Shown: piece by piece, positions 1-64,000 of the stretch | How positions within the stretch are numbered: the stretch's first letter is position 1 | Layout: each line of letters starts with the position of its first letter | Source of the DNA: a virus | IMG/VR virus record: IMGVR_UViG_3300044631_000551 | Span: 1 to 64,000 of that record | Reading direction: 5' to 3' (one strand) | DNA: 64,000 bases | The notes under the pieces: model-generated | The model's input: the letters and a program-made list of their open reading frames with translations, nothing else | The model's database searches: none | What the model was told of the DNA's origin: nothing | Position numbers and translations under genes: made by a program

Positions 1-1795
1 GTAGATATGGCTCAACTAGGTTCTTGAATTGCGCACGAGTAAACTCGTCGTTGAATTCAAACAGAGCAAATTCAGCAGCAGTAGAAATCGCTTTCTCTAG
101 TACGATGAATAGACGGCGAACGTTGATGCGGTCAAACGCAGATGGTTTAGCCAACATAGTCTTGTCACCAAACAATACAGTACCACGTCCTGGGAAAGTT
201 ACAACTGGGTTTACACCGTTCTTGTAAAGTAGGTCGCGTTCTGCTTGGTTTGGATTAAAGTTTAGCTTAACTAGATTTTTAATCTGACCACGAGTGAAAC
301 CAGCTGGTGAGAACCATGGGTCACGAGTTTCATCAGTTCTTGCGCATAGACCAGCGATGTCGCCGTTTAGTGGGATGTAGCGATAAACGTCGTTATAGCG
401 GTCATACTGATACTTGTAACCAGAATCGATTACAGCGTAAGAAGTTGACGATAGAGTATTGCGGAAAGTTACGATAGAATCAGCTGAAGTCGAGCGAGTT
501 GGCGAAACGAAAGCCACGCAATCTTTACGAGTTTCAGCGATATTGTCGATTACATAGTTAGCAACACCCGAACCTGCTTTACCAGTCATGACTAGAGAAA
601 CGTCAACAACGTTCTTGTCTTTGAATAGGTCGTATGCAGTACCAAGATTTCCTAGTGTAACCGAACTTTCTGTCGAAGTATCGACACCATTCGAGAACGA
701 TAGAGTCATTGGTAGAGTTTGAGCTGAAGAAGCGACGCTTAGAGCAACAGCAGCTGGAGCACCAGCACGATGATTTGCCCAATAGATATACTCAGAGTCA
801 GTTGTAATTACATCTTTGTAGTATAAAGTCTGACCGTTTTCGCCCTTAGCGTTTGTAGCGCGGGATAGACCTTCAAATACTTCTAAAACAGCGTTCTTAG
901 TACCGCTGAATAGACCATCTTCGTCAACTACAACAATGTGTAGTTCGTCCTGTGCAAAAGTATTACCATAAGCAGCAACAAAGGTCGACTGTCCTGGAGC
1001 TTTATCTACTTCATTGTAGAATTCCCAGTAGCGAGTTAGTGCGTTTGAAGAGTTAGCGGTTGCGTTGGCAGAACCAGTAAACTTGCTATCGAAAGTAATT
1101 ACAGCTTGTGCACTGAATACGCTGGCGTTGCCAGTTTCAACAGCAGCACCAAGAGAAGCTACCTTTAGATATTGGCTCTGACCATTTACAACTAGATAAT
1201 CGCCAACTCTAATTTTACCGATGATGCTTGTAGCAGAAGTATTAGCAGCAGTGTTCGATACAGCAGAAACAACTCTTAAGTTAGCAGTTAGGCTGTTTGG
1301 AACAAGTGTTAGTGTGCCTTCAATAGTAGCAGCGCCATCTGTCATGTCTAGGGCATTGCTATAAGCATTTGCCGAGTCACAAACAGAGATCTTTAGTGAA
1401 TTACCTAGTGTACCAGCATAGCGAGCGTAGTAAACAGCGTTAGCGCCAGCAGAAATACCATCTTCATAATCTGCTAGATTTTTAATTTGAATCGTAGTTT
1501 CAGCAGCTGTGTTAGCCTGTGCGTTTCTAGCAGCTGTATCGATAGCACGAACAACATAAAGAGCGTTGCCGTATGCTAAGAAGTTAGCTGCAGTGTAGAA
1601 TGTTTCGAAATTGTCTGCGGTTGGCTTACCGAAAATCTTTACAAGAGAGTTTTCAGAACTGACTAACACGCGTTCTTCAGCTGGACCGAAGCTAAAAACG
1701 CCTGCAAACGCACCAACAGAAGCGGAAACTGCTGGTACAACGGTGGTCAGGTCAATTTCTCTTACATTGATACCTGGACTGACTTGGAATGCCAT
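1..1795 (-). CDS. gp18: Tail sheath protein (partial, runs off left edge)
   Basis: Not in ORF track. Begins MAFQVSPGINVREIDLTTVVPAVSASVGAFAG after an AAGGAG RBS; contains YIPLNGDIAG..PWFSPAGFTRG and FDRINVRRLFIVLEKAI, which are T4 gp18 motifs. Confidence 0.96.
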   Translation of the reverse strand, partial: MAFQVSPGINVREIDLTTVVPAVSASVGAFAGVFSFGPAEERVLVSSENSLVKIFGKPTADNFETFYTAANFLAYGNALYVVRAIDTAARNAQANTAAETTIQIKNLADYEDGISAGANAVYYARYAGTLGNSLKISVCDSANAYSNALDMTDGAATIEGTLTLVPNSLTANLRVVSAVSNTAANTSATSIIGKIRVGDYLVVNGQSQYLKVASLGAAVETGNASVFSAQAVITFDSKFTGSANATANSSNALTRYWEFYNEVDKAPGQSTFVAAYGNTFAQDELHIVVVDEDGLFSGTKNAVLEVFEGLSRATNAKGENGQTLYYKDVITTDSEYIYWANHRAGAPAAVALSVASSAQTLPMTLSFSNGVDTSTESSVTLGNLGTAYDLFKDKNVVDVSLVMTGKAGSGVANYVIDNIAETRKDCVAFVSPTRSTSADSIVTFRNTLSSTSYAVIDSGYKYQYDRYNDVYRYIPLNGDIAGLCARTDETRDPWFSPAGFTRGQIKNLVKLNFNPNQAERDLLYKNGVNPVVTFPGRGTVLFGDKTMLAKPSAFDRINVRRLFIVLEKAISTAAEFALFEFNDEFTRAQFKNLVEPYL

Positions 1796-1847
1796 CTTGT
1801 TTCTCCTTGTTCAAAATAGAGCCAGAAATATAATAATATTTGTAATA

Positions 1848-1855
1848 TATTTAGT
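1848..1855 (-). promoter_or_regulatory. Putative T4-type late promoter variant (ACTAAATA) for gp18
   Basis: Lies in the intergenic gap upstream of the sheath gene; the same ACTAAATA recurs at 37810-37817. Confidence 0.55.
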
Positions 1856-1866
1856 AAAATACGGTT

Positions 1867-3516
1867 TTAGAAGAATAATTCACGGTCGAAAGCAGACACA
1901 TAAACTTCGTCTTCGAAGTTCATTCCATCGTCGGCAAAGAACGGTAACATGTCGTCTTCCAGTTCTTTTTCTCGTTCTTCCATTAAGTTCTTTCTGACAT
2001 CGGTTTCTAATAAATCTTTGAAATAATTTTGATTTGTCATCCAAGCAAATAATACCAAACACATAACAAGATCGTCATGTTTACCATACTCGGCTTCGTA
2101 AGACGTCCCTTTACTTATAAAAGTAGAGAGTTCACTCAACAAATCGTAATCGTTGATTATCAATTTATTGTTCTCGATCAAAGCCTTCATGTTCAAACAA
2201 CCGACTCGCTTTGTAGGCTGAGTTGTCTTTAGACCAACTCTTGATTGTTTGTGAAATCCACCACCCAGAACCTGACCCTTACGACCAGTTTGAGTGATTC
2301 TCAGTACACCCTCGCACTCAAAATCTGAAATTAACATTTCGGCTATCTGCTGGCCAATGTCGTTAGTTTCAACTAAAATGGGACAAAAGTTATAGAACTT
2401 ATGGGATTCATTAATAAAGTGCGGGAACATCTGTGGTTCTACGTTGTTATCTCGATAGACCGCAGCCACTCTATATGGAAATTCGGTAACATCAACAACG
2501 ACGAATGTAGAGTAGTCACCGCCGACACCACGCGCCACGTCAGCCGTCATTACATAACGGTGTTCCGGATCTGGCATCGCATAGATTCTAGTAGAACCAT
2601 GAGTAGAAATAGGATCTTCATAGGTTAGTCGTTGCAAGCACTCAGCCGATAGTAGCGTATTACTAGAACCAAGGAACTCTACTTCGTATTCCTGACGGAA
2701 TTGCTCAGGTGAAGTATTGTTAATTGTTTCTTCTTTCCACTTCTCATCACGACCAGGATATTCAGACCAGTGAACGTCAACCGCTGTATAGCTGTTACGT
2801 TTCTTGACAGCGTCAGTCCACAGCTTGTAATACAGTTCCATACCATTTGGTGTGGATGTAATGATAATCTTGGTTTGCTTACCAGACGAAATAACTGGAT
2901 ATGTAGCGGTGAAGAACTTTAGCTGAATGTGTGGCGGAATGTGAGCAAATTCGTCGAGGTACAGGACCGAGATAGACTTACCACGAATAGCAGAACTTGA
3001 TGTAGGCGCACAGATAAACTTGGCACCATTTTCTAGTGCGAAGCTTCGTTTGTTCCAAGCTACAACACCTTGTTGCATCCACAATGGCAGGTTTTCGTAT
3101 GCCATTTGAATACGGTCAAGAATTTCCTGAGCCGTATCCATTTTGTTAGCGAGGATAGCGATATAGGATGGGTTGTCAGCAAACAAGCCTTCGTGTAACA
3201 ATAAGCCAGTCGCGGTGGTAGTTTTACCCATCTGGCGACCGCAACGAACAATAGTAAAGCGATTTTCTTTAGCAGCCTTAACAAACCGCTTCTGAAAGTC
3301 GAACATCTTAAAGTTGATTACACCCTCGTCAAGAGAGATAATCTTTACATATTTCTCACAGAAATAAATCGGATCTTCTTTACACTTTAGGTATTCTTCG
3401 ATTTGCCATGGTTGCCACTCGATTTGCATACCGACTGGCTTTAGAAGCGGATTTCCGTTTACACCATTATGTTCAATCTCAAAATCATAATCTTCTTCTT
3501 GCATCACTGCGCTCAT
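1867..3516 (-). CDS. gp17: Terminase large subunit
   Basis: Walker A GRQMGKTT, Walker B LYLDEFAH, STPNG motif, nuclease DVARG and HDDLVM. Confidence 0.97.
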   Translation of the reverse strand: MSAVMQEEDYDFEIEHNGVNGNPLLKPVGMQIEWQPWQIEEYLKCKEDPIYFCEKYVKIISLDEGVINFKMFDFQKRFVKAAKENRFTIVRCGRQMGKTTTATGLLLHEGLFADNPSYIAILANKMDTAQEILDRIQMAYENLPLWMQQGVVAWNKRSFALENGAKFICAPTSSSAIRGKSISVLYLDEFAHIPPHIQLKFFTATYPVISSGKQTKIIITSTPNGMELYYKLWTDAVKKRNSYTAVDVHWSEYPGRDEKWKEETINNTSPEQFRQEYEVEFLGSSNTLLSAECLQRLTYEDPISTHGSTRIYAMPDPEHRYVMTADVARGVGGDYSTFVVVDVTEFPYRVAAVYRDNNVEPQMFPHFINESHKFYNFCPILVETNDIGQQIAEMLISDFECEGVLRITQTGRKGQVLGGGFHKQSRVGLKTTQPTKRVGCLNMKALIENNKLIINDYDLLSELSTFISKGTSYEAEYGKHDDLVMCLVLFAWMTNQNYFKDLLETDVRKNLMEEREKELEDDMLPFFADDGMNFEDEVYVSAFDRELFF

Positions 3517-3947
3517 TCATCTGACTCCAGATTCTTGGCGCGTTCTTTTAGAAACTTTTGTAACTCAGCTGTTGATCCGACGAATAGATTATTGTTAACT
3601 GTTTTAGGCGAGCCTTCGGGTTGGACACCACGAGCCTTATCGATATCAATTTTTTTCTTGCGTGTTTCAAGCAAGTCTTTGTTGGTATCAGCTAGTGTTT
3701 TAATTAGCGTGGCAACCACTTCGTACGCACGAGGGTGCTCGCTATTCTTAGCAAGCATAATCAACTCATCAAGAGCCTTGTTTCCTTTCTTAGCGAGTTC
3801 TTGTAGATTTTTGCGCGCAAGCTCAAAGTCCTGCTCGGCATCGTTTGTTTCTTCGACGACCGCAGGAAGCTGTTCTTCTTTTTGTTCTTCAACCACAAGA
3901 GGATTCATTTCTAATGCTTTGGTCAAGTTATCCATAATACTGTTCAT
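3513..3947 (-). CDS. gp16: Terminase small subunit
   Basis: HPRAYEVVATLIK and NNNLFVGSTAELQKFLK motifs; directly upstream of gp17. Confidence 0.93.
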   Translation of the reverse strand: MNSIMDNLTKALEMNPLVVEEQKEEQLPAVVEETNDAEQDFELARKNLQELAKKGNKALDELIMLAKNSEHPRAYEVVATLIKTLADTNKDLLETRKKKIDIDKARGVQPEGSPKTVNNNLFVGSTAELQKFLKERAKNLESDE

Positions 3948-3950
3948 ATT

Positions 3951-4973
3951 TTATACGTCTTCTATCGTTACGATATAATCCCAGTCATCGGTGACCAAAA
4001 TGTATTCTTCGCTAATGCTCAACGAAGAATTAGCTGTACCAGTTCCTTTATAGGTTGACTGGTAGTTGTTTGCTACCAAGTTTGTGTTAAATGCAGAATC
4101 AACTCTCATGGATATATTATTGGCAATCGATGTAACGAGCTTGAATTGATTGGCAGCTTTTACATAATTACCAACTGCCATAGTTGTGGTAAATGAAGTT
4201 GCGGAACCTGTAACCAAATTTCCAGAAGAAGAAATCGTTCCAGCTAAGTTAGCTGTTGGCTCTAATCCTGGTCGGATTGTCACTTTTTCTAGAGCAGTGT
4301 TTGAAGTACCGATAGCTGTGTCAAATCCATCGATAAAGAAATTGACATTTGCCAACTTAATTAGTTTCTTAGTCTTTGTTGGACCAAAGAAGTAACACTT
4401 CATCGTAAAATCTAAAGTCCAGATTAAAGCACGGCGAGTTTCAAAATCTCCCTCGTACGTGTCGTCTGAAGAAACAGAAAGTAAAACGAGCGGGATATCT
4501 AACTTAATATCCATATCGTCTATTAGCTGAACGGTATTAGTCCACTCCGGAGTAAAGAATGGAAGGATCTGCTCAAGAATTTGAGTACCATCTTCCGCGT
4601 TCTTTACCATGATGCTTAGTTGAAAGTTTACATCGTATGGAACTGGCGCGTACATAATTGTACGATTGGTTCCATTGGTTCCAAGTGCAGTAAACTTCTT
4701 AATTGTGCTTAATTTGCGCTCACCAGCATACGTCATTGATGTCATCTCAAAGCCCATGCGTGGCAAAGAAACAGCGTCAGGTTTTCTTAGAGAAGGATCT
4801 GTTTCGATTCGAGCCAATAGTTTATCGCGTGGTGAATATGAAATAGGAACTTTAATTCGTTTATCAACTACGCCAGCAGTTGTTTTTCTTGAAACAACGA
4901 TGTTGTTGAACATCGTTCCGAATACAACGATATATCTGCGTAAATGTTCGTGGTAAAACTCGTGACCGAAAAT
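3951..4973 (-). CDS. gp15: Tail sheath stabiliser/terminator with C-terminal extension; probable ATT start at 4973
   Basis: KVPISY, LPRMGFE, PVPY..FQLSI, QILEQILPFF motifs. The in-frame FGHEFYHEHLRRYIVVFG upstream of the ORF-track ATG resembles the T4 gp15 N-terminus; AAGGAG sits 8 nt before ATT. Confidence 0.9.
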   Translation of the reverse strand: MFGHEFYHEHLRRYIVVFGTMFNNIVVSRKTTAGVVDKRIKVPISYSPRDKLLARIETDPSLRKPDAVSLPRMGFEMTSMTYAGERKLSTIKKFTALGTNGTNRTIMYAPVPYDVNFQLSIMVKNAEDGTQILEQILPFFTPEWTNTVQLIDDMDIKLDIPLVLLSVSSDDTYEGDFETRRALIWTLDFTMKCYFFGPTKTKKLIKLANVNFFIDGFDTAIGTSNTALEKVTIRPGLEPTANLAGTISSSGNLVTGSATSFTTTMAVGNYVKAANQFKLVTSIANNISMRVDSAFNTNLVANNYQSTYKGTGTANSSLSISEEYILVTDDWDYIVTIEDV

Positions 4974-4985
4974 GACACTTTCTCC

Positions 4986-5657
4986 TTAGTAGTTGTTGCC
5001 TTCACTGAATGGATCCATTTCACTAAAGTCAAGAATACCTGACTGACCATCGGTTTCAAACTCTTCATTTTGCGCTTGAATATCTGTTAGAGCCACAGAT
5101 GTAGACAAAGCAGTTCCAATATCAACATCTAGTTCAGAATAAATTTGGTCGATATCTGGAATACCAGTATCAAATGTTTCGTTGTTAAATTCAAACAACT
5201 CGCAAGTCATATCCCATGTTTGTAGTGAACCTAATTGATAGAATATGGCTTCGTGCTCAACAAACATAATCTTATACATTTTTCGAGTCAGTGGGAACCA
5301 GATTAAGTCGCCTTCTAGTGGACGTACCATATTCGATTCTTGTGTGAGAATTTCGCCAGCAAAACTACGACGCGAAACAGTAAAGGTAATTCGATCGCGA
5401 ATCTCGAGACCAAACTTCGACATAAAGTCGCCTTCGCCTTCAAATCCATCGACGTTTTTAATGTACATTTCGATAGGATGTGCGGTGTTGTAGGTCGCTA
5501 GTTCTTCTTCGCGGAACACAGTATCTCTGGCTACTACACGTTTCGGTAGATAATACAAATCAATACCGTAGATTTTAATTGATTCCACAACTAAATCTTC
5601 GATAAGGTTTTGCTCCATCGAAGATTGAAAATTGTTAAAGAAAAAGTTGGTGGCCAT
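4986..5657 (-). CDS. gp14: Neck protein
   Basis: EQNLIEDLVVESIKIYG.D.YYLP, SKFGLEIRD, RPLEGDLIWFP; synteny. Confidence 0.94.
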   Translation of the reverse strand: MATNFFFNNFQSSMEQNLIEDLVVESIKIYGIDLYYLPKRVVARDTVFREEELATYNTAHPIEMYIKNVDGFEGEGDFMSKFGLEIRDRITFTVSRRSFAGEILTQESNMVRPLEGDLIWFPLTRKMYKIMFVEHEAIFYQLGSLQTWDMTCELFEFNNETFDTGIPDIDQIYSELDVDIGTALSTSVALTDIQAQNEEFETDGQSGILDFSEMDPFSEGNNY

Positions 5658-6397
5658 TAGCCAATCATATCCATATTTGGAAGCGAATAGCTATTCAGCA
5701 TTTCTTCTTCCATCTTAGCAATTTCAGCAGCTGCGTCGTCTAAGATTTTCTCACCATTAAACTGAACGCCACCAGGAAGATTCAAACCAGTAAACTTGGT
5801 TAGATTTGAACCCCACTGATATTTGATTTTAGCAGTGCAGTAGTTCTGAAGCCAACGATCGCCCCAAGCGTCAGTCCATGTGTCTGGGTCGACGACTTCA
5901 TATGCTTCTACGATAATGTAATGACCGACATCAACTTTATCCCAATCCATATCGATATGTAAACGATCGCGATGGCGCTCGTAGCGAATTGGTTGTTTAC
6001 CGACTAGCAATTCTTCTAAGAACTGAATGTGTTGCATAGCCATAAAGTATGGCACCATTGACTGGCTGGTTAAAGTATACAAGTCATTAAGCGCAATCTG
6101 ATAACGAATATTGAATAGATTATTGGTATTGACTGCATCACCGATGTCAAAGATATTAATCGCGCCGATGATGTTCTCAGGCATGGTAATATACTTGTTG
6201 TCTTTATCAGGTTGAGTTACAAGGTGCTTGTAGTAGGTTCTGTGTGAACCGTCAAAGTGATAATCCCAGAAATAACGAATAGACTCGTCAATACGATCTT
6301 CGACTTGGTCGTCGTCGACGTTGATTTCGATGACTGGCTTACCCAGTTTACGAAGGCAATATTCTTTGAATTGAGCTCTGGTAGCAGGAACTGCCAT
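5657..6397 (-). CDS. gp13: Neck protein
   Basis: YCLRKLGKPVIEINVDDDQVEDRI and QWGSNLTKF.G..LPGGV motifs. Confidence 0.95.
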   Translation of the reverse strand: MAVPATRAQFKEYCLRKLGKPVIEINVDDDQVEDRIDESIRYFWDYHFDGSHRTYYKHLVTQPDKDNKYITMPENIIGAINIFDIGDAVNTNNLFNIRYQIALNDLYTLTSQSMVPYFMAMQHIQFLEELLVGKQPIRYERHRDRLHIDMDWDKVDVGHYIIVEAYEVVDPDTWTDAWGDRWLQNYCTAKIKYQWGSNLTKFTGLNLPGGVQFNGEKILDDAAAEIAKMEEEMLNSYSLPNMDMIG

Positions 6398-6411
6398 GTG
6401 TATTCTCCGTG

Positions 6412-7287
6412 TTATCCGAGGATATTATCTCGAATATCCTTTATCCAGTATTTAGTAGCTTCGCCATTTTGTTTTATTCTATTATAGGTCGAAGCTGGTA
6501 GATAATCCTCGACCTGTTCGGCATAATCTAGATAGATATCAAACGGATATCCGAACGTTTCTTCTGGATACAGATCTTCATATTTCTTGATAGCTGGCAT
6601 CCAAAAGTTAATTACGATAGATTTAGAAGCCTTGATGTTATGTATTACTGTTTCTCTAGCTGAAATGGCAGTACCAATTAACACGTCGTGCTTCATATTA
6701 TAATGACGAGGTAGATTGGACTGTTGCTTGGTATTCGTTAGTTCTTGTAATAATGCACCATCAACAGCAGGAATTTCTTCAACCTTATCCATATTTACAG
6801 CAAAGACATTAGCATCAAACGCGCTATCGTTTTTAGGAAGCCCAATCATGTGGTACATGTTTAGTCGTTTGTTATCGCCATAGACACGAGGTTTGCTAAT
6901 TGCCAGTCTATGAGTTTCTAGAAGATCTATAATTTCATTTGTAAATGGATCTTTAAGAATCAATGCGCCAGCTGAGACAATAAAATGTTTTCCTTTACTA
7001 TTAAGACCAGCCAATACATCTATCGTAGAACTAACAGTATTGTTTTGATCCCAATCGTCAACTACGAACACTTCTGTTCCACAGAAATTAGTGACTAGTT
7101 TATCATAGTCTTTGAATATCTCAAACTCAGAACTTTTGTGAATGTTCTCTTCGTACATTTTATTGTACTTATCAACTTGAGATCTTGGCACCAAAACTAC
7201 TAGCTTATCGTGCGAAGAGTTCTTTAGGGCTGATTTGATTGTTAGAAACGAACCATGGTGCGTTGCTATAATAACTAAAGTTTTCAT
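6412..7287 (-). CDS. Hypothetical protein, degenerate GT8-like glycosyltransferase fold
   Basis: FDANVFAVNMDK resembles GT8 FNAGVLLINLxxW; LPRHYN and IVINF resemble GT8 C-terminal motifs; the expected DxD appears as SAG. Confidence 0.45.
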   Translation of the reverse strand: MKTLVIIATHHGSFLTIKSALKNSSHDKLVVLVPRSQVDKYNKMYEENIHKSSEFEIFKDYDKLVTNFCGTEVFVVDDWDQNNTVSSTIDVLAGLNSKGKHFIVSAGALILKDPFTNEIIDLLETHRLAISKPRVYGDNKRLNMYHMIGLPKNDSAFDANVFAVNMDKVEEIPAVDGALLQELTNTKQQSNLPRHYNMKHDVLIGTAISARETVIHNIKASKSIVINFWMPAIKKYEDLYPEETFGYPFDIYLDYAEQVEDYLPASTYNRIKQNGEATKYWIKDIRDNILG

Positions 7288-8186
7288 TCTTTGTGCTTGT
7301 ATGTTTCTTTCATGTGAGTAAAATACTTATCGATTCGTTCCTGATAGTTGTCGTGATATACACAGACAAATCCAGATTCAGGGTGCGAAAACAAAGCAGC
7401 GAGCTTATTGTAAAGTGTATCCTTGACGCCACAGCGGTCAAGAGCATTGTAAACGTGTTCGAATGTTCCACGACCTTTGCGTTCTTTTAGATCGATAAGA
7501 CCAAGTTTCTTTCCTAAGATAGTAGCTGATAATCCAGTTTCAGAACTCATACAGAAGTATGCTTTTTCGCATTTCTTTAGAAGTGGATACAGAGCCACGT
7601 CATTATTGATACACTTGTCACCCCAACGTTTCATCAGCATGGTCTGCCAAACCTTAGCAGTAATCGGATGCAGTTTAACATATGCGCCATCGGCTACGAG
7701 CTGATCAATTTTTTCCATGTCACACCATCCGCCCTCTTTAGTCAGCAGATTAGTTCCAGGAAGAATTACAAGTTCTTTTACAGGTAGATCGCTTTCTTCG
7801 TCAAGCAAATACTTGTCAGTTAGATTAGCTTTCAGTTTAGCAACAATAGCAAGACCTTCTTCGGTTGGTCCTTTTTTAATCACATTGATCAAATTCTGAA
7901 CAGAAATCGTAGAGTTACATGGCGAAATCATTACAACTTTAGTCAACAAATCTGTATACTTGTAGCCATGAATGCGATCTTTAGGTGATTCGTACGAGAT
8001 ATCGTATTCAATCTTAACACCATTTATAGTCTTAGGAATCAACTTAGAGATGTTTGCTAGTTCGTCGTTTTCATCAGAACGTAGTGCATTTCCAGTTTTC
8101 ATAAAATGTGTAACTGAGTCGCCGAGCCATTCGTTCGACGACATGTACATAAATGGTTTCTTTTTCTTTTTGACTTCTTCTACCAT
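7284..8186 (-). CDS. KpsS/KpsC-like (Capsule_synth) GT-B glycosyltransferase-like protein
   Basis: YVKLHP and LLKKCEKAYFCMSSETGLSATILGKKL resemble the KxHP and LL..ad.V.T..StvG.EAll.GKpV motifs of capsule-synthesis transferases. Confidence 0.55.
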   Translation of the reverse strand: MVEEVKKKKKPFMYMSSNEWLGDSVTHFMKTGNALRSDENDELANISKLIPKTINGVKIEYDISYESPKDRIHGYKYTDLLTKVVMISPCNSTISVQNLINVIKKGPTEEGLAIVAKLKANLTDKYLLDEESDLPVKELVILPGTNLLTKEGGWCDMEKIDQLVADGAYVKLHPITAKVWQTMLMKRWGDKCINNDVALYPLLKKCEKAYFCMSSETGLSATILGKKLGLIDLKERKGRGTFEHVYNALDRCGVKDTLYNKLAALFSHPESGFVCVYHDNYQERIDKYFTHMKETYKHKE

Positions 8187-8200
8187 AACAAAATCCTCGA

Positions 8201-8356
8201 TTATTTTTCTAAATCTTTTACTCGTTTTTTCAACGATTTAATTTCTTTCTCGATATCAATCATTTTCTGTAGAACTACTTCTACGAAAGATTCGAGTTTG
8301 CGATTTACCATATCGACGTTCACTGGAGCGCCATTTTCATCAGTTTGTATATTCAT
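8201..8356 (-). CDS. Small coiled-coil protein (51 aa, MNIQTDENGAPVNVDMVNRKLESFVEVVLQKMIDIEKEIKSLKKRVKDLEK)
   Basis: Not in ORF track; strong AAGGAG RBS; fills the gap between neighbours; AATAAATA upstream at 8378-8385. Confidence 0.75.
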   Translation of the reverse strand: MNIQTDENGAPVNVDMVNRKLESFVEVVLQKMIDIEKEIKSLKKRVKDLEK

Positions 8357-8383
8357 AATATTCTCCTTTTCATATTATATTTA

Positions 8384-11300
8384 TTACGTGCTTCTAGAAG
8401 TTTCAAAGCTGGTTGTTGTATCATATGTGGTTGTAGTAGACTTATTCGTATCGAACGTAGTCGTTTTACTTGTAGCAAAAGTCGTAGTCTTCGACGTATC
8501 AGTATTAAACACAGTGTTGGTTAAGAACACAGTGGATGTTGCAAACGTCGTTGTATATGTTGTATCAAATACGGTAGAAGTTGATTTGCTGGTTTCTTTG
8601 TTGGTATCAATCGTGGTATCACGGCTGGTACTGGTTGCAACAATAGTCGTTGTTTGGAATATAGTAGAAGTTCCAAACGTCGTAGTATATGTAGTCGTCG
8701 TATCAAACACACTAGTTGTTGATTTGCTTGTAGCAGTCAAGAAGTTAGTCGATCTACTTGTACCAATAGTTGTCGCGCGAGTAGTGTTCGTTCCAAATGC
8801 AGTTTCAGTACCAAACGTCGTAGTTGTATTTAAGCCAGTGTCAAAGATAGTATCGTAGGCTGTGGCAGTTGACTTACTGGTTGACGTAGCCTTCGAGGTA
8901 TCAGTAGATTTACTGGTTGACACGGTTGTATCAGTTGCTTTATTAGTATCAAACGTTGTATTAAACGCAGTAGTCGTACCAAAAGCAGTTGATTTAGAAG
9001 TTACAGTTGCTATATTTGTAGACTTAGTTGTATCTGTTGCTTTACTGGTTGATGCAGTCGTGTCAGTTGCTTTGTTCGTAGCAAAGAAGGTCGCATACGT
9101 CGTGGTTGTTCCAAACGTTGTAGTTTTAGAAGTATCAAACGTTGTATCAAATACGGTAGTTGTACCGAACGTTGTAGTTTTAGAAGTATCAAACGTTGTA
9201 TCAAACGTGGTAGTGGTAGCAAAAGAAGTAGTTTTGCTGGTATCAGTTGACTTGCTAGTAGAAACAGTAGTGTCCGTCGACTTGCTTGTGTTAAATGCAG
9301 TCGTGTAGGCAGTCGTTGTTCCAAACGTTGTAGTTCTAGAAGTGTCCGTTGTTTTACTTGTAGACCCAGTTGTATCAGTAGACCTGCTGGTGCTTACGGT
9401 TGTGTCGGTTGCTTTGCTTGTGTTAAAGACTGTGGTGTAAGCTGTAGTGGTATCAAACGTCGTGGTTCTGGAAGTATCAAACGTCGTATTAAACGTTGTA
9501 GTTGTACCGAACGTTGTAGTTTTACTTGTAGCAAACGTAGTATTAAACGTCGTTGTAGTAGCATACACAGTGGTCTTTGACGTATTAAACGTTGTGTTAA
9601 ATGTAGTAGTTGTAGCAAATATCGTCGTGGTTCCACGAGAAGTATCAGTAACTCGGGAAGTAGAACCAGTTGTATCAAACGTCGTATTAAACGTTGTGGT
9701 TGTGCCATACGTTGTAGTACGAGAAGTATCGGTTGCTCTAGAGGTAGAAAGCGTTGTGTCTTTTTCAGCAGTGCTGAGTGTAATTACGACACCTCTAGTT
9801 AAGTTTTTATTTCCCGCATCATTTTGTCCTATACGAACGTTGATATATCCTTGGGCAGATAAAAATGGCATTTCTTGATATTTTACTGCTGTTCTACTGT
9901 TAGTAAATTCGCCTTGTGTTACATCTACACCACCTGCAAATCCTAAAAAGTTTCTTGTTCCTGGCAACGCAGACGCGCCATAAAAACCAAAAACAATAGA
10001 TTGTGAACTGTCAACAGTTACAGCGTTATTTGCTGGTGCCGTGTCTATTGGGTTTGCGGTTGTTCCGACAAAAGAGGTAGTAACACCTGTAATTCTAACA
10101 CCTACGCCACCAGTAATCAATACTAATATTTTATCGTTTTGTGTCGCAGCGTTAATACCAGTAACTGTTGCGCCAATATCACCAGACGCCAGTACCTTAT
10201 AAGAACAGTTAAACGCAGCACGACCTGTACCAGCAGTGTTATTTGCAGTGTTTGCGATATTAGTCCAGTTTGTAGGTAAGACGTTTGTAACAGAAGTTGT
10301 TGTTGAGTTATAACCAAAGTCAAACAAGACAGCAACTTGTCCAACAGCTGCGGTGCCTGGAATTGCAATAGTTGAACCTGTAGATGTGGTACCACTATCA
10401 ACCGAAAATATTGACGTTGCAGTAAATGCTGTAATATACGTCGTATTAAATGTTGTGGTTGTAGCATACGTAGTCGTTCTGCTTGTATCAGTTGCTCTGC
10501 TTGTTGAACCAGTTGTATTAAATGTGGTACTAAATGTCGTTGTAGTACCAAATATCGTCGTTGTTCCACGAGAAGTATCAGTGGCTCGAGAAGTAGAACC
10601 AGTCGTATCGTAGGTTGTAGTCTTGCTTGTATCGGTTGCTTTACTGGTAGAACCAGTTGTATCAAATGTAGTTGTTCTGCTAGTGTCTGTTGTCTTTGAA
10701 GTAGAACCAGTCGTAGCATAAGATGTTAATCTTGAAGTTGCTGTCGCCTTAGAAGTACCTTGCGAAGTTTCAAATGTTGTTGTAGTTGCGTATGACGTAT
10801 TAAACGTGGTCGTCGTAGCAAATATTGTATTAAACGTAGTTGTTGTACCGAACGTCGTTGTACGAGAAGTATCAGTGGTTTTACTTGTACCTTGTGTGGT
10901 ATCAAAATTAGTTGTGGTCGCATACGAAGTATTGAATATCGTAGTCGTAGCAAACACTGTCGATCGGCTTGTGTCAGTAGCTTTGCTCGTGGAACCAGTT
11001 GTATTAAACATCGTTGTTCTGCTAGTGTCAGTGACTTTACTAGTAGAACCAGTTGTATTGAACGTTGTTGTTTTGCTTGTGTCGGTGGTCTTGGTCGTAT
11101 CTTGAGAAGTATCAAACACAGTAGTCGTAGCAAACGTAGTGTTAAACGTCGTTGTTGTAGCAAATGCTGTATCAAATACAGTAGTCGTAGCAAATGTAGT
11201 CGTTATAGTAGTATCGGTAGTTCTAGACGTTCCTTGCGACGTATTAAACACAGTCGTTGTTGCGTACGAAGTATTAAACGTCGTTGTCGTAGCAAATGTA

Positions 11301-11992
11301 GTCGTAGTATCGAATACAGTAGAAGTTGCTCTTGAAGTCGCAAAATTAGTAGTGACTAGAGTGTTCGTACTTCTGGTTGTCTGTGTTGTAATAACTGTAT
11401 CGGTTGTGAACGTCGTAATGTAAGTTGTTTCAAAACTAGTAACAAACGTGGTCGTAGTATCAAATACAGTAGTCGTTGACTTAGAAGTAGCAGTAACATT
11501 AGAAGTCGATGCAGTGGTATCGGTAGTTCTACTAGTATTAGTTAAGAACGCAGTATCTGTATTAAACGTTGTAACAAACGTCGTAGCGAAAACGGTATTA
11601 AACGCAGTAGTTGTTGACTTGCTTGTAGAAGCAGTAGTCAATCTATTTGTGTCGGTCAATCTTGATGTAGCAGTATCAAGATTAGTTAGTGTAGCATAAA
11701 CAGTTGTTTTGCTAGTATCAAACGTCGTGGTTTGACTTGTCTCAAATACCGTAGTTGTAGATTTAGTAGTACCAGTTGCACGCGACGTTTCAAAGACAGT
11801 AGCAACTCCAGCAGAAGCGCCATAGAAGTCAGAAAACTTAATAGTTCCAGATGTAGGAATCGCAGCATTAATCAGTGTGTTAGCCACAAACACACCACCA
11901 CGATAATACTCAGAAATTGAGTGTGGTGCTGTACCGCCAAACTCTAGGGCGATGCTTGATAAACTAATTGTGCCAGAAAACGGCAATGGCAT
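8384..11992 (-). CDS. 1202-aa Thr-rich virion protein: fibre-tip attachment N-terminus, two mirror-complementary Thr arms, central globular domain
   Basis: N-terminal SGTISLSSIALEFGG..SISEYYRGG..PTSGTIKFSDFYG motif, typical of genes following S74-chaperone fibres; TTTF/TSK repeats flank a ~220-aa beta-rich domain. Confidence 0.85.
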   Translation of the reverse strand: MPLPFSGTISLSSIALEFGGTAPHSISEYYRGGVFVANTLINAAIPTSGTIKFSDFYGASAGVATVFETSRATGTTKSTTTVFETSQTTTFDTSKTTVYATLTNLDTATSRLTDTNRLTTASTSKSTTTAFNTVFATTFVTTFNTDTAFLTNTSRTTDTTASTSNVTATSKSTTTVFDTTTTFVTSFETTYITTFTTDTVITTQTTRSTNTLVTTNFATSRATSTVFDTTTTFATTTTFNTSYATTTVFNTSQGTSRTTDTTITTTFATTTVFDTAFATTTTFNTTFATTTVFDTSQDTTKTTDTSKTTTFNTTGSTSKVTDTSRTTMFNTTGSTSKATDTSRSTVFATTTIFNTSYATTTNFDTTQGTSKTTDTSRTTTFGTTTTFNTIFATTTTFNTSYATTTTFETSQGTSKATATSRLTSYATTGSTSKTTDTSRTTTFDTTGSTSKATDTSKTTTYDTTGSTSRATDTSRGTTTIFGTTTTFSTTFNTTGSTSRATDTSRTTTYATTTTFNTTYITAFTATSIFSVDSGTTSTGSTIAIPGTAAVGQVAVLFDFGYNSTTTSVTNVLPTNWTNIANTANNTAGTGRAAFNCSYKVLASGDIGATVTGINAATQNDKILVLITGGVGVRITGVTTSFVGTTANPIDTAPANNAVTVDSSQSIVFGFYGASALPGTRNFLGFAGGVDVTQGEFTNSRTAVKYQEMPFLSAQGYINVRIGQNDAGNKNLTRGVVITLSTAEKDTTLSTSRATDTSRTTTYGTTTTFNTTFDTTGSTSRVTDTSRGTTTIFATTTTFNTTFNTSKTTVYATTTTFNTTFATSKTTTFGTTTTFNTTFDTSRTTTFDTTTAYTTVFNTSKATDTTVSTSRSTDTTGSTSKTTDTSRTTTFGTTTAYTTAFNTSKSTDTTVSTSKSTDTSKTTSFATTTTFDTTFDTSKTTTFGTTTVFDTTFDTSKTTTFGTTTTYATFFATNKATDTTASTSKATDTTKSTNIATVTSKSTAFGTTTAFNTTFDTNKATDTTVSTSKSTDTSKATSTSKSTATAYDTIFDTGLNTTTTFGTETAFGTNTTRATTIGTSRSTNFLTATSKSTTSVFDTTTTYTTTFGTSTIFQTTTIVATSTSRDTTIDTNKETSKSTSTVFDTTYTTTFATSTVFLTNTVFNTDTSKTTTFATSKTTTFDTNKSTTTTYDTTTSFETSRST

Positions 11993-11994
11993 TA

Positions 11995-13659
11995 TTAATC
12001 CTTACTGAGTTGTGCTTTCAACTCATCAATTTGAATCTGTTGTTCTTTAATTGCTTCAATTAAAAGTGGAATTAATCTCTCATATTTAACCGTCATATAT
12101 TTGTTATCAATTGGTGCAGGTGCTACGACTTCTGGCATAATAGCATTTACTTCTTGCGCAGAAACACCGACATGCATTTCTTTTTGATAGCCGAGATCTT
12201 GAGCTGTAATGTTTGGTTCGTAATAGAAACCATTTAATGATTTAACTTTTTCTATCGCGTTTGAAATGTTTGAGTATCTATCTTTTAGTCGGTCGTCTGA
12301 GAAGAATGCTGTAATGTCGCCTGTGGCTGTAATGGCAGTCTGTACAGCAAACGATGAAGTATTGCTATTGCTTACAGTAGACCATATTGCGCGCTCGGCT
12401 CCAGTTGTAGAAGCAACATAAAATACGAAGTTGTCATCAGATTGATGAACTAGCCTTGCTCCATTACCAGCAGTAGGATTATTAAAAACAATTCGTTTAT
12501 CATTAGCGATTGTCAATATATCATTAATTTTTGTATTAGATAGACTTACATTTGATGTATATGTTAATGCAGTTCCGTTGTAACCAAATGTTGATGGTGC
12601 TGTACCAAACTTAATAAACCCCAAGCTAGAGTTTTGTTGACCTTTTAGACCTACAGTATCAGCAAGGTTGACATCACCTAACCAAGCATCATCACCAATT
12701 CTATAGTTTGTTCCGTTTCCGTTGTTTGCTGCAGTGTAATAATCTGCAGATACAATACCAGATACGTTAGCAAACCCAGTGACGGTTGTATTGCCAGCGG
12801 CAAGCGTACCTGTTACGTTAGCAAAACCAGTTATAGTCGTGTTACTAAGTGTAGAACTTGTCGCTAATACTACACTTCCAGTACCAGTGACACTTGAGAA
12901 ACCAACAAACTCTGCATTCCAACCAGCTGCACCGTTACCAGCCGTAAGATCAATGGAAGTACATAATGCAACCGTGCCTGGAAGAACTGTAATTACAGTA
13001 GCAGCGTTGGCTGCTCTTACTTCAACGTTGCCGGTCGAATTGTTGACAATTAGGAATCCTTGACCTAATGTCATTGTTTGTGGAGCAGGTAACGACAATA
13101 CTTGAGTCGTCGTACCCGTAAAGAACTGCATGTAGTTACTTGATGAAGTTAGTACAGTTGTACCAGCCGCAGTTGCAGTCGTACTGTAACCGTGCTTAAT
13201 ATTGTTAAATATTGGATTAGTGGTATTTAATGTTCCTGAAATAGTAACATTTGATGTAATCGATGTATTAGTACTGGTAATATGAGTATTAGTACCAGAT
13301 AGAGTCGCGTTGCTAGTTATCGTAACCACACCACCTAAGTTAGTCGTACCTGTTACTGATAGAGCGTGAGCAGGAGTTGTGTTGCCTATACCAACGCGAT
13401 TATTAGTACCGTCAACAAATAGAACACCGCTGTCAAAGTTTGCATTACCACTAGTTTGTGTAAATGCGGTTCCGACAACCATACTTGCAAGGTTCGCGCC
13501 AATTTCAAATGTCGCTGAACCATTGGAAGACAACAGTTTCCTGTCGGTAAGGTTGATTGCTAATTCACCTGCGGCGATGTACGAGGTGTTAGATACGTTG
13601 CTTACGTTGGGTAGTAAGCCAGTGGTAGTTGTTCGTTTAATTTGAAATCTATTTGGCAT
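11995..13659 (-). CDS. Tail fibre with C-terminal peptidase S74 intramolecular chaperone
   Basis: FSDDRLKD...GVSAQEV..IMPEVV...VKYERLIPLLIEAIKEQ; N-terminal FQIKR...GELAINLTD docking-type motif. Confidence 0.88.
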   Translation of the reverse strand: MPNRFQIKRTTTTGLLPNVSNVSNTSYIAAGELAINLTDRKLLSSNGSATFEIGANLASMVVGTAFTQTSGNANFDSGVLFVDGTNNRVGIGNTTPAHALSVTGTTNLGGVVTITSNATLSGTNTHITSTNTSITSNVTISGTLNTTNPIFNNIKHGYSTTATAAGTTVLTSSSNYMQFFTGTTTQVLSLPAPQTMTLGQGFLIVNNSTGNVEVRAANAATVITVLPGTVALCTSIDLTAGNGAAGWNAEFVGFSSVTGTGSVVLATSSTLSNTTITGFANVTGTLAAGNTTVTGFANVSGIVSADYYTAANNGNGTNYRIGDDAWLGDVNLADTVGLKGQQNSSLGFIKFGTAPSTFGYNGTALTYTSNVSLSNTKINDILTIANDKRIVFNNPTAGNGARLVHQSDDNFVFYVASTTGAERAIWSTVSNSNTSSFAVQTAITATGDITAFFSDDRLKDRYSNISNAIEKVKSLNGFYYEPNITAQDLGYQKEMHVGVSAQEVNAIMPEVVAPAPIDNKYMTVKYERLIPLLIEAIKEQQIQIDELKAQLSKD

Positions 13660-13675
13660 TTGCCTATCTCCTTAT

Positions 13676-13717
13676 GTCAGTATTTACTGACGGATTTTGT
13701 ACTGAGTATCTACTCAG
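13676..13717 (-). promoter_or_regulatory. Two tandem palindromes/hairpins in the 5' leader of the fibre gene
   Basis: gtcagta-tt-tactgac (13676-13691) and ctgagta-tc-tactcag (13702-13717), between the late promoter and the RBS. Confidence 0.6.
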
Positions 13718-13720
13718 ATC

Positions 13721-13728
13721 TATTTATA
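13721..13728 (-). promoter_or_regulatory. T4-type late promoter TATAAATA
   Basis: Exact consensus overlapping the upstream stop codon, ~60 nt before the fibre gene. Confidence 0.75.
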
Positions 13729-14941
13729 TTGATGCTTGTGTTACAGTTAAAATAACGCTAGGAATAGCAGGACAAAATGCGGTAGCAGAAAACGCTGTAA
13801 TTGATATTGTATTTGAACCTTGTGACGCAGCCCACATTAGTTGAAAGTCATTGTTTGCCTGCATAGAAACAATAAAGTTCCAAGCCGCAACAACATATGT
13901 TGTCGAATCAGTAATACTAATTCTGGTAGCAGAGTTAGGAATATCAACATTATCTTTTCTTGGCCAAATCCATATGTCACGAGTTTGGTTGGTCGTCGAA
14001 CTAAACTGAAGCGAAAATTGATAGTTGTATAAACCAGATATTGCTGCAACTATTGCGTTGTTGCTTCCAGAATATCTGCTTGCTACAGAATGGCCAGCAG
14101 CAAAATCTGTGGTATTAAACTTAATAGGATAAGCAGTATTTGCTGTCACAGCAGATTGCGTAGTTGTGTCAGAAAACGATCCATATCTTAGTTTGGTAAT
14201 AGTTGGTGTGTTGATTAAAATAATACCATCAGTTGTTCCAACTTTGGTAACAGTTCCAATGAATATAGGTTGGTTTGGCGGAGATGGTTTTATACTTGTT
14301 AATCCACCAGCAACAGTAGGAGAAATAAACAACTCAGTGCCAATAACCCATGTTTCAGAATAAGGGCTTCCTGTTGTGTTTAATCCTCTAATCTTACCAA
14401 ATTTTGTAGCACGACCAAGTGCACCGTTAGCAACTGATTCAGTGCATACTCCGATAACATGTAATGAATCTGCTGAAGAGTTCGCTGTGAATAATGCTAC
14501 TGTTGGATTGCCGTCACCATTAGCGCCGATAACTTCAAGAACAGTTCCATCTACAATCGTAGCACCTGTGGTATTTCTAAAGAGAGTCATGTGCTCTAAA
14601 CCAACTTGCAACGTTGTATCATTTTGATGTATGTCAAGGCACTGTTCGACGGGATTCCATGTCATCAATCCTTCTTGTGGTGTAGGAATTAAAGGTTCTA
14701 CAACAGGATTATCTATCTCAAATCTAATTCCTCTGACAGTATTAATCTCGTTACCAATTGATATACTGCCGCCAATTGTAACATTGCCAGAAATATTCGC
14801 TCCAACTTCAAACACATTACTTGAGTTCGAGATATACATTTTACCATCATGTGTGTTGATGCCGATGTCGCCGTCAGTACTTAATGTGAAAGTATTGGGG
14901 ACACGACCAGCAACAGATGTTTTCTTGATATTAGTAGCCAT
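13724..14941 (-). CDS. Fibre/virion decoration protein
   Basis: N-terminal IKK..AGRVP...GDIGINTHDGKMY docking-type motif; C-terminal beta-sandwich (AYPIKFNTTD...GLYNYQFSLQF, C1q/BclA-like). Confidence 0.7.
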   Translation of the reverse strand: MATNIKKTSVAGRVPNTFTLSTDGDIGINTHDGKMYISNSSNVFEVGANISGNVTIGGSISIGNEINTVRGIRFEIDNPVVEPLIPTPQEGLMTWNPVEQCLDIHQNDTTLQVGLEHMTLFRNTTGATIVDGTVLEVIGANGDGNPTVALFTANSSADSLHVIGVCTESVANGALGRATKFGKIRGLNTTGSPYSETWVIGTELFISPTVAGGLTSIKPSPPNQPIFIGTVTKVGTTDGIILINTPTITKLRYGSFSDTTTQSAVTANTAYPIKFNTTDFAAGHSVASRYSGSNNAIVAAISGLYNYQFSLQFSSTTNQTRDIWIWPRKDNVDIPNSATRISITDSTTYVVAAWNFIVSMQANNDFQLMWAASQGSNTISITAFSATAFCPAIPSVILTVTQASI

Positions 14942-14946
14942 ACATT

Positions 14947-14954
14947 TATTTATA
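14947..14954 (-). promoter_or_regulatory. T4-type late promoter TATAAATA
   Basis: Exact consensus just after a terminator and 5 nt before the ATG at 14941. Confidence 0.75.
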
Positions 14955-14958
14955 CTCT

Positions 14959-14984
14959 AAAAAGAAGCCCACCGAAGTGGGCTT
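14959..14984 (-). terminator. Rho-independent terminator with cUUCGg tetraloop
   Basis: AAGCCCAC-TTCG-GTGGGCTT followed by CTTTTT on the minus strand. Confidence 0.88.
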
Positions 14985-14988
14985 TAAG

Positions 14989-15165
14989 TTATTCTGCGAT
15001 TTTCTTATTCTTAGCTTCCAGCTTTTGTAGCTTCGCAGTTGCTTCCTCTAATTGTTTTGACATTAGATCGAGCTGGCTCTTAGTGATTAGATGTTTTGAA
15101 ATCTCATCAAAAAGAGCCTGTTTGATATTCTCAATATACACATTTACAAATACTGCTTCACTCAT
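14989..15165 (-). CDS. Small coiled-coil protein (58 aa, MSEAVFVNVYIENIKQALFDEISK...)
   Basis: Not in ORF track; GAGG RBS; fills the gap before the terminator. Confidence 0.7.
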   Translation of the reverse strand: MSEAVFVNVYIENIKQALFDEISKHLITKSQLDLMSKQLEEATAKLQKLEAKNKKIAE

Positions 15166-15183
15166 AATAACCTCGTTTTAATT

Positions 15184-16902
15184 TTAGAATGTACCGCCAT
15201 CCAAGTCAGCATAGACTACAGAAGTACCGTTAGATTGCAGAACCTTGCCGTCTGTGCCAACTGTTAGTTTTGCCAAAGTATTACCAGCGCCACCAATTAA
15301 CAAATCACCAACTGCATAAGTTGACTGACCTGTACCACCAGAAGTTGCTGGTAGAGCAGTTGACAAGCTCAATGTATTAGCTGTTAGTGCAACCGAAACA
15401 GTTGAGTTAGCAGTAATATTTACAGCACTTGAGTTAGCAACCAACGCACCAGTATTTAAGAACGATTGTAGCGTTGCGAACCCGAAGTTTACATTAGCAG
15501 TATCAACAGTTGTACTTGGTTCTGGAATTTGACCAGCGAATAATTTGAAGACGCCATCGCTTGCGTCACGGAATAGACCAGAGTACGAAGTAGCTGATGC
15601 ATTACCGAATGTACCATAGAAACCGATGTCAAGCGTATTGGCGGTAGTTTGACCACGAGCCAACGAGATGATAGAGTCAGTTACAGATAGGTTTGTAGTA
15701 TCAACAGTTGTTAGCGTACCATTGATATCAAGATTACCAGATAGAGTTAGACTTGTAATAGATAGATCGGTATTAACATGAATACCTGTCGTGTTTACAG
15801 TTAGAGTTGAACCAGTTGTTACACCGACCGCATCAGCTGAAACAGAAATACCATTAGCAGCAACAACGTGAACACCAGTTGCGTTAGCAACAAGACCATC
15901 ACCAGCTGTTACATTAATACCCGAAGCGTCAACCGAAATACCGTTAGCAGCATCAGCGAATACACCGCTAGAGTTAGCGATAATACCGTTGTTTGCTACG
16001 ACAGCGATTGTTGCAGCGCCACCTTCTCCTGAAGAGGAACCAGAAATACCAACGCCAGCTGAAATAGTAGCAACGTAGTCACCAGATGTACCTGAACCGA
16101 GAGCAACGTCGCCTGAAAGTTGCGATGTAGCAATAGAAAGGTTGGCGGTATTAACAAACACACCAGTTGCGTTTACAGTTAGAGTACCGTCACCGCGAAG
16201 AACGTTAATACCTGAACCATCAACCGAAATACCGTTAGCAGCATCAGCGAATACACCGCTTGTGTTAGCGATAATACCGTTGTTAGCATTAACAGCAACA
16301 GCGTCAGCAGCGACTGAAATACCAGCGCCAGCACCAACATTAAGTGTTACACTACCAGAAGAACCACCATCAGTTAAACCGTTACCAGCAACAACTTCAG
16401 TAATATCACCAGATGTACCAGTAATTAAAATTGCGGTAGAGTTAGAAGAAACAGTAACACCGTTGGCACCGATAAAGAATACATCATCGTTTGCGCCAGA
16501 AGATGGGTCTAATTGTAGAATACCTTTGTTAGCTTCGGTGTTAGCAACAGCAAGCAGGTCATAAGATACACCTTCATTTGGTGTCAACCAGTAAACTGCT
16601 GAACCATTTGAATGAAGAACAGCACCATCAGCACCAAGCGAACCATTAGCAAAGATAGCTGTTGGTTGTAGGTTAGCAACGATAACTTTATCAATACCGC
16701 TTGTGGCGTTAGCAACAAGAGCTTGGTTAGCAGTTAGTGTACCAGGAACGCGGCGACCACCGATAGCGATGCTACCAGTAGAACCGTCTGGGTGACCTAA
16801 GAATAGTATTTCACCATTCGAGGTATACGCAAGTTCACCATTGGCCAACCCAGCTGGAGCAGCGTTGGTGGTACTGCGTTTAATTTGAATTTTATTGGCC
16901 AT
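15184..16902 (-). CDS. Fibre protein with internal Gly/Ala/Val repeats
   Basis: IQIKRS...GELAY N-terminus; repeated ANNGIIANxSGVFADAANGISVD; C-terminal LDGGTF. Confidence 0.78.
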   Translation of the reverse strand: MANKIQIKRSTTNAAPAGLANGELAYTSNGEILFLGHPDGSTGSIAIGGRRVPGTLTANQALVANATSGIDKVIVANLQPTAIFANGSLGADGAVLHSNGSAVYWLTPNEGVSYDLLAVANTEANKGILQLDPSSGANDDVFFIGANGVTVSSNSTAILITGTSGDITEVVAGNGLTDGGSSGSVTLNVGAGAGISVAADAVAVNANNGIIANTSGVFADAANGISVDGSGINVLRGDGTLTVNATGVFVNTANLSIATSQLSGDVALGSGTSGDYVATISAGVGISGSSSGEGGAATIAVVANNGIIANSSGVFADAANGISVDASGINVTAGDGLVANATGVHVVAANGISVSADAVGVTTGSTLTVNTTGIHVNTDLSITSLTLSGNLDINGTLTTVDTTNLSVTDSIISLARGQTTANTLDIGFYGTFGNASATSYSGLFRDASDGVFKLFAGQIPEPSTTVDTANVNFGFATLQSFLNTGALVANSSAVNITANSTVSVALTANTLSLSTALPATSGGTGQSTYAVGDLLIGGAGNTLAKLTVGTDGKVLQSNGTSVVYADLDGGTF

Positions 16903-16903
16903 T

Positions 16904-17164
16904 TTAGAATGAACCTCCGTCTAGGTTTAATTGTTCGACCACATATGTGTCGTTTGCAGAATAATAAACTAATGTGGAATTGTTCGCAGGGGTTGATTCT
17001 ACCACATCAACCAATGAATCTAATCTTGTAACTGCAGAAGTAACACCCGCAGCAGAAGTAACAGTAACAGCGTCAGCCTGTGTAGAAGGCTTAATTGAAC
17101 CGCTTGTTTCAACAACCTTTAGACTAAGAGCGTTTCGATTGTTAGCTTTCACTACCGTAACCAT
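16904..17164 (-). CDS. Small virion protein ending LDGGSF
   Basis: LDSLVDV..NNSTLVY and C-terminal LDGGSF, shared with the neighbouring fibre. Confidence 0.65.
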   Translation of the reverse strand: MVTVVKANNRNALSLKVVETSGSIKPSTQADAVTVTSAAGVTSAVTRLDSLVDVVESTPANNSTLVYYSANDTYVVEQLNLDGGSF

Positions 17165-17170
17165 ATTTAG

Positions 17171-17497
17171 TTATCTCGTAACTTCAGGGTTGATAGTAAC
17201 AATGCCTTCAACGATTCGAGAAACGACATTGCCAGAAGAAACCAATTCTAAATCCCATACGTATCTACCACCAGTAATGTTTGCGCTTGTAGCAGCATTC
17301 ATAGAAATGGTAATTACACCATTTGCAGCACCAGTGACAGTGAACGAATTATAGGTTGTAGAGGTGTAGTGCTTGCGCATCTGCGAACGACCTGTGTAAG
17401 TCGTTAGATTAATTGGAGTACCAGCATCATCTGCAACTTCAATCGTTGTCGCGAAGTCGGTGCCTTGGTCAATGAATAGATTTAGTTTGGTTGCCAT
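17171..17497 (-). CDS. Conserved small virion structural protein (BppU-N-like adaptor)
   Basis: NLFIDQGTDF...INLT.YTGRSQMRKHY...GRYVWDLEL...RIVEGIVTINPEVT pattern. Confidence 0.75.
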   Translation of the reverse strand: MATKLNLFIDQGTDFATTIEVADDAGTPINLTTYTGRSQMRKHYTSTTYNSFTVTGAANGVITISMNAATSANITGGRYVWDLELVSSGNVVSRIVEGIVTINPEVTR

Positions 17498-17506
17498 AAG
17501 ATAGCC

Positions 17507-18376
17507 TTATTGAATTTCGCTAGTATATTGTTCCGTATCGCCATCAACAATTGTCGTCACAATAGTTCCAACAATGGTATTAAATACAGTATCGGTAGAT
17601 CTAGAAGTTGATGCAGTCGTAGATTTTGATATCGATGCACCAGTAGCAAACACCGTATCATATTTAGTGGTTGTACCATAGAACGTATTAAATGACGTTG
17701 TTGTTGCGGTCGCTTTAGAAGTAGACTTAGAGGTTGATTTACTGGTATCATAAACCGAACCAAATACAGTAGTTGTTGCAAAAGAAGTATTTTTGGAAGT
17801 ATCAGTCGATCTAGAAGTATCAGTTGTTCTAGAAGTTTCATTTCCTGTTAATGTTAATTTGCTAGTTTCTCTTGTGGTTCCAACTGCTATATCACTACCT
17901 GATTCTTTATCAAAAATAAATGTAAATGTATCTGTTAGATAAGTCGTAGTGGTATTTACACCACCAGTAATATAGGTTGTAGTCGTACCATATACAGTAG
18001 TCGTCGCATATGTTGTTAATATTGTTGTATCTGTACTGCGAGCTGTACCAGTTAAAGTGCTTCTACTTACTTCTTTAGTAAGAAAAACTGGTTCGCCAGA
18101 TACTGTAGTTGTTATTGTTGTATTATATGTTGTAGTCGTTGAAACTTCATTAGAAGTTCCGAATACAGTATTATAAACAGTGTCATAAACTGTTGTAGTA
18201 TTTGTAGATTTGGATGTTAGCTGGCTTGTATCAGTTAATTTTTGCGTTTCAAAATTAGTATCATATCCAGTAACATAAAGAGTTACAAACGTAGTGTTAA
18301 ATACTGTTGATGTTGAACGCGAAGTTTGTCCTGTCGTTTGTCTAACAATATAAGAATTTAACAAAAACCCGCCCAT
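17507..18376 (-). CDS. 289-aa Thr-rich protein with nested mirror-complementary segments
   Basis: Same TTTF/TSK repeat alphabet as the 1202-aa protein; follows directly after the 575-aa fibre. Confidence 0.8.
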   Translation of the reverse strand: MGGFLLNSYIVRQTTGQTSRSTSTVFNTTFVTLYVTGYDTNFETQKLTDTSQLTSKSTNTTTVYDTVYNTVFGTSNEVSTTTTYNTTITTTVSGEPVFLTKEVSRSTLTGTARSTDTTILTTYATTTVYGTTTTYITGGVNTTTTYLTDTFTFIFDKESGSDIAVGTTRETSKLTLTGNETSRTTDTSRSTDTSKNTSFATTTVFGSVYDTSKSTSKSTSKATATTTSFNTFYGTTTKYDTVFATGASISKSTTASTSRSTDTVFNTIVGTIVTTIVDGDTEQYTSEIQ

Positions 18377-18377
18377 A

Positions 18378-20105
18378 TTAGGCTCGCTTGTAATATAGTG
18401 TTACTTTTAGTCCCTTCGCGCCACCACCAGCCACGTCGATATCCATAGTAATTTCGTCGTCATCAGCAATACTGGTTGATGATAGAACTGCAGCAGTAGC
18501 AGCAGTCGTACTTGTTTTTTCGTTCGCGTCAATTGTTAGTTTGGTACTCAAAATAGTAGAGCCATTTACATTAATGTCAACCGTAGGAGTTCCCGAACTA
18601 GAAGCAGTTGCTAAAGAAGCGCGAGGAATTTTAGTTAGAGTCCAAGCAAATGGAGCGCGGAATGTAATCTTTGCTGTACCAGTTGTAATGCTAGTAGTTT
18701 CATCAGAAAGAGCAAGAGTTAGTGATTGTTCAATACCAAGAGCCACTGCATTTGTTGAGAGAACAAATCCGTTCGCTACGTTTAATGTACCAGAAATAGT
18801 TGTGTTTCCAGTTGTGGTATTATTACCAGTTGTAACTACATTACCAGTTGCGACATTGCCAGAGACACTTAATGTTCCTGTTAGCGTGGTATTACCAACT
18901 GCCATGGTATTAACAATTGTTACTGCGCCATTAACAGCAAGTGTGCTTCTTAGATTAACAGCACCACCAACGTTAGCAGTAGATACGATATTTGCATATC
19001 CATCAACGTTTAGATTACCAGAAATATTCGTGTTACCAACGTTTAGAGTCTGCGCAGTAATCGAGCCAGTAAACGAAGGAGAAGCAGAAAGAACTACTGA
19101 ACCAGTACCAGTTGAAGTTGCTGTACCTGTACCACCGCGAGCGACTGGTAGAGTGCCGACTGCGACAGCAGTTGCGTTTACAAACAAACCAGTAGAGTTA
19201 GCAATAATACCAGAGTTAGCTAGAACCGATAAAGTTCCTGTCGAGGTAATTGGACCACCAGTTAGACCTGAGCCAGAAGCAACAGAAGTTACAGTACCAG
19301 TTGTTAGTGTTGACCAATAAACATTACTGGTGCCAGCGCCAGATGTAAGAACTTGACCAGCCGAACCTTGTGAGCCATTAGCTGTAATTCTAGTAGTACC
19401 AAATGCAACATTACCAGAAATAGTGACTGTATTTGAGAAAGTTGCTGCGTTTGTAACTGTAATGCTGTTTGAGAACGTAGCAAAATTAGTTACAGTAATT
19501 CTATCGGAGAATGTAACATTAGCTTGGAAAGTACTGTTCGTGCTAGTTGTTAAACCACCACCAATAACAACGTTGCCAGAAATATTAGCAGTACCAGTTA
19601 CAGTCAGAGCAGCATCAGGAGTTGTATTATTTACACCGACTCTATTGTTTACCGAATCAACAAATAAAGTTCCTGAGTCAAAGTTAGAATTTCCTGAGAA
19701 AACAGTCGGAACGGCTGCATAATACCAGCTACTACCGTTGGCGCTATTAGCAGCCAGAAGATAGTGAGTTGCGTTCGCAGCTGTACCAGTGTTGACACTG
19801 CTTAGAGTGTCAATAGTCATCGCACCCTTAACGGCGAGCGAACCGACAGCAGACAAAATAGAGTTTGAAGCAATTACCAGATTAGCAGAAGAAACAGTTA
19901 AGTTTCCGCCAGCTGAACCAGTCACAGTAATGTTGTTTCCGACGAAGCCGTTAGCCACAAAGTAGCCACTGATTGCTGCGTTACCAGAAGCAGTATTTGA
20001 TTCTACCGTAACGACCTGCACAAACGCATTCGCTATTTGGTTGGTTCTTGTCAACCAAGTCGAAAAATTGTCTGTAGTCGCGACGTTTGCGAATGTAATT
20101 GCCAT
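18378..20105 (-). CDS. Tail fibre-like structural protein
   Basis: N-terminal TDNFSTWLTRTNQI; NFDSGTLFVD..NNRVG and TGTGSVVL segments shared with the 554-aa fibre; C-terminal beta-sandwich. Confidence 0.78.
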   Translation of the reverse strand: MAITFANVATTDNFSTWLTRTNQIANAFVQVVTVESNTASGNAAISGYFVANGFVGNNITVTGSAGGNLTVSSANLVIASNSILSAVGSLAVKGAMTIDTLSSVNTGTAANATHYLLAANSANGSSWYYAAVPTVFSGNSNFDSGTLFVDSVNNRVGVNNTTPDAALTVTGTANISGNVVIGGGLTTSTNSTFQANVTFSDRITVTNFATFSNSITVTNAATFSNTVTISGNVAFGTTRITANGSQGSAGQVLTSGAGTSNVYWSTLTTGTVTSVASGSGLTGGPITSTGTLSVLANSGIIANSTGLFVNATAVAVGTLPVARGGTGTATSTGTGSVVLSASPSFTGSITAQTLNVGNTNISGNLNVDGYANIVSTANVGGAVNLRSTLAVNGAVTIVNTMAVGNTTLTGTLSVSGNVATGNVVTTGNNTTTGNTTISGTLNVANGFVLSTNAVALGIEQSLTLALSDETTSITTGTAKITFRAPFAWTLTKIPRASLATASSSGTPTVDINVNGSTILSTKLTIDANEKTSTTAATAAVLSSTSIADDDEITMDIDVAGGGAKGLKVTLYYKRA

Positions 20106-20324
20106 TTATTTTCTCTCCGCCAGAACCGCTACGATTAGCGATTTTAACTCATTTATGTTTTGTTCTAATGAAACAACTTTGTTTTCTAACTCATCGACCT
20201 TACTAAACTTCTCGCGTCGTTTGCGATATGCTTCTAACGCTTGTACATTGGTATTTAGTACTGCACCTGAACTCGTATCTTTTACTAAATCTGGAGCATC
20301 TTCAATTTTCAAATAATTCGTCAT
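20106..20324 (-). CDS. Conserved small T4-like protein with C-terminal coiled coil
   Basis: KIEDAPDLVKDTSSGAVLNTN motif; tightly packed in the operon. Confidence 0.7.
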   Translation of the reverse strand: MTNYLKIEDAPDLVKDTSSGAVLNTNVQALEAYRKRREKFSKVDELENKVVSLEQNINELKSLIVAVLAERK

Positions 20325-21928
20325 TTTTGCAGCGCGATAACTCGTAGGTCAGTAATTCTAGGTGGGTTATATTCATAACCCGAATCTGCTGTCAATACAA
20401 TTTTAATGCTGTATTTCTTGAAGCGAACGAAGTCGCCTGTTTCAGGAGCAGTTGCGCTGTAAGCAAAATATCCTTCACTGTTCTTGTATTCAGCAGGAAT
20501 TTCGAACTCAAACTCACGGAAATCGTTTAGATTCTTAGGATCTGAGAAAACACCAGCTGGCGTCACTTGAGTCAGTTCGATCCAAGGAAGACTATCGAAG
20601 TCTCTAAAATCTTCGGCTGCTTGGAACTTACCATAAACTACAACACCAGTGTTCTTAGGTTTGTATGCGTCAACATAAACTTTAATATCTTCTGCATCTT
20701 GACCATCAGCTAGTCCGATAACGCGAGAAACATATTTCGCATCAGCAGCACCTTCGCGCGTTGTTTCGTTTGTTGTATTAGCGTTTACTCTATTTGTAAC
20801 GAGTAACATCTGCGAACCATCAAGTCTAATAATTGGAGCAACATATTCATTCGTAGCATTTAGTACAGCTTGAACTTGTAATGAAGAATTACCAGCTAGG
20901 ATACTTCCGTTAGCTTCGTTGCTATAACTTAGCAAGTATCTAGATTTATCTGCGAATGTTTTTTCTTCAGAATCAGAAATATTGAAGTAGTTAGGATCTT
21001 CTGAGAAATTAGAGCCTTCTAAGAAAGTACCACTCATTTTTAGAGTTAGTTCGCTAGTTGGCTTTTTATCAATATTTAATCTAGGAATGATAGAATGATA
21101 TTCGTAGTCTTTAATTGATTCCACTGTACCATTTAATAGTCTTACAGTTTTAGTTGTACCATTTACAATCATTTGACGATAGATTTGAATTTGATCATTC
21201 GCAGTAAATGTTTGACCTGCAACAGTATCAACCAACATGACGTATTTTTCGCTAGTAGAATCTTCGTAACGATACATTGCGACAAACTTACCTTTTTCTG
21301 AATATGTTTCGCCAAATGCGCCAACCGAGTCAGAGCTATAAGGCATTAAACTTTGTACACGATTTACATCTTTAATTACGAGATATTCTAGATTTTCTTT
21401 ATTTCTAAGAGTGACTGTACCAGTAGTATTTACGTTAAATTTAGCGCGATACAATACGAACTTAATATCTTGATTGACAAGTTCTGAGTAAGTAGAGTCT
21501 GTTTCTGAATAAAATGCTTTTTCTGTAAGCGGATTACTATTGACAATAGTATCAGTAATCAAATCTCGTTCGCCACGAGTAGCACCCCAAACAGCAAAGT
21601 CAGAACTTGGCGTTTGAATAGCAAAGCAATAGTTCTTAGAAGAATCCAAGAAAACTGGAGTATCAAATTGAAAAGTAGTTTCAGTAGCACCAGTGTTAGA
21701 TACAGAAATAGAATCTGTCTCAAGAGTTACAGTAGATCCTGGAACAATTGAGTTTCTATCTGGTAGACCATCGGCCATTTCCATCAAAAATACTTTAACG
21801 CTAGATGCGCCTTTTCTCTTGAAGAATAAGCCAAGTTTAGTAGCATAGATGCCCGTTGCCTCTCCAGGAGAAGCGACTGAAAATGCTTGAGCTAAAAACT
21901 TTAACGAATTGGTTGTTGCGGTTGGCAT
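20321..21928 (-). CDS. Virion structural protein (C-terminal part of DUF4815/VrlC-like family)
   Basis: LAQAFSV...GIYATKLGLFF, T.FQFDTPVFL, QDIKFVLYRAKF, PRITDLRVIAL. Confidence 0.72.
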   Translation of the reverse strand: MPTATTNSLKFLAQAFSVASPGEATGIYATKLGLFFKRKGASSVKVFLMEMADGLPDRNSIVPGSTVTLETDSISVSNTGATETTFQFDTPVFLDSSKNYCFAIQTPSSDFAVWGATRGERDLITDTIVNSNPLTEKAFYSETDSTYSELVNQDIKFVLYRAKFNVNTTGTVTLRNKENLEYLVIKDVNRVQSLMPYSSDSVGAFGETYSEKGKFVAMYRYEDSTSEKYVMLVDTVAGQTFTANDQIQIYRQMIVNGTTKTVRLLNGTVESIKDYEYHSIIPRLNIDKKPTSELTLKMSGTFLEGSNFSEDPNYFNISDSEEKTFADKSRYLLSYSNEANGSILAGNSSLQVQAVLNATNEYVAPIIRLDGSQMLLVTNRVNANTTNETTREGAADAKYVSRVIGLADGQDAEDIKVYVDAYKPKNTGVVVYGKFQAAEDFRDFDSLPWIELTQVTPAGVFSDPKNLNDFREFEFEIPAEYKNSEGYFAYSATAPETGDFVRFKKYSIKIVLTADSGYEYNPPRITDLRVIALQK

Positions 21929-21965
21929 TTATTTCTCCAAATATTCTTTTATTTCGGCTTCTTTA

Positions 21966-24900
21966 TTACAATCCAACTTCTGTGCCTATTACTGCTGGTC
22001 CTTGATCCGGAAGTCCAGTCTGCGGATTGACTTGTGATATAGTCATAGGATTGGTTGCGTCGTAGAACAAATAATATCCAGCACCAATTATAGATGGAAT
22101 ATATCTCAAGGCTCCTTCTGGGATTCCAGCGCCAACATTTCCTGGTCCTGCTTTTAGTGGTCCATCAAGAATAGTAACGACTGGAATCTGAGTTGGATCG
22201 CATGGTTTACATGGGTCTAGCGAAGTGCTATTAGTAAAGCTAATTGTTTTCTCTGTTGTAGCAAGAACAACCGCAGCAGAACTATAATATGTAGCTGTTA
22301 CAGTAAGAGTTGTATTTGCTGGATTGCTCCAACCAATTCCTACAGAGCGACCGCCATTAGTTAATGCTTGGTTGCTTGTAATTGAAGCAGTACCGACGTT
22401 TGCTGCAGAGAAATTTGTACCAGACAAGCTTCCCGATGGAGCATTACCAACTACGCCAATAGTCACATAGCCACCAGTTACACGATTGGCTGTCATATCG
22501 CCACGGAATTCTAGGTTGACCCAGTTGACTGCTTTTGCAGTTGAAGCGTCTGACATGTAGTAGCTGTTGTTGTTTCCAGATATTACATTTAACATGGTTA
22601 GTTTTAGGTCACCATCAGATTCAAACTTAGTCAACTGAACTGGTTTTACAACTTCAGAAACAGTACTATTATTGCCACTAACTTTTAGTTTTACATAAAC
22701 TGTTTCAACCATTGAAGGGAATGTAAATGTAATGTCTGATGGATTTTGTACTGAAGAATTAGCAGAACTTGGTGTTACACAACCAGTTGAACATTGAACG
22801 AAAGTCCATTCCCATGCAACAGGTGCTTCAAGAGTTGAACCTTCTGGAGCAATAACACCTCTATTTGTTCTATCAATAAATGATAAAGTATGAGAAGTTC
22901 CATCTTCGACAACCAATGTTCCGACAACATCAAAGTCAGCAACAATTAATGGAGTCTTTGGTACTAGTGGTGGTTCAACAACTGGATTTCCTGGAACTTC
23001 TTCGACAAGAGAAATTACAAATGCGCCAAGGGATCTTGAAGAAGGAGTGGCTGGAGATACGGTGTCAGTTACAGACAACACGTGGTTTCCTAGCGATAGA
23101 TTTCCTGGAATTGTAGCAACTGCATACAACACGCCAGTTGAATCAGAATATAGAGCTTCGCCTTGTAGACCATCAACAGTTACATTTGAAGCGATCTTAG
23201 TTACACCATACGCGATATTTCCTGGCGTTGCCAACGAAGAATAGTCAACGTTATCTATGCTAATGTAATGTCTAGTCGATGGTTTTAATCCGCGAGCAAT
23301 TAACTTAACAGTTCTATTCATAGGATAGATATACTGTTCGTTGTATTGAGTGGTCGTAGGTGTAACCGTCATAGTTGTTACAGGATATTTTAACGATTGC
23401 TCAACGTCAGCAAATCTTGTCTTATCTAGTTCTACAGCACCGCTATCATATTTGTCATTAGGATCAATTGCGATTTCGCGAGTGGCATATTCCTGAGAAA
23501 TAAACTTAGTATTTGCATCGTAGCCAACAGTTACAAAGTTCTTACTGTAGCTGATGTTATTAGCTGTATCTCTAATTACTGAAGTAGATGTGCTATTTGC
23601 ATTGTTAATTTCAATCTCAACTGTTTCAGTAGAAACCATTGGACGACCGATACCAGTTGTTGGGTCGATCACGATTGTGTGCTCTGCATCACCTAGTCTT
23701 GCTAGGTTATGATTATCAAATGGATCAACGAAGAAACCATTTTTGAAGCGATCTACGCCATTAGTATCTGGGATATTTAACTGAGTAGCTTTTTGCTCTA
23801 AGCGAGTTAGAGTGGTAAAATACTCAAGAGAAGAAACGCGCTGGTCGATAGCAGCAATATCTTTCATTCTATAACGCTTATTAGAAATAGGCGAGATATT
23901 CATTGTGTAAGGCGCATTAATTACGTACTGCGATTCAGCAACAGTCAATGAAGGATATGGTGGAATATAAGTTGTCGCTACAACCATCTGGTCGTCAGAC
24001 TCTGCTCTTGGCGCACGAGGGACTATTGCAGATTCGCCCTCTACAACTTCAAATACACCCTTAGAAGTTAGAACAACAACATCACGACGAGGTAGATAAT
24101 AAGTTAGATTACATTCAAAGTTTTGACCAGGATATGGATTGTAATCAGTTGTACCTGAATTAAACAGTGTCGCTGGCGGTGGGTTGACTGTTGTTGCCGA
24201 AGCATTAGAAGTCAAGTTCGCTGTATTTGCTCGATATGGACGGAAATCAATAGAATCACGCAAAGCAAAACGACGGTTGCGTGTAGCAGAATAGTAAGAA
24301 GGAATTTCCCAAGTCCTTACATACTGCGAAGTGTTTGCGCCGATAGCGTCATTTACGCTATAAGACTCAACCGAGAAGAAGCCTTTACCAAGAGTAGCAT
24401 TAGCAGCGAAACAATCAAAGTCAACGATTAGATACGAGTTTGAAAGATTAGCAGTAGATTTAGGATATAGAACTGCGTGGTCATAGTGCGTATCACGCTG
24501 ACCGAAATCGTATGTAAAGAATTGTTTGATATCGCTAACAGCTTGATTGTTATCTGAGTTTAAATCTTTAGTTTTTGAGACGCGGTTAATTTTAAGCACG
24601 TCTGGAACACCAAGATTAAATCCATAAGGATGAACGATCTCGTAAGTATTAGCTGATAGACTTGTAGAGAATGCAGTATCTACAGAAAGTTGGGTTGTGT
24701 TGGCGATAGCTGTAACTTTCTTAGTTTCGCCATTTGCTTTAATATAGTTACCAACCTTGAAATCGGTACTAAATGCAGTAGAAGTACCAGTTACAGTATT
24801 TCCTGAAGTAGCAATAGCACCAGCAAGCGAACCATTGTAGAAACGGACTAATTGGTTGCGTTTAATTTCTTTGGCGATTGGGCGAGCGTTAGACTTTCTA

Positions 24901-27449
24901 GCGTAAGCATTAACTTTAATAGCTGTCGCGCCAGAAGCAGTAAAGTCAGGTCCAAGATCAACAGTTAAACTTTGTAGAGTTGAGTTTAACGCAATTGTTC
25001 TGTTGCTTGTAGACAAACTAATAATAGAACCTTTCTCGTGGAAACGAGCATAGGTATTTGCTACAGCAGCTGCACCGTGAGCAGTTCTTGTTGTCATCGT
25101 AGTATTACTTACGATCGAGTTTACGATTACTGCAGTATTTCCTGCTACTGTAATCTTCTCACCTACAACAAAATCACGCTGGAAGAATGTGCTAGTTCCA
25201 GTAATGGTGGTTGTAGTAGAGTTAGCAACAGAAACTGTACCACTTAGATTTACAGTCGTTAGAGCTGCACCAGTAAGAACGATATCTACTTTTTCTTCAG
25301 AGAAATCGGTGTTATCTGAGAAGCCAAAGAACGAACCACCGTCGGTTAAGCTGATAGTTGTAGTACCATTGTTTGCTAGGGAAGCATCAATAGAAGCATT
25401 GTAATAGAACTCGGTATCAGAATCGCCTTGTTCATTTCTTAGATCTCTGACAGCGCGATTCGTTAAACCAAATACGAGGGCTGTGTAGTCAGTAGCTTCT
25501 AGCTTAGGATCGACAAACCCATCAATAGTTAAGTTTACAGTTAAGCCTGTACCCGAACCGCCTGTAACAGCAGCGCCAGACAATGTTGGATTGGCAGTAT
25601 ATTTACCACCCTGAATTAGAGAAATAGATGTGACGTTGCCTGAAGCATTGTTTACCGTTATAAGTGCAGTCGCAGAGTCACCAAGACCACCACTTACTGT
25701 AACAATGTCACCATTTGTATATCCACCACCGTTGGCAGAAATAGTAGCAGTGTAAACAGAGTTAGCGAGTTGCGAAACAGCAACGTCAGCAAACGCATTA
25801 GCAGTATTGGCATATACAATAGAACGAACTTTATTAAAGTTTTGATTTTCGTTCATCTTGACATTAAACAGATACATGTTGTATTGTGCTAATGGAGCAC
25901 CTTTGTCTGCGCTGTCGGTATCATAAACTAGGTTACGAATATTAGCTGTACCAATAACAGTACCAGTAGCAGAACTTGTTGAATTCAAGCTGGCAGTAAT
26001 AGCATTCTGGAATGAATCATATAGATTTACTGAAGCCGATTGGTCAGCTGGGAAATATCCACGAAGTTCTTCAACAGGAATGTAGCTACCATAATTCATT
26101 GAAACAATTTGTTGTACTGGTGATTCAGTATCAACACCGCGACGAGAACTCAATACTTGGTTTGACTTAAAGTCAACAGCATTACCACGAACATATGCTT
26201 TACCAGCACCGATGTCATAGTAGAATTCTTGAGTATTGGCGGATGGTTTAGAAGTAATGGTAAAGTCTTTTACAGTATAGTGACCTGACTCATCATATGT
26301 ACGCTGAGCCATTTCTTGGCCAACTGCGCCACCAACAGAAGTGTTATTCCATCTTAGAATATTGTCTGGACCAAATTCAGCCACAGCAAAGAATACTTCA
26401 GTATTAGGAAGTGCAGTTTTCGCATAAGAAACGAAATTAGTTTCTAGTTTTAGTCGGTGTGCGCCAGGAGCTGCGCCATTTGATAAGTCAGCAGAGTTAT
26501 CATACAACGAAGAATCAGCAAATTCGTCTACTATCGTTTCGGTTGTTTCCATACCAACGATAATACCATTAGCAGCAGAAGGACCACCAGCCGAAGCATT
26601 TAGAATTAGAGTTTGTGTATCTGTCTTTACGAAGAAACCTTTTTGATACACAATACCTTCTGAGACGCTTAGAGCATAAGCATTACCAACGCCAGTATAT
26701 CTGTTATCACCAGGAGTTGTAAGAATAGTTGTGTTTGCTAGATTATTGCTAAAATTAAGCTCGATTGCAGATACAGTCGTACTTACAGATGTGTTAGATA
26801 GAAGTTGAATTGTTTCTCCAACAGTAAAATCTTTTCTAACATTAGTAATAGTAATTTCGTTAGAGGTAGTATTGGCAGCTGTGATTAAACCACGAGCATC
26901 AGAAGTTGTACCTCTAATACGACCATTTACAGCAAAATTGGTAGCATTAGCAACAGTAATGACTGATGTTCCGAGATAAGATTTATCTTCGCCATAAATT
27001 ACAATAGATTCGCCTTCTTGGAATCCGCTAATACCGTTCTTACCAGTAGAAGTATATTTTACAAAAAACTTTGATGGTTCTGCGGATGCAGCAAAGCCAA
27101 GTTCGCCTTTTAGAATTCTAGCTTGAACGCCAGAGTTAGCGCCATAAAGAATAGCGCCAACATAAGAAGTGTTAGAAGCATTAAATGTAGTATTAGAATC
27201 AGGAACAGCAACATATACAGCATCAGGAATTACTGTCGGAGCACAGCCCTTAATGATACTGCCTTGCTTGAACACGCCATCGCCAAATCGTTCGATTTGG
27301 TTTTGTAGAATAGTTTGAAGCTGAGTTAATTCTCTAGCTTGAACTGGAAATGATGGTCTAAACAATACTCGATGAAACTTTTTGGTTTCATCAAAATCGT
27401 CATAGTATGGTGCCGACGCTAGAGTTGTGTTTGCAATATCAGCTGACAT
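21966..27449 (-). CDS. Large virion structural protein (DUF4815/VrlC-like)
   Basis: APYYDDFDETKKFHRVLFRPSFPVQARELTQLQTILQNQIERFG, RTYDESGHY, DRFKNGFFVDPF. Confidence 0.85.
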   Translation of the reverse strand: MSADIANTTLASAPYYDDFDETKKFHRVLFRPSFPVQARELTQLQTILQNQIERFGDGVFKQGSIIKGCAPTVIPDAVYVAVPDSNTTFNASNTSYVGAILYGANSGVQARILKGELGFAASAEPSKFFVKYTSTGKNGISGFQEGESIVIYGEDKSYLGTSVITVANATNFAVNGRIRGTTSDARGLITAANTTSNEITITNVRKDFTVGETIQLLSNTSVSTTVSAIELNFSNNLANTTILTTPGDNRYTGVGNAYALSVSEGIVYQKGFFVKTDTQTLILNASAGGPSAANGIIVGMETTETIVDEFADSSLYDNSADLSNGAAPGAHRLKLETNFVSYAKTALPNTEVFFAVAEFGPDNILRWNNTSVGGAVGQEMAQRTYDESGHYTVKDFTITSKPSANTQEFYYDIGAGKAYVRGNAVDFKSNQVLSSRRGVDTESPVQQIVSMNYGSYIPVEELRGYFPADQSASVNLYDSFQNAITASLNSTSSATGTVIGTANIRNLVYDTDSADKGAPLAQYNMYLFNVKMNENQNFNKVRSIVYANTANAFADVAVSQLANSVYTATISANGGGYTNGDIVTVSGGLGDSATALITVNNASGNVTSISLIQGGKYTANPTLSGAAVTGGSGTGLTVNLTIDGFVDPKLEATDYTALVFGLTNRAVRDLRNEQGDSDTEFYYNASIDASLANNGTTTISLTDGGSFFGFSDNTDFSEEKVDIVLTGAALTTVNLSGTVSVANSTTTTITGTSTFFQRDFVVGEKITVAGNTAVIVNSIVSNTTMTTRTAHGAAAVANTYARFHEKGSIISLSTSNRTIALNSTLQSLTVDLGPDFTASGATAIKVNAYARKSNARPIAKEIKRNQLVRFYNGSLAGAIATSGNTVTGTSTAFSTDFKVGNYIKANGETKKVTAIANTTQLSVDTAFSTSLSANTYEIVHPYGFNLGVPDVLKINRVSKTKDLNSDNNQAVSDIKQFFTYDFGQRDTHYDHAVLYPKSTANLSNSYLIVDFDCFAANATLGKGFFSVESYSVNDAIGANTSQYVRTWEIPSYYSATRNRRFALRDSIDFRPYRANTANLTSNASATTVNPPPATLFNSGTTDYNPYPGQNFECNLTYYLPRRDVVVLTSKGVFEVVEGESAIVPRAPRAESDDQMVVATTYIPPYPSLTVAESQYVINAPYTMNISPISNKRYRMKDIAAIDQRVSSLEYFTTLTRLEQKATQLNIPDTNGVDRFKNGFFVDPFDNHNLARLGDAEHTIVIDPTTGIGRPMVSTETVEIEINNANSTSTSVIRDTANNISYSKNFVTVGYDANTKFISQEYATREIAIDPNDKYDSGAVELDKTRFADVEQSLKYPVTTMTVTPTTTQYNEQYIYPMNRTVKLIARGLKPSTRHYISIDNVDYSSLATPGNIAYGVTKIASNVTVDGLQGEALYSDSTGVLYAVATIPGNLSLGNHVLSVTDTVSPATPSSRSLGAFVISLVEEVPGNPVVEPPLVPKTPLIVADFDVVGTLVVEDGTSHTLSFIDRTNRGVIAPEGSTLEAPVAWEWTFVQCSTGCVTPSSANSSVQNPSDITFTFPSMVETVYVKLKVSGNNSTVSEVVKPVQLTKFESDGDLKLTMLNVISGNNNSYYMSDASTAKAVNWVNLEFRGDMTANRVTGGYVTIGVVGNAPSGSLSGTNFSAANVGTASITSNQALTNGGRSVGIGWSNPANTTLTVTATYYSSAAVVLATTEKTISFTNSTSLDPCKPCDPTQIPVVTILDGPLKAGPGNVGAGIPEGALRYIPSIIGAGYYLFYDATNPMTISQVNPQTGLPDQGPAVIGTEVGL

Positions 27450-27461
27450 TAATTCGCTCCG

Positions 27462-29183
27462 TTAGAATCTTATTACTAATTTAACTTGTTCTTTATTTGA
27501 AGTAGAACGAGAAACTTCTTGAATATTTTGAATGTATAAAACATCACCAGAATAGATAGCTAAGTTTGCAGCAGTGTTTCCACTAGAAGTGATTCGTTGC
27601 GCGCCATTAGCACCTTGTAGAACTTCACCAGACTGGAACGTACCATTGACGCCAGTTAGCAACATGACTGATGAGTTAGCAAATGCGTATCTACCAGAAG
27701 CGGTAGAAATACTACCTGTTACCACTTCACCATTTGCATAAGTTCCTGTTCCAGAACCTGTTATATTTATAGTGCATAATTGATTAAATGTGTTTGCAGC
27801 ATATAAAGTTCCGTTAGAATATGTCGGATTTTTTAACAAACCAACAGTTCTATAAGTCACGTCTGCGTTAAAAGTATTGGCTCCAACGTACTCGTCAAAC
27901 AAACAATGTACGCCAAGTGCATCACAATATAATTCGTCATAAACATCACTACCGTGTCCGCCATCTGGAGAGATAATTGCTCTCAATTCACCGCCAGAGC
28001 CAAGGTTGGTTCCAGCAGTTACAGTGACAGTAGCATCTTTATAGCCAGTACCATATTGTGCCATGTTTACGCGAGTAATTGCGCCAGTTGTTGAATTCAT
28101 TACAGCATATGCAGAAGCATTACTACCAGTTCTAGAAGTAATTGTTAACAATGGACCAATAGAATATGTACAGGTATTTGATAAGAATCCAGCTGGGAAC
28201 GAGTCAGTAATTGTAATACCATATGCTGTATTAGATGTACCAATCTTACGAACGAATGTATTTCCGCTAGTATTTGTGACAGTAATCGCACTATCTCTGT
28301 AATAGTTCGAAGTTGTATTAGCTGTGTTTGCAATAATTACTACATTGTTATTGCCAGTCGTTGTAATCGCACCAGTATGATTCGGATAATCTGCACCAGA
28401 AGCTTCAACAATAATATGAAATATTCCGCCATCTACTGCTGCGTTAGCAACGATCGCGTCTGGTGTTACAGGGATATATTCGTTTGTTGTAAACTTTAGA
28501 TTATCAGATTGAGCGACATTATACATGTACATCCACTTGTAATTGTCTGCTGTTTGAAATGGCGTTCCAATGTAGGTCGCGCTCTTTGTTGGTTTTATAG
28601 TAGAATTTGCGCCACCATTGTTTGAAATACATTTGAACACGTCACGTGTATCAGTAATAACAAAGAAGTCAGTATCTTTTAATTCAGCCTGATCGTCATA
28701 TTGAGTGTAAACTGTGCTAGTGGTCCATGTGTATTTTGGAACCATTCGTTTGAAGTTGGCTTTTTTACCAAACATCATTTCGTTCCAGATATCATAGAAG
28801 GAATCAGTTTCTGACTCTACTTCAGCTGAAACATCGCTCGTTGGATATTCAGATTGTTTACCAACAAACACATAAAAGTTATTTTCGTTTTCGAAAGAAA
28901 CGTTGACTCTTAGACCAGTACCACTCCCGCCAGTCGCGTAGATGGCAGAGTTAGGAACATTATTGTTATAAACACCTTTGGTGACTAGGGTAGCTGCTGT
29001 AACATTGGCGGTGGCATTGACAGTGACTGTAAACGTAGTTCCACCGAATAAGCTAACTGTTTCTGCGTTGACATAACTGCCACCAGCTGCGCTAATAGCG
29101 AGAGCAGAAACTTTTTGATTATCAACAGAATTGATAAACTCATCTATTGTATTTCTTTTGAATTTAGATAATAGCTTACTCAT
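27462..29183 (-). CDS. gp8: Baseplate wedge subunit
   Basis: WT..TVY.QYDD, VFKCISN, TADNYKWMYMY, ISPDGGHG, YSGDVLYIQN..EQVKLVIRF. Confidence 0.88.
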   Translation of the reverse strand: MSKLLSKFKRNTIDEFINSVDNQKVSALAISAAGGSYVNAETVSLFGGTTFTVTVNATANVTAATLVTKGVYNNNVPNSAIYATGGSGTGLRVNVSFENENNFYVFVGKQSEYPTSDVSAEVESETDSFYDIWNEMMFGKKANFKRMVPKYTWTTSTVYTQYDDQAELKDTDFFVITDTRDVFKCISNNGGANSTIKPTKSATYIGTPFQTADNYKWMYMYNVAQSDNLKFTTNEYIPVTPDAIVANAAVDGGIFHIIVEASGADYPNHTGAITTTGNNNVVIIANTANTTSNYYRDSAITVTNTSGNTFVRKIGTSNTAYGITITDSFPAGFLSNTCTYSIGPLLTITSRTGSNASAYAVMNSTTGAITRVNMAQYGTGYKDATVTVTAGTNLGSGGELRAIISPDGGHGSDVYDELYCDALGVHCLFDEYVGANTFNADVTYRTVGLLKNPTYSNGTLYAANTFNQLCTINITGSGTGTYANGEVVTGSISTASGRYAFANSSVMLLTGVNGTFQSGEVLQGANGAQRITSSGNTAANLAIYSGDVLYIQNIQEVSRSTSNKEQVKLVIRF

Positions 29184-29192
29184 TTATGTACC

Positions 29193-32100
29193 TTATGGGT
29201 TTGTGTTTAGCACTGTGTCAATGACAGTGTCAAAAACGGTATCTGTATCAACAACTGTTACATAAGCAGTGGCTGACGAAGTATTTATAGCGGTTGATGT
29301 AGACTTCTGAGTATTAAACTTAGTAGAAATCGCTGTTGTATATTGCGTAGCATTCAACACAGTTCCAGTCAAATTAAACAGCGTATCTGTATAGAACTTC
29401 GTATCAAAAGTTGTATTTTTAGTTGTTGATGTTTCTTTGTTGGTAGAAATTGTAGTATTTAAAGCTGTATCATAAGTGGTTACAATAGTTGTTAGGCTCT
29501 TAGTCTGAGTTGCGTAAGTCGTTGATTTACTGGTATCAGTATTATACGCTGTTGTTATTGTCGTATCATAAACTGACGATGTCGATTTACTTGTGGCAGT
29601 AGACTTAGTTGTATCAGTATTGAATACTGTAGAAGTAGAAGCAACAGTTGCGCTGATCTTGGTGGTATCAGTATCAAATACCGTGCTGGTAGACTTGGTC
29701 GTAGCGGTATCAATAGCAGTATCTGTATTAAATACAGTCGAAGTCGACTTCGAAGTCGCAGTCGCTATATTTGTAGCGATCTTAGTATCAGTCGACTTGC
29801 TTGTTGATGTCGAATATGCAGTAGCAGTATCGTAAATAGAAATTGTTTCATATACTGTCGAGAAAGTTGAATCAGTTTGAACAATCGTTGCTGTATTTAT
29901 GGTAGTATCAGTAGACTTCGATGTTCCTTTCGTAGTTTCGAACGTAGTTCCTTTACTTGTTGTAGTTAAGAATACTGTATCAAATAATGACTGAGTATTG
30001 TAAACTGTAACATATGATGTTAATGTATTGAATACTGTGCTGGTTAGCGCAGAAGTTGAAGTAGACTTGCTCGTTGATCCAGTTGTGCTAATGGCGGTGT
30101 CGCGCGCAGTATTTGTTTGGAACAATGTAACTGTATCGAATATAGTTGATGTTGCAAACGTTGTATTAAACGCAGTCGTAGTATCAAACACAGAAGAAGT
30201 TGATTTACTTGTTCCAGTTAGCGCAGAAGTATCAAATGTCGAAGCCGTGGCGAACACTGTATTGAATGCGGTTGTGGTATCAAACACAGTAGCATAAGTT
30301 GTTAGCGTCGCATAGATTGTAGCGAAACCAGTCGTAGTCGCGTATGCGGTAGTACGAGAAGTGGCAGTCGCTTTGTTAGTATCATATGCAGTTTCAAACG
30401 CAGTCGAAGTATCGAACACGCTAGTTGTTGCCTTAGATGTGCTAACTGTGGTATCGGTTGATTTGCTGGTTCCAGTAGACTTAGAAGTTGAAGCAGCTGT
30501 TTCTGTCGCTTTAGAAGTAGAAGTCGCTTTAGAAGTAGAAACCACAGTATCAAACGTTGTATCATACGTGGTCACATAAGTCGTAGTTGTATCAAACAAC
30601 GTCGTGGTAGATCTAGAAGTACCAATTGTGGTATCTGTTGATTTGCTGGTAGAAGTCGACTTAGAAGTCGAAGCAGATGTTCCAGTTAAATTCGAAGTAG
30701 CAGTAGACTTAGATGTAGAATTTGTAGTGTCAAACGTAGTATTATATGCAGTTACAAATGCTGTCGTTGTATTAAACACAGTCGTAGTCGACTTAGAAGT
30801 ACTCCTACCCGTTTCTATTGTAACCTCTTCTTTAGTTTCTGCATCGATAAAAGTGGTATCATATGCAGTAACATAAATCGTAGTTGTAGATTTAGAAGTA
30901 CTCGTTGCTTTAGAAGTCGTCGCACTTGTTGCTGCAGATGTATTAAACGTAGTGTTAAACGTTGTTGTCGTGTTAAACGCGGTAGTTGTATTAAACAACG
31001 TTAAGTATGCAGTTGTAGTGTTAAACACAGTCGTAGTGGCATACGCAGTATCATATAAAGTCGAAGTAGACTTAGAAGTCCCTGTCGTCTTAGAAGTTAA
31101 TTTAGACGTAGAACCTGTAGTATTAAACGTTGTATCAAACGTTGTTGTAGTATTAAACGTTGTTGTGGTGTTAAATACAGTCAAGAAAGTTGTAGTCGTA
31201 TCATATGCAGTTGTTGTTGCGTATGCTGTATTGAACGTCGTCGTCGTGCTTCTCGAAGTACTGGTAAATCTATTAGTACCAATTTGTGTTAGATACGTCG
31301 TTGTTGTATTAAACGCAGTAGAGATCGTGGTGTCAGTAGATTTTGACGTTTCTTTGGTTGTCTCTGTGGCTTTACTTGTTTGAGCACTGGTGCTTGTAGA
31401 CTTAGTGGTCGAACCAGTAGTATTAGTTTCAATTGTTGTACCATACACAGTAGTTGTATTAAACAACGTGGTCGTTGATTTTGAAGTCGCCGTTGCTTTT
31501 GAAGTGGCGCCAGTCGTATCAGTTGACTTACTTGTTGCTGTTAAAGCAGAAGTTTGTGTTGAGAAAACAGTTTGATATGCTGTATCAAACGTAGTATTAT
31601 ATGTTGTAGAAGTAAACGCACCGCTACCAGTAGTTGTTAGTTTACTTGTTGCCGTTGAAGCAGAAGTTTCTTTACTTGTAGAAGTATCGCGTTCGGTAAT
31701 CTTTGAAGTATTAGTGCTAAAGAACGTATCAAAAGCAGTATCATATTTCGTAGTGTAAGAAGTCGTCGTAGCATACGCTGTCGAGGTATCGTAAACCGAG
31801 TTAGTTAGACGCTTAGTAGAACGATTTGTGTCTGTATAAACCAACGTTGCAGTCGCAATAGTTGTGTCGGTATTAAACACAGTAGTGGTCGCAATGGCAG
31901 TATCAAATATGGTCTGAGTATTAAACACAGAAGTTGTAGATTTACTGGTAGCAGTTACATATGCTGTCGTTGTGTTAAATGTACTTGTTGTAGATTTATT
32001 AGTCGATGTAGCATATGCAGTTATAGTGTCAAAAACTGATGACGTAGATTTATTTGTTGCAGTGGCAAATGTCGTTGTTGTATCGTATGCAGTCGTGGTC

Positions 32101-35100
32101 GTTTTACCAGTACCATATGCAGTAGATTTTGACGTTTGAGTTGCAAACTTAGTATCAATCGTTGTAGAAGTATACAACGCAGTCGCTGTTAAAAAATTAG
32201 TGGCAAATGCTGAATCGGTGTACTTAGCAGTTCTATAATTTGTATCAGACAAATATTCAGTTGTAGTGTTTGTAGATTTTGAAGTACCTGTTTCCGTTGA
32301 AACTGCAGTTGAATATGCTGTACCAAGCGCAGTTTGCTTAAATGTATCTGTCGACTTAGAAGTATCTTTATTAGTTGCATAAGAAGTTGCAACTGTTGTC
32401 AATACTTCGCCAGTTGTAAAATATGTCTGAACATCTGTTGGACGCGACGTCGCAACCTTAGTAATGATATCAGTTTGTTTATTTGTCAGCGTAGTTACAT
32501 CTGTGTCTAAAGTCGTGTCTTTGAACTTGGTATTGTAAAAAGTTGCAAACTCAGTTTGGAACGAAGTATCATAAATCGTGTTGATAGTAGTCAACAGATT
32601 TGTCATAAATGTCGTGCCAGTAAACTTCTGCGTGTCGACTGTGGTATCTTTTGAAGTAGCATACGCAGTTGTAGTCGCAATCTTTGTTGCGTACGCTGTT
32701 AAGAATACAGTTGTTGTTACGCCAGCAGTTCGAGTGGCTCTGGTCGTCGCATATGCAGTTTGAACTATTGTACCAGCACCACTGTCTGTAGAGATCTTAG
32801 TATCAAACGTGGTGGTCGTATTTGTAAAGTAGCTGGTAACAGTAGCAGTTACTGGTAGAGTATCAATTGTTATGGCTGTATCTACTAACGTATTTGTGTC
32901 ATACGTTGTTGTTGTGGACACACTAGTATCAAATTTTGTAGTACGAGTTGTATCAATCGTAGTATCAGTATTGTAATTGGTAGTGGTATTAATTGTTGTA
33001 TTGACTAGAGTTCCGCCACTGGTATTAAAAATTGTATCGTATGTGGTAGAATAACTTGAGTTGATAGCTGTGCTTCTAGACGTGGCAAAAGCAGAAGTTT
33101 CTGATACTGTAACTTCTTTTGAACAAGAGTAAGACCAGACTCCAGGAGGAGCGTCATTAAGGAAAATACAATCATCAAATGTAAATCCTTTCGCAGCAGC
33201 ATCCGCTATCGCAGCATTTTGATTGACAAATCCAGTTTCACTAGCGGAAGTTGTAAATGTTGTATCTGCAGTTATACTTGTATCAAACACAGTTGTTGTG
33301 AAGAAGTTAGTTACAACAGATGTTTGGAAGTTAGTAGCAGCAACACCGCTTAGAGTACCGTAGCTGGTAGCAGTTGTTTTAGATGTGCCAGTCGCATACG
33401 CAGTAGCAAATTTAGTGCTTCTACTAGTATCATATACTGTAGCTGTACTCTTAGTCGTAGCTGTATCTCTAGCTTCTTGGCCAGCATACGTTGTGCTTGT
33501 ATAAACAATTGTTCCTACAGCAGTATTAATTGCAGTGGCAGTAGTAATTAACGTGCTAAATGCAGTTGTTGTAGAGGTCGAAATTGCTGTTTCGAATGTG
33601 GTATCGATAGCAGTTTCGCGCTTTGTCAAGAACGAAGTTCCATATGCAGATGTGGTTAGATACTCCGTCGCAATTGTAGTCGCGCCAGCAGTTTCTGTAA
33701 ATCTGCTTGTTGTAACACCAGTAGAAGTCGTAAGTGTTGTAGAAGTAGAAGTTAGATACTGAGTTTCTAGATAATCAATTAGAGCTTCTAGGGTGGTTCC
33801 ACGAGAAACAGGAACAGATTGAATTACAGTTCTACCAAATCTTTCCATACCAGCTGGATGCCACAAATCACGAAGAATGCTAGAATACTTGTTAAACGCA
33901 GTAACAGCTTGAACTTCGTATGAATATTCTTGGTAATAATAATTGTCGTGAATATACTTGTCAGAGTTTAAGAAACCGCGAGTAGATTTAAAGAATCCTT
34001 CGCCCTTACCCTGACCAAGATAATCAATTGTACCTGTTGCAACATGCGAAGCATTCGTTACACTTGTTAGCGAAACAGTCGTATTGTTAGTGTAGCCAAC
34101 ACCAGAATTATAGATGGATACAGTAGAAACAGCACCAGGACCACTACCAGAAACGCCAGCAATATTTGCATTGAAACCGAGGAATCCGCCAGCTCCATCA
34201 GACAGACGAAGCGGATAAATTAAATTATCGACGATTGCTACGTTTACGTTTGCTTGATAACCACCACCAGGATTAATATTTGTTAATGTAGCAATTGTAC
34301 CATAAGTGTAGGTGTTTAATGTAAAAATACCATTAAACGCAGTCAAATATGTTGCAGATGTATTTGATGAAAATGCAGTATAAGCTGGGGCTGCAGCATT
34401 AATTTGAATACTAAGCGCGTTAGTAATTGGCGTAGAAGTCAAGTCAATTGTGCTTGTATTGCTTAATGATCCAACATCAAAAGACGCAACGCTGGTTGGC
34501 GTTTCGCCTAGTGATGGTGTAACTGTTTCAGAAGCAGTTAATGTAAAACCTGTACCACCATTTCTAATGTCAAAAGTTACAACACCTTGTAGTCTTTGCA
34601 GACCAGTTACAATGGCTTGACCATTTACACCATCACCGCCAACAACGTTGACGAGTTCACCAAGAGAAAAACCAGGAGAGCTACCGAGAACTTGAATGCT
34701 AGAAAGTGATCCGTAAACTTTTGGACTATCTGTAACTTCGATGCCCAAGTCGTCTATTACATCTAAATTGATAATTTCTTCATCTGCCGCAAATGTTCCG
34801 ACAATGTCAGTAATATACAAAATATCGTGGCGCTGATTACCAGTTACAAATACTTTATAATCATCTACGAAAGCTGTCGCCCCAGAAATGCGACCAGTAA
34901 TCGTTTTACCGATATATGATGCAATGTTTGCATTATATTCTAGCTCCAAGTATCTTGGAACAAGCCATTGTGAATCAGATGCACGGATTACGTCTGTTCC
35001 AGGAGAATAGACGTTAATGTCTTCGTTGAATAAAACGCGGAATAATAATTCTAAACCACGTTCTGTGCCTTTAGAAGAGTATAATTCTTTGATGTGTTTT

Positions 35101-35363
35101 TGTAGAAGACGTTTATCTGCAGCAACATCAAGCGGAATACCATGCATGTATTTTTTACGAAAATAATCTACGAACTCATCAAGAGTAGTATCAATATCGC
35201 GCCAAGTTGGTAGTCGACGAGCGTCGTAGATTACTTGATTAGTTTGTTCTAACCACTCAAAATATGCTCTAACAAATGCAACGAAAGTTGGTCCTTCTTC
35301 TCGGTAGATAGAAGGAAACTGACTTTCAATGAGTGGAGAAATTAACTTCTCAAGGTCTTTCAT
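29193..35363 (-). CDS. gp7: Baseplate wedge initiator (gp7-like) with ~1500-aa Thr-rich C-terminal extension
   Basis: IESQFP..REEGP.FVAFVRAYFEWLE, LYSSKGT, HDNYYYQEYSY..HPAGM..FG; lies between gp6 and gp8. Confidence 0.82.
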   Translation of the reverse strand: MKDLEKLISPLIESQFPSIYREEGPTFVAFVRAYFEWLEQTNQVIYDARRLPTWRDIDTTLDEFVDYFRKKYMHGIPLDVAADKRLLQKHIKELYSSKGTERGLELLFRVLFNEDINVYSPGTDVIRASDSQWLVPRYLELEYNANIASYIGKTITGRISGATAFVDDYKVFVTGNQRHDILYITDIVGTFAADEEIINLDVIDDLGIEVTDSPKVYGSLSSIQVLGSSPGFSLGELVNVVGGDGVNGQAIVTGLQRLQGVVTFDIRNGGTGFTLTASETVTPSLGETPTSVASFDVGSLSNTSTIDLTSTPITNALSIQINAAAPAYTAFSSNTSATYLTAFNGIFTLNTYTYGTIATLTNINPGGGYQANVNVAIVDNLIYPLRLSDGAGGFLGFNANIAGVSGSGPGAVSTVSIYNSGVGYTNNTTVSLTSVTNASHVATGTIDYLGQGKGEGFFKSTRGFLNSDKYIHDNYYYQEYSYEVQAVTAFNKYSSILRDLWHPAGMERFGRTVIQSVPVSRGTTLEALIDYLETQYLTSTSTTLTTSTGVTTSRFTETAGATTIATEYLTTSAYGTSFLTKRETAIDTTFETAISTSTTTAFSTLITTATAINTAVGTIVYTSTTYAGQEARDTATTKSTATVYDTSRSTKFATAYATGTSKTTATSYGTLSGVAATNFQTSVVTNFFTTTVFDTSITADTTFTTSASETGFVNQNAAIADAAAKGFTFDDCIFLNDAPPGVWSYSCSKEVTVSETSAFATSRSTAINSSYSTTYDTIFNTSGGTLVNTTINTTTNYNTDTTIDTTRTTKFDTSVSTTTTYDTNTLVDTAITIDTLPVTATVTSYFTNTTTTFDTKISTDSGAGTIVQTAYATTRATRTAGVTTTVFLTAYATKIATTTAYATSKDTTVDTQKFTGTTFMTNLLTTINTIYDTSFQTEFATFYNTKFKDTTLDTDVTTLTNKQTDIITKVATSRPTDVQTYFTTGEVLTTVATSYATNKDTSKSTDTFKQTALGTAYSTAVSTETGTSKSTNTTTEYLSDTNYRTAKYTDSAFATNFLTATALYTSTTIDTKFATQTSKSTAYGTGKTTTTAYDTTTTFATATNKSTSSVFDTITAYATSTNKSTTSTFNTTTAYVTATSKSTTSVFNTQTIFDTAIATTTVFNTDTTIATATLVYTDTNRSTKRLTNSVYDTSTAYATTTSYTTKYDTAFDTFFSTNTSKITERDTSTSKETSASTATSKLTTTGSGAFTSTTYNTTFDTAYQTVFSTQTSALTATSKSTDTTGATSKATATSKSTTTLFNTTTVYGTTIETNTTGSTTKSTSTSAQTSKATETTKETSKSTDTTISTAFNTTTTYLTQIGTNRFTSTSRSTTTTFNTAYATTTAYDTTTTFLTVFNTTTTFNTTTTFDTTFNTTGSTSKLTSKTTGTSKSTSTLYDTAYATTTVFNTTTAYLTLFNTTTAFNTTTTFNTTFNTSAATSATTSKATSTSKSTTTIYVTAYDTTFIDAETKEEVTIETGRSTSKSTTTVFNTTTAFVTAYNTTFDTTNSTSKSTATSNLTGTSASTSKSTSTSKSTDTTIGTSRSTTTLFDTTTTYVTTYDTTFDTVVSTSKATSTSKATETAASTSKSTGTSKSTDTTVSTSKATTSVFDTSTAFETAYDTNKATATSRTTAYATTTGFATIYATLTTYATVFDTTTAFNTVFATASTFDTSALTGTSKSTSSVFDTTTAFNTTFATSTIFDTVTLFQTNTARDTAISTTGSTSKSTSTSALTSTVFNTLTSYVTVYNTQSLFDTVFLTTTSKGTTFETTKGTSKSTDTTINTATIVQTDSTFSTVYETISIYDTATAYSTSTSKSTDTKIATNIATATSKSTSTVFNTDTAIDTATTKSTSTVFDTDTTKISATVASTSTVFNTDTTKSTATSKSTSSVYDTTITTAYNTDTSKSTTYATQTKSLTTIVTTYDTALNTTISTNKETSTTKNTTFDTKFYTDTLFNLTGTVLNATQYTTAISTKFNTQKSTSTAINTSSATAYVTVVDTDTVFDTVIDTVLNTNP

Positions 35364-37156
35364 TAGATGCGAATTCCAGTTACAACGACAGAAATATCTT
35401 CGTTATCAATTAGTAATATTTTATTTGTTAGCGTATCAATATCAGCATTTTCAGTTCTTGCGTATATTTTAATACTGTCAGTATCATAAGAATCAACAAT
35501 TAAATTTGTAATTTTAATTTCGCCTGTTTCATAATTTACTGTACCGACATTATTATTTAGAACTGTAGTATTACCATTATTTATGGTGTAAATATAAAGA
35601 GTTCCAACACCATTGTCATTAATATAAGCAGTATATTTGTCATAAACAAATGCGGTTGAAGATACGATTGGTTCATGGCCAACTGGTAAAACATATCTTA
35701 TATCTTCATCATGTAATCGATTTTCAAAACTCCAGTTAGAAGAAAAGCTAACAAGAGGAGTAGGAGTTATGCGCTTAGAAATACGAACTTGTGTATCGTT
35801 TGAAATGATTGATACATCAGCAGCATCAATAGCAGCAGACAGTTTAGAGAACCTTAAATCAGAGCCAAAGTCTGATAGATAACTTGTATTAAAAGATGTG
35901 ATGGCAGTAATAACATTTGACACCAATTGAGATGGTGTTTTTGTTGTGGCGCTTATGTTGTACTTGACGCGAGAAATAATATCAAGATACAAATACTCAG
36001 GATCAACTATTAATGGTTCAATCGATACTGGTGTCTTATCTTCTAAGAAAGTCAAGATGCTTTGTTTTATGCTAGAAGAAAGCATTTCTCCGCCAACTGG
36101 TTTAGCAGAGATAATAACTTTTCCATATAATTTTGGAACTGACTCTTCGCCACCGTAGGCGATTACAGTTTCAATCGAAGGGTAGTTTGCCTTGATTAAA
36201 GAAATAAAGTCTTCAGCAGTAACAGCTCTGTTCTGCGCTGTAAATCCGCGAATCGCATTATAACGAATTGATTCAGCATCTTCCGCTTGCGAGCCACCAG
36301 CTGAAGTTTCGGTAGTAGATAACAAAAATGTATTTGAAGAAAAACCATCAGCAGAACTGATAGAAGTAAACGTACCGCATCCGTTACCATCTTCGCCTGC
36401 AGTTTGTCTGTATGTAACTAAAACAATATTACCTGCTGTCAATTTCTTACTGGAAACACCGTTACCAAACGAAACAGCATACTTAAATTCGTCAGCACCC
36501 TGAACAAAAAATACTGTGCTATTTGCATTCAAACCAAACAAGTCAGTGGCTTTGCTCCACGCCACTGCTGTGGTATTTGTTGATGAGTTTCTTATTTCAA
36601 CAGTAATAGAAGAAGTATCTAATGTATTAGAAGACAAAGTAAATGTTTGGTTGTTCGCAGAGTTCGCAACAAATGCTTCTGTTTTAATGCTGCCTTCGTG
36701 GAAAGAAACATTAGAAACGGTGTAGTTGTTTGAGCGATACAAAACAATAGTTTCGTCTGTTGAAAATGTGTATGTTTCATTAGCATCATTAGTACCTCTG
36801 ATGCTGTAATACTGTGGCAGAGTAATTGTGTCTGGAGTATTTGCTGGCTGCGCAGTAACAGTGACATCAATTGTTGAAGCTGCGCGCGATCTTGGCGTAT
36901 AGTTTAATTCTTTAGCGTGAGATACAATTGAGTCGCGAAGTTGCGCGGTATCCAAAAACATCTCACTGCCAATCATGTTGAGATACATGGCGTTGTGATA
37001 GGTATTGTATGCTAATAAGTCCAACAGAACTGATAAGTTAGAACCTTCAAAATCATAGTCCCTAAACTCAGTTTGCTGACTTAAATATGTCTTTAGACTT
37101 TCTTTGTATGCAGCAAAGTCTAATTCAGTGGTGGTGAGAAATCCTTGATTCGACAT
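35363..37156 (-). CDS. gp6: Baseplate wedge subunit
   Basis: LDF..YK.SLK.YL..Q.EFRDYDFEGSNLSVLLDLLAYNT, AQNRAVTAEDF, YGGEE. Confidence 0.95.
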   Translation of the reverse strand: MSNQGFLTTTELDFAAYKESLKTYLSQQTEFRDYDFEGSNLSVLLDLLAYNTYHNAMYLNMIGSEMFLDTAQLRDSIVSHAKELNYTPRSRAASTIDVTVTAQPANTPDTITLPQYYSIRGTNDANETYTFSTDETIVLYRSNNYTVSNVSFHEGSIKTEAFVANSANNQTFTLSSNTLDTSSITVEIRNSSTNTTAVAWSKATDLFGLNANSTVFFVQGADEFKYAVSFGNGVSSKKLTAGNIVLVTYRQTAGEDGNGCGTFTSISSADGFSSNTFLLSTTETSAGGSQAEDAESIRYNAIRGFTAQNRAVTAEDFISLIKANYPSIETVIAYGGEESVPKLYGKVIISAKPVGGEMLSSSIKQSILTFLEDKTPVSIEPLIVDPEYLYLDIISRVKYNISATTKTPSQLVSNVITAITSFNTSYLSDFGSDLRFSKLSAAIDAADVSIISNDTQVRISKRITPTPLVSFSSNWSFENRLHDEDIRYVLPVGHEPIVSSTAFVYDKYTAYINDNGVGTLYIYTINNGNTTVLNNNVGTVNYETGEIKITNLIVDSYDTDSIKIYARTENADIDTLTNKILLIDNEDISVVVTGIRI

Positions 37157-37157
37157 T

Positions 37158-37571
37158 TTATCTTATCCTGTTTAGAAGGAACTCTACAGTTCCTACTTGT
37201 TCGTTTCTTATTAGTGAGAAAGCAATGCTCACAAAATACGTGTTTCTGTCATAATCTGGCGTAACATCAACTGTATCAATATTGATTCTTGGTTCGTACT
37301 GTTTAAGCGTCTGAATAATTGTTTCGCGCAAAGCAATTGTGGTTAGTGGCGTCATTTGCTCAAACAACAACTCGCTAACACCAGCGCCAAGATTTGGATC
37401 TAATAACCTTTCATATTTATCAGTCATAATTAGATTCTTTACAGATCTCTTTGCTGCGTCTAGATCTGTGAGCCTAACAACATCATTTGTAATGACGTTT
37501 CTGCTAAACGATGCGCTAAAATCGCTATACGTCGGTGGCGCTTTGATTGGATTTTCTTTACGGAAAGCCAT
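37158..37571 (-). CDS. gp25: Baseplate wedge/sheath initiator
   Basis: YSDF...AKRSVKNLI.T...ER..DP.LG, YEPRI; directly upstream of gp6. Confidence 0.9.
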   Translation of the reverse strand: MAFRKENPIKAPPTYSDFSASFSRNVITNDVVRLTDLDAAKRSVKNLIMTDKYERLLDPNLGAGVSELLFEQMTPLTTIALRETIIQTLKQYEPRINIDTVDVTPDYDRNTYFVSIAFSLIRNEQVGTVEFLLNRIR

Positions 37572-37786
37572 TATTCGCCACCATTTCCGCCGTCACCACC
37601 ATCACCATTACCACCGTCATTACCTTCTGCTGAACCATCTGGACCATCGCCCTCAGTTCCTCTTCCAGGAAACGCTTTGGCTAACTTACCATTAATCATG
37701 CGAATTGGTTTTTTGGTGACTTTGATTCTCTTCCCTTCAAATCCAGGAACTGTAAATTCAACCATAAAGTCTTTAAGAGTTTTCAT
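37571..37786 (-). CDS. Small protein with capsid-targeting-like N-terminus and Gly/Asp tail
   Basis: MKTLKDFMVE resembles the T4 internal-protein CTS MKTYQEFIAE; GGAG RBS; own late-type promoter. Confidence 0.6.
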   Translation of the reverse strand: MKTLKDFMVEFTVPGFEGKRIKVTKKPIRMINGKLAKAFPGRGTEGDGPDGSAEGNDGGNGDGGDGGNGGE

Positions 37787-37809
37787 GTAAATTCTCCGCT
37801 GTTATAGTG

Positions 37810-37817
37810 TATTTAGT
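37810..37817 (-). promoter_or_regulatory. Putative late promoter ACTAAATA
   Basis: Intergenic; same variant as upstream of gp18. Confidence 0.5.
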
Positions 37818-37822
37818 AGCGT

Positions 37823-38998
37823 TTAAGAACCGAGTTTGTATTCTTTTTTCTTTGGATCGCCAAGTTTTTGCGCGTCGGAAGCATTCGCAGCGCCACCGCC
37901 ACCAACAGCAAGATTGTGATTATCGCCACGAGAATCTTTACCAGTAGCTTTAAGGTTTGTACTACCTTTTACGTTTAGAGCAGTTCCAACTTCAACAGAA
38001 GAACCATCAAGAATTGTTTGACTTCCTGATTTTAAGTTTGTTGCTTTAGAAGCAGTTTGGTTTATACTAGCTCCACTATTGAGATTAATATCGCCTTTAA
38101 CATCAACATTAAATTTGCCACCGACTTTCCAGTTTACATCACCGACTGTGTCAATATTCGTATTACCGTTTGTAGAAATATTGGTGTCGCCAATCACTGT
38201 AATGTTTATGTTTCCGCCAACGAATAGTTCGTTGTTGGCATAGGTAATAATCTGTATGCCATTTTGTCCACGGATTACAATGGACTTGTCTTGGTGAATG
38301 GTAATGAACGCGCCATTCTTATGTTGAATGTTAATTCGCTCTACACCCTCAGTATCATCCATCTCAATAAAATGACCAGTGTTAGATTTTACCAGAATAT
38401 TCTTACCGTATTCTGCGGCGAACTGGCTTGCTTTTTCTGTAATGGTGGCACCGCCAGCAGTCTCGACAGATAACTTTGTTTTATCTTTCCAGTCAGAAAG
38501 AGGAGTCTTTCTATCAATCGGACGTTCTTCTGCTAAGAATGTGTCTGGGAAACTAATTTGCTCGTTTCCAAGCATATCCAGCTTTGGAACCTTTCTGGCA
38601 TATTTTTTAATTAGAGCTTCGTTTACTGGTATATCATCAGGAAACTTCGCAAGTTTTGATATATTAGTAAAATCTATTTTGTTCTTGATAATACTATCAA
38701 TGTCGTCCAAATATGTTTGTAAATTAGAAACCGAATCTAATGCTCCGCCAAAAGAACCACCGAGATCAGAACTTAATGTTTCCAACGCGCTATTGATGTC
38801 TGAGAATTGACTAATAGTTCCTACGATTGCAATGTTTTCTGGCTTGATACCATTTTTTACTAGTTGATCAAACTCTGTTTTTGCTTTCGCTAAAACTTGT
38901 TCTTTAGATTCTGTTGCGCTGATGTTTAAATCTAACGCGACAGTAGTATCTGCGTCAAATTTAACTAGGTCTTTTGCGCTCTTAATTACGTTAGCCAT
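37823..38998 (-). CDS. gp5-like spike C-terminal beta-helix part (no OB-fold)
   Basis: SNTGHFIEMDDTEGVERINIQHKNG and V.G.....V.GD beta-helix repeats. Confidence 0.85.
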   Translation of the reverse strand: MANVIKSAKDLVKFDADTTVALDLNISATESKEQVLAKAKTEFDQLVKNGIKPENIAIVGTISQFSDINSALETLSSDLGGSFGGALDSVSNLQTYLDDIDSIIKNKIDFTNISKLAKFPDDIPVNEALIKKYARKVPKLDMLGNEQISFPDTFLAEERPIDRKTPLSDWKDKTKLSVETAGGATITEKASQFAAEYGKNILVKSNTGHFIEMDDTEGVERINIQHKNGAFITIHQDKSIVIRGQNGIQIITYANNELFVGGNINITVIGDTNISTNGNTNIDTVGDVNWKVGGKFNVDVKGDINLNSGASINQTASKATNLKSGSQTILDGSSVEVGTALNVKGSTNLKATGKDSRGDNHNLAVGGGGAANASDAQKLGDPKKKEYKLGS

Positions 38999-39945
38999 TA
39001 GCTTGTACTTCCTCCTGTTGATACAGCAACACCCGTGGTATCATAAGTTTCTGGTCGTTTACCAGGAGGTCTAGTTATACTTAACAAATCGCTGACATAT
39101 TTTTTAGTCAGTGTGACTTTATCTGATTGGTTGCCTCCTAAAATAACAACACGATTTCCTGGAAATCCTATTTGAGCTACAAACGCGACATGGCCAAAAC
39201 CACTGGAAATTGGTCCTCGCTTGAATACTGCGATATCACCAACTTGAATATTGGCTTCATCTAGTTTACTTTCTTTTGTTCCTTTTTCCCAAACAGTTGT
39301 TCCATAACCATTTTTGCTGTGAGTGTTATATTTCGGAGAAGCATATGCTCTAGAACTATTAACTGCTGATGGATATGAGTACCCTTGAGAAGAAAGTATA
39401 GAACCCACAAATGCTCCACACCACGGAGTTACAGAAGGATCTATTCCGCTATTTACTCTTGTCTTAAACAGATTCATTAAACAAGCCTTATCAGTTCTTT
39501 CTTGATATCCTAACCATGCTGCAGCAGAATTAACAAGTCCTTGTTTTGGTTGTGGGCACGAGCCGTCGGTTGGTCTGTTGGCAGCAGGAGAATTAACACC
39601 AGAAAGATTTTCAACAGAACCTTCTAGTCTGTTTACTGCGCCTGTTGCAGCATAGGAAGCCGAAGAAACACCACCATTAATAACACCAAGAATAAATGGT
39701 TGTTGTAATAATTCTCCATCCATAAAGAAACCAAGAACCATCTGTCCTGCGTTTATCTTAGCAGAGCCACCATTCAACACAGGAGCCAGTGGTAGATTCT
39801 CAGTCGGCAATACTTCTGACGAAGGATGAAATCCGATAGCTCGAACGCGAACGCGCCCAAGTTGAGTTGGGTCTGAAAAAGTATCTTCGGCAACTCCGAC
39901 AAACCAGATAAACTTTCCGTATGGTGTATTTTTTAAGTCTCTCAT
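38998..39945 (-). CDS. gp5 OB-fold fused to CHAP/NlpC-P60-like (TIGR02594-type) peptidoglycan hydrolase
   Basis: WFVGVAED..DP.QLGRVRVRAIGFH, VLGFFMDG..QQP; PWCGAFV...GHVAFV...LGGNQSDKV. Confidence 0.85.
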   Translation of the reverse strand: MRDLKNTPYGKFIWFVGVAEDTFSDPTQLGRVRVRAIGFHPSSEVLPTENLPLAPVLNGGSAKINAGQMVLGFFMDGELLQQPFILGVINGGVSSASYAATGAVNRLEGSVENLSGVNSPAANRPTDGSCPQPKQGLVNSAAAWLGYQERTDKACLMNLFKTRVNSGIDPSVTPWCGAFVGSILSSQGYSYPSAVNSSRAYASPKYNTHSKNGYGTTVWEKGTKESKLDEANIQVGDIAVFKRGPISSGFGHVAFVAQIGFPGNRVVILGGNQSDKVTLTKKYVSDLLSITRPPGKRPETYDTTGVAVSTGGSTS

Positions 39946-40829
39946 ATTCTAGTTGGTATCTTATCTTTTGAAACAAATGATGGAACTGGATATAATACGT
40001 TTTTTCTGTAATTACCGTTTTTGTTAAAACCAAAATCATTACTTATGCTACTTCTACGCACTGCATTTACTAAATCTTGTGCTCGTCCACCTCTAAAATC
40101 TGTTCGACCTTCGACATGTGCAGCAGCAGAATTCTGTTTGATTGAATCTGTTAGAGCGTTAGCGACAGCAACCAAATATGACTTATCAAGCTGACCACCT
40201 TTTGCTGTATTGACAGCAATCAAAGCTGTATCTATATCTTTAATCGCTTTCCATGCTGACGGATTAGCAAAGGTAGGCTCATATTGACCAGGAGATGTAA
40301 TGATTCCCTTAACAGTTTTTTGTTGATATGCGCCAGAGCCAACTCTGTTGTAAATACTTTGAGCTACGTCCGCGCAACCTTGAAAATCATTACCAAACGC
40401 TTCGCGCGAACAAATAGCAACTAAAGACCAGAATTCTTCGTCTGGTGCTCCATCAGTAAATAATTCTTCGATGGCAGATTTTGTAGCTTCTAATATACTC
40501 TTTACAGAGCCACCTACTTTTCTCAAAGAGTCAAATATACCACTACCGCTTGTTGCGCCATTAATAGTTCCTAGCACAAATGGTTGTTGTATCAAACTTC
40601 CGTCCATAAAGAAACCTAGCACCATTTGACCTTTTTTAATAGGCTGGATTCCTCCATCTAATACAGGCGCAAGCGGTAAATCTTTGGCGCGAAGTTCTTT
40701 CGAAGAAGGATGATAACCAAACGCGCGAACACGAACTCTTCCTAGTTGCAAAGGATCGTCAAAAGTATTCTCTACTACACCAATAAACCAGTAGAATTCA
40801 TCATAAGGTGTATTTGTCAAATCTCTCAT
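39942..40829 (-). CDS. Second gp5 OB-fold fused to SleB/Hydrolase_2-like domain
   Basis: WFIGVVE..DDPLQLGRVRVRAFGYH; LVAICSREA...DVAQSIYNRV...VKGIITSPGQYEP. Confidence 0.8.
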   Translation of the reverse strand: MRDLTNTPYDEFYWFIGVVENTFDDPLQLGRVRVRAFGYHPSSKELRAKDLPLAPVLDGGIQPIKKGQMVLGFFMDGSLIQQPFVLGTINGATSGSGIFDSLRKVGGSVKSILEATKSAIEELFTDGAPDEEFWSLVAICSREAFGNDFQGCADVAQSIYNRVGSGAYQQKTVKGIITSPGQYEPTFANPSAWKAIKDIDTALIAVNTAKGGQLDKSYLVAVANALTDSIKQNSAAAHVEGRTDFRGGRAQDLVNAVRRSSISNDFGFNKNGNYRKNVLYPVPSFVSKDKIPTRI

Positions 40830-42193
40830 CGTGCACCATTTATCAAATCTTTTTCATATGCGTCTTTATACAAATCTACATAAGTTTGAAATATAGTACC
40901 TTTGATATTATGTTTTACAGCACCAACTATGAAGTCGCCAGATTGTCTATTTGAATTTTCGTCTTCTGTAATACCACTCTTAGCAGGAACATTTAGATTT
41001 AAGATATCTCCTGGTTTGATGTAAGGATTACCATAGACTTCAATTGTTATTTTGGTTTGTTCTAACAATGCTCTTTGCGCGCGAGCATAGAGATATTTTT
41101 CTTCTAAATAATCATCACGTTCCCAAGCATTTTCGGATACGGCAATATACGAAGCTGGTGTAAAATCATATTTTAATCCTTGTGGATTCAAATCGACATT
41201 AGTAGCAAACACTGGATATTTCGTATCAAACGCGCTGTTCTTGCCTAGCAAGAATATGTTTTTACTATCTTTTTCATATTCAAATGTTTTGGTCGGTGTT
41301 TTAACTTCTCTGTTTATTAAATCGATTAACATTATCTCACTTCTAAGCACACCAGAAGCAATCAAATCAAAGTAGTTTGAGTGTTCATATTGAGAAAGAT
41401 ACAATACTCGGAAGTAATCTTTTTCAACACTAGCATCAAGATCTGTATTGTTTCGTTCTGGATAAAACGTATATCTGAATGCTCTTTGTTTGTTGGCGTC
41501 GCTCGCAATAGATCTAGCAGTTTTTAACTTAAAACCCTGATAATCTTGATAAAAGAAGTATGTGCTATCATCAGATTGAGAAGATAACGACTGAGACAAT
41601 AATCTAGATATAGCGTCGAATGGCTTTATCTGATTGAAGATAAATCCATTTTTAATGATATTCTTGCTGCTAATCCAGTCATCCCCAGTGCCAATTTTTT
41701 CTCTATCTGGCGGATCCTTTTTAACAAACCTAGACTCAACGATTTGCTTGATGACATCCGAAGGTGTGCCTTCTGGATAAAACTTAATCAGTGGCCACGC
41801 GTTCGTTACAGCAGGAAAAGTATACGCAACAATATCATATACCTTTTCTTTTTGTGTTGTGGTTTGAATTGAATTTTCTATGTTTGTAATATAAAAATTC
41901 AATATAATTTTGTTTTCTATAGGATCATCTTGAAATTTGAATAGTGTTACTTCTATGACACTACCGAGAGATAAAAAGCCGTCGTCGACCAAATTTATAC
42001 CATCTACCAACGATGCTTCTAAACTAATAGAATATCTAAGCAAAGATTGTTTTAATGATATAGAATTTATAAGTGTAGCGATACCAACGCCATCTTTTAC
42101 TGACCTATCTTTTTTCAAAACAACAGAATAGCTAAATTCATTTACTGTATTGCTATTTTGCACGATGAGATGTGGCTTCAAACTCGTATCCAT
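40826..42193 (-). CDS. Baseplate hub protein (gp27-like)
   Basis: Sits between gp53 and gp5; FFYQDYQGFK, VYGNP.IKPGDIL.L, SGDFIV.AVKH. Confidence 0.65.
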   Translation of the reverse strand: MDTSLKPHLIVQNSNTVNEFSYSVVLKKDRSVKDGVGIATLINSISLKQSLLRYSISLEASLVDGINLVDDGFLSLGSVIEVTLFKFQDDPIENKIILNFYITNIENSIQTTTQKEKVYDIVAYTFPAVTNAWPLIKFYPEGTPSDVIKQIVESRFVKKDPPDREKIGTGDDWISSKNIIKNGFIFNQIKPFDAISRLLSQSLSSQSDDSTYFFYQDYQGFKLKTARSIASDANKQRAFRYTFYPERNNTDLDASVEKDYFRVLYLSQYEHSNYFDLIASGVLRSEIMLIDLINREVKTPTKTFEYEKDSKNIFLLGKNSAFDTKYPVFATNVDLNPQGLKYDFTPASYIAVSENAWERDDYLEEKYLYARAQRALLEQTKITIEVYGNPYIKPGDILNLNVPAKSGITEDENSNRQSGDFIVGAVKHNIKGTIFQTYVDLYKDAYEKDLINGAR

Positions 42194-42194
42194 A

Positions 42195-42722
42195 TTATCC
42201 TCTTAGACTTTTCTCTAACTCTAAAGTAATTTGTTTACTAAATGTTTTATCGATAAGTCTAATGTTTCTTTTTTGTTCATTAAGATCAAATTCTTTGTCG
42301 TAAGCATAAACAGGAACAAGCCAGCCGTCAAAATCATCACCACTAAAAACATAGTTAAATGTATCTAGAGAATATCGTTCATCAGATATGCTGTCAGCAT
42401 ATTCAACAACTAAAGTTTGTGCTGCAGTAATAGAACCATATTTCTTTACAATAAATTCTTGAAATTCTTCATCGCTCAGAACCCAATCAAAGTACGGATC
42501 AATCATTTGATTAGAAATCATAACTAACCAAGCATAGTCAACAGAACCATAATAGTTATGCGCTACCATAGAAGGCTTTTCGCCATCTTTAACTTCGTAA
42601 GTGTAAAACAATGATTGCCCTAAAAGTAATTCTTTGATGATGTTGGACTTCAACATAATGTTTCTAAGAACAGCACCATTATACTGTATCAGTGGAAAAT
42701 TGCTAAAATATTGCTTTGCCAT
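42195..42722 (-). CDS. gp53: Baseplate wedge protein (LysM-like)
   Basis: YFSNFP.I.Y, YEVKDGEKPSMVAHNYYGS..YAWLVMISN..IDPYFDW, LNEQKRNIRL. Confidence 0.9.
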   Translation of the reverse strand: MAKQYFSNFPLIQYNGAVLRNIMLKSNIIKELLLGQSLFYTYEVKDGEKPSMVAHNYYGSVDYAWLVMISNQMIDPYFDWVLSDEEFQEFIVKKYGSITAAQTLVVEYADSISDERYSLDTFNYVFSGDDFDGWLVPVYAYDKEFDLNEQKRNIRLIDKTFSKQITLELEKSLRG

Positions 42723-42735
42723 TTCTTTTTTTACC

Positions 42736-44061
42736 TTATACGAATGGTAGAGGTTTTAATTTCTTTCCAGTTCTATCCGTGTAGTTAATTTTAGCTTGTA
42801 GGGATTGAACTTCTGTTGCTATTAAATTCATGTCTACTTTAACTTGAGTTATTTGAGCTTTAATGTTGGCGACTCTATTCGGATCGTTTACACCAGGACC
42901 ACTTAAAATAGTGCGTTCTTCCTCTTTGAGTGCTTCTAATTGATTAAATTTGAATTTCCAATCATTTACTAATTGATTAATCTCAGCTTCGGTTTCTGCT
43001 CTAGATTGAGAAACAGGTGTTTCTACAGTTTTATCTGACTGAGATGCATCTTGGCTAAACATATCAAGTTTATTTGGTTTCATAGCAATCCCACCAGAAT
43101 TAAGAATGACATTTTTGTTTAGCGGGAATATTTCTTTAAACGAAAGAGAAAGCGAAACTGCCTGCGGTGCATCTTCTGTTGTAAACACATTAAAACCATT
43201 TGGCGCATAGTTTACTTCAATGTTAGTTAGCGCGCATCTAGAGAAAGAGTAAAGATAATTGGTTCCTAGAAATGCCAACTCAAATTCATGCGGTGTCTTC
43301 AACAATAATCCATCGGGTTCTGGTAAAGCAAAATATCTTAATAGATTTATGATTTCGCGTAGATTATCAGATTCTTCTTTATTTTTAGGTTGTAGCATTG
43401 GCCAATCTAATCTAAAATTTCTTGGTTCCACGTTTTCAAAGATATTTGCAGAAAATGGATTTGCGATATTTCCCAAGGCAAGAGTACTAATTCCTCTTAC
43501 CGAATCTATATTTTGTAGTAGAGTTCTAGCAAGATAATCTCCTGCACGAGCTGCCGCCAACGCGCCATCGGTACCAAATGAATCTTGCACTTCCAATCCG
43601 AGACTATATCCTGCTCCAGCAATACCAAGTTTATCTAGAGAATATTCAATATTTAATGATTCTGTTGGTATCTGCGCTGGTAACGGAAGAGAAATATACG
43701 TATCTGTTTTTACTTCTTGGGAAGTGAGAAGTTTTGGTCTAAAGGTATCTAAAAAAACATTTGCAGTTTTTTGTGCTTCTTGTTTTGCTGTATCTTTAAG
43801 AGTTTGATCTTTCTGTAATTCTTCGGTCGTTTTTGCGGCGGCTTCTGCATTGTATTTAAGTATCTTACTAATTTCGTTACCAGCTTTTGTATAGCTTGTT
43901 TTTACAGGTTTAATAAGAAAACTGTAATGATTGCTGCCTTGGTCAGTCAAGAATTGTATCGATTTAGCGACTTGTGTTTCGTTTCTCGCTCTGTCGATAT
44001 CCTGCGTCGCAACATTTTTGCCACGCGCGCCACCTCTTGATCTTGGTCCTGTACTAGTCAT
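42736..44061 (-). CDS. gp48: Baseplate tail-tube cap with C-terminal coiled-coil extension
   Basis: ISLPLP, NPF...FENVEPRNF, P.N.EES, CALTNIEVNYAPNG, LSLSFKE; start moved to ATG 44061 (AAGG RBS, avoids overlap with gp4). Confidence 0.78.
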   Translation of the reverse strand: MTSTGPRSRGGARGKNVATQDIDRARNETQVAKSIQFLTDQGSNHYSFLIKPVKTSYTKAGNEISKILKYNAEAAAKTTEELQKDQTLKDTAKQEAQKTANVFLDTFRPKLLTSQEVKTDTYISLPLPAQIPTESLNIEYSLDKLGIAGAGYSLGLEVQDSFGTDGALAAARAGDYLARTLLQNIDSVRGISTLALGNIANPFSANIFENVEPRNFRLDWPMLQPKNKEESDNLREIINLLRYFALPEPDGLLLKTPHEFELAFLGTNYLYSFSRCALTNIEVNYAPNGFNVFTTEDAPQAVSLSLSFKEIFPLNKNVILNSGGIAMKPNKLDMFSQDASQSDKTVETPVSQSRAETEAEINQLVNDWKFKFNQLEALKEEERTILSGPGVNDPNRVANIKAQITQVKVDMNLIATEVQSLQAKINYTDRTGKKLKPLPFV

Positions 44062-44068
44062 ATAAATA
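44061..44068 (+). promoter_or_regulatory. T4-type late promoter TATAAATA for the plus-strand operon
   Basis: Exact consensus 35 nt upstream of gp4. Confidence 0.72.
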
Positions 44069-44102
44069 CCTTGTTGATTATACTCTTTATTTAGGCGATA
44101 AA

Positions 44103-44537
44103 ATGGCATGGAAGGGAAAATACAAGGTCAAGAACCCAGCTAAATATAAGGGTGACCCGACCAAAGTTATTTATAGGTCAAGTTTAGAACTAAAGTTTAT
44201 GAACTTTCTTGACACTCATTCTGATGTAATTGAGTGGAACTCGGAGGAAGTTGTAGTTCCTTATCGCTGCGTAACAGACAACAAGATGCATCGATATTTC
44301 GTAGACTTTTGGTTTAGAAAGAAAACGCCAGATGGCAAAATAGAAAGCATACTTGTTGAGATTAAACCACTAGCTCAGACGCGCGAACCTAAGAAACAGC
44401 AGCGAAGAACTAGACGATATATCAACGAAGTTATGACTTGGGGTAAGAATCAGTCGAAGTGGAAAGCTGCGGAAGAGTATTGTAAAGATCGCGGTTGGAA
44501 GTTTCAAATTATTACAGAGAAGGAATTAAACGGCTAA
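44103..44537 (+). CDS. gp4: Head completion nuclease
   Basis: GKYKVKNPAKYKGDPTKVIYRSSLE, HRYFVDF, EIKP, NQSKWKAA. Confidence 0.93.
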   Translation: MAWKGKYKVKNPAKYKGDPTKVIYRSSLELKFMNFLDTHSDVIEWNSEEVVVPYRCVTDNKMHRYFVDFWFRKKTPDGKIESILVEIKPLAQTREPKKQQRRTRRYINEVMTWGKNQSKWKAAEEYCKDRGWKFQIITEKELNG

Positions 44538-45136
44538 TGTCAGCATATATTTACACAAGGTTGGTTAAAGACGCTACGAAAGCTGGCGTTGATATTTCGC
44601 AACACACTACAAAAGCTGTTACATGGTTAAGATCAAAATATGCCGAGATTGGTAAAAATACAGTCGTTCCTTCTAAGTTTATTAATGAATCAGAAAACAA
44701 AAGAAAACGTGTAAAGATGGGCAGAATGTATATGTTCTTGTATGACCCAAAAGGAAAGAAAGAACTTCCATACTACGACCGCTTTCCGCTAATCTTTCCT
44801 GTTCAGTTTGCCCAAGATGGATTTTATGGTCTAAACTTACATTATCTTCCACCGATCCTAAGAGCTAGATTATTGGACGCTCTATACGAGTTGAGAGTCA
44901 ATACTGAAAAGAAAGACGAAACAACTCGTCTTCGTTTGACATACAGACTATTATCGGGAGCAGGTCGTTACAAATTATTTGCTCCTTGTTTTAAGCATTA
45001 CCTTTACGAACACACTCGTTCTTCGTTCATCTATGTTCCACCAGAACAATGGGATATGACAGTGTTTCTACCAACAGAACAATTCAAGAAAGCTACCAAA
45101 GAGAAAGTTTGGAAAGATAGCAGGAGCAAAGTATAA
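44537..45136 (+). CDS. gp2: DNA end protector
   Basis: GRMYMFLYDPKGKKELPYYDRFPL, GLNLHYLPP, FLPTEQF; start at the TAATG overlap. Confidence 0.92.
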   Translation: MSAYIYTRLVKDATKAGVDISQHTTKAVTWLRSKYAEIGKNTVVPSKFINESENKRKRVKMGRMYMFLYDPKGKKELPYYDRFPLIFPVQFAQDGFYGLNLHYLPPILRARLLDALYELRVNTEKKDETTRLRLTYRLLSGAGRYKLFAPCFKHYLYEHTRSSFIYVPPEQWDMTVFLPTEQFKKATKEKVWKDSRSKV

Positions 45137-46083
45137 TGGCAGAAGAACTTAATCGCTTTAGCGTAGATACTTTCGTAAGTAAATTCTTACAAGTTGGTTT
45201 AATTCAGGGTTCTAATTTTTATGTGAAGTTTACTCCACCAGTCGATGGATTTAGCGATGTAGCTATGTTATGCTCTGCTACAAATCTTCCTGGGAGAAGA
45301 ATTGCTACATCTGAACAAAGACCTTATGGTTATGGCCAAGTAATAAAAATGCCATATGATGTATTATATGACGAAATCGAATTAACTTTTTATATTGATG
45401 CCAGAAACGCTGCAGCGTTACAACTGTTTGATAAGTGGCTTTCCAAAGTTATAAACACTGGTAAGGAATTTCCTAATAATAAACACAGAGTCGCATATAA
45501 AGACGACTATACTTGCAAAGATTTAAAGATATATGTAATGAATCAAATGGTCGGCACAGAAAATGCTGCTGATGCTGATTCTTCAAATGAAAGTAATTCT
45601 ATGGCGGTAATCGAATGCGAGCTAGTAGAAGCATATCCTATACAGATGGGGTTTCCAGTTTCATTAGATTGGGGTAATGGCGACGAGTTTTTGAGAATTA
45701 ATGTTTCGTTTGCGTACAGAACAACAGAATATAGATTTGGTCAGTTGAGCCTAGAAGCTGTTGATGGTAAATACTATAACACTCGCTCTCCTTATGATAC
45801 GCCAACCAGAGTCGACCAGGATGCTAAGGATATTTCTGATTTCCTAAACAGCACCGCAAACTTTATTGGTACCATTGCTGATACAGCACAGAAGATTAAT
45901 GAGTTTAAGACTAATTTAACTATTCTCAAGAGAGCAGATGGTATTCTCAATACCACAAACTCGTTGCTACCATTCCTTGGCAACAACAGAACCGCAATCG
46001 ACACTATAAATAATGTTAATAAGATTATCTCTGGAACAAGATTTATCAAACAGAACCTGAATAATATTAGAAAATTCCCTTAA
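45136..46083 (+). CDS. Tail-tube initiator / gp19-like baseplate protein (gp54-like)
   Basis: LCSATNLPGR, KMPY..LY.EIELTFY, L.EAYP, LDW, VSFAY. Confidence 0.72.
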   Translation: MAEELNRFSVDTFVSKFLQVGLIQGSNFYVKFTPPVDGFSDVAMLCSATNLPGRRIATSEQRPYGYGQVIKMPYDVLYDEIELTFYIDARNAAALQLFDKWLSKVINTGKEFPNNKHRVAYKDDYTCKDLKIYVMNQMVGTENAADADSSNESNSMAVIECELVEAYPIQMGFPVSLDWGNGDEFLRINVSFAYRTTEYRFGQLSLEAVDGKYYNTRSPYDTPTRVDQDAKDISDFLNSTANFIGTIADTAQKINEFKTNLTILKRADGILNTTNSLLPFLGNNRTAIDTINNVNKIISGTRFIKQNLNNIRKFP

Positions 46084-46111
46084 TTACTGATTGACTGATT
46101 GGAGAAATACA

Positions 46112-46807
46112 ATGGCTTTACCCAAAATTAAACAACCTATCTTTGAACTAGAGATTCCATCGTCGGGTCAAAAGATTCGTTATAGACCATTTACCGTAGC
46201 TGAAGAAAAGATTCTTCTTATCACAAAAGAAAGTGATGATATAAAAGATACGATAAATGCATACAAAGCAATCGTAAATAACTGTTGCTTGGATAAAATT
46301 GATGTTGACAAATTATGTTCATTCGACTTAGAATATTTCTTTCTGAACATTAGATCTAAATCTGTTTCTAATATTGTTGCAGCAAGAGTAAAAGACGAAG
46401 ACGATGGACAGATATATGAAGTAGAAGTTGATCTTGATAAATTAATGGTATCAAAAATGAAACCAGAAAGATTAATCAAATTAACTGATGATATTTCGGT
46501 CTTCATGAACTATCCTACTTTTGATGTTATTGCAAAGATAGGAAAGGTAGACGAAACCACTCAAATGCTGAGAACCATGATTGCTTGCATTGAACAAATC
46601 TATCAAGGTGAAGAAGTATTTGAAACATCAGAATATTCGCAAAAAGATATGGAAGAATTCGTTCTTTCTATGGGTGTTAAGGAACTTCAAAAGATTAAAG
46701 AGTTTTTCGACGCTATGCCAAAAGTATATGCAGAAGTAAAGTATAAAACAAAAGATGGCGTCGAGAAAATGATTACGCTAGAGGGTATTCAAAGTTTTTT
46801 CGATTAA
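46112..46807 (+). CDS. gp26: Baseplate hub subunit
   Basis: MALPKI..P.FELEIPS....YRPFTVAEEKILL, FDLEYFFL.IRSKSV, LEGIQSFF; GGAG RBS. Confidence 0.9.
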   Translation: MALPKIKQPIFELEIPSSGQKIRYRPFTVAEEKILLITKESDDIKDTINAYKAIVNNCCLDKIDVDKLCSFDLEYFFLNIRSKSVSNIVAARVKDEDDGQIYEVEVDLDKLMVSKMKPERLIKLTDDISVFMNYPTFDVIAKIGKVDETTQMLRTMIACIEQIYQGEEVFETSEYSQKDMEEFVLSMGVKELQKIKEFFDAMPKVYAEVKYKTKDGVEKMITLEGIQSFFD

Positions 46808-46980
46808 TGGTAGGGTATATGTCCCTACCGCATTATTACGAACTTAACTTTGCATTGATGCAGCATCACAAGTATTCTCTTGAAGATATCAATGAGTGGC
46901 TACCATTCGAGCGAGATATCTACGTTAATATGTTACTGAAACATTTAGAAAAAGAAAAAGAACAATCAAAGAGAAAATAA
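46807..46980 (+). CDS. gp51: Baseplate hub assembly catalyst
   Basis: Not in ORF track; translates to ...YYELNFALMQHHKYSLEDINEWLPFERDIYVNML..., the hallmark gp51 motif. Confidence 0.88.
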   Translation: MVGYMSLPHYYELNFALMQHHKYSLEDINEWLPFERDIYVNMLLKHLEKEKEQSKRK

Positions 46981-48651
46981 ATGGCAACCAAACCGCTACC
47001 AACAATCGCTACTGATTCACAAGGGCGTCCAGTAAAAGAAGATGAGAAATCAACAGATATTAAAATATCAGTTGACACTCAAAAAGTGCAACTCGCTGTC
47101 CTTACAGATCTTCTCGGTGTTGTTAAAAACATAGCAGATAATATGGTTGCTGTGATGCGCTCTCAAGGAATTATGTATGCAGGCATGGACGCTTATCTTG
47201 ATGTAGCGCGTGTAGAAACCAAGAATAGACTAGCCGAAAAAGAAAAAGAAAAAGAAGCTAAATTAGGCGAAGGCGAGCAAGAAAAAAGTCCGCTTGGGAA
47301 ATTGTTTGACGAATACTTTGGTAGTCTCAAGAGATTATTGACAATAATTACAGCAGTTCTGGTACCATTTCTATTAGGATTCGTATTAAGTTTTATCGAT
47401 CTTACCAAACCACTAGATTTATTAAAGGCTGCTCTTATCGGTCTGGCTGCATACATTGGTGGTAAGTTTCTACTGCTATTGGCGAAAAATTGGATTAAGA
47501 ACATGTTCTTAGGTCCAAAAACAATCATGGCTCCTGGTTCTACTATAATCGCAACTCAAGGAATTGGCGGAGTCGCAGGTAAAGGTAAAAAAGGTATTCC
47601 TAAAGGAGTCGGGACAACCATTGGTACTGGAGTCGCAACTACTGAAGTGGCTGCTGGTGGCGGTATGCTTGCTAGATTTGGTAAAGGACTTTTGGGATTG
47701 GTGAAAACTGTTGGTAAACTGTCTGGAATCCTTGCGCTTGTTATGGGTGCTATCGAAGGTCTATTCGGTGGTATTACTGGAGCAATCGAAGGATTCGAAA
47801 AAGGTGGCATTGTCGGGGGATTTAGAGGTCTTTTAGCAGGAGTCACCACTGGTTTTATTAATGGCTTATTAGGAATCTTCGTAGATATAGGACAATTTCT
47901 TCTTTCTGGTCTTTTAGATTTGATTGGACTTGAAGATGCAGCGAAGATAGTTGAAGAGTTTAATTTTAAAGAATTCTTAGACAAATATGTCGGGTTCTTA
48001 AATCCAATCGTAGGATTTATTGATTTATTTGATGAAACTAGTGTAATTAGAAAAAACTTCGACAAAGCACTTGATAATGTTAGCAATGTCGGTGATTTTG
48101 TTTCTAACATCTGGGAAGACATCACAAAAGCGATTCGCGAAGTTTTAATAAAGCTGGCGGGAGCTGTTCCGTTTGGTAACACTCTATTAAGCTGGTTAGG
48201 AATAAAAAAACCATCTGGTCCAAAGCCAGTAGACGAAGAAAAAGCAATAGGTTCAGCACAAGAACAATTAAAGAAAGGTGGGCGCGAAGATATAGCAGAA
48301 AAATTGGAAGGTGTAACCACCGTAAAAGAAGCCAAAAAAATTATAACAGATGCAGGATATAGTGAAAGCCTAGCATCAGAATTACTTGGCGTACCACAAG
48401 CATCTGCAGTACCAAAAGCAGTACCAGCTCCAGCCGCAAACAGAGCAGAAGAACTTAACAGAAAAACTGAAGAAGCAAAAGCCAAACCACCAGCGGCACC
48501 TGCACCAGCTGTAAACAATACAACAGTTGTAAATGCACCAAATAATATTCGATCAACCACTAATATGAATCAAGCACCACACGCAGAACGAGCTGGTCTC
48601 GGCAGTAGAGGAAATGCTGGGTTCAGTGGATTCAGTAAAGCATATACCTAA
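46981..48651 (+). CDS. Tape measure / baseplate hub protein (gp29-like)
   Basis: Follows gp26-gp51; 556 aa, helical with Gly-rich hydrophobic segments. Confidence 0.6.
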   Translation: MATKPLPTIATDSQGRPVKEDEKSTDIKISVDTQKVQLAVLTDLLGVVKNIADNMVAVMRSQGIMYAGMDAYLDVARVETKNRLAEKEKEKEAKLGEGEQEKSPLGKLFDEYFGSLKRLLTIITAVLVPFLLGFVLSFIDLTKPLDLLKAALIGLAAYIGGKFLLLLAKNWIKNMFLGPKTIMAPGSTIIATQGIGGVAGKGKKGIPKGVGTTIGTGVATTEVAAGGGMLARFGKGLLGLVKTVGKLSGILALVMGAIEGLFGGITGAIEGFEKGGIVGGFRGLLAGVTTGFINGLLGIFVDIGQFLLSGLLDLIGLEDAAKIVEEFNFKEFLDKYVGFLNPIVGFIDLFDETSVIRKNFDKALDNVSNVGDFVSNIWEDITKAIREVLIKLAGAVPFGNTLLSWLGIKKPSGPKPVDEEKAIGSAQEQLKKGGREDIAEKLEGVTTVKEAKKIITDAGYSESLASELLGVPQASAVPKAVPAPAANRAEELNRKTEEAKAKPPAAPAPAVNNTTVVNAPNNIRSTTNMNQAPHAERAGLGSRGNAGFSGFSKAYT

Positions 48652-48681
48652 AGAAAAGGGAGCCGAAGCTCCCTTTCTTTT
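48651..48681. terminator. Bidirectional rho-independent terminator between convergent operons
   Basis: AAAGGGAGC-CGAA-GCTCCCTTT flanked by A and T tracts; cUUCGg loop on the minus strand. Confidence 0.9.
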
Positions 48682-49591
48682 AACCAGCTAATTTTCGGAA
48701 GAAATCCAAATCATCATCTTCATCAGAAGCTGGAGTATCTGCTACTGGAGCAGATTGCGCTTCAGCGACTTTCGCGCGAGGAACGTACTCGGCGACTTCT
48801 TCATCAGTGTCAGCAGCAGTTGCACCAGCAACACCACCAGCACCTAGAACGCGGTCAAGCTGTGCTTTCAGCTCATCATACGACTTGAAGTTCGACGGAT
48901 CGACGATTTTCTTCAAGCTGTGTTCAGAAGCCCAGACAGATTCTAGCTTCGCGTCATCATCAAGCAACGGACTCTTCGGATCGAACTGCGACTGATCGTA
49001 GTTGCGATAGCCAGCAACTTGACGAATCTTCAGACGGAAGTTTGCGCCTTCCCACAAATCAAATGGGTTGACTGCTTCGTCGCCTTCAAACTCAGGATAC
49101 ATTACAGCCTGAATCTTATCCCAGATCTTCTTGCCGAACTTGTACAAGAATACCTTGCCATCATTTTCAGGATGGGCTGGATCTTTTACAATATAGACGT
49201 TGGCGATATAGGACAAGCGACGCTTTTGCTTACGAGCCTGTTGGCGATTAGGATGTTCATCATCCTTAGTTGAATTCCAGAGTTGCGAATTGAGTTCGCT
49301 TACTGGGTCTTTGCCACCGATAGTGGTCAGAGAGTTTTCGATATACCACTTACCAGTCGGACCTTGGAAACCATGGTCAAACATTTGTACGAAAGGTACA
49401 TCTTCACCTTGCGGTGCAGGTAGGAAACGGATTACAGCGAAACCATTACCAGCTTTATCTACTTCAGGCTTCCAGTAGTTGGAGTCATCCTTAGCGTAGG
49501 TTTTCTTTTCATTCAACTTCTCAAGCTGTTCGGTCAGCTTGCTGAATGAATCTTGGCGACTGCGTTTTAATTGTTCGAACGATTGTGTCAT
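48680..49591 (-). CDS. gp32: Single-stranded DNA-binding protein
   Basis: DKAGNGFAVIRFLPAP, WYIENSLTTIG, YKFGKKI, NPFD.WEGANF.LKI, acidic tail. Confidence 0.96.
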   Translation of the reverse strand: MTQSFEQLKRSRQDSFSKLTEQLEKLNEKKTYAKDDSNYWKPEVDKAGNGFAVIRFLPAPQGEDVPFVQMFDHGFQGPTGKWYIENSLTTIGGKDPVSELNSQLWNSTKDDEHPNRQQARKQKRRLSYIANVYIVKDPAHPENDGKVFLYKFGKKIWDKIQAVMYPEFEGDEAVNPFDLWEGANFRLKIRQVAGYRNYDQSQFDPKSPLLDDDAKLESVWASEHSLKKIVDPSNFKSYDELKAQLDRVLGAGGVAGATAADTDEEVAEYVPRAKVAEAQSAPVADTPASDEDDDLDFFRKLAG

Positions 49592-49651
49592 AAGTATGTT
49601 CCTTGTATTGACGGTGTATTAACGGTTTCACATGTTCATAATATAGTTGAC

Positions 49652-49659
49652 TATTTATA
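49652..49659 (-). promoter_or_regulatory. Late promoter TATAAATA upstream of gp32
   Basis: Exact consensus overlapping the gp59 stop codon. Confidence 0.65.
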
Positions 49660-50242
49660 TGTCAAATCGACTATCAATTATCTCTTTCATCTTAGCTTTG
49701 TCGAATTCTAAGAACGGTGTGTACTTTTTGATGAGAAGTTTGGTTTCTTTCCACGTTGGGTCATACTCGCTGATGTTTTTATCCCAGTAGGGAACAAAGT
49801 TGAGTACAGTATTCATAATACAAAGAGAATCCAAGCTAAACTCCTTTAGGAGATACAACCTGAGTAGATACGGATGATTGCCACCATCCATAACTAGGTT
49901 GTCATCCAACTCATCCTTCAAATTGGACAACTCTGACTTGAAGTTGTACGAAAGTGATTCCTTCCGCTTCTTCCATGCCAGATAGGTTTCCTCGCCAGAT
50001 GAATCGATAATATCACCGATCCATGCTTTAGTACCGCGAGAGGAAATGTTTGCCAACAAATACTCGAACGGCTCTGGTTTCTTGGAAAGTTTCATGAAGA
50101 AATACTTATCTCGGCGAACCTCGAATGTATCTTCCTTCAAATTCATTTTACCACCATAGCGGTGATAGTCATAACTCGGTGAAGAGAAATGAGTCTTGAG
50201 TGCTAGATAGGTGCTGTAACATTCAAACGGTGTCACTCTCAT
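49655..50242 (-). CDS. gp59: Helicase loader
   Basis: TPFECYSTYLALKTHF...YDY..Y.GK, RRDKYFF.KLS, KKYTPFL; start at the ATGA overlap. Confidence 0.88.
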   Translation of the reverse strand: MRVTPFECYSTYLALKTHFSSPSYDYHRYGGKMNLKEDTFEVRRDKYFFMKLSKKPEPFEYLLANISSRGTKAWIGDIIDSSGEETYLAWKKRKESLSYNFKSELSNLKDELDDNLVMDGGNHPYLLRLYLLKEFSLDSLCIMNTVLNFVPYWDKNISEYDPTWKETKLLIKKYTPFLEFDKAKMKEIIDSRFDI

Positions 50243-50784
50243 GCCCACCACACTGGCACTTGTCGTTTCTTCCAACTAGCCATGCGCTGTTTATCACCGA
50301 TGTAATAGTTGCGATAGGATTTTACAGAGTCACCTTTGACTTTGTATTTGTCTGGCATCGCAGGTGTAGGTTGAGTGAATGGTTTGGTTGCAATGTTTTC
50401 TGGGATGCAGTTTACAAGCCATTTGACAAGTCCGATTTCCTCGCACTTGTGTACCTTACCATAGCGGTGAGTGTATTCCTTACACAACTCGACGAGCAGA
50501 TAAGCGAGCCACTGATAGTTGGCTTTGCTCTCTCGCGCCCAGATAGCGGAAGGATGATTGATATGTGTGGCTTTGTAAAGCAAACTGTCACCAGCGAAAC
50601 TGTTGTCTAGCTTCCAGCGTTTGATACGTCGTCCGCTGGAATCATCAACATACTGTTGCCCATCTAGGACACGATGCGCCGTGGAAAGCAGTTGCGAATA
50701 CTCAAGAATCATCTTGACAACATGCTTGTCCACGTGCATTTCGGCACACGTTTTAGGTTCTAGGTGAAGCGCAAATATATTCAT
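50239..50784 (-). CDS. Pyrimidine-dimer DNA glycosylase-family (denV-like) protein
   Basis: MNIFAL...CAEMHVDKHVVKMILEYSQLLSTAH, YKATHINHPS..W, EYTHRYGKVH, AMPD. Confidence 0.85.
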   Translation of the reverse strand: MNIFALHLEPKTCAEMHVDKHVVKMILEYSQLLSTAHRVLDGQQYVDDSSGRRIKRWKLDNSFAGDSLLYKATHINHPSAIWARESKANYQWLAYLLVELCKEYTHRYGKVHKCEEIGLVKWLVNCIPENIATKPFTQPTPAMPDKYKVKGDSVKSYRNYYIGDKQRMASWKKRQVPVWWA

Positions 50785-50790
50785 AATGAT

Positions 50791-50819
50791 ATTATACCCT
50801 AAAATGTGTTGTTAGTAAA
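50791..50819 (-). promoter_or_regulatory. Early sigma70-type promoter TTTACT-N17-TATAAT
   Basis: One of four copies of this motif in intergenic gaps. Confidence 0.8.
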
Positions 50820-50820
50820 A

Positions 50821-51474
50821 TTATGCTTCTTTCTTTTTGCGTGATACTGGCTTCTTCGTCTTCGGAGTATGGATGGTTCCGATGATGTTATCAACGCAAC
50901 CAAGAGTAAGTGCTTCCTCGGACGACATATAGAAGTCGTGACGCATGTTGTAGATTTCTTCTAATTTCTCAGGAGTAATCTTAGTTTGACGAAGAGTAAT
51001 ATCTTCGATGCGATCTTGTAAGCGCGATGCTTCCAAGAATTCTGTTTCTACTTCTTTCAGTGTACCGATGATACCAGTCGAAACTTGGTGGTACATGTGA
51101 GTAGAATCAGCATAGCAAGAACGAACATGACCGCTAATAGCAATCAGAAAGCCACAGCTCATAGCTGTACCAGTCACGATTGTATGAATCGGTGTGCTAC
51201 ATTCACGCATGATTGACAACAGACCGAAGCACTGGTAGACCATACCACCATAGCTGTCAATGTAAATGTTAATGGGACGTGGTGAATATTCAAGATTGTG
51301 AAGCGCATACAGCTTCTTGATATATTTGTCATGCTTCTCGATAGCAAGAATACTTTCGGTTAGAGCAGCGATGCTGTCTTGGTCGACCTGCTTTGTAAAG
51401 AATAGGTCACGCTTCTTCGGTTGCGGTAGACTTACTTCTTCACTCGAATCAATAACAGTTGTTTCTTCGCTCAT
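50821..51474 (-). CDS. ClpP-like serine protease
   Basis: YIDSYGG, TIVTGTAMSCG (Ser), MYHQ (His), RHDFYMSSEEAL..G.VD (Asp). Confidence 0.88.
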   Translation of the reverse strand: MSEETTVIDSSEEVSLPQPKKRDLFFTKQVDQDSIAALTESILAIEKHDKYIKKLYALHNLEYSPRPINIYIDSYGGMVYQCFGLLSIMRECSTPIHTIVTGTAMSCGFLIAISGHVRSCYADSTHMYHQVSTGIIGTLKEVETEFLEASRLQDRIEDITLRQTKITPEKLEEIYNMRHDFYMSSEEALTLGCVDNIIGTIHTPKTKKPVSRKKKEA

Positions 51475-51489
51475 AATATATTCCTTTAA

Positions 51490-51726
51490 TTATAATGGTA
51501 ATTTTGCAGTTCTTTCCAACAAATTCATATCTCGACATTCAGCTTCTAATTTCGATTTAATCACGTCAGACTTTTTGACCAAGTTCCCAATTGCTGTTGG
51601 TTCCATGTCATTCTCTTCGCAGAAAGAGAGGATGGCTTCGAGATAGCCCATCCCCATTTTTACTTTGCTTTCTACTGCCATAGCAAATGTATTGGCATCA
51701 AATTTCTTTTCAAGTTTATCTAGCAT
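51490..51726 (-). CDS. gp33: Late transcription coactivator
   Basis: F...VE......YLEAIL.FCEEN..E......K..IK.KLEAE...MNLL...KLPL. Confidence 0.85.
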   Translation of the reverse strand: MLDKLEKKFDANTFAMAVESKVKMGMGYLEAILSFCEENDMEPTAIGNLVKKSDVIKSKLEAECRDMNLLERTAKLPL

Positions 51727-52246
51727 AGAAAATGTGCGCTCCTACTTTTGCTACGCGCTTCTTTTTGTAAGACCATTTCGGTTTTACAGATGTATTGTGG
51801 AAGTACATAACACGTTTGTTTAATGTACCGTTTTCATATCGTTCGATGATTTCTTGAACGACATCCCTAGTTTGTTTGTTGATGTGGTGCGGTTTTACTT
51901 TGCGAACATTAGTAAATTGCGCTTTTTGGTATGCTACACCACAAATTGTTTTTGGATAGTATTTACTATTCGCGCGATTGAAGACTGTCGCTCCGACGAG
52001 AATAGCACCCTGTGCTTTGTTACCTCTGGTTTCATTATAGATTACTGCCTCTAAACAGGCAATGTCACTCTTGGATAACGCTTTGATTGGTTTAGATTTG
52101 ACTGGGTTAGTAATTGGAAAGTTTGGTGTTAATTCTTGAAACAGTTTGTCATTATCTAAAAGTTTTGCATCAGCACTTCGTTGATTTATTACAGTCAGAC
52201 TTGCTAGTACAACAGCAAGGATAACCGATTTCTTCATAAAAGTCAT
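51716..52246 (-). CDS. SleB/Hydrolase_2 cell-wall hydrolase with signal peptide (candidate endolysin)
   Basis: CLEAVIYNETRG, V.NR....YPKTICGVAYQKAQF, YFH, KVGAHIFY; hydrophobic N-terminus. Confidence 0.85.
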   Translation of the reverse strand: MTFMKKSVILAVVLASLTVINQRSADAKLLDNDKLFQELTPNFPITNPVKSKPIKALSKSDIACLEAVIYNETRGNKAQGAILVGATVFNRANSKYYPKTICGVAYQKAQFTNVRKVKPHHINKQTRDVVQEIIERYENGTLNKRVMYFHNTSVKPKWSYKKKRVAKVGAHIFYAR

Positions 52247-52276
52247 CGCATTTCCTTTTTTGGTTGGACGAGAAAT

Positions 52277-52284
52277 TATTTATA
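52277..52284 (-). promoter_or_regulatory. Late promoter TATAAATA for the hydrolase gene
   Basis: Exact consensus directly after a terminator hairpin. Confidence 0.72.
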
Positions 52285-52309
52285 GGAAAGGGGGAGTTTG
52301 ACCTCCCCC
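52285..52309 (-). terminator. Probable terminator hairpin
   Basis: GGGGGAG-GTCAAA-CTCCCCC followed by TTT on the minus strand. Confidence 0.7.
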
Positions 52310-52331
52310 ATTTCTTAACAACTATTAAGTA

Positions 52332-52595
52332 TTAGTTGCGGGTAAACAGCGTAGAACCGCCAGCGTTGTAAGCAGCAGCAATCATGCGACGGCTTGGGGT
52401 GCCAAGACGATAGGTGGTTTTGCCATTGCTATCAGTGTTGGTGTAAACAGCATAGCCTTCCGAACGAAGTTGACGGATGACTTCAGAAGCCGAAGTGACT
52501 TTGTAGCTGTTGGTGATTTGGGCGGTCGTCAGAGTCTTGCCGTTTTTCAGGGCATTCAGGACGGTTTCTTTCTGCGAGTTAGTATTCTTACTCAT
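52332..52595 (-). CDS. Small winged-helix DNA-binding protein
   Basis: VLNALKNGKTLTTAQI....VTSASEVIRQLRSEGYAVYTN....T.YRLG. Confidence 0.7.
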   Translation of the reverse strand: MSKNTNSQKETVLNALKNGKTLTTAQITNSYKVTSASEVIRQLRSEGYAVYTNTDSNGKTTYRLGTPSRRMIAAAYNAGGSTLFTRN

Positions 52596-52651
52596 TGTGT
52601 TTCCTCATTATATTAAACATAGATGTAATACTGGCTTTTACCAGTTCAATT

Positions 52652-52680
52652 ATTATACCCTATTTGGGGTTCAAAGTAAA
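52652..52680 (-). promoter_or_regulatory. Early promoter TTTACT-N17-TATAAT
   Basis: Matches the repeated motif. Confidence 0.8.
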
Positions 52681-52731
52681 ATAATGGTAAACCGAGCCAG
52701 TCGGGGTCGGTCACAAAATAGACCTCGGCTG

Positions 52732-52812
52732 CAAGCCCTTGATTTATAAGGAGTTTTTAGGGGTGGTTTTCAGTCCACTTAAACGAAAAAACCTAATAAA
52801 ATCAATGACTTA
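52732..52812. promoter_or_regulatory. Two IHF-consensus sites (WATCAANNNNTTR) in opposite orientation
   Basis: 52732-52744 (minus, AATCAAGGGCTTG) and 52800-52812 (plus, AATCAATGACTTA). Confidence 0.55.
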
Positions 52813-52865
52813 GGTCAAAAAGTCGCAAACATTAGGGTAAAACAGGGGTCAGGGTCGGGTTCAGG

Positions 52866-53345
52866 TCAAAATACGCTTTGCAGGGTCGTTCCCATATTGT
52901 ATGCTTTGCCATAATCAATCACTAATCCTTTTTCGCGTCCATGCGCGTCAATTTCCCAAGGGCGATCCCAGTAGTGCATTTCCCACTCATATCGCTTTCC
53001 TAGCCATTTGCAGATTTCGTTGTTTGTGCTTGGGAGTTGGCGGAGTTCGCGTTTCGCATATTGCTTGATATGCACCATTTCGTGAGCGAGAGTTCTAAGG
53101 TAGTTTACCAGAAGGATATCGTCTGGTGCGAAAATCTGAATGTGGTATTTCTTTGGTGGATCTTCTTCATCCGTCCATACACAATCAGCGAGATCGGTGA
53201 CGTCATGAACATACGGATGATGCTCTATTTTTACAGAGAGAGTTTTTGATAGTTCGTCTTTGAAGAACTTCTTCGCGAAGAACTTACAGAATTGTTTAGC
53301 GTGCAACCTTTGCTCTTCTGTACCACCCTTAATAGTGATTCTCAT
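52866..53345 (-). CDS. Zincin-like metallopeptidase domain protein
   Basis: TLAHEMVHIKQY and YWDRPWEIDA. Confidence 0.75.
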   Translation of the reverse strand: MRITIKGGTEEQRLHAKQFCKFFAKKFFKDELSKTLSVKIEHHPYVHDVTDLADCVWTDEEDPPKKYHIQIFAPDDILLVNYLRTLAHEMVHIKQYAKRELRQLPSTNNEICKWLGKRYEWEMHYWDRPWEIDAHGREKGLVIDYGKAYNMGTTLQSVF

Positions 53346-54015
53346 TTCGGAACTGTTCCCTTAGATCTTTAAGCTGGTTGATGTGTTCGTCAACATAGGC
53401 ATGATATACGTGGGTCTTTCCTGTTTCTTCTGTGGCAATAAAGATTAAAACATGGTCGATTTTCATACCAGTTCTTTCTTCCCACATTTTAGCATAACCA
53501 GCACCTTGGCAAAAGTAGTTGGTTATTTGTTCCTTGGACTTTTCTTTACGAGAAGTCTTCCAGTCCATTACTGCATATTTAGCCATATACTTCCCTATAC
53601 AGTCAACCGTGCCAGCGACTTCTAATTCGTCTGACCATAGTCTGGCTTCTACTGCTAGGATTTCTTCCAAGCCCATGTCAATTTTCTCTTTGAGAGTATT
53701 GAACATTTGTATTGCGTCGGGCATGGCTTTTTGTGCTACATTAGCAAAGCCCTCTATATCGTCGAGGATATAGTGTTCTGCTAATGTATGCATCGATGTA
53801 CCACGGCTGGATGCCATACGCGATACACGATTTGCTTCAGCTTCACCTACTCTGGCTCGCCACGCTTTAATTCCTTCGCGTCCGAGCAAACCAGTAACAC
53901 CAGTCAACGAGGGATAGTTTTTCCCCGACGGTGTTTTATAGGTGCGCTTACCATCTTCATTAACCTGCATAATCTGCGGGATAACGAACTCATCAATTCT
54001 ATTTTTGAACATCAC
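53329..54015 (-). CDS. PD-(D/E)XK exonuclease
   Basis: YPSLT.V, RGT.MH..AE.Y, AGTVDCI, DWKTS, YFCQ..GYA. Confidence 0.85.
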   Translation of the reverse strand: MMFKNRIDEFVIPQIMQVNEDGKRTYKTPSGKNYPSLTGVTGLLGREGIKAWRARVGEAEANRVSRMASSRGTSMHTLAEHYILDDIEGFANVAQKAMPDAIQMFNTLKEKIDMGLEEILAVEARLWSDELEVAGTVDCIGKYMAKYAVMDWKTSRKEKSKEQITNYFCQGAGYAKMWEERTGMKIDHVLIFIATEETGKTHVYHAYVDEHINQLKDLREQFRNENHY

Positions 54016-54434
54016 TTCTTCTTTGGTCCGTAGAACCCATTTTGCATATCTTGAACAAAGCGGTTTGCTTCTTCAGTTTTCAATTGTCTTGCTTCTCTTA
54101 CTGAAGCAACACCCAAGTCTTCCTTTGCTTTCTTTACACGCTCAACTTTTTTCATGGCTTGTTCTGGTGTAATCTCATTTCGGAGAACACGCTTCAACAA
54201 AGCACACTTGTAACCAGAACAGGTCTTTGGTCTTGTTTCGTAGATAGAGCAACTTCCGTTCACGTGCGCGGGACAAGGTTGAAGGAAGAAGTGTTTATCC
54301 TCTTCCTCCTTGTACTTGGTTTCCGCACCGAGGAATATCATCTGTACTAATTCGTGGTCGTGCGCCACTACGTTGCCGAACATTGTTCCGTCGCAACACA
54401 TACCACACGCTACACAAAGGTCAGACGGTGTCAT
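54012..54434 (-). CDS. YkgJ-family cysteine-cluster (CxxCxxCC) protein
   Basis: CVACGMCC...PCP.....CSIYETRP.TCSGYKC. Confidence 0.82.
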   Translation of the reverse strand: MTPSDLCVACGMCCDGTMFGNVVAHDHELVQMIFLGAETKYKEEEDKHFFLQPCPAHVNGSCSIYETRPKTCSGYKCALLKRVLRNEITPEQAMKKVERVKKAKEDLGVASVREARQLKTEEANRFVQDMQNGFYGPKKK

Positions 54435-54898
54435 ACTTTAGTTGTAAAGTAGCATTGACCGACACGAGCAATAGCTTGCTTCATGTCATCAAGTTCAAAG
54501 CCAAACACGAAGTCATCATAATTTCCAACTGCATAAACTTTCATTGCGCTAGAATTAACGATGATGTCTAGGTTTTCTACTGAGCCTTCGAGTTCCACAA
54601 TTACGGTGCTCGAGTCGCGCGAATAAACCATAACTGGAATGCGGATCCCGTCAAAGTCAGCTTCAGCTGTGCTCTCGAATGGGTTTTCTTTACTGGCTTT
54701 GATATTCCACTTTGCGTTGATTGCGGAAAGATAGAGTTTATCGTCAAACCAACCAAATCGTGTTTCGCCGATATTACCATTGCCCCAATCAATTCCGTTT
54801 CTTGCGATACAGAACTCTGAGCTGGGAACCATCTCCCAATCCGCTGCGACGGACTGGGAGGATACTGCAAGCATTGCTGCTAATAAAATCTTTTTCAT
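54431..54898 (-). CDS. Hypothetical exported protein
   Basis: Signal peptide MKKILLAAMLAVSSQSVAA; one Cys near each end of the mature part. Confidence 0.7.
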   Translation of the reverse strand: MKKILLAAMLAVSSQSVAADWEMVPSSEFCIARNGIDWGNGNIGETRFGWFDDKLYLSAINAKWNIKASKENPFESTAEADFDGIRIPVMVYSRDSSTVIVELEGSVENLDIIVNSSAMKVYAVGNYDDFVFGFELDDMKQAIARVGQCYFTTKV

Positions 54899-54904
54899 AT
54901 ATTC

Positions 54905-55609
54905 CTATGCCAGACCCATCTCCGTCTTAGTGACAATATAATCGCGAACCAAACCAGATCGTACGATATCGGTTTCTAAAAACTCAATGTGGTCAAATTT
55001 TTTCATTTTATCTAAGATACTCATGAAGTCATGAATACCGCTCTTTTCTTTTGCATTCTTTAAGTCAGTTTGGCGGAAGTCACCGCAAAAGACAATCTTT
55101 GTCCCTTCGCCTACACGAGTGATAACTGAGTCAAGTTCCGCGAACGAAAGGTTCTGAATCTCATCTACAATCACTACTGCATTGTCAATAGTCAAACCAC
55201 GAATGAACGAGGTTGACATGAATTCTATTACATTTTTACTCTTGAGAATATCATAAGCATCACCGCGACTTAGCAGGTTGTTTACGATTTCTCGATAGGG
55301 TTGCTCATAAACTCTTAGTTTTTCATCCAATGTTCCTGGCATAAAGCCAACGTCGCGTGTTGCCACTGCGCTTCTAACAATATAGATCTTTTTGAATGTA
55401 CCATATTCCAACATTTCCTTTAACGCAAGATATAACGAAATAAATGTTTTACCTGTACCAGCTATTCCGTGGAGAAGTAAGTGATTATCATAGAAAGAAC
55501 GAAACACTATATTCTGCGTTTCTGTCATAGGATTTATCTCTCTTAACTCTAAGCCCAAACTATTAATCTTTACCACTTTCTTAGCTGCTGTTTTGGCGGT
55601 TCTTTTCAT
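54905..55609 (-). CDS. phoH: PhoH-family ATPase
   Basis: GIAGTGKT, GFMPG, FIRGLT, DEIQN, TRVG, CGDFRQTD, DIVRS. Confidence 0.95.
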   Translation of the reverse strand: MKRTAKTAAKKVVKINSLGLELREINPMTETQNIVFRSFYDNHLLLHGIAGTGKTFISLYLALKEMLEYGTFKKIYIVRSAVATRDVGFMPGTLDEKLRVYEQPYREIVNNLLSRGDAYDILKSKNVIEFMSTSFIRGLTIDNAVVIVDEIQNLSFAELDSVITRVGEGTKIVFCGDFRQTDLKNAKEKSGIHDFMSILDKMKKFDHIEFLETDIVRSGLVRDYIVTKTEMGLA

Positions 55610-55642
55610 TGAAGATCCTTGTTGTGTTTGTTTATGGATTCA

Positions 55643-55870
55643 TCACCAATCGTTTATAGTGTTCCCCCTGTGTTTGGATTTAATCTTTTGTAGAACTTCG
55701 CGGAAACCAGCGTCTGGTTTCTTAGCGTCGTTATAGCTAAATGTTGTTGGCGTTTCATGCCATTGTATGACGTGCGGATTCTCCGAGAGGAATGTTTCCA
55801 TCTCGGAGATCTTCATAAACTTTTCGAAGACTTCTTCAGTTTCGGTGTTTTTGAGATTGTACAGTGGCAT
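55643..55870 (-). CDS. Conserved small T4-like protein (FmdB-like N-terminus without Cys)
   Basis: MPLY...NTET.EVFE..MKISE...FL.ENPH..Q, GFREVL.KIK. Confidence 0.65.
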   Translation of the reverse strand: MPLYNLKNTETEEVFEKFMKISEMETFLSENPHVIQWHETPTTFSYNDAKKPDAGFREVLQKIKSKHRGNTINDW

Positions 55871-56096
55871 CTTTAATCTGCTCTATAAAGTGATCAATTA
55901 ACTCATTATTAAGTGCTGGAAGAATCTGTTTTGCTTGTGTGCGCGTCAGCGTTTTCTCATGTATGAGCTGAGAAAGAACTACGCTTCCGCCACAAATAGC
56001 ACCCCTGATAAAGCCAGCGGTCTTACCTTGTCGGTGCATGTACCAGCCATAGCAACCAAGAATTACCAAAATACCTGCGAATGTTATCATTTCCAT
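55836..56096 (-). CDS. Hypothetical membrane protein
   Basis: N-terminal hydrophobic helix. Confidence 0.6.
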   Translation of the reverse strand: MEMITFAGILVILGCYGWYMHRQGKTAGFIRGAICGGSVVLSQLIHEKTLTRTQAKQILPALNNELIDHFIEQIKDATVQSQKHRN

Positions 56097-56260
56097 CGAT
56101 AATCCTCTTCGTCATCAAACTCATCTTCGGTATATTCCAGCAGATGGTCGAGATCGTTAGACCTAAGTGCATTTTTGAGATTACGTTCTTTGCGCTCAGG
56201 ACGTTTTGGTTTTTTGATGTTGTCTTCCCTTTCGTGAAAAGACGTTCGTTTTATAGTCAT
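56087..56260 (-). CDS. Small charged protein (57 aa, MTIKRTSFHEREDNIKKPK...)
   Basis: Not in ORF track; ATGA overlap with the upstream gene; basic N-half and acidic tail. Confidence 0.65.
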   Translation of the reverse strand: MTIKRTSFHEREDNIKKPKRPERKERNLKNALRSNDLDHLLEYTEDEFDDEEDYRWK

Positions 56261-56730
56261 ACAGCTTGTGTCTTAGCTTCTTTTTCAGCTTTAGCATTAT
56301 CTTCTGCAACTTGCTTGGGAAACAATTGCGGATATGCCTTCCTAGCAACATGAGCCGACATCGGTTTCCACGGTGTACGATGCTCCTTCATAGCAAGGAT
56401 TAATTTTGCGTCCTCGGGATGTAATCCTTCGAGATATTGAATGAATAGTTGTTCGCGACGAATCCTAGCAACGTTGTTTCCAGGAAGGAAAAGATACATC
56501 TTCTTCCACTCTGAATACAAACGCTCTTCTAAATCAGAAGATTGTTCTTGAGTCGCTGGTTTGTAGGGAGGTTCGCCGTCTGGAAGATCCATATTGATAT
56601 CTTCGTCGAACATAACTTTAAGGACACCTTGCAGGACTACACTATCATGTTTGTGTAAGTGTTCTACTCGGGATTGTACATCGGGAAGCGCAGCAGCTTC
56701 CTCGAGAATTTGGGAGATGCGTTTCATCAT
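56257..56730 (-). CDS. Conserved hypothetical protein of T4-like phages
   Basis: LPDGEPPYK, RREQLFIQ.LEGLHPEDA motif; adjacent to rnh. Confidence 0.75.
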   Translation of the reverse strand: MMKRISQILEEAAALPDVQSRVEHLHKHDSVVLQGVLKVMFDEDINMDLPDGEPPYKPATQEQSSDLEERLYSEWKKMYLFLPGNNVARIRREQLFIQYLEGLHPEDAKLILAMKEHRTPWKPMSAHVARKAYPQLFPKQVAEDNAKAEKEAKTQAV

Positions 56731-57584
56731 TAGAATTCCGAAATGTTTTCCATTAAAAACTTTAGTTTGTGTTTGATAAAGTAGTTGAACAGTTGGTTCC
56801 TATCTTTACCTGCTTCCGAGTCATACTCTTGGATAATCCTATCCTTAATCTCATTCGGTATATTATTTAGTGAAATCAAAAGCTCGTTTCGTTTCCAGTT
56901 GCGTTGCTCTTCGTCTTTCAACTGCTCAAACGGAGTAGTCATAAAGTAGTCAAGTCGCTTCTGGGTAATGATACCCTGTCGCGTACCAGTCACAAGGCAG
57001 TCATCCTTAGACAGGATGTTCGGAATACCGTCGCTAGTATCACCACGGATAATGTGCTCGCGCAGGAACTCGTCGGCATCCGTACAGCTCAGCATGCGTT
57101 TGCGAGTAGGATCGTACTGCTCGACGTTATTATAGCATTGCAGTTGCTTGAAGTCTTTGTCACCAGAGACAATCATAATCTTTTCAGCATTACCAAACTC
57201 GACACCAAACTTGTGTACGAGAACACCGATAACGTCGTCGGCTTCAGCATTATCTACGTGAATGACGCGATACGGGAAATATGCTTTCAACTCCTCGCGG
57301 ACTTTAGCGAATGTGTCAAACACAGTTCCCCAATCCATGTCAGAAGCATCACGACTCTTGCGACGGTTGGCTTTGTAGTACGGAAACGCGCCACGACGCC
57401 AGCTGCTGGAGTCACAGGCGATAACCATATCGCCGTAGTCGGCTGCAAACTTCTTGCGAATATTACGCAATCCGTTCAGAATCATGTGGCGAAGCAGATC
57501 TTCATCTAGCTTGGCATTTTGATGAGAGCCAAGCTGAGTCATCAGATTAGCAATCATTACTTGTTGTAAGTCAATTATAAACAT
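56730..57584 (-). CDS. rnh: RNase H / 5'-3' exonuclease
   Basis: LLRHMILN, WRR..FPYYKANR, EADDVIG, SGDKDF.QL, GD.SDGIPN. Confidence 0.95.
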   Translation of the reverse strand: MFIIDLQQVMIANLMTQLGSHQNAKLDEDLLRHMILNGLRNIRKKFAADYGDMVIACDSSSWRRGAFPYYKANRRKSRDASDMDWGTVFDTFAKVREELKAYFPYRVIHVDNAEADDVIGVLVHKFGVEFGNAEKIMIVSGDKDFKQLQCYNNVEQYDPTRKRMLSCTDADEFLREHIIRGDTSDGIPNILSKDDCLVTGTRQGIITQKRLDYFMTTPFEQLKDEEQRNWKRNELLISLNNIPNEIKDRIIQEYDSEAGKDRNQLFNYFIKHKLKFLMENISEF

Positions 57585-57585
57585 T

Positions 57586-57897
57586 TTATGTTACCATTTC
57601 ATAGAAATCTTCTGCGGTGACCTGCAGTGGGTGTAGGATATTGCGTTCGCCGAGTAGCATAGAGTACATGGCTTCTCGGAACAGAATATAGTCTTTTGGG
57701 CTCACTTCTGTGGGCTTGATACCACGACTCACAAGGATCGTCCATGCAGCTTGAAGTGCAAGATCGGCGATGTCAGTGACCTCGTCATAAGCAGTAACAA
57801 AGTTGTCAACAACTTCAGAAACTTGTTTCTCGGTTTTGACTTCTTCCTGTTTAACTTTGAATCGGTCAGCAACGTCAATTACATTATTATCGCTCAT
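57586..57897 (-). CDS. Hypothetical protein
   Basis: Operon packing with ATGA overlap. Confidence 0.7.
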   Translation of the reverse strand: MSDNNVIDVADRFKVKQEEVKTEKQVSEVVDNFVTAYDEVTDIADLALQAAWTILVSRGIKPTEVSPKDYILFREAMYSMLLGERNILHPLQVTAEDFYEMVT

Positions 57898-58157
57898 AGA
57901 TATTTTGCCTTTCGTCCTCGCTTCATTGGCACGACTGGTGTGGTTTCTTCGACTTCGTCGGTCATTTCATCGCGCGGATCGCGAAAGAACAAAGGTAAAT
58001 CTGTGCCAGCATTTATCTTTACAGTGTATCCGAGATCGCGCCAGCTAACAGCGTGTTGAATAGCAGTTGTTTTATCATTATAATCTAGTTCTAAGCAATG
58101 ACCTTGTCGTGGTCGCTTGTGATAAAAGATTTGTACAGTCCAGTATTGTTTACGCAC
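57894..58157 (-). CDS. Hypothetical protein
   Basis: Operon packing, GTG start. Confidence 0.6.
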   Translation of the reverse strand: MRKQYWTVQIFYHKRPRQGHCLELDYNDKTTAIQHAVSWRDLGYTVKINAGTDLPLFFRDPRDEMTDEVEETTPVVPMKRGRKAKYL

Positions 58158-58251
58158 TTAGAAACCCCAATATAAATCCGATTATGAATGGCAAGGAAGA
58201 AATAATCATTAAAGCAATCATTATAATAAACAAAAAGATAATTCCTTTCAT
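58150..58251 (-). CDS. 33-aa hydrophobic membrane peptide (MKGIIFLFIIMIALMIISSLPFIIGFILGFLSA)
   Basis: Not in ORF track; TAATG coupling to the upstream gene; fills the gap exactly. Confidence 0.6.
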   Translation of the reverse strand: MKGIIFLFIIMIALMIISSLPFIIGFILGFLSA

Positions 58252-59336
58252 TACCATACCTTGTAAAGAATTGTGGTATCATTCATGCGACCGTTAGCAG
58301 CACGTCCTTCAGTTTTCAACTGCTTAAATTGACGTTCAGCATTGATACGAGTATCAATGTGCGGAAGGATGTCAAGCGGTTTACGAAGTTTCTTAGTGAA
58401 CGATTTGCTTTCGTCGAAGTTGATAATGCTAGTACCTTTGACAGAGAAACCACCCTCATTCGCGTAGTATAGGGAAAGGTCGCGCGTCTTACTATTGAAC
58501 GCGACCAGATACTTGGCACCGAGCAGTTTAGCTGGGTCAATAGAAGCGATACGGAACTCTGCGTTCTCTTTCTGATACTTGAGACGACCAATAATCTTTT
58601 CGACTTTCGGTGGTTTCTTAGCGCGTGGTTTACGAGCAGCAGATTTCGTAACAGCTTTAATCTGTTTGAATTGAGTATTCATGTCAGTCAGCAGTTCAAT
58701 AGTTTGCTTGACTGCTTTCCAGCTGACATGATTGTAGCCCTCGAGAAGTTGCTCGTCTTCCTTATCGCTCAGTTCGTTGAGTTCTTCTAGCAACAAAGAA
58801 TACTCAGACGACAGTTCGTCGAGGTGAAACTTAGTCGCTTTCATAGCCATCAACGTTTTATAGAAGTCGACTTTAATCTTCTCTCCCGCGAGCGAGCGCG
58901 CGATGAGATCGTCCATGAATTCAAGCATTTCACTAGGAACAGCTTTCGGCTTGACAACTTTGTTTACGATGACAGGATTACCGTCATCATCAAGTTCGGG
59001 TCGAGTAGAATCTAGGACTGTATCAATACTTTGTTTGATGGTCGCGTGATACTTCGGATCGATAGTAGATCCGTTCGTGTATAGACGCGCGAGAGATGCG
59101 GTGGTCGGAATCAGTTTCCGAACCTTACCAGACACAGTAGCAATATCATCTTTGCTATACTTGTTCTTTGTCATGTATCCTACAAGCCACTTCTTGGCGT
59201 TGTCAGGAGTCCACTGATTGTTAAACCAGTTGAGTGCACGAACAAACTCCACACCCTCTGGGTTATGGATTACAGGTTCGCCACCAATGGCGTCATATTG
59301 TTTACGCGGTTTGCGTTTCTTTTCTGGCTGAGCCAT
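58251..59336 (-). CDS. Conserved hypothetical protein of T4-like phages
   Basis: 361 aa behind an early promoter; SIDP..LLGA..L..FN.KTR, VKGTSI.NFD...S..KKLRKP, NGRMN..TIL. Confidence 0.75.
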   Translation of the reverse strand: MAQPEKKRKPRKQYDAIGGEPVIHNPEGVEFVRALNWFNNQWTPDNAKKWLVGYMTKNKYSKDDIATVSGKVRKLIPTTASLARLYTNGSTIDPKYHATIKQSIDTVLDSTRPELDDDGNPVIVNKVVKPKAVPSEMLEFMDDLIARSLAGEKIKVDFYKTLMAMKATKFHLDELSSEYSLLLEELNELSDKEDEQLLEGYNHVSWKAVKQTIELLTDMNTQFKQIKAVTKSAARKPRAKKPPKVEKIIGRLKYQKENAEFRIASIDPAKLLGAKYLVAFNSKTRDLSLYYANEGGFSVKGTSIINFDESKSFTKKLRKPLDILPHIDTRINAERQFKQLKTEGRAANGRMNDTTILYKVW

Positions 59337-59353
59337 AAATATCCTTTAGAACT

Positions 59354-59382
59354 ATTATACTACGATTTTGGTTGAAAGTAAA
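59354..59382 (-). promoter_or_regulatory. Early promoter TTTACT-N17-TATAAT
   Basis: Matches the repeated motif. Confidence 0.8.
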
Positions 59383-59383
59383 A

Positions 59384-59782
59384 TTATACAACGCTGGCAT
59401 TTTGCGTATGCTTGCATTGACGGCGAAATTGAAATCCAGCACAGGTGCACGTCCAGCGACCACTTTCGTTAGTCACGTGATATGTGTTTCCTTTGCTTCC
59501 TGGAACTTCTATATGTACGATCTTGGTTTGTTGAACGACAGGCTTCGTTGCACCCTTAATCATTTTCAGGTCAAAGACATGACGCAGATTAATGATGCGA
59601 TGACCGAATGGCATGGATTTGTCTGCGAGAGCAAACTCTGTGTTGCTAATCGGATATGGCGGATTGATAACCTTTCCGCGATAAGTTGTGAATCGGAACT
59701 CACTATCCGAGAACAGATAAGATTCCTTGAAACTAGTTGTTACCTCGACTTCCGAGGAAATCAGTGGCATACGGTCAAACAT
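59384..59782 (-). CDS. SWIM zinc-finger protein
   Basis: GSKGNTYHV.....WTCTCAGFQFRRQCKH; start reassigned to the ATG after AAGGAG. Confidence 0.8.
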   Translation of the reverse strand: MFDRMPLISSEVEVTTSFKESYLFSDSEFRFTTYRGKVINPPYPISNTEFALADKSMPFGHRIINLRHVFDLKMIKGATKPVVQQTKIVHIEVPGSKGNTYHVTNESGRWTCTCAGFQFRRQCKHTQNASVV

Positions 59783-59804
59783 AGTATTCTCCTTCCATAC
59801 AACC

Positions 59805-59832
59805 ATTATACTCCCCTGAAACCAGAAGTAAA
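59805..59832 (-). promoter_or_regulatory. Early promoter TTTACT-N16-TATAAT
   Basis: Matches the repeated motif with a 16-nt spacer. Confidence 0.7.
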
Positions 59833-59849
59833 ATAATAAACTCCTTAAA

Positions 59850-59924
59850 AATCAATAACTTAGCAAGGTATAAAAAACCCTTATAAATCAACGACTTATA
59901 AGGGTCTTAAAAATCAACGACTTA
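59850..59924 (+). repeat. Three direct repeats AATCAAyrACTTA (IHF consensus)
   Basis: 59850-59862, 59886-59898, 59912-59924. Confidence 0.75.
59872..59905 (-). terminator. Probable terminator after the cyclase gene
   Basis: ACCCTTATAA-9nt-TTATAAGGGT followed by a T tract on the minus strand. Confidence 0.6.
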
Positions 59925-59929
59925 GCGTA

Positions 59930-61957
59930 TTATTTTGAAGTCGCTCGGTAAATACCGTCCCAGCCATCTTTTCGCTTCATTCCGCTAATTCGCTCAATCA
60001 TGATATCATAGTATTCAGCCATCTTTCCATCAAAATGGAACTTTAGTTGTTCGGCTGTCGCGATCGCAAGTTTGAACTCTTGGTTGTAATAATACTCCAA
60101 GAACAATTTGTGTTTATTGATTCCAGCTCGGTCATCAGGAACGACGGTGAAAATATGTACACCCTCTGTCTTTCCTTTTACCGCAATGTAGTCCAACTCA
60201 ATAATCGGGAACTCGTCTTCAACGTATTCAGCAGTCTTCGGACCAATGATTAACTTAACACCGTAGGACTTACTTTGTCCTTCTAGTCTTGCAGCCAAGT
60301 TGACACCGTCCCCCAAACAAGTATAATCGAAACGCTGAACAGACCCCATATTACCCACAACAACAACATCAGTGTTAATGCCAAGTCCCATACCAAACGC
60401 AGGAATCCCTTCTTTGGATATTTCTTCATTAAATTTCTCCAGGTCACCTAGCATAGCTAAACCTGTACGCAAAGCATTCTTCGCGTGTTCGGCATCATCA
60501 AGAGGAGCATTCCAAAAAGCCATCTGAGCGTCGCCAATGTATTTGTCTAGCGTACCCTCGTTCTCAATAATCTTCTGTGTCATCGCAGTCATATAACGAT
60601 TCATAATTTTAGTCAGACCTTGTACGTCTTTTCCGTAGTGTTCTGAAATAGTTGTAAAGCCACGAACGTCAGTAAACATAATTGACAGCTCGCGTGATTC
60701 GCCACCTAGTTGTAGCAGGTCTGGGTTTTCCTGTAGCTTCTCAACCATCGCTGGTGACAAGTATGTACCGAACTGCTTTTTAATTTGTTGCTTGAGTAGG
60801 AAGTTCTCGAGGAACTTAGCAAATGAAGCATGAGCGAATATAACAAGCATGCCTAGAACTGGTAGCGAAGCATCAAGTAGCAGATACTCAGTTTTCCAGT
60901 AGTGATATGATGCATAACCAAACCCACCAGCAATTAGAATAACCAACGGAAGAACTAGTTTCATTGGTGCTTTATAAACAGCTAGAATAATTAACAGACC
61001 AACGAATAGAATAATAACCAGCTCAAGGAAGTCAGCGTAGTCAGGGCGAACGATTGTGTTGCCATTTAGAACTGTTTGTAATAGATTAGCCTGAACTTCA
61101 TGCGGATACATTGAGCCGACAGAAGTAGGAACTGGGTTGGCTACACCCTCAGCGGTTACACCCCAGATAAGAAACTTGCCAGCTGTATTTTCAGGTGTGA
61201 TGTCAGCAGCTGATATAGAGTCAAACTCATTCCAATAAGAAATATAGACAGAGCCATCAGCAGTTGTTTTAATTGGCTCAAACTTAGGAATGCGAACAGC
61301 TTCAACGCCAGCTTCACCGACTTTCATTTGATACGAGATATCACCAGCAGCGACGCGAATAGTTTCAAGCGCAACTGATGGATAGATTTGCTCATTAGCG
61401 CCAACGACCATTGGTAGTTTGCGGATTGTACCATCAACGTCACCGATAGTAGAGGATACACCTACACCGCTTGACGCTTCAGCTAGAATTGTTACTGGCG
61501 GTAGAATACCAGACCAGCTGTTTACATAATCAAATGGATTACCGCCGACAGTTGCGGTTCCTACGTGTGGTCCAAGACCTTCAATAGATTGGTCAGTTGG
61601 TGCTGACGAAATGATGGTGGCTCTTCGCGCGAGCGCGTCCGCGAACACTTGATCTTTACCGAAACGGTCTTCTTCTGAATAGATGACAGTAAATACGCTG
61701 ATGCTGTCTTCTGCAGTTCTATCTAAAAGATTAGCAAACTTATCGCGCGACCAAGACCACTGACCGTATTCTTTAATAGCTTTCTCGTCGATGTTGACTA
61801 ATAGCACATCGCTGGACTTAATCTGCTCGTGGCTACGTTGTAGCGAGTCAAAGTAAGTTAGTCGTGTGGCTTCAACCAAGAATGGGTCATAGAAGCGCAG
61901 GGCGACCAAGAGTCCGAGTGTAATTAATGCTAGATACCACTTTGTTAGGAATTTCAT
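59930..61957 (-). CDS. CHASE2-domain membrane class III adenylate cyclase
   Basis: LVNIDEKAI..YGQWSWSR CHASE2 start; three TM helices; FTDVRGFT, DKYIGDA.MAFW, GNMGS..RFDYT.LGD.VNLAARLE. Confidence 0.93.
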   Translation of the reverse strand: MKFLTKWYLALITLGLLVALRFYDPFLVEATRLTYFDSLQRSHEQIKSSDVLLVNIDEKAIKEYGQWSWSRDKFANLLDRTAEDSISVFTVIYSEEDRFGKDQVFADALARRATIISSAPTDQSIEGLGPHVGTATVGGNPFDYVNSWSGILPPVTILAEASSGVGVSSTIGDVDGTIRKLPMVVGANEQIYPSVALETIRVAAGDISYQMKVGEAGVEAVRIPKFEPIKTTADGSVYISYWNEFDSISAADITPENTAGKFLIWGVTAEGVANPVPTSVGSMYPHEVQANLLQTVLNGNTIVRPDYADFLELVIILFVGLLIILAVYKAPMKLVLPLVILIAGGFGYASYHYWKTEYLLLDASLPVLGMLVIFAHASFAKFLENFLLKQQIKKQFGTYLSPAMVEKLQENPDLLQLGGESRELSIMFTDVRGFTTISEHYGKDVQGLTKIMNRYMTAMTQKIIENEGTLDKYIGDAQMAFWNAPLDDAEHAKNALRTGLAMLGDLEKFNEEISKEGIPAFGMGLGINTDVVVVGNMGSVQRFDYTCLGDGVNLAARLEGQSKSYGVKLIIGPKTAEYVEDEFPIIELDYIAVKGKTEGVHIFTVVPDDRAGINKHKLFLEYYYNQEFKLAIATAEQLKFHFDGKMAEYYDIMIERISGMKRKDGWDGIYRATSK

Positions 61958-63045
61958 TTCTTCTGCCTTATAATAATTGTATTGCTGTCACCACCATTGA
62001 TGACCACATTGAACTCTTTACCATCAAGATTAAAGATAATGTTGTAAGCTGTTTTCTCATCAAGCACTAATTTAATCTTTCCGTTGTTATCCTTAGATAT
62101 AGTTATAATATCTTTATTTAATACTGTTAGCAAACCTGTCTGCGCGTCAAGTCCGATATCTGTACCTGTAATTTCAGCAGCAGTGCGAACCTCACCCAAC
62201 TTCGCTTCTTGTAACTTATCTACTTCAATCATAACTGGGATAATGTCAGCCAGATAATCTACTTCAAGATAGTTAATGTCAATATCATTAAACTCTAGCG
62301 CGTCTCTTTCTTGTTCGATTGCTAGGTAGTCTACGTCAAGTTCGTTGTAAGCAAGCGCATCTTCCTCTAGTATCATCTCATCTTCTTCCTGCTCTACTAC
62401 TTTAGGAGGATTAACAATAAGCATATTGTTGATCTGGTCTAAGGAAAGGTCGAGGATGGCTGGTTTAGTTGGAGCTGAGTCGCTCGAGAATGCAACGGTT
62501 GACTGCATAGATTTGTTTAGTACCACCGAGCCACCATTGGTAGCAACTAAGATTTCACCAGATGGTGCACCGTTCTCATCGGGGAGAAGGATTACTAAAC
62601 TACGACCCAGTTCGTCAACGGTGATTGTGAAGTCTGTACCACGAACTGCGATCTGTGATGTGGGTGTTTTAATTGATACGTTTTTCTTATCAATACGATT
62701 CATCTTTCCAGTAGCAAATCTGGCTGTCCCACTTGCGAAGTTGACAGCCAGTTTGCCTTTACTTGGATTAGGATCGTAAACGAATTCATCTATTACGACT
62801 TTACTCTGTTCGGTGACTCGAAGTATCGAGCCATCTAGGAAATCGATCTTTATACGACCATTTCCTGTTCTTACATCATCACGCATCTCGATTCCCAGCT
62901 GTAATTTAGCTGGGAGCGGAGTCTTTCTTACAACTGAACCTGTTCCCTTCAGCTCGGTGATTGAACCAATCTTAGACTCAGCAGCCAGAGGTGCCAGTGT
63001 TAGACTGATAAACACAAATGGTAGAAGGAGTTTGTGCAGTTCCAC
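61954..63045 (-). CDS. FecR-domain exported protein
   Basis: Signal peptide; D.VRTG.GR..I.FLDGS.LRV.EQS, IKTPTSQIAVRGTDF. Confidence 0.85.
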   Translation of the reverse strand: MELHKLLLPFVFISLTLAPLAAESKIGSITELKGTGSVVRKTPLPAKLQLGIEMRDDVRTGNGRIKIDFLDGSILRVTEQSKVVIDEFVYDPNPSKGKLAVNFASGTARFATGKMNRIDKKNVSIKTPTSQIAVRGTDFTITVDELGRSLVILLPDENGAPSGEILVATNGGSVVLNKSMQSTVAFSSDSAPTKPAILDLSLDQINNMLIVNPPKVVEQEEDEMILEEDALAYNELDVDYLAIEQERDALEFNDIDINYLEVDYLADIIPVMIEVDKLQEAKLGEVRTAAEITGTDIGLDAQTGLLTVLNKDIITISKDNNGKIKLVLDEKTAYNIIFNLDGKEFNVVINGGDSNTIIIRQKK

Positions 63046-63694
63046 TAGTTGTACTCTCTATGGTAATTGAGTTGGTTTCAGTTGCGCCAGCCTGTGTAAT
63101 GTTGAAGTTTGTATAATCGCCAGTGTGGTCGATGTTTACCATATGTCCAGCATACCCAGTTGCGCTTGTTGTTACGTTGTTGTAATTACCAACCATTGTA
63201 ATGGTGCTTTCAGCATTCTCTGAGTTTACAGTAGCATTGAAGTTATTGTAATCACCAGTAATGTCCCATGTGAAAATTGAACCATCAGCCACATCAGCTG
63301 TACCAACGTTCATTAGCAGAGTATTATTTCCGCCAACAATGTTGATATCATACTGCGTATCGTCTGCGCTGAATGAACCATTTGGGTTATTGTTTAGTGT
63401 TATTTCGTTATTATCGCCGTATCCCATGATTGTTGCTAGGATACCGTTGCCGTATAACCAACCATATAGCGAGTTATTATTACCAGTTTGTGTTATGGTA
63501 ATATCTTGTTGGTCGCCGTTAAAGTAAAACGGTGTTTGACCGTCATCAGAACCTATGGTGTTATTTTCACCTGTTTGTTCCATAACGATAGTTGCTTGTT
63601 GACCAACCTGATTAATATAAATCTGGTTGTCTGTAGCCTGACCTAATACTGTACCTGTCATCAAAAGCATAACAAAGAAGATGGCGTTCTTCAT
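62978..63694 (-). CDS. Curlin-like repeat exported protein
   Basis: Signal peptide; repeated I.Q.G..N / I.G..N units rich in N, G, T, D. Confidence 0.65.
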   Translation of the reverse strand: MKNAIFFVMLLMTGTVLGQATDNQIYINQVGQQATIVMEQTGENNTIGSDDGQTPFYFNGDQQDITITQTGNNNSLYGWLYGNGILATIMGYGDNNEITLNNNPNGSFSADDTQYDINIVGGNNTLLMNVGTADVADGSIFTWDITGDYNNFNATVNSENAESTITMVGNYNNVTTSATGYAGHMVNIDHTGDYTNFNITQAGATETNSITIESTTSGTAQTPSTICVYQSNTGTSGC

Positions 63695-63706
63695 TTACTT
63701 TTCCTT

Positions 63707-64000
63707 TTATTTGAATTGCCAGTATCCTTTCGCCTTACCGTCTTTGATAAGTTGTAACACTGCTTCTTCTATTGCTTTTTGCGTTGCGATGTTTACAGAC
63801 TCGTTTTGAGCTGTTCCGTTTTCAACTTCGACGAGTGCCGTTCCTGCTTCGACGAAACGAAACACATCCTGCGAGTATCCTACCGACAGAATTGTCTTAG
63901 TTGAAATAACATCTATAAGAACTTCGCCTGTCGCAACCGAAACCAAACGAAGTGAAACTGTAACTGTATCTTTAACATAGCGTTTAGATGCACCGATACC
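63707..64000 (-). CDS. csgG: CsgG-like curli secretion channel (partial, C-terminal part)
   Basis: GIGASKRYVKDTVTVSLRLVSVATGEVL..V...KTILS......VFRFV......EVE.G...NE.V..A...AIE.AV..LI..G...GYW. Confidence 0.88.
   Translation of the reverse strand, partial: GIGASKRYVKDTVTVSLRLVSVATGEVLIDVISTKTILSVGYSQDVFRFVEAGTALVEVENGTAQNESVNIATQKAIEEAVLQLIKDGKAKGYWQFK

What the first reader, a model, noticed from the sequence alone, without database searches (positions are those of the whole stretch)
6412..35363. Candidate new system: Thr-zipper virion appendages at three attachment sites plus dedicated modifying enzymes
The same complementary code occurs in three separate genes. Two directly follow a fibre gene (554-aa fibre then 1202-aa protein; 575-aa fibre then 289-aa protein) and one is fused to baseplate gp7. 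GT-like genes sit alongside. Inference: a modular, length-programmable filament system, possibly O-glycosylated on the alternating Thr face, for reaching through capsule or S-layer, adhering to surfaces, or shielding the virion. Regular TxT arrays also recall ice-binding surfaces, an alternative role.
Basis: inference. Interest (0 to 1): 0.85.

Follow-up and report, generated by a model that had tools for sequence, protein, structure and literature searches.

The report
Mirror-coded threonine fibres on phage
Three tail-module genes of an uncultured lake phage encode threonine-rich stretches whose two halves match residue by residue when one is read backwards, which most likely means each chain zips back on itself into a very long thin fibre, and a conserved pair of enzyme-like genes travels with them.

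Summary
The window is a T4-like myovirus from lake water; its closest cultured relative is Stenotrophomonas phage DLP6. Three genes carry Thr-rich arrays: the gp7 fusion (29193-35363), a 1202-aa protein (8384-11992) and a 289-aa protein (17507-18376).

The "complementary code" is real and very strong.
- In the 1202-aa protein one gap-free mirror register pairs residues 65-540 with 727-1202.
- In that register 64 of 66 Lys/Arg face Phe/Tyr. Shuffles give 14.6±3.1.
- All 64 pairs lie on one residue parity, and the arms hold no Pro.
- gp7 holds a hairpin of 505 pairs. The 289-aa protein holds nested hairpins of 70 and 31 pairs.
- Relatives keep the arms matched while length varies from about 58 aa of array to 751 pairs. 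DLP6 gp7 and Caulobacter phage Lullwater gp41 show the same code.

Most likely these are single-chain two-stranded antiparallel beta-ribbon stalks. AlphaFold2 did not predict the arms.

The 291-aa gene has a GT-A (GT8-like) fold. In 46 of 53 motif-selected loci a relative of the 300-aa gene lies directly after an array gene; its fold is unresolved, with weak KpsC-like signals. Glycosylation is plausible but untested. The ice-binding idea is not supported.

I found no paper describing this. This scan had already noted the same code in at least 6 other genomes.

The parts
29193..35363 (-). gp7 fusion, 2056 aa: baseplate-wedge N-domain followed by about 1500 aa of Thr array
   Evidence: lies between gp6 (35363-37156) and gp8 (27462-29183)
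33804..35363 (-). gp7 N-terminal baseplate-wedge domain (aa 1-520)
   Evidence: phrog_17744 E 8e-132 and PF23786 33.9 bits. Relatives found in 39 IMG/VR loci.
30855..32387 (-). gp7 hairpin 1, N-arm (aa 993-1503)
   Evidence: Gapped mirror alignment: 505 pairs, 4 register breaks, 58 of 67 K/R face aromatics. On the ungapped core 1248-1503 | 1518-1773, 30 of 30 K/R face aromatics. No Pro, His, Cys or Trp.
30813..30854 (-). gp7 hairpin 1, 14-residue turn (aa 1504-1517)
29298..30812 (-). gp7 hairpin 1, C-arm (aa 1518-2022)
32643..33722 (-). gp7 candidate hairpin 2 (aa 548-670 | 789-907) with a 118-aa loop that holds 2 Cys. Weak.
   Evidence: Score 38; only 7 of 15 K/R face aromatics. Composition.
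18378..20105 (-). 575-aa fibre-like gene directly upstream of the 289-aa array gene
   Evidence: An orthologue is kept in relatives.
17507..18376 (-). 289-aa array protein. Outer hairpin aa 14-83 | 202-271 (70 pairs, no break, 8 of 9 K/R). Nested hairpin aa 117-148 | 171-201 (31 pairs, 4 of 4 K/R).
   Evidence: The orthologue in L092 is 520 aa with hairpin 14-502.
17171..17497 (-). 108-aa LtfC-like / tail-fibre-assembly-like protein
   Evidence: phrog_1084 E 2.7e-28 and phrog_3304 E 8.7e-24. Pfam LtfC is below its cut-off.
11995..13659 (-). 554-aa tail fibre with a C-terminal Peptidase_S74 intramolecular chaperone domain, directly upstream of the 1202-aa gene
   Evidence: PF13884 32.8 bits against cut-off 22; 12 tail-fibre PHROGs
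11801..11992 (-). 1202-aa protein: N-terminal 64-aa non-repeat anchor domain
   Evidence: Conserved at 57-81% identity in relatives, including 126-128-aa short forms. phrog_30374.
10388..11800 (-). 1202-aa protein: N-arm (aa 65-535)
9800..10387 (-). 1202-aa protein: all-beta tip domain (aa 536-731) at the mirror centre
   Evidence: AF2 pLDDT 50-86. BFVD Foldseek gives 17 hits at E<=0.001; the named ones are actinophage minor tail proteins. PDB Foldseek gives nothing at E<=0.001.
8387..9799 (-). 1202-aa protein: C-arm (aa 732-1202), running to the last residue
8201..8356 (-). 51-aa ORF between the array gene and p300
   Evidence: no Pfam hit. DLP6 has a small ORF in the same place.
7284..8186 (-). 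p300: conserved partner gene of array genes. Enzyme-like invariant residues. Fold unresolved, with weak KpsC / polysialyltransferase-like signals.
   Evidence: phrog_26179 E 1.9e-82. Linkage. Profile results. Atlas lead.
6412..7287 (-). p291: GT-A fold, GT8/GT24-like
   Evidence: AF2 pLDDT 90, pTM 0.89. Foldseek PDB: 503 hits at E<=0.001, led by glycogenin, UGGT, XXYLT1, LgtC and GlyE. No Pfam hit.

Best explanation
STRUCTURE. Each Thr array is a self-complementary chain that folds back on itself into a very long two-stranded antiparallel beta ribbon (a giant beta hairpin).
- One face carries cross-strand Thr:Thr pairs interrupted every 4 or 6 residues by one aromatic (Phe/Tyr) facing one Lys/Arg, or more rarely Gly, Gln or an aliphatic residue.
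- The other face carries small and polar residues.
- The aperiodic 4/6 spacing, together with which strand carries the aromatic, works as an address. Only one register fits, and length can change only if both arms change together.

THREE FORMS IN THE VIRION GENE MODULE. Lengths assume a fully extended ribbon.
- Fused to baseplate protein gp7: 505 pairs, about 160-175 nm.
- A 1202-aa protein: a 64-aa anchor, 471-pair arms (about 150-160 nm) and a distal all-beta tip domain of a fold seen in phage minor tail proteins. This suggests a thin fibre that presents a binding head.
- A 289-aa protein with two nested short hairpins.

PARTNER GENES. p300, the gene that follows array genes in many phage lineages, and p291 (GT-A fold) most likely modify the arrays, by glycosylation of Ser/Thr, or help them assemble.

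SHOWN: the mirror code, its statistics, its conservation, the gene linkage, and the GT-A fold of p291.
INFERRED: the beta-ribbon structure, monomeric versus oligomeric state, virion attachment of the two free proteins, function as reach/adhesion fibres, and any glycosylation.
For: MIRROR CODE IN THE WINDOW.
- Mirror register from the Thr mask alone: 68.8 against a next best of 17.3.
- On that register 64 of 66 K/R face aromatics. Ar:Ar is 2 (11 expected) and K/R:K/R is 0.
- All 64 pairs sit on one parity over 476 residues. That face is 135 T:T plus aromatic pairs; the other face is T/S/A/D/N/V/G. Key spacing is 4 (56 times), 6 (39 times) and 2 (7 times).
- There is no Pro, His, Cys or Trp in 942 arm residues of the 1202-aa protein or in 1016 arm residues of gp7 hairpin 1.
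- Token-shuffle nulls give z of 39, 28 and 6 for the three proteins.
- DNA cannot explain it.

RELATIVES. Counts are K/R facing aromatics.
- DLP6 gp7: 35 of 40.
- L084, 1319 aa: 627 pairs, 74 of 76.
- L064 homologue: 751 ungapped pairs, 106 of 106.
- gp7 orthologues: 587, 613 and 677 pairs.
- Lullwater gp41: 95 pairs, with 0 of 200 shuffles reaching its score.

OTHER SUPPORT.
- The mirror centre coincides with a tight turn in gp7 and with a globular domain in the 1202-aa protein.
- Tip fold.
- Linkage of p300: 46 of 53 and 14 of 16.
- p291 fold.
- A Pfam-recognised GT4 gene follows array and p300 genes in L100.
- The ORF after p300 in L116 matches the p291 family at 77.7% probability.
- The gene is present with 0 differences in contigs of lake metagenome runs of 2018, 2020, 2023 and 2024.
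Against: - AlphaFold2, with a 3-row alignment, gave the 100-residue arm segments as coil at pLDDT about 29. No structure predictor supports the ribbon.
- No long isolated two-stranded ribbon of this size is known to me (recall).
- gp7 hairpin 2 is weak: 7 of 15 K/R. Two short gp7 relatives score only slightly above shuffles: 56 vs 43±3.6 and 45 vs 26±3.0.
- The gapped score rewards aromatic:K/R pairs, so k-of-n counts from gapped alignments are partly optimised. Only the shuffles control for this.
- p291 has no Pfam GT hit and no DxD where I expect one (inference).
- p300 gives nothing significant: KpsC E 0.62; Capsule_synth in 3 of 30 members with best E 0.023; nothing in the record itself.
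- Phage Cr30 has a p300-like gene but no array in the 34 kb examined.
- No CMP-sugar genes in the 84-kb record, which is about half a genome.
- No proteomics exist for any member. The DLP6 paper has no mass spectrometry and no mention of such fibres in the passages I searched.
Confidence: 0.62

Rival explanations
1. The hairpins do not stand alone. Three chains associate so that three hairpins form a six-stranded needle, like a greatly elongated needle of the T4 long-tail-fibre tip gp37, with the tip domain as its head. This would apply to the two free proteins that follow trimeric-fibre genes.
For: - Both free array genes directly follow fibre genes, one of which has a trimer-type S74 chaperone domain.
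- A distal head domain sits at the fold-back point.
- The gp37 needle is a known fold-back fibre. I read passages of PMC6957217; the fold-back topology itself is recalled.
Against: - gp7 is present as one chain per wedge in T4 (recalled), so the gp7-fused copy has no obvious trimer partner.
- There is no His in any arm, so no HxH iron sites.
- Oligomeric state was not tested here.
Confidence: 0.25
2. p300, and perhaps p291, is not a glycosyltransferase. It is a dedicated folding or assembly factor for the arrays, as the gene after a fibre gene often is in phages.
For: - p300 lies immediately downstream of array genes in 46 of 53 loci and in Lullwater.
- p300 has no significant match to any GT family.
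- p291 lacks a recognisable DxD (inference).
Against: - The invariant residues of p300 are polar and enzyme-like: D62, K125, Y126, N146, K171, H173, P174.
- These residues align with the K-x-H-P and S-x-x-G...LGK stretch of KpsC.
- p291 has a confident GT-A fold.
- A true GT4 gene sits in the same module in L100.
Confidence: 0.25
3. The complementary arms pair between molecules, as antiparallel dimers or arrays from different genes, rather than within one chain.
For: - Mirror complementarity alone cannot tell intramolecular from intermolecular pairing.
- The cross score of the 1202-aa protein against reversed gp7 is 241.
- Another note of this scan reports a two-gene version (not tested by me).
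Against: - The mirror centre falls on a 14-residue turn in gp7 and on tight turns in relatives.
- The arms of the 1202-aa protein start right after the anchor and end at the last residue.
- The cross score is explained by shared modules.
Confidence: 0.07
4. The arrays are disordered, mucin-like Thr-rich linkers, or ice-binding TxT surfaces, without a defined paired structure.
For: - High Thr/Ser content.
- AF2 gave the arms as low-confidence coil.
- The source is lake water.
Against: - A disordered linker has no reason to keep a residue-exact mirror register over 471-751 pairs across diverged relatives.
- There is strict two-residue alternation and no Pro.
- There is no TxT periodicity.
Confidence: 0.04

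Closest known systems
Needle domain of the phage T4 long-tail-fibre tip protein gp37
   Same: Each chain runs out to a distal head and folds back, so N- and C-side strands lie antiparallel in a thin beta needle that carries the receptor-binding tip. The topology is recalled. The needle and its seven iron sites come from passages of PMC6957217.
   Different: - gp37 is an obligate trimer held by His-coordinated iron, and its needle is only on the order of a hundred residues per arm (recalled).
- Here the arms are 471-751 residues, hold no His and carry an aperiodic Thr:Thr / aromatic:Lys-Arg pairing code.
- One copy is fused to gp7.
C-terminal extension of the gp7 'baseplate wedge subunit protein' of Stenotrophomonas phage DLP6 (KU682439)
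   Same: - True homologue and closest cultured relative: gp6 is 46.6% identical.
- Its gp7 (1288 aa) has a hairpin at 685-1264 with 35 of 40 K/R facing aromatics.
- It has p300 and p291 homologues before gp13.
   Different: - The array is shorter.
- The gene in the position of the 1202-aa protein is an unannotated ORF without Thr arrays.
- The DLP6 paper does not describe the feature: 0 occurrences of 'threonine' and no fibre description in the passages searched.
Serine-rich-repeat adhesins of Gram-positive bacteria with dedicated glycosyltransferases (for example GlyE acting on PsrP)
   Same: - A long Ser/Thr-rich stalk presents a binding region.
- GT genes are encoded beside it.
- GlyE is among the structural matches of p291.
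   Different: - Those stalks are simple repeats without mirror complementarity, and they are exported through an accessory Sec system (recalled).
- Glycosylation of the phage arrays is untested.
Single-layer beta-sheet proteins and designed beta-hairpin peptides with cross-strand aromatic-Lys pairs (OspA, Trp-zipper type; recalled)
   Same: Beta structure stabilised by cross-strand side-chain pairs without a buried core. Thr and aromatic:cationic pairs are used.
   Different: Those span tens of residues. Here there are hundreds of consecutive pairs in a natural virion protein.
KpsC/KpsS beta-Kdo transferases and polysialyltransferases (CMP-sugar-dependent, HP motif)
   Same: - The p300 profile aligns its invariant K-x-H-P and S-E-x-G...LGK stretch to KpsC 6mgb.
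- Capsule_synth is hit by 3 of 30 members and A-2_8-polyST by 1 of 30.
- An Atlas lead points the same way.
   Different: - All matches are below significance: E 0.62 and best E 0.023.
- p300 is only 300 aa.
- The family HMM finds nothing in the record.

Membership tests
T4 gp7 baseplate wedge protein | Sequence match of the wedge domain | tested here: met
   phrog_17744 E 8e-132; PF23786 33.9 bits against cut-off 27
T4 gp7 baseplate wedge protein | Position between gp6 and gp8 in the baseplate operon | tested here: met
   gp6 phrog_219 E 6e-167; gp8 phrog_438 E 1.8e-71. The order is the same in DLP6.
GT-A glycosyltransferases, GT8-like (p291) | GT-A Rossmann-like fold | tested here: met
   Model pLDDT 90. 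Foldseek PDB top hits are glycogenin, UGGT, XXYLT1, LgtC and GlyE at E about 1e-8, probability 1.00, TM 0.39-0.49.
GT-A glycosyltransferases, GT8-like (p291) | Match to a curated GT family model | tested here: not met
   No GT family at E<=5 for the protein or E<=1 for 33 family members. PDB sequence profile: nothing relevant.
GT-A glycosyltransferases, GT8-like (p291) | DxD metal/sugar-nucleotide motif after the fourth strand | tested here: inconclusive
   The strand at aa 100-105 is followed by S-A-G, with G107 invariant. D-D-W-D at 77-80 follows the third strand, with D80 invariant. The placement is my inference; no residue-level structural alignment was available because pdb_via was not on the machine.
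KpsC/KpsS-type (Capsule_synth) transferases (p300) | Family HMM above cut-off | tested here: not met
   0 hits in the record. 1 of 37 and 3 of 30 members hit only sub-threshold, best E 0.023.
KpsC/KpsS-type (Capsule_synth) transferases (p300) | HP motif and following S..G...LGK nucleotide-sugar-domain stretch | tested here: inconclusive
   Aligned to KpsC 6mgb over 67 profile positions at E 0.62. K171, H173 and P174 are invariant in 30 diverse members.
gp37-needle-type fold-back fibres | N-side and C-side strands antiparallel about a distal head | tested here: met
   At sequence level only: a mirror register with the tip domain at its centre.
gp37-needle-type fold-back fibres | HxH iron-binding sites along the needle | tested here: not met
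   0 His in all arms
gp37-needle-type fold-back fibres | Homotrimer | not tested
   No oligomer job was run. The one complex job went to the gp7 arms.
Ice-binding TxT beta-solenoids | Regular TxT ladders | tested here: not met
   Thr autocorrelation at lag 2 is negative; peaks are at lags 4 and 6. The Thr face is interrupted by aromatic:K/R pairs.
Endosialidase-type intramolecular chaperone fibres (554-aa neighbour) | Peptidase_S74 domain at the C-terminus | tested here: met
   PF13884 32.8 bits against cut-off 22, aa 454-512

The most novel reading that the evidence does not exclude
Phages have evolved a protein analogue of the nucleic-acid hairpin.
- A residue-level pairing code specifies the register and length of single-chain beta-ribbon fibres up to about 250 nm. 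The code is Thr:Thr and aromatic:Lys/Arg on one face, large:small on the other, written with aperiodic 4/6 spacing.
- The fibres grow or shrink by matched changes in both arms.
- They are mounted on baseplates and fibres of unrelated phage families.
- They depend on a dedicated, still unclassified KpsC-like enzyme (p300), with a second glycosyltransferase, that decorates them with sugar.
Probability: 0.4. Interest if true: 0.95.

Novelty: categorically new. Interest (0 to 1): 0.86.

Why it matters
If the ribbons are real, they are a fibre architecture not described for any virus or cell.
- They would be monomeric, core-less, hundreds of residues per strand, and addressed by a simple side-chain code.
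- That bears on how phages reach their hosts in dilute lake and sea water.
- It bears on protein-folding theory: how does a 470-pair hairpin find its register?
- It bears on protein design, as a programmable, length-defined nanofibre.

The module is widespread. It occurs in cultured phages (DLP6, Lullwater), so it can be tested directly. p300 would define a new enzyme or chaperone family tied to it.

Tried and rejected
STRUCTURE PREDICTION AND FOLD SEARCHES.
- ESMFold2 complex job on the two gp7 arm segments 1404-1503 and 1518-1617: score 0.00. The verdict was no answer, so it is not evidence either way.
- PDB Foldseek of the tip model: nothing at E<=0.001.

SEQUENCE SEARCHES THAT LED NOWHERE.
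- phmmer of the 289-aa protein against 1.84 billion representatives: 0 hits, not even itself. I take this as composition filtering, so it is uninformative.
- tblastn of the 289-aa protein against cultured phages: no match. The low-complexity filter was on.
- Word search with the tip domain: 0 scored hits.
- The search for related loci with the 289-aa protein: only 4 close relatives.
- p300: PDB profile searches, Pfam per member, the PF05159 model on the record and hhalign against the L100 GT4 protein gave nothing significant.
- CMP-sugar genes PF02348 and PF03102 in the record: none. The record is about 51% complete.

REJECTED EXPLANATIONS.
- A DNA-level inverted repeat as the cause of the mirror code. 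There are only 14 short scattered inverted repeats. Codon complementarity is 0.319, against 0.27-0.30 in shifted registers. TTT:AAA pairs follow codon usage.
- Recent tandem duplication. TRF finds few, degenerate arrays.
- Cross-protein mirror scores as a null model. The arrays share modules, so the cross score of 241 is not a clean control.

READ MAPPING. The joints and loose ends among co-occurring strains could not be interpreted. I use only the zero-difference tiling.

LITERATURE. Searches found no description of such arrays.

CAVEATS ON COUNTS.
- The 80 motif loci are the stored part of at least 118 hits.
- They include near-duplicates (for example L138/L142, L117/L161, L132/L151, L143/L157) and were not deduplicated for the 46-of-53 count.
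- Of 30 and 75 array ORFs, I gave shuffle controls only to those named.

Full report
WHAT THE WINDOW IS. The window is the first 64 kb of an 84-kb IMG/VR virus record estimated at 51% complete. PHROG and Pfam scans show a T4-type structural operon on the minus strand. The gene order is:
- gp6
- a 2056-aa gp7
- gp8
- two VrlC-like proteins
- a 575-aa fibre-like protein
- the 289-aa Thr protein
- a 108-aa LtfC-like protein
- an 86-aa ORF
- a 572-aa fibre
- a 405-aa protein
- a 554-aa fibre with an S74 chaperone domain
- the 1202-aa Thr protein
- a 51-aa ORF
- p300
- p291
- gp13, gp14, gp15, gp17 and gp18

The closest cultured phage is Stenotrophomonas phage DLP6 (gp6 46.6% identical), with the same gene order. 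The 1202-aa gene occurs in 18 lake-water metagenome runs at 93% or more of sampled words, 6 of them flagged as possible sources. Contigs of runs from 2018, 2020, 2023 and 2024 tile it with 0 differences. It is therefore not an assembly artefact.

THE OBSERVATION. The three proteins are 29-37% Thr. Thr does not alternate as TxT: autocorrelation is negative at lag 2 and peaks at lags 4 and 6.
- I used only a Thr/non-Thr mask and no gaps. One antidiagonal of the 1202-aa protein (residues 65-563 against 704-1202) scores 68.8. The next best scores 17.3 and the 99th percentile is 12.0.
- With the register fixed by that mask, I counted residue classes over 476 pairs (65-540 | 727-1202). There are 157 T:T pairs (91.8 expected) and 64 aromatic:Lys/Arg pairs. 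Shuffles give 14.6±3.1 aromatic:Lys/Arg pairs, maximum 25 of 5000. There are 2 aromatic:aromatic pairs (11 expected) and 0 basic:basic pairs.
- 29 of 29 K/R in the N-arm and 35 of 37 in the C-arm face an aromatic. Shifting the register by ±2 to ±12 gives 0-24 such pairs.
- All 64 pairs fall on one residue parity. That face consists of 135 T:T pairs plus aromatic pairs. The other face is T/S/A/D/N/V/G, and almost no Phe lies on it.
- Key pairs are spaced 4 (56 times), 6 (39 times) or 2 (7 times) residues apart, in no periodic order.
- The 942 arm residues hold no Pro, His, Cys or Trp.

THE OTHER TWO GENES.
- gp7: the ungapped core 1248-1503 | 1518-1773 has 30 of 30 K/R facing aromatics. It continues, after a 2-residue slip, as 1061-1247 | 1772-1958 with 22 of 26.
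- A gapped mirror alignment of gp7 gives 505 pairs (993-1503 | 1518-2022) with 4 register breaks around a 14-residue turn.
- A second gp7 hairpin, 548-670 | 789-907, around a 118-aa loop with two Cys, is weak: score 38, 7 of 15 K/R.
- The 289-aa protein has an outer hairpin 14-83 | 202-271 (70 pairs, no break, 8 of 9 K/R) and a nested one 117-148 | 171-201 (31 pairs, 4 of 4).
- Against nulls that shuffle Thr-terminated tokens, and so keep composition and local grammar, the scores are 462 vs 150.7±8.0, 388 vs 120.0±9.5 and 58 vs 30.9±4.4 with a maximum of 46 of 200.
- The gapped score rewards aromatic:K/R pairs and was written after I had seen the pattern. Only the shuffles, and the mask-only test above, are independent of it.

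NOT A DNA EFFECT. TRF finds only short, degenerate repeats. Inverted DNA repeats are 14 short scattered pairs, none collinear with the mirror. Paired codons are reverse-complementary at 0.319 of bases, against 0.27-0.30 in shifted registers. TTT:AAA pairs (19 of 64) follow codon usage. Thr codons cannot mirror into Thr codons, so the symmetry is kept at the protein level.

RELATIVES. Thirty-nine IMG/VR loci encode gp7 relatives.
- In many of the closer relatives (N-domain 52% identical or more) gp7 is 997-2432 aa with 321-1883 Thr-rich residues. Three loci at 52% identity (L019-L021) have none.
- The more distant relatives have none, and DLP6 does.
- Hairpin sizes: gp7 orthologues have 587, 613 and 677 pairs, each 2.5-3.5 times their shuffles. 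DLP6 gp7 has 282 pairs with 35 of 40 K/R, scoring 235 vs 52±5.7.
- A second clade (p291 about 40% identical) has 1169-1319-aa proteins that are one hairpin end to end. For example, L084 has 627 pairs and 74 of 76 K/R.
- The closest homologue of the 1202-aa protein is split into two ORFs in L064. Read with an X at the break, it gives 751 ungapped pairs with 106 of 106 K/R. In the shared outer 216 pairs, 160 are identical on both sides, and partners of aromatics change among K, R, A, N, I, Q, G, L and V.
- Other relatives reduce this gene to 126-128 aa, that is the anchor plus about 60 residues.
- The orthologue of the 289-aa protein is 520 aa with hairpin 14-502.
- Two short gp7 forms score only a little above shuffles.

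WIDER SPREAD. Of the 80 stored loci, 75 hold an array ORF of at least 100 Thr-rich residues. Complete ones again show whole-length hairpins: L116 has 753 pairs and 94 of 97 K/R; L138 has 709 pairs and 90 of 91. These include a phage with a non-T4 terminase and portal (L132). In the cultured Caulobacter podophage Lullwater, gp41 (215 aa) is a 95-pair hairpin scoring 67 vs 28.2±3.6, with 0 of 200 shuffles reaching it. Notes of this scan report the same code in at least 6 other genomes. I did not test those.

STRUCTURE INFERENCE. Four features fit a two-stranded antiparallel beta ribbon, in which directly opposed residues share a face:
- strict two-residue alternation over hundreds of residues;
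- beta-branched Thr;
- no Pro;
- a mirror register centred on a turn or a domain.

At 0.32-0.345 nm per residue (textbook value) the stalks would measure as follows:
- 1202-aa protein: 151-162 nm
- gp7: 162-174 nm
- 289-aa protein: 22-24 nm and 10-11 nm
- L064 homologue: up to about 250 nm

Prediction does not back this. AF2 of residues 441-826, with a 3-row alignment, left both arm segments as coil at pLDDT about 29. Whether ribbons stand alone or bundle, for example as a gp37-like six-stranded needle, is open. The gp7 fusion argues that one chain can suffice, since gp7 is one copy per wedge in T4 (recalled).

THE TIP. The 196-aa centre of the 1202-aa protein is all-beta (pLDDT 50-86). It has no PDB match at E<=0.001. 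It has 17 matches at that level among predicted viral structures, and the named ones are actinophage minor tail proteins. Homologous tips occur in L064 (47% identity) and L069 (27%). This fits a binding head at the far end of the stalk, with both chain ends at the anchor. The 64-aa anchor is conserved. What it binds was not tested.

THE NEIGHBOUR GENES.
- p291 folds with pLDDT 90 and pTM 0.89. It matches GT8/GT24 GT-A enzymes, namely glycogenin, UGGT, xyloside xylosyltransferase, LgtC and GlyE, at E about 1e-8. It has no Pfam or PDB sequence match. Where I expect the DxD it reads S-A-G, which is an inference.
- p300 has no significant match anywhere. A profile of 30 diverse members aligns its invariant K-x-H-P and S-E-x-G...LGK stretch to KpsC at E 0.62. 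Three of 30 members touch Capsule_synth (best E 0.023) and one touches polysialyltransferase. The Atlas lead agrees.
- Linkage is the strong result. In the motif-selected loci, 46 of 53 array genes with at least 1200 nt downstream are followed within 700 nt by a p300-family gene. The 7 exceptions include two gp7 fusions. p291 is detected in 13 of 46 of these by HMM.
- One further ORF after p300 matches the p291 family at 77.7% probability, and two more only at about 5%.
- In L100 the gene after p300 is a Pfam GT4 glycosyltransferase.
- Cr30 has a distant p300-like gene before gp13 but no p291 and no array in the 34 kb read.

Modification of the arrays by these proteins is therefore a reasonable but untested reading. 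A chaperone role for p300 is the main rival.

COMPARISON AND NOVELTY. The nearest known design is the fold-back needle of T4 gp37. The nearest known system logic is the serine-rich-repeat adhesin with its own glycosyltransferases. Neither has the mirror code, the length or the gp7 fusion. Seven full-text searches found no description. The DLP6 paper does not mention it in the passages I searched. I rate the fibre design as categorically new on sequence evidence, with structure and chemistry still to be shown.

Noticed in passing
window 59930-63045 (-): A 675-aa CHASE2 plus adenylate/guanylate cyclase protein (Pfam 127.8 and 60.5 bits) and an adjacent FecR-domain protein (49.3 bits) are encoded in a T4-like phage. 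Other notes of the scan also name CsgG/CsgF-like genes nearby; I did not test those.
   Followed up: partly
window 37823-40829 (-): The gp5 region is split into three ORFs of 391, 315 and 295 aa. The latter two are paralogues, each with a gp5-like N-part and a lysozyme/endolysin-like C-part.
   Followed up: no
L005 36272-38866 and L062 3-1655 (DLP6 KU682439, both ends of the record): A long unannotated ORF runs across the ends of the linear DLP6 record, in the position of the 1202-aa gene. Its N-terminus resembles the anchor and its body is not Thr-rich. Its C-terminus looks Hint-like to me (recalled motif, untested). There was no Pfam hit for the first 865 aa.
   Followed up: partly
L211 6333-7855 (Caulobacter phage Lullwater NC_047860, gp41-gp42): In a cultured podophage, a 215-aa Thr-rich protein forming a whole-length mirror hairpin is followed by a p300-like gene, between the tail fibre gene and the holin gene.
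   Followed up: yes
L100 177-10769: In another phage lineage a collagen-repeat tail fibre is followed by two array proteins (1149 and 974 aa), a p300-like gene and a GT4 glycosyltransferase.
   Followed up: partly
L064 4330-4400: The closest homologue of the 1202-aa gene is split by a frame change at the start of its tip domain. This may be a real frameshift or a sequencing error; it was not resolved.
   Followed up: no
L052 4100-7180: Between the array ORFs and p300 lie four short co-directional ORFs (194-268 aa). This may be a fragmented gene.
   Followed up: no

Follow-up and report, generated by a model that had tools for sequence, protein, structure and literature searches.

In bacteriophage T4 gp37, the chain runs to a distal receptor-binding tip that is encoded mid-sequence and then returns antiparallel, with its N- and C-terminal parts lying side by side. 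The arms of this fold-back are tens of residues long, and the structure of the gp37 needle was reportedly described by Bartual and colleagues in 2010 (PDB 2XGF). Adhesins of the T2/S16 gp38 type are encoded right after the fiber gene and comprise an N-terminal attachment part followed by a distal specificity part; they are compact polyglycine-II sandwiches with no long stalk. Stalks of the colicin Ia type are α-helical coiled coils of ~16 nm that carry a receptor-binding domain at the turn. In short β-hairpins, designed or natural, with ~10–20 residues per strand, cross-strand pairs of an aromatic residue with Lys or Arg (cation–π) or with Gly are stabilizing, and Thr is a high-propensity, solvent-tolerant β-former. 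The single-layer β-sheets of OspA and SasG are three-stranded repeat domains. To our knowledge, a continuous ribbon with a coded register over hundreds of residues occurs in none of these hairpins, nor in OspA or SasG, and no branching is seen among them. Seven irons lie along the gp37 needle, which is trimeric (PMC6957217).

The locus described here lies in a viral sequence from IMG/VR (record IMGVR_UViG_3300044631_000551, positions 1 to 64,000); this stretch of 64,000 nucleotides is referred to as the window. An open reading frame at 8384-11992 on its minus strand encodes 1202 aa, of which 37% are Thr (ORF listing and translation). The original prediction held that two Thr-rich arms of ~457 aa flank a central domain of ~220 aa and are register-exact mirror complements. 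The arms are indeed equal, but each spans 462 aa (residues 65–526 and 741–1202), and the central domain is present with 214 residues (527–740).

Gene Layout and Composition

The features of the locus are as follows.

8384..11992, minus strand: whole gene, proposed Thr-rich fold-back fiber protein, 1202 aa (ORF listing, translation)
8384-8386, minus strand: stop codon of the 1202-aa gene
11801..11992, minus strand: N-terminal module, residues 1–64, probable docking/adaptor domain
10415..11800, minus strand: N arm, residues 65–526, outgoing strand of the proposed ribbon; pairs with 741–1202 (i+j=1267)
9773..10414, minus strand: tip domain, residues 527–740, predicted two-lobed all-β sandwich (AF2), probable binding module
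8387..9772, minus strand: C arm, residues 741–1202, returning strand of the proposed ribbon, C-terminus opposite residue 65 (spacing string)
10625..11302, minus strand: N-arm tandem duplication, residues 231–342 and 345–456, lag 114
8882..9583, minus strand: C-arm tandem duplication, residues 804–923 and 918–1037, lag 114
11995..13659, minus strand: upstream tail fiber, 554 aa, C-terminal Peptidase_S74 intramolecular chaperone (Pfam PF13884, E 8.5e-8)
6412..8186, minus strand: pair of downstream genes encoding 300 and 291 aa, conserved beside the Thr protein

Thr accounts for 45% of the arm residues, and Pro, Cys, His, and Trp are absent from all 924 of them (composition count); the single His of the protein is at position 24. 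Arm charge is balanced, with 64 Lys/Arg versus 60 Asp/Glu. The 1202-aa protein has no Pfam match and carries neither an S74 domain of its own nor a PF23786 Baseplate_wedge domain. A phmmer search against PDB chains returned nothing at E≤1.

A Single Mirror Register Relates the Two Arms

A single rule, i+j=1267, pairs residues 65–526 with residues 741–1202 without an indel. When all sums c=i+j were scanned, c=1267 gave 63–65 aromatic/cation pairs and no cation/cation pair, compared to 25–28 aromatic/cation pairs for the runner-up sum, and each of the 64 arm Lys/Arg residues is opposite Phe or Tyr (64/64). At c=1267, each pair carries 0.86 bit of mutual information; the median is 0.27. Full shuffling of the C arm yielded, as the best value over all c, a mean of 12.9 and a maximum of 20 aromatic/cation pairs. 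A second control, in which the identities at key positions were shuffled and the spacing was kept, yielded 32.8 +/- 3.9 with a maximum of 45, versus 64 observed. The sharp peak near 1267, predicted to be unique and absent in shuffled sequences, is therefore present. F67, R1200, F523, and K744, the residues named in support of it, were all verified in the translation, and the computed list of pairs from the center outward is the same as the one aligned by hand.

The non-Thr positions of the coded face form rungs, 96 in each arm; all 96 coincide and none is unpaired. Reversed, the gap string of the N arm is identical to that of the C arm at 95/95 gaps, an aperiodic series of 4 and 6 for which the probability of a chance match is ~3e-29. 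Together with the 64/64 cations, these counts make the mirror complementarity stronger than had been claimed. Rungs occupy odd positions in the N arm and even positions in the C arm, all on one face of the strand. Key residues correspondingly keep to one parity (78/78 in the N arm, 83/84 in the C arm), which over 462 residues per arm is as expected of an unbroken strand.

One aromatic residue is found in each of 92/96 rungs. Its partner is Lys or Arg in 64 rungs (two thirds); in ~30 others, the place is taken by Gly, Gln, or an aliphatic residue. The pairing rule proposed originally, an aromatic facing Lys, Arg, Gly, Gln, or an aliphatic residue, holds, but it is better stated as one aromatic per rung. 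The other face of the strand carries small polar residues only (Thr, Ser, Ala, Asp, Asn, Val, and Gly). A second layer of complementarity is seen there, in which Asn, Asp, Ala, or Gly after an aromatic residue is opposite Ser before a cation (N-S 15, D-S 12, A-S 10, and G-S 7).

Two other accounts of the pattern were rejected. The best parallel register gives 26 pairs. A palindrome at the DNA level is incompatible with a mirror-register DNA identity of 0.32, and the sole inverted repeat in the gene is one 19-nt pair at 79%. Since tandem duplication yields direct rather than mirror repeats, the mirror must be held by selection.

The Arms Change in Pairs

Each arm contains a 114-residue tandem duplication, and the two duplications occupy mirrored positions (the mirror image of the N-arm duplication being residues 811–1036). 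They are equally diverged, with amino acid identities of 0.75 in the N arm and 0.74 in the C arm and, in both, a nucleotide identity of 0.70 and a Thr third-position identity of 0.38.

Orthologues of the 1202-aa protein were taken from IMG/VR (L001, L002, L004, and L005). Orthologue L001 has arms of ~775 aa, and a single register accounts for its 155 rungs and 106 aromatic/cation pairs. The 36 outermost rungs align colinearly with those of the window protein, and the substitutions among them obey the pairing rule. In L005, additional N-arm sequence is self-complementary and its stem boundaries abut, producing a coherent three-way junction. In L002, one arm is interrupted by a different domain and the tip is small, yet 45 pairs still form in one register. 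Matched duplications and orthologue arm lengths that vary while keeping the register require selection on pairing. Register, parity, and code, together with their conservation and co-variation, are shown here.

Frame shifts occur near the tip in two orthologue contigs and may be assembly errors.

gp7-Like Proteins Share the Code

The arm repeats match 17 gp7-like proteins (HMMER E 4e-13 to 7e-4; 32–39% identity over 13–39% of the query), scores that low-complexity composition inflates and that carry little weight on their own. Sixteen of the 17, including that of Stenotrophomonas phage DLP_6, have a single mirror register of their own, with 23–41 aromatic/cation pairs and no cation/cation pairs. 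Swaps of orientation between FR and RF at homologous rungs are few among these relatives (3/41 key column pairs). These three swaps, the matched 114-aa duplications, L001, and L005 bear out the expectation that homologues would show paired length changes and rule-keeping substitutions.

The two groups are alike in their repeat alphabet of Thr, aromatic residues, and Arg, a likeness detectable by sequence, and differ in context and dimensions. A PF23786 Baseplate_wedge N-terminus is present in the 2056-aa protein of the window and in DLP_6 gp7, and the gp7-like C-terminal extensions sit on a baseplate core protein, whereas the arms of the 1202-aa protein sit on an S74-associated N-terminal module. 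Gp7-like arms measure ~175–260 aa (largest contiguous stems listed) with a tip of ~20–65 residues, compared to the 214-aa globular domain, and their cation is almost exclusively Arg. The gp7-like protein of the window has 261-aa arms joined by a loop of 10 residues, L007 has 398-aa arms and a loop of 6 residues, and a 289-aa protein contains nested stems. Loops of 6–10 residues between long arms leave room for intrachain hairpins only.

T4 gp7 is present as a single copy per baseplate wedge; combined with the shared code, this favors stability of the ribbon as a lone chain. In the paper on phage DLP6, the annotation goes no further than "gp7: baseplate wedge initiator," and no description of gp7-like proteins as hairpins is known. 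The mirror-coded, Thr-rich fold-back ribbon would constitute an undescribed family that includes the 1202-aa protein and the gp7-like proteins of DLP_6-type phages.

Tip Domain, N-Terminal Module, and Neighboring Genes

The AF2 model of the tip domain has a pLDDT above 90 throughout (121-sequence alignment), and its first and last strands, 529–537 and 730–743, are themselves mirror-related under c=1267. The domain has 366 phmmer homologues (E≤1e-3; 23 of them reach E≤1e-10), which are mostly free-standing proteins of ~210 aa or C-terminal domains. Columns conserved in at least 90% of alignment A1 are P79, G85, D86, L90, P107, G146, and K155. An armless relative, the L037 protein, matches the tip domain with a BLASTP E of 1e-9, and its gene follows a fiber-like gene; its N-terminal likeness is a 9-residue motif that is not significant by BLAST. 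As judged from this distribution, the tip-domain family is modular. Fold matches are weak (VIA Z 5–5.8; the best, at Z 5.8, is to TgPLP1 APC-beta), as is that to the receptor-binding protein head of lactococcal phage Tuc2009 (Z 5.0 over 98 residues), and Foldseek with the tip-domain model gave nothing at E≤1e-3. The modular distribution and these weak matches suggest that the tip domain is most likely the ligand- or receptor-binding end.

The N-terminal module alone is common to deposited phages of Xanthomonas, Ralstonia, Rhizobium, Vibrio, and Pseudomonas (47–57% identity) and matches phrog_30374 weakly. At ~20 loci, the start of the gene encoding it lies at most a few bases from the 3′ end of one that terminates in an S74 chaperone domain. 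In the window, the upstream 554-aa fiber gene, whose product matches PHROG long-tail-fiber families, ends 2 nt before the start codon of the 1202-aa gene. Residues 1–64 probably dock the protein to the upstream S74 fiber, as suggested by the conserved gene adjacency. On the downstream side, the 300-aa and 291-aa genes are retained at 77–94% identity in L001, L002, L003, L005, and L008 and always adjoin the Thr protein in close relatives; neither product has a Pfam or NCBIfam family match.

Proposed Architecture and Alternatives

Based on these observations, we infer the β-ribbon conformation, its state as monomer or bundle, docking to the S74 fiber, and the binding function. In our judgment, the protein is likely to be a stem-loop appendage of the virion, with a docking module, an intramolecular antiparallel β-ribbon of ~150 nm, and a binding tip. 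Residues 1–64 would bind the trimeric S74 fiber encoded directly upstream. Residues 65–526 would run outward as one continuous β-strand, and residues 741–1202 would return antiparallel, each residue i beside 1267−i, to give a two-stranded ribbon of 462 residue pairs that, if straight, would extend ~150 nm. The coded face would present Thr–Thr spacer pairs with a rung every 4 or 6 residues. The aperiodic spacing, combined with the choice of strand for the aromatic residue, may act as a barcode permitting one register; slipped or in-register parallel (amyloid-like) pairing would be penalized because it sets Lys against Lys or Phe against Phe. At the turn, the 214-residue tip would be held far from the virion, widening the capture radius. 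In other phages, the tip domain stands alone or is joined, with no arm in between, to a short motif at the N-terminus that is similar. The single-chain antiparallel hairpin put forward originally is supported by the unique register and by co-variation in homologues, the β-ribbon being the conformation that these suggest. A free two-stranded ribbon of 150 nm is without a solved structural precedent, and the fiber design was in no paper or structure found.

The same fold-back could also be used by three copies that bundle into a six-stranded needle, resembling an elongated, metal-free T4 gp37 tip, in which the face of small residues would surround a narrow core and leave the aromatic/cation rungs on the outside. 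Taken alone, the sequence would fit a lone ribbon and a bundle of ribbons. In favor of a bundle, the S74 fiber to which the protein presumably docks belongs to a trimeric class, and the gp37 needle likewise consists of three fold-back chains with a mid-sequence tip; one ribbon face has only small residues that could pack in such a core, and a thicker rod would be mechanically likelier over 150 nm. We nevertheless consider the bundle unlikely. The code recurs in gp7-like baseplate proteins, for which the single T4 gp7 per wedge is the reference; the three-way junction of L005 and the nested stems of the 289-aa protein would be awkward in a threefold bundle; His-x-His metal sites are missing; and the ~52 Asp residues of the face assigned to the core would have to be balanced by counter-ions.

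Register statistics would be the same if antiparallel pairing joined the N arm of one chain to the C arm of a second chain, forming head-to-tail dimers or polymers. This arrangement appears very improbable, given that relatives with 6–10-residue loops can only be intrachain hairpins, that the extra segment of L005 is self-complementary with abutting stem boundaries, as in a single-chain junction, and that residue 65 meets the C-terminal residue 1202, which suits a closed stem on one N-terminal module. It is more improbable still that the arms are flexible mucin-like spacers, which may be O-glycosylated, or independent β-solenoids, with the mirror a by-product of repeat evolution and no physical pairing. 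Consistent with spacers are the Thr content of the arms, the two conserved genes of unassigned function next door, and the AF2 models, in which the arms are unstructured (pLDDT 34.5 from single sequence; ~45–54 and no strands with an alignment only ~3 sequences deep there). Identical mirrored gap strings would then be a matter of chance, however, and mirror order cannot arise by tandem duplication; the matched duplications and in-register length variation likewise call for selection on pairing. Pro is common in Thr/Ser-rich linkers, whereas the arms have none, and the strict two-residue parity points to an extended strand. In a solenoid, contacts would fall between i and i+period, not at a constant i+j. 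Nor do Pfam and NCBIfam searches lend support to glycosyltransferases among the neighboring genes.

Returning to the single-chain ribbon, we lean, with somewhat less assurance, toward a more general proposal: a protein code resembling base pairing, in which the aperiodic 4/6 rung barcode would specify a unique antiparallel strand and the chain would fold like RNA secondary structure. The RNA-like elements in such a reading would be stems of hundreds of residues, hairpin loops, inserted domains, and three-way junctions. For phages, the stalks would be a freely extensible and recombinable means of displaying binding domains, and they would evolve through duplications that compensate one another across the two strands or by gaining self-complementary branches.

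Should the ribbon prove real, it would represent a new class of protein architecture, a one-chain two-stranded β-ribbon of up to 150–250 nm whose register is readable in a simple side-chain code with RNA-like rules for stems, loops, and junctions. A simple mirror scan could then read phage "dark matter" where AlphaFold2 and the profile libraries used here gave nothing, including the annotated but unexplained halves of gp7-like proteins, for example in the cultured phage DLP_6. One-aromatic rungs that exclude Lys–Lys and Phe–Phe contacts would offer a natural model for how long β-structures avoid mis-registration and amyloid. For phage biology, the findings point to long-reach host-capture appendages with swappable tips, and for protein design they suggest a programmable, length-tunable spacer that is rigid or semi-rigid.

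Comparison with Known Systems

Within the literature and structures searched, the earlier statement that no described appendage is built this way holds, with the T4 gp37 needle as a partial topological precedent. Both proteins have an out-and-back chain with a mid-sequence tip, read here at the level of sequence, and both would form distal parts of phage host-recognition fibers. In gp37, however, Fe is bound on His-x-His motifs within an obligate six-stranded trimer, whereas the arms of the 1202-aa protein lack His, and no similarity between the two was detected by Pfam or by phmmer of PDB chains. Arm length is 462 residues here and ~775 in L001, far beyond the dimensions of gp37. Further departures from gp37 are a register set by the aperiodic one-aromatic-per-rung code, relatives that form branches and nested stems, and the occurrence of the same ribbon on gp7-like baseplate proteins.

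The gp38 adhesins resemble the 1202-aa protein in gene position and in the order of attachment and specificity parts, but no sequence or fold relation to them was found. Short β-hairpins share the pair chemistry of the arms, an aromatic beside Lys/Arg or Gly. Colicin Ia likewise has a long antiparallel stalk made by one chain, with a domain at the turn; its stalk is α-helical, and the proposed β-ribbon would be about ten times longer.

A Single Mirror Register Pairs the Two Arms

The Thr-rich protein (449 Thr among 1202 residues) consists of two long arms on either side of a tip domain:

8384–11992, minus strand: 1202-aa ORF with N-terminal module (residues 1–64), N arm (65–526), tip domain (527–740) and C arm (741–1202)

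Every sum of paired residue numbers, c = i + j, was scanned for aromatic/cation pairs. At c = 1267, 63–65 such pairs were found together with 2–3 aromatic/aromatic pairs and no cation/cation pair, and each of the 64 Lys and Arg residues in the arms (64/64) lies opposite Phe or Tyr. The next best antiparallel registers yielded 25–28 aromatic/cation pairs and the best parallel register only 26, and both kinds were rejected. Mutual information reaches 0.86 bit per pair at c = 1267, compared to a median of 0.27. After full shuffling of the C arm, the best count over all c averaged 12.9 (maximum 20); when identities were shuffled among the key positions with spacing kept, it was 32.8 ± 3.9 (maximum 45), against 64 observed. 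Chance is excluded as the source of the pattern.

Key residues occupy a single parity, odd in the N arm (78/78) and even in the C arm (83/84). With rungs defined as non-Thr/Ser positions of this parity, each arm contains 96, all of which coincide at c = 1267 (96/96). The spacing string, an aperiodic series of fours and sixes, is the same at 95/95 gaps when the reversed N arm is compared with the C arm (chance approximately 3e-29), and the stem runs from 65/1202 through 526/741 without any indel. The original prediction had described a mirror with irregular 4/6 spacing, no net indel and one sharp peak near c = 1267 absent from shuffled sequences; all of this was confirmed, and the mirror proved stronger than claimed. 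Secondary sub-stems at c = 1267 ± 114 arise from 114-aa duplications. An interchain register at c ± 6, considered as a sign of a trimer, was uninterpretable, since rungs of the same type repeat at lag 6 within either strand.

Side-Chain Code of the Paired Arms

Constant parity places all rungs on one face, which comprises 231 residue pairs at c = 1267. Thr–Thr (134) and aromatic–Lys/Arg pairs (64) are accompanied by aromatic–aliphatic (approximately 15), Phe–Gly (8), Phe–Gln (5) and Phe–Phe (2) pairs. No aromatic faces Thr among these 231 pairs, and exactly one aromatic is present in 92 of the 96 rungs. The opposite face is built from Thr, Ser, Ala, Asp, Asn, Val and Gly, the exceptions being a few Ile, Leu, Glu, Gln and Met residues and one Phe. 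It is itself complementary, in that the residue following an aromatic (Asn, Asp, Ala or Gly) pairs with the Ser preceding the cation (N–S 15, D–S 12, A–S 10, G–S 7). Pro, Cys, His and Trp do not occur in the 924 arm residues, and the arms are near neutral in charge, with 64 Lys/Arg and 60 Asp/Glu.

Pairing Is Maintained at the Protein Level

A DNA palindrome was rejected as the cause of the mirror: nucleotide sequences compared in the mirror register have an identity of 0.32, the sole inverted repeat in the gene is a 19-nt pair of 79% identity, and the reverse complement of the Thr codon ACN is NGT, which does not encode Thr. Tandem duplication gives a direct rather than a mirror order, so that a protein-level mirror is kept only by selection on the protein. 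The strongest direct repeat in both arms has a lag of 114, with duplication blocks at 231–342/345–456 in the N arm and 804–923/918–1037 in the C arm; the mirror of the N-arm block is 811–1036. The two duplications have diverged equally (N/C identity 0.75/0.74 for amino acids, 0.70/0.70 for nucleotides and 0.38/0.38 for Thr third positions, with a background of 0.28).

Orthologues on related IMG/VR contigs change length and sequence in a paired fashion, as the original prediction had anticipated. A frame shift within the tip domain breaks the L001 gene in two; analyzed apart, the pieces share one cross-register with 155 rungs and 106 aromatic/cation pairs (against 52 for the runner-up), which implies arms of approximately 775 aa. 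The outermost 36 rungs of L001 are colinear with those of the target, with the same spacing, and carry rule-keeping substitutions (FR>YK, RF>KF, AF>RF, NY>KY, IF>KF and FF>LF). The L002 orthologue has a different globular domain, of approximately 240 aa, inserted into one of its arms; its tip is small (approximately 25 aa), and it still forms 45 pairs in one register. In the 1115-aa L005 orthologue, an extra segment pairs with itself, and the protein resolves as a three-way junction with abutting stem boundaries:

64–196/983–1115: outer stem, c = 1179
~195–372/379–556: self-complementary side hairpin, 22 pairs, c = 751
550–640/881–971: inner stem bearing the tip domain, c = 1521

Frame shifts occur at or near the hairpin tip in L001 (4308–4368, inside the tip domain) and L002 (approximately 2005–2330, at the small tip), and in the NCBI-derived fragment P0018 the C arm goes out of frame. 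Misassembly of repetitive DNA may account for these shifts, or they may be genuine.

The Same Code Occurs in Other Proteins

The mirror code was also found in 16 of 17 gp7-like proteins, the PF23786 "baseplate wedge" relatives that share the repeat alphabet, including that of phage DLP_6; each has its own c (in P0004, for example, 41 pairs vs 19). Summed over the 16, the register positions (shift 0) contain 480 aromatic/cation and no cation/cation pairs, compared to 20–227 at shifts of ±2 to 8, and three homologous rungs are seen in both orientations. The gp7-like protein encoded in the window contains a hairpin at c = 3021 (approximately 30036–31631, minus strand); its arms are 261 aa long, its loop has 10 residues, and it shows 30 aromatic/cation pairs. 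The outer stems of this protein, at c = 3037 and c = 3063, are weaker. On the related contig L007, 398-aa arms are joined by a 6-residue loop. Loops of 6–10 residues permit intrachain turns only.

A 2012-aa protein with a different N-terminus (L014:5950–12069) forms a hairpin at c = 1221, with 456-aa arms, 45 pairs and a 218-residue loop unrelated to the target tip domain, followed by a second hairpin at c = 2775 (150-aa arms, loop of 8). This architecture indicates that the stalk is reused with other anchors and other tips. Nested stems with the same code are also present in a 289-aa Thr-rich protein (17507–18376, minus strand), whose size suits use as an experimental or prediction model:

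14–76/209–271: outer stem, 8 pairs, c = 285
113–143/175–205: inner stem, c = 318

Genomic Setting and N-Terminal Module

The source record, a viral contig from IMG/VR, spans 84,438 bases and is approximately 51% complete. The target gene sits within the structural module of a T4-superfamily myovirus, near several fibre genes and the following:

6412–8186, minus strand: two genes (300 and 291 aa), directly 3′ of the target
11995–13659, minus strand: 554-aa tail fibre with a C-terminal Peptidase_S74 domain
27462–29183: gp8
29193–35363, minus strand: gp7-like gene, 2056 aa, PF23786
35363–37156: gp6

By gp6 comparison, the nearest cultured phages are Stenotrophomonas phage DLP_6 (46.6% amino acid identity), Caulobacter Cr30, Sinorhizobium phiM12 and phiN3, and Pelagibacter HTVC008M; megablast of the locus against deposited phages gave no match. 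The two downstream genes are 77–94% identical beside the Thr protein in five related contigs, with the arms diverging, and a glycosyltransferase identity for them was found to be without Pfam or NCBIfam support. Long Val- or Leu/Gln-rich ORFs overlap the target at 8298–11920 (plus strand and alternative minus-strand frames; for example, 8298–8858, plus strand); being by-products of ACN-rich Thr coding, they should not be annotated as genes.

Only 2 nt separate the stop of the S74 fibre gene from the target gene start. In tblastn searches against deposited phages, matches were confined to the N-terminal 60–64 or so residues (Xanthomonas, Ralstonia, Rhizobium, Vibrio and Pseudomonas phages), in proteins all annotated as hypothetical. 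In about 20 of the loci examined, such as that of Ralstonia phage YL1, the start of the gene carrying this module lies no more than a few bases from the 3′ end of a gene with a C-terminal S74 chaperone domain; in Xanthomonas RTH11 the preceding gene encodes 2203 aa and carries the annotation of a tail-fibre domain protein. This adjacency supports a functional link between the module and S74 fibres, on which the target may dock.

The Tip Domain

The tip domain, for which Pfam has no model, has 366 homologues at E ≤ 1e-3; most are either proteins of approximately 210 aa or domains located C-terminal to Gly_rich_2 or Laminin_G_3 modules. AlphaFold2 (AF2) with a 121-sequence alignment predicted an all-beta, two-lobed sandwich (pLDDT >90) whose first and last strands, 529–537 and 730–743, are mirror-related under c = 1267. 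Foldseek retrieved nothing from the PDB at E ≤ 1e-3, and the VIA wide fold search gave weak matches (Z < 6), the best to bicupin-like and TNF/C1q-like folds (Z 5.8); the match to the Tuc2009 RBP head was also weak (Z 5.0). ESM Atlas matches were to unnamed viral clusters only (scores ≤0.80). Searches with two proteins, P0024 against phages and P0020 in viral contigs, gave no match.

The genomic context of free-standing homologues comes from two short metagenome contigs. On one (L037:1021–2675), a fibre-like gene is followed, with a 4-nt overlap, by the gene for a 269-aa protein in which an MxLPxSGTI-type start is joined straight to the tip domain (domain BLASTP E 1e-9; the similarity of the 9-residue N-terminal motif is not significant). 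This protein is an armless counterpart of the target.

A Probable Register-Coded Stalk and Its Alternatives

The statistics and the comparative evidence support a single-chain, register-coded beta-hairpin stalk as the probable architecture. In this reading, 462 residue pairs of one chain would make up an antiparallel ribbon of two beta-strands, approximately 150 nm long at 0.33 nm per residue, and in such a two-stranded sheet all rungs would be pair sites of a single type. Thr methyls would flank every aromatic ring, which would be capped by the charge and aliphatic portion of the cross-strand Lys or Arg or else fill the space over Gly. Both arrangements are known hairpin chemistry. With aperiodic spacing, and with each aromatic placed on one strand or the other, the arms would encode about two bits per rung, allowing a single register and penalizing slipped or parallel in-register association. 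The stalk would keep a modular, putatively ligand-binding domain far off the virion, and host range could change by tip swap or insertion of another domain, changes of the kind seen in the L002 and L014 proteins.

That three fold-back chains bundle into a gp37-like trimer is unlikely, although the presumed S74 partner is trimeric and the inner face consists entirely of small residues; the occurrence of the code in gp7-like proteins, the existence of branched relatives and a lack of metal sites argue against it. Pairing of the arms between chains is very improbable, and the short loops of the gp7-like and L007 hairpins leave room only for turns within a chain. AF2 yielded no confident model for the arms with the 121-sequence alignment, and its single-sequence prediction of residues 380–887 had a pLDDT of 34.5. 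That the arms are disordered or solenoid spacers is nevertheless hardly credible beside a register and a code that are conserved and co-vary among relatives.

Comparison with Known Systems

The target has no Pfam family match, and its sole PHROG match, to a family of unknown function, is weak. When the target and DLP_6 gp7 were searched against PDB sequences, no related chain was returned, and the DLP6 paper lists DLP_6 gp7 only as a baseplate wedge initiator. Hairpins are not mentioned in the 16-class tail-fibre atlas, and a full-text literature search found no description of a mirror-coded fold-back architecture.

The T4 gp37 needle resembles the single-chain stalk in its fold-back topology and mid-sequence tip, with no sequence relation found in the Pfam and PDB searches. 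Its arms, at tens of residues, are far shorter than those of the target. The needle is a trimer stapled by His and Fe (PMC6957217, for the trimer and irons), whereas the arms of the target are free of His.

Follow-up and report, generated by a model that had tools for sequence, protein, structure and literature searches.

The DNA analyzed here (the window, 64,000 nt) comprises the first 64 kb of the 84,438-bp IMG/VR virus record IMGVR_UViG_3300044631_000551, the completeness of which is estimated at ca. 51%. Within the window are genes for a large terminase of the T4 type, a baseplate wedge protein resembling gp6, and a gp7-like protein; among annotated terminases, the one of Stenotrophomonas phage DLP_6 is nearest (56% identity), followed by those of cyanophages and pelagiphages. 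The source of the Thr-rich protein of 289 aa that is described in the following is an uncultured T4-like lake phage. Its gene, the immediate neighbors, and two longer Thr-rich paralogs are found at these positions:

17507 to 18376, minus strand: Thr-rich open reading frame, 289 aa plus stop.
18378 to 20105, minus strand: fiber-like gene of 575 aa, rich in Gly, Asn, Thr, and Ala, upstream of the Thr-rich gene.
17171 to 17497, minus strand: LtfC-like gene of 108 aa, downstream of the Thr-rich gene.
8384 to 11992, minus strand: Thr-rich paralog of 1202 aa (37% Thr).
29193 to 35363: Thr-rich paralog of 2056 aa (29% Thr), the N-terminus of which is gp7-like.

The reading frame and its 289-aa translation are as given in the preliminary description of this locus. 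The Thr-rich gene starts two bases past the stop codon of the 575-aa fiber-like gene, and the 108-aa gene on its other side matches PHROG 3304 (phrog_3304, "L-shaped tail fiber protein assembly") with E=9e-24 and the Pfam LtfC-like family weakly, under the curated cut-off. Flanked by these fiber-like and LtfC-like genes and with the gp6- and gp7-like baseplate genes upstream, the Thr-rich gene is located in the baseplate/fiber module of a tailed phage. Both the 575-aa and the Thr-rich gene are missing from L009, L010, and L016 (positions ca. 3181 to 5324), which are among the closest relatives and in which the LtfC-like neighbor is 93% to 96% identical; when compared with window positions 17171 to 21928, they carry a 72-aa gene directly against the LtfC-like gene. 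Because the two genes are absent together, we regard the pair as an accessory insertion/deletion cassette.

Between the gp7-like gene and this cassette, window positions 21966 to 27449 (minus strand) encode a structural protein of 1827 aa with a match to DUF4815 (E=3e-44). Downstream of the cassette, at positions 15184 to 17164 of the minus strand, two proteins of 86 aa and 572 aa end alike in L-D-G-G-[ST]-F, and the same ending is found in the homologous genes of L091. At positions 59930 to 63045 (minus strand), a CHASE2 domain is fused to an adenylate/guanylate cyclase domain in a protein of 675 aa, the gene of which adjoins that of a 363-aa FecR-domain protein; the CHASE2-cyclase and FecR matches are both above the Pfam cut-off.

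The 289-aa protein consists of 32% Thr and 12% Ser (together 44% of residues), 10% Phe/Tyr, and 7% Lys/Arg, includes a single Pro, and is devoid of His, Cys, and Trp. Its homologs were detected solely by synteny and peptide-pattern scans and are restricted to a small range of contigs from freshwater viruses and metagenomes, while an alignment-based second viral scan gave no further ones. We distinguish four forms of 289, 314, 520, and 544 aa, a count that includes the query (the other three are called L011, L012, and L017), plus a near-identical variant of the 544-aa form. Across these homologs, the first ca. 90 and the last ca. 76 residues are conserved around a variable middle, residues 1 to 12 are invariant in all five aligned sequences, and the conserved arms show dN/dS values of 0.11 to 0.25 relative to the query. 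The Thr-rich open reading frame is a real gene under purifying selection.

Database searches gave no other relatives of the protein. Pfam holds no family for it up to E=0.1 and PHROG none up to E=0.01; tblastn with the low-complexity filter on returned no match from 50,697 phage records, phmmer none from 1.84 billion representatives, and a word-indexed protein search none at E≤0.001 among 6577 candidates (covering lengths of 158 to 506). A search of PDB sequences up to E=10 yielded one chance match only (E=0.73) and no chain of the T4 fiber protein gp37. The ESM Atlas has no model of the protein, and the feature matches obtained there (0.80 to 0.83) are in a range that shuffled or reversed proteins attain one third of the time. 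No account of Thr-rich, mirror-coded phage proteins emerged from a search of the literature.

The two giant paralogs share 46% to 54% local identity with the 289-aa protein, and the mirror pattern is unmistakable in the one of 1202 aa. When its residues i and j are paired such that i+j is constant, the antidiagonal i+j=1267 carries 65 aromatic/basic and three same-class pairs, compared to 28 for the next best antidiagonal, and Thr stands opposite Thr at every other position along ca. 460 residues without a gap. We trained a 20-letter matrix of pair log-odds on these arms and then applied it to the 289-aa protein, and we built a reduced matrix of six residue classes because the 20-letter matrix overfitted for rare residues. 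On the 1202-aa paralog, which is the training protein itself, the antiparallel score is 457.7 versus 36.6 for parallel pairing, and the corresponding values of the 2056-aa paralog are 148.5 to 176.6 and 44.8 to 51.6. A non-repetitive stretch of ca. 200 residues (residues ca. 530 to 735) occupies the exact center of the mirror arms of the 1202-aa paralog, which is where a fold-back stalk would present a distal domain.

For the 289-aa protein, the preliminary description had proposed an arrangement of nested and branched complementary stems reminiscent of RNA secondary structure, with an outer stem of 13 residue pairs in mirrored spacing. We indeed found that all 13 pairs fall on the single antidiagonal i+j=285 (from R20-F265 to N76-Y209) and that the spacing of 6,4,4,4,4,4,6,4,8,4,4,4 is identical on both arms. 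Eight of these pairs are aromatic/basic, the others being F-A, Y-A, F-F, Q-Y, and N-Y, so that register 285 carries eight aromatic/basic pairs and one same-class pair. By plain count of aromatic/basic pairs, the register i+j=255 exceeds it with nine, and a maximum of at least nine is reached in 1 of 2000 full shuffles and 35 of 2000 key-label shuffles, in which the key positions are kept and their labels permuted. Taken by itself, the pair count thus supports the mirror register weakly and ambiguously.

The pair matrices are more discriminating. With the 20-letter matrix, the two best mirror segments join residues 18-79 to 206-267 (score 36.6) and residues 113-137 to 181-205 (score 23.8), which coincide with the outer stem and the long inner stem of the preliminary description. 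The score of the outer segment is attained in none of 300 full shuffles (maximum 23.6), in none of 300 shuffles with Thr fixed (maximum 23.7), and in 3 of 300 key-label shuffles; with the six-class matrix, the outer stem (residues 13 to 79) reaches 39.5, which is matched by 0 of 500 full, 0 of 500 Thr-fixed, and 4 of 500 key-label shuffles. Scored over its whole length, the outer arm (residues 14 to 79) has 39.1 at register 285, whereas the runner-up among 143 antiparallel registers has -21.2 and the 143 parallel registers do not go beyond 0.9. A single gap-free antidiagonal thus stands far above all others, though its signal falls well short of that in the paralogs; in this protein of one third Thr the residue is set opposite itself at alternate positions on both i+j=285 and the register 318 of the inner segment. 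With the same matrices, the local maxima of parallel registers amount to 23 to 24, and by local score it is only the outer stem that rises above these parallel controls. A dynamic programme for nested structures recovered the two stems under strict penalties and replaced the outermost stem in part by local hairpins under mild ones; since its outcome depends on the parameters, we excluded it from the evidence.

The inner stem had been described as a longer run of pairs inside the outer one, and five of these (R113-F205, I119-F199, Y123-K195, Y129-R189, and Y135-R183) all lie on i+j=318. Its local score of 23.5 to 23.8 is not above the best parallel control (23.3 to 23.9) and, with the six-class matrix, is attained by 187 of 500 key-label shuffles. 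Register 318 gives the whole inner arm (residues 113 to 137) a score of 20.7; of 212 registers, the runner-up has -1.6, and no parallel register exceeds 7.2. It should be borne in mind that the segments for some of the inner-stem rank tests were picked from the best local matches, which favors rank 1. Other elements of the earlier proposal were not confirmed. For the VSGE side hairpin, register i+j=189 scores -19.6 and does not figure among the best registers of residues 80 to 93, the pair Y146-K173 past the Gly bulge belongs to a register (i+j=319) that scores only 7.0, and the term "branched" overstates the case, given that the C arm is continuous from residue 181 to 267 and only residues 80 to 112 of the N arm are left out. 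The two long stems and the mirrored spacing of the outer one are thus confirmed, but the VSGE hairpin, the Y146-K173 pair, and the rich branching are not. What the pairing code supports is a putative single hairpin of ca. 94 pairs with one looped-out piece of 33 residues and a loosely coded tip (residues 138 to 180), which divides the gene as follows:

18338 to 18376, minus strand: residues 1-13, conserved hydrophobic N-terminal strand, defined by invariant alignment columns.
18140 to 18337, minus strand: residues 14-79, N arm of the outer stem (i+j=285), defined by pair scores.
18041 to 18139, minus strand: residues 80-112, excursion of the N arm that has no partner in the C arm and holds VSGE.
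17966 to 18040, minus strand: residues 113-137, N arm of the inner stem (i+j=318), defined by pair scores.
17837 to 17965, minus strand: residues 138-180, tip with a GG bulge, weak pairing on i+j=319, and the turn FDKESG.
17762 to 17836, minus strand: residues 181-205, C arm of the inner stem, defined by pair scores.
17564 to 17761, minus strand: residues 206-271, C arm of the outer stem, which follows the inner C arm without a break.
17510 to 17563, minus strand: residues 272-289, conserved C-terminal end (IVTT.. DGD .. QYTSE.Q), defined by alignment.

The face of the arms that does not carry the code is made of Ser, Asp, Asn, Ala, and Gly with some Val/Leu, and the N-terminal strand and the C-terminal end may together form an attachment foot. 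The 289-aa protein resembles its two paralogs in the high content of Thr (29% to 37% in the latter), in the rule of a single antidiagonal on which Thr:Thr pairs alternate with aromatic:Lys/Arg pairs, and in its virion-module setting. Its arms are, however, 4 to 7 times shorter, with a far weaker statistical signal, and unlike the paralogs it has no globular tip domain and loops a module of 33 residues out of one arm; its ends are short conserved hydrophobic strands, where the paralogs instead have a gp7 or N-terminal domain. The earlier view that it is the smallest case of the code applies among the three Thr-rich paralogs that this genome encodes and the four distinct homologs of 289, 314, 520, and 544 aa. 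Both of its arms best match one and the same part of the 1202-aa protein, which indicates that their pairing was not inherited from a paired region there, and we therefore rejected the idea that it had been copied from a paired stretch of that paralog.

If the two ends of the protein zip together, the register is expected to stay anchored to the termini at any protein length. We found the end-anchored register i+j=L-4 (with L as protein length) to rank first for the N arm in all four distinct forms, with scores of 24.5 in L011 (next best -9.6, 168 registers), 31.5 in L012 (next best -18.1, 374 registers), and 24.2 in L017 (next best -3.8, 424 registers). L011 and L012 add little to this because their arms closely resemble those of the query (72% to 74% identity overall), so that their agreement is not independent. 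More informative is L017, in which residues 43 to 66 differ from the query and the partner stretch is altered in step: Thr:Thr pairs have become Lys:Tyr or Phe:Lys at three positions, the reverse has happened at others, and this segment alone places the register first of 452. Four distinct homologs are too few for true covariation statistics.

The inner stem and the excursion can be followed into the longer forms as well. At the register mapped from the query (347), the inner stem of L011 scores 19.5 versus -5.9. A module homologous to the excursion 80-112 measures 37 residues and contains a DG turn in both L011 and L017, and the strong segments of L017 lie on the antidiagonals 540 and 577, which are 37 apart and thus differ by the length of one looped-out module. 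This recurring piece of 37 residues carries an F-L-D-G turn and bulges from either of the two arms. The center of the mirror falls on a Gly turn motif in three of the four forms, i.e., ESG in the query (residues 158 to 160), DGNQ in L011, and DGKQ in L017. In L012, it lies off any turn motif, the excursions give weak local stems only, and the best local score of the full matrix is higher for parallel (32.2) than for antiparallel (29.4) pairing. Across the homologs, the local margin of antiparallel over parallel registers is small or reversed. Scored with the full matrix of 20 letters, the outer stem of the three homologs drops to sums of 4.6, 7.9, and -26.0, and since only the reduced matrix restores these scores, the result depends on the scoring scheme.

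AlphaFold2 gave a pLDDT of 28 from the single sequence and of 26 from a five-sequence alignment, and in neither run did any of the 289 residues reach 50. Two nested stems that are specific to antiparallel pairing and kept in homologs of other lengths are what a fold-back beta ribbon predicts, and we consider such a ribbon the best explanation of the 289-aa protein and a moderately probable one. The analysis establishes the mirror complementarity, that it is unique and conserved, and its virion-module context, whereas physical beta pairing, its location within one chain, the oligomeric state, and the place on the virion are inferred. The protein, a paralog of two giant Thr-rich proteins in the same genome, would serve a T4-like phage as a small appendage of the virion, possibly a fiber or whisker. 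Its chain would turn at residues 158 to 160 (ESG within FDKESG) and zip back as a two-stranded antiparallel beta ribbon of ca. 94 residue pairs, first joining residues 14-79 with 206-271 and then 113-140 with 178-205, while the 33 residues from 80 to 112 would be looped out of the N arm. A beta ribbon rises by ca. 0.33 nm per residue pair, and ca. 94 pairs would thus extend over ca. 30 nm, with the conserved hydrophobic N and C termini ending side by side as the base. The coded face of the ribbon would show Thr:Thr pairs in alternation with aromatic:Lys/Arg pairs, and the irregular order and spacing of these key pairs might act as a register code for strands of otherwise low complexity. Cross-strand aromatic-Lys/Arg and Thr-Thr pairs are favorable in antiparallel sheets, and one alignment would be strongly preferred because all other registers set Lys/Arg against Thr or against Lys/Arg.

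The same mirror could arise from arms that pair between chains, the N arm of one copy with the C arm of another in antiparallel orientation. A symmetric antiparallel homodimer predicts a mirror within the sequence equally well, such that the register data do not separate the two cases, and phage fibers are usually oligomers; an inter-chain duplex would, however, have no need for the Gly-containing turn motif at the mirror center of three of the four forms, and the conserved hydrophobic N and C ends would meet only in the fold-back form. We view pairing between chains as unlikely, though less so than any of the other alternatives. Next in order, and improbable too, comes a flexible, mostly disordered, and possibly O-glycosylated Ser/Thr-rich spacer for which the mirror would have no structural meaning. 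The 44% of Ser plus Thr, the very low AlphaFold2 confidence in both runs, and the lack of relatives in Pfam, PHROG, the PDB, and the phmmer search of 1.84 billion representatives (0 matches) would all agree with it, but low confidence is also expected from an alignment of one to five sequences. Mucin-like disordered domains are rich in Pro, Thr, and Ser and lack a regular hydrophobic pattern, whereas the 289-aa protein has a single Pro, 10% aromatics, mostly at even spacings (4 or 6) within the arms, and many beta-branched residues. Neither the one register far above all others and kept in homologs nor the dN/dS of 0.11 to 0.25 would be expected of such a spacer, and two candidate open reading frames of 291 aa and 300 aa at window positions 6412 to 8186 (minus strand) match no Pfam family at E≤0.01 and hence no glycosyltransferase domain.

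It is more doubtful still that the protein forms a beta-solenoid or a meander of short local hairpins, with the long stems as a by-product of alternating aromatic and basic blocks. Blocks of aromatic-x3 and basic-x3 do alternate, parallel local scores reach 23 to 32 within the family, and the dynamic programme with mild penalties favors some local hairpins. Yet the whole-arm score of the best parallel register is 0.9 versus 39.1 for the antiparallel one, and all other antiparallel registers are at -21.2 or below, which periodic blocks would not lead one to expect; the 1202-aa paralog has 457.7 antiparallel versus 36.6 parallel, albeit as the training protein, and the spacing of key pairs is irregular (4, 6, 8) but exactly mirrored. 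Beta-solenoids with Thr ladders such as the TxT antifreeze proteins of insects consist of direct repeats of constant period, whereas direct repeats in the DNA of the Thr-rich gene are short and irregular, and we rejected a constant-period solenoid based on the parallel versus antiparallel scores, whole-arm and local. Least of all do we believe that the mirror is a feature of the nucleic acid, i.e., an mRNA or DNA hairpin that sets TTT (Phe) opposite AAA (Lys). These codons are reverse complements; 13 of the 15 Phe residues are encoded by TTT and 10 of the 11 Lys residues by AAA, and the mRNA folds somewhat better than shuffles of it (z = -2.6, 20 shuffles). Complementarity on the implied register is, however, 0.379 including G-U pairs (rank 122 of 424) with a longest complementary run of 5 and a value of 0.18 at codon position 2, and the middle base of a Thr codon (ACN) does not pair with that of another. 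The sole DNA inverted repeat spans 23 nt with 78% match and is situated elsewhere; with this register value and no repeat in place, a long DNA inverted repeat and mRNA complementarity were both rejected as the source of the mirror.

Among known systems, the nearest published idea that we know of for the proposed fold-back ribbon is the needle of phage T4. The needle domain of gp37, the tip protein of the long tail fiber, is reportedly the subject of work by Bartual et al. in 2010 (PDB 2XGF). gp37 forms trimers in which iron atoms bound by His residues hold the chains together, and its chain runs to the distal tip and returns so that up and down strands are antiparallel. We know of no mirror code of Thr, aromatic, and basic residues described for gp37. 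A published account places seven iron atoms along the needle (PMC6957217). What the two would have in common is a phage fiber chain going out to a tip and back; they differ in that the His-x-His iron motifs of gp37 are absent from the 289-aa protein (no His among 289 residues), and there is no sequence or profile similarity between them in the PDB (up to E=10), Pfam, or PHROG searches.

OspA of Borrelia has a single-layer beta-sheet, and designed hairpins are stabilized by cross-strand aromatic/cationic pairs. Like the proposed ribbon, these are extended two- or three-stranded antiparallel sheets without a conventional hydrophobic core, but they have ca. 10 to 20 residues per strand, whereas the 289-aa protein would have ca. 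94. To the best of our knowledge, they have no role in phage fibers and no register code over sequence of low complexity. RNA stem-loops, finally, are comparable by analogy only. They share nested antiparallel complementarity, a bulged module, and changes in length by whole hairpin modules, but the 289-aa case would rest on the alphabet and physics of proteins, and its own nucleotide sequence is not complementary.

If the arms pair, this fiber architecture would be one that is absent from the papers, family libraries, and solved structures that we searched, namely a single-chain rod of ca. 30 nm kept in register by a simple two-letter code. It would also lie in a blind spot of current methods, since HMMER-based searches and AlphaFold2 gave nothing for Thr-rich, mirror-coded proteins. 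The particular value of the 289-aa protein is in its size, its natural length variants, and its looped-out module, which make it a practical object, whereas expression and structure determination are difficult for the giant paralogs. More tentatively, and with the balance of probability rather against it, phages may have evolved a protein equivalent of base pairing in which the order and spacing of aromatic:Lys/Arg pairs on a background of Thr:Thr pairs set the register of very long ribbons, and in which stalk length and side modules change through the insertion of matched or self-contained pieces, as is suggested by the forms of 289, 314, 520, and 544 aa. The 289-aa protein would then be the minimal natural example, of a size suited to crystallography, NMR, and mutagenesis, and a template for rods of programmable length. 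As such, it could test whether register is set by the code, explain variation in the length of phage appendages, and give designers a rule for building long beta ribbons.
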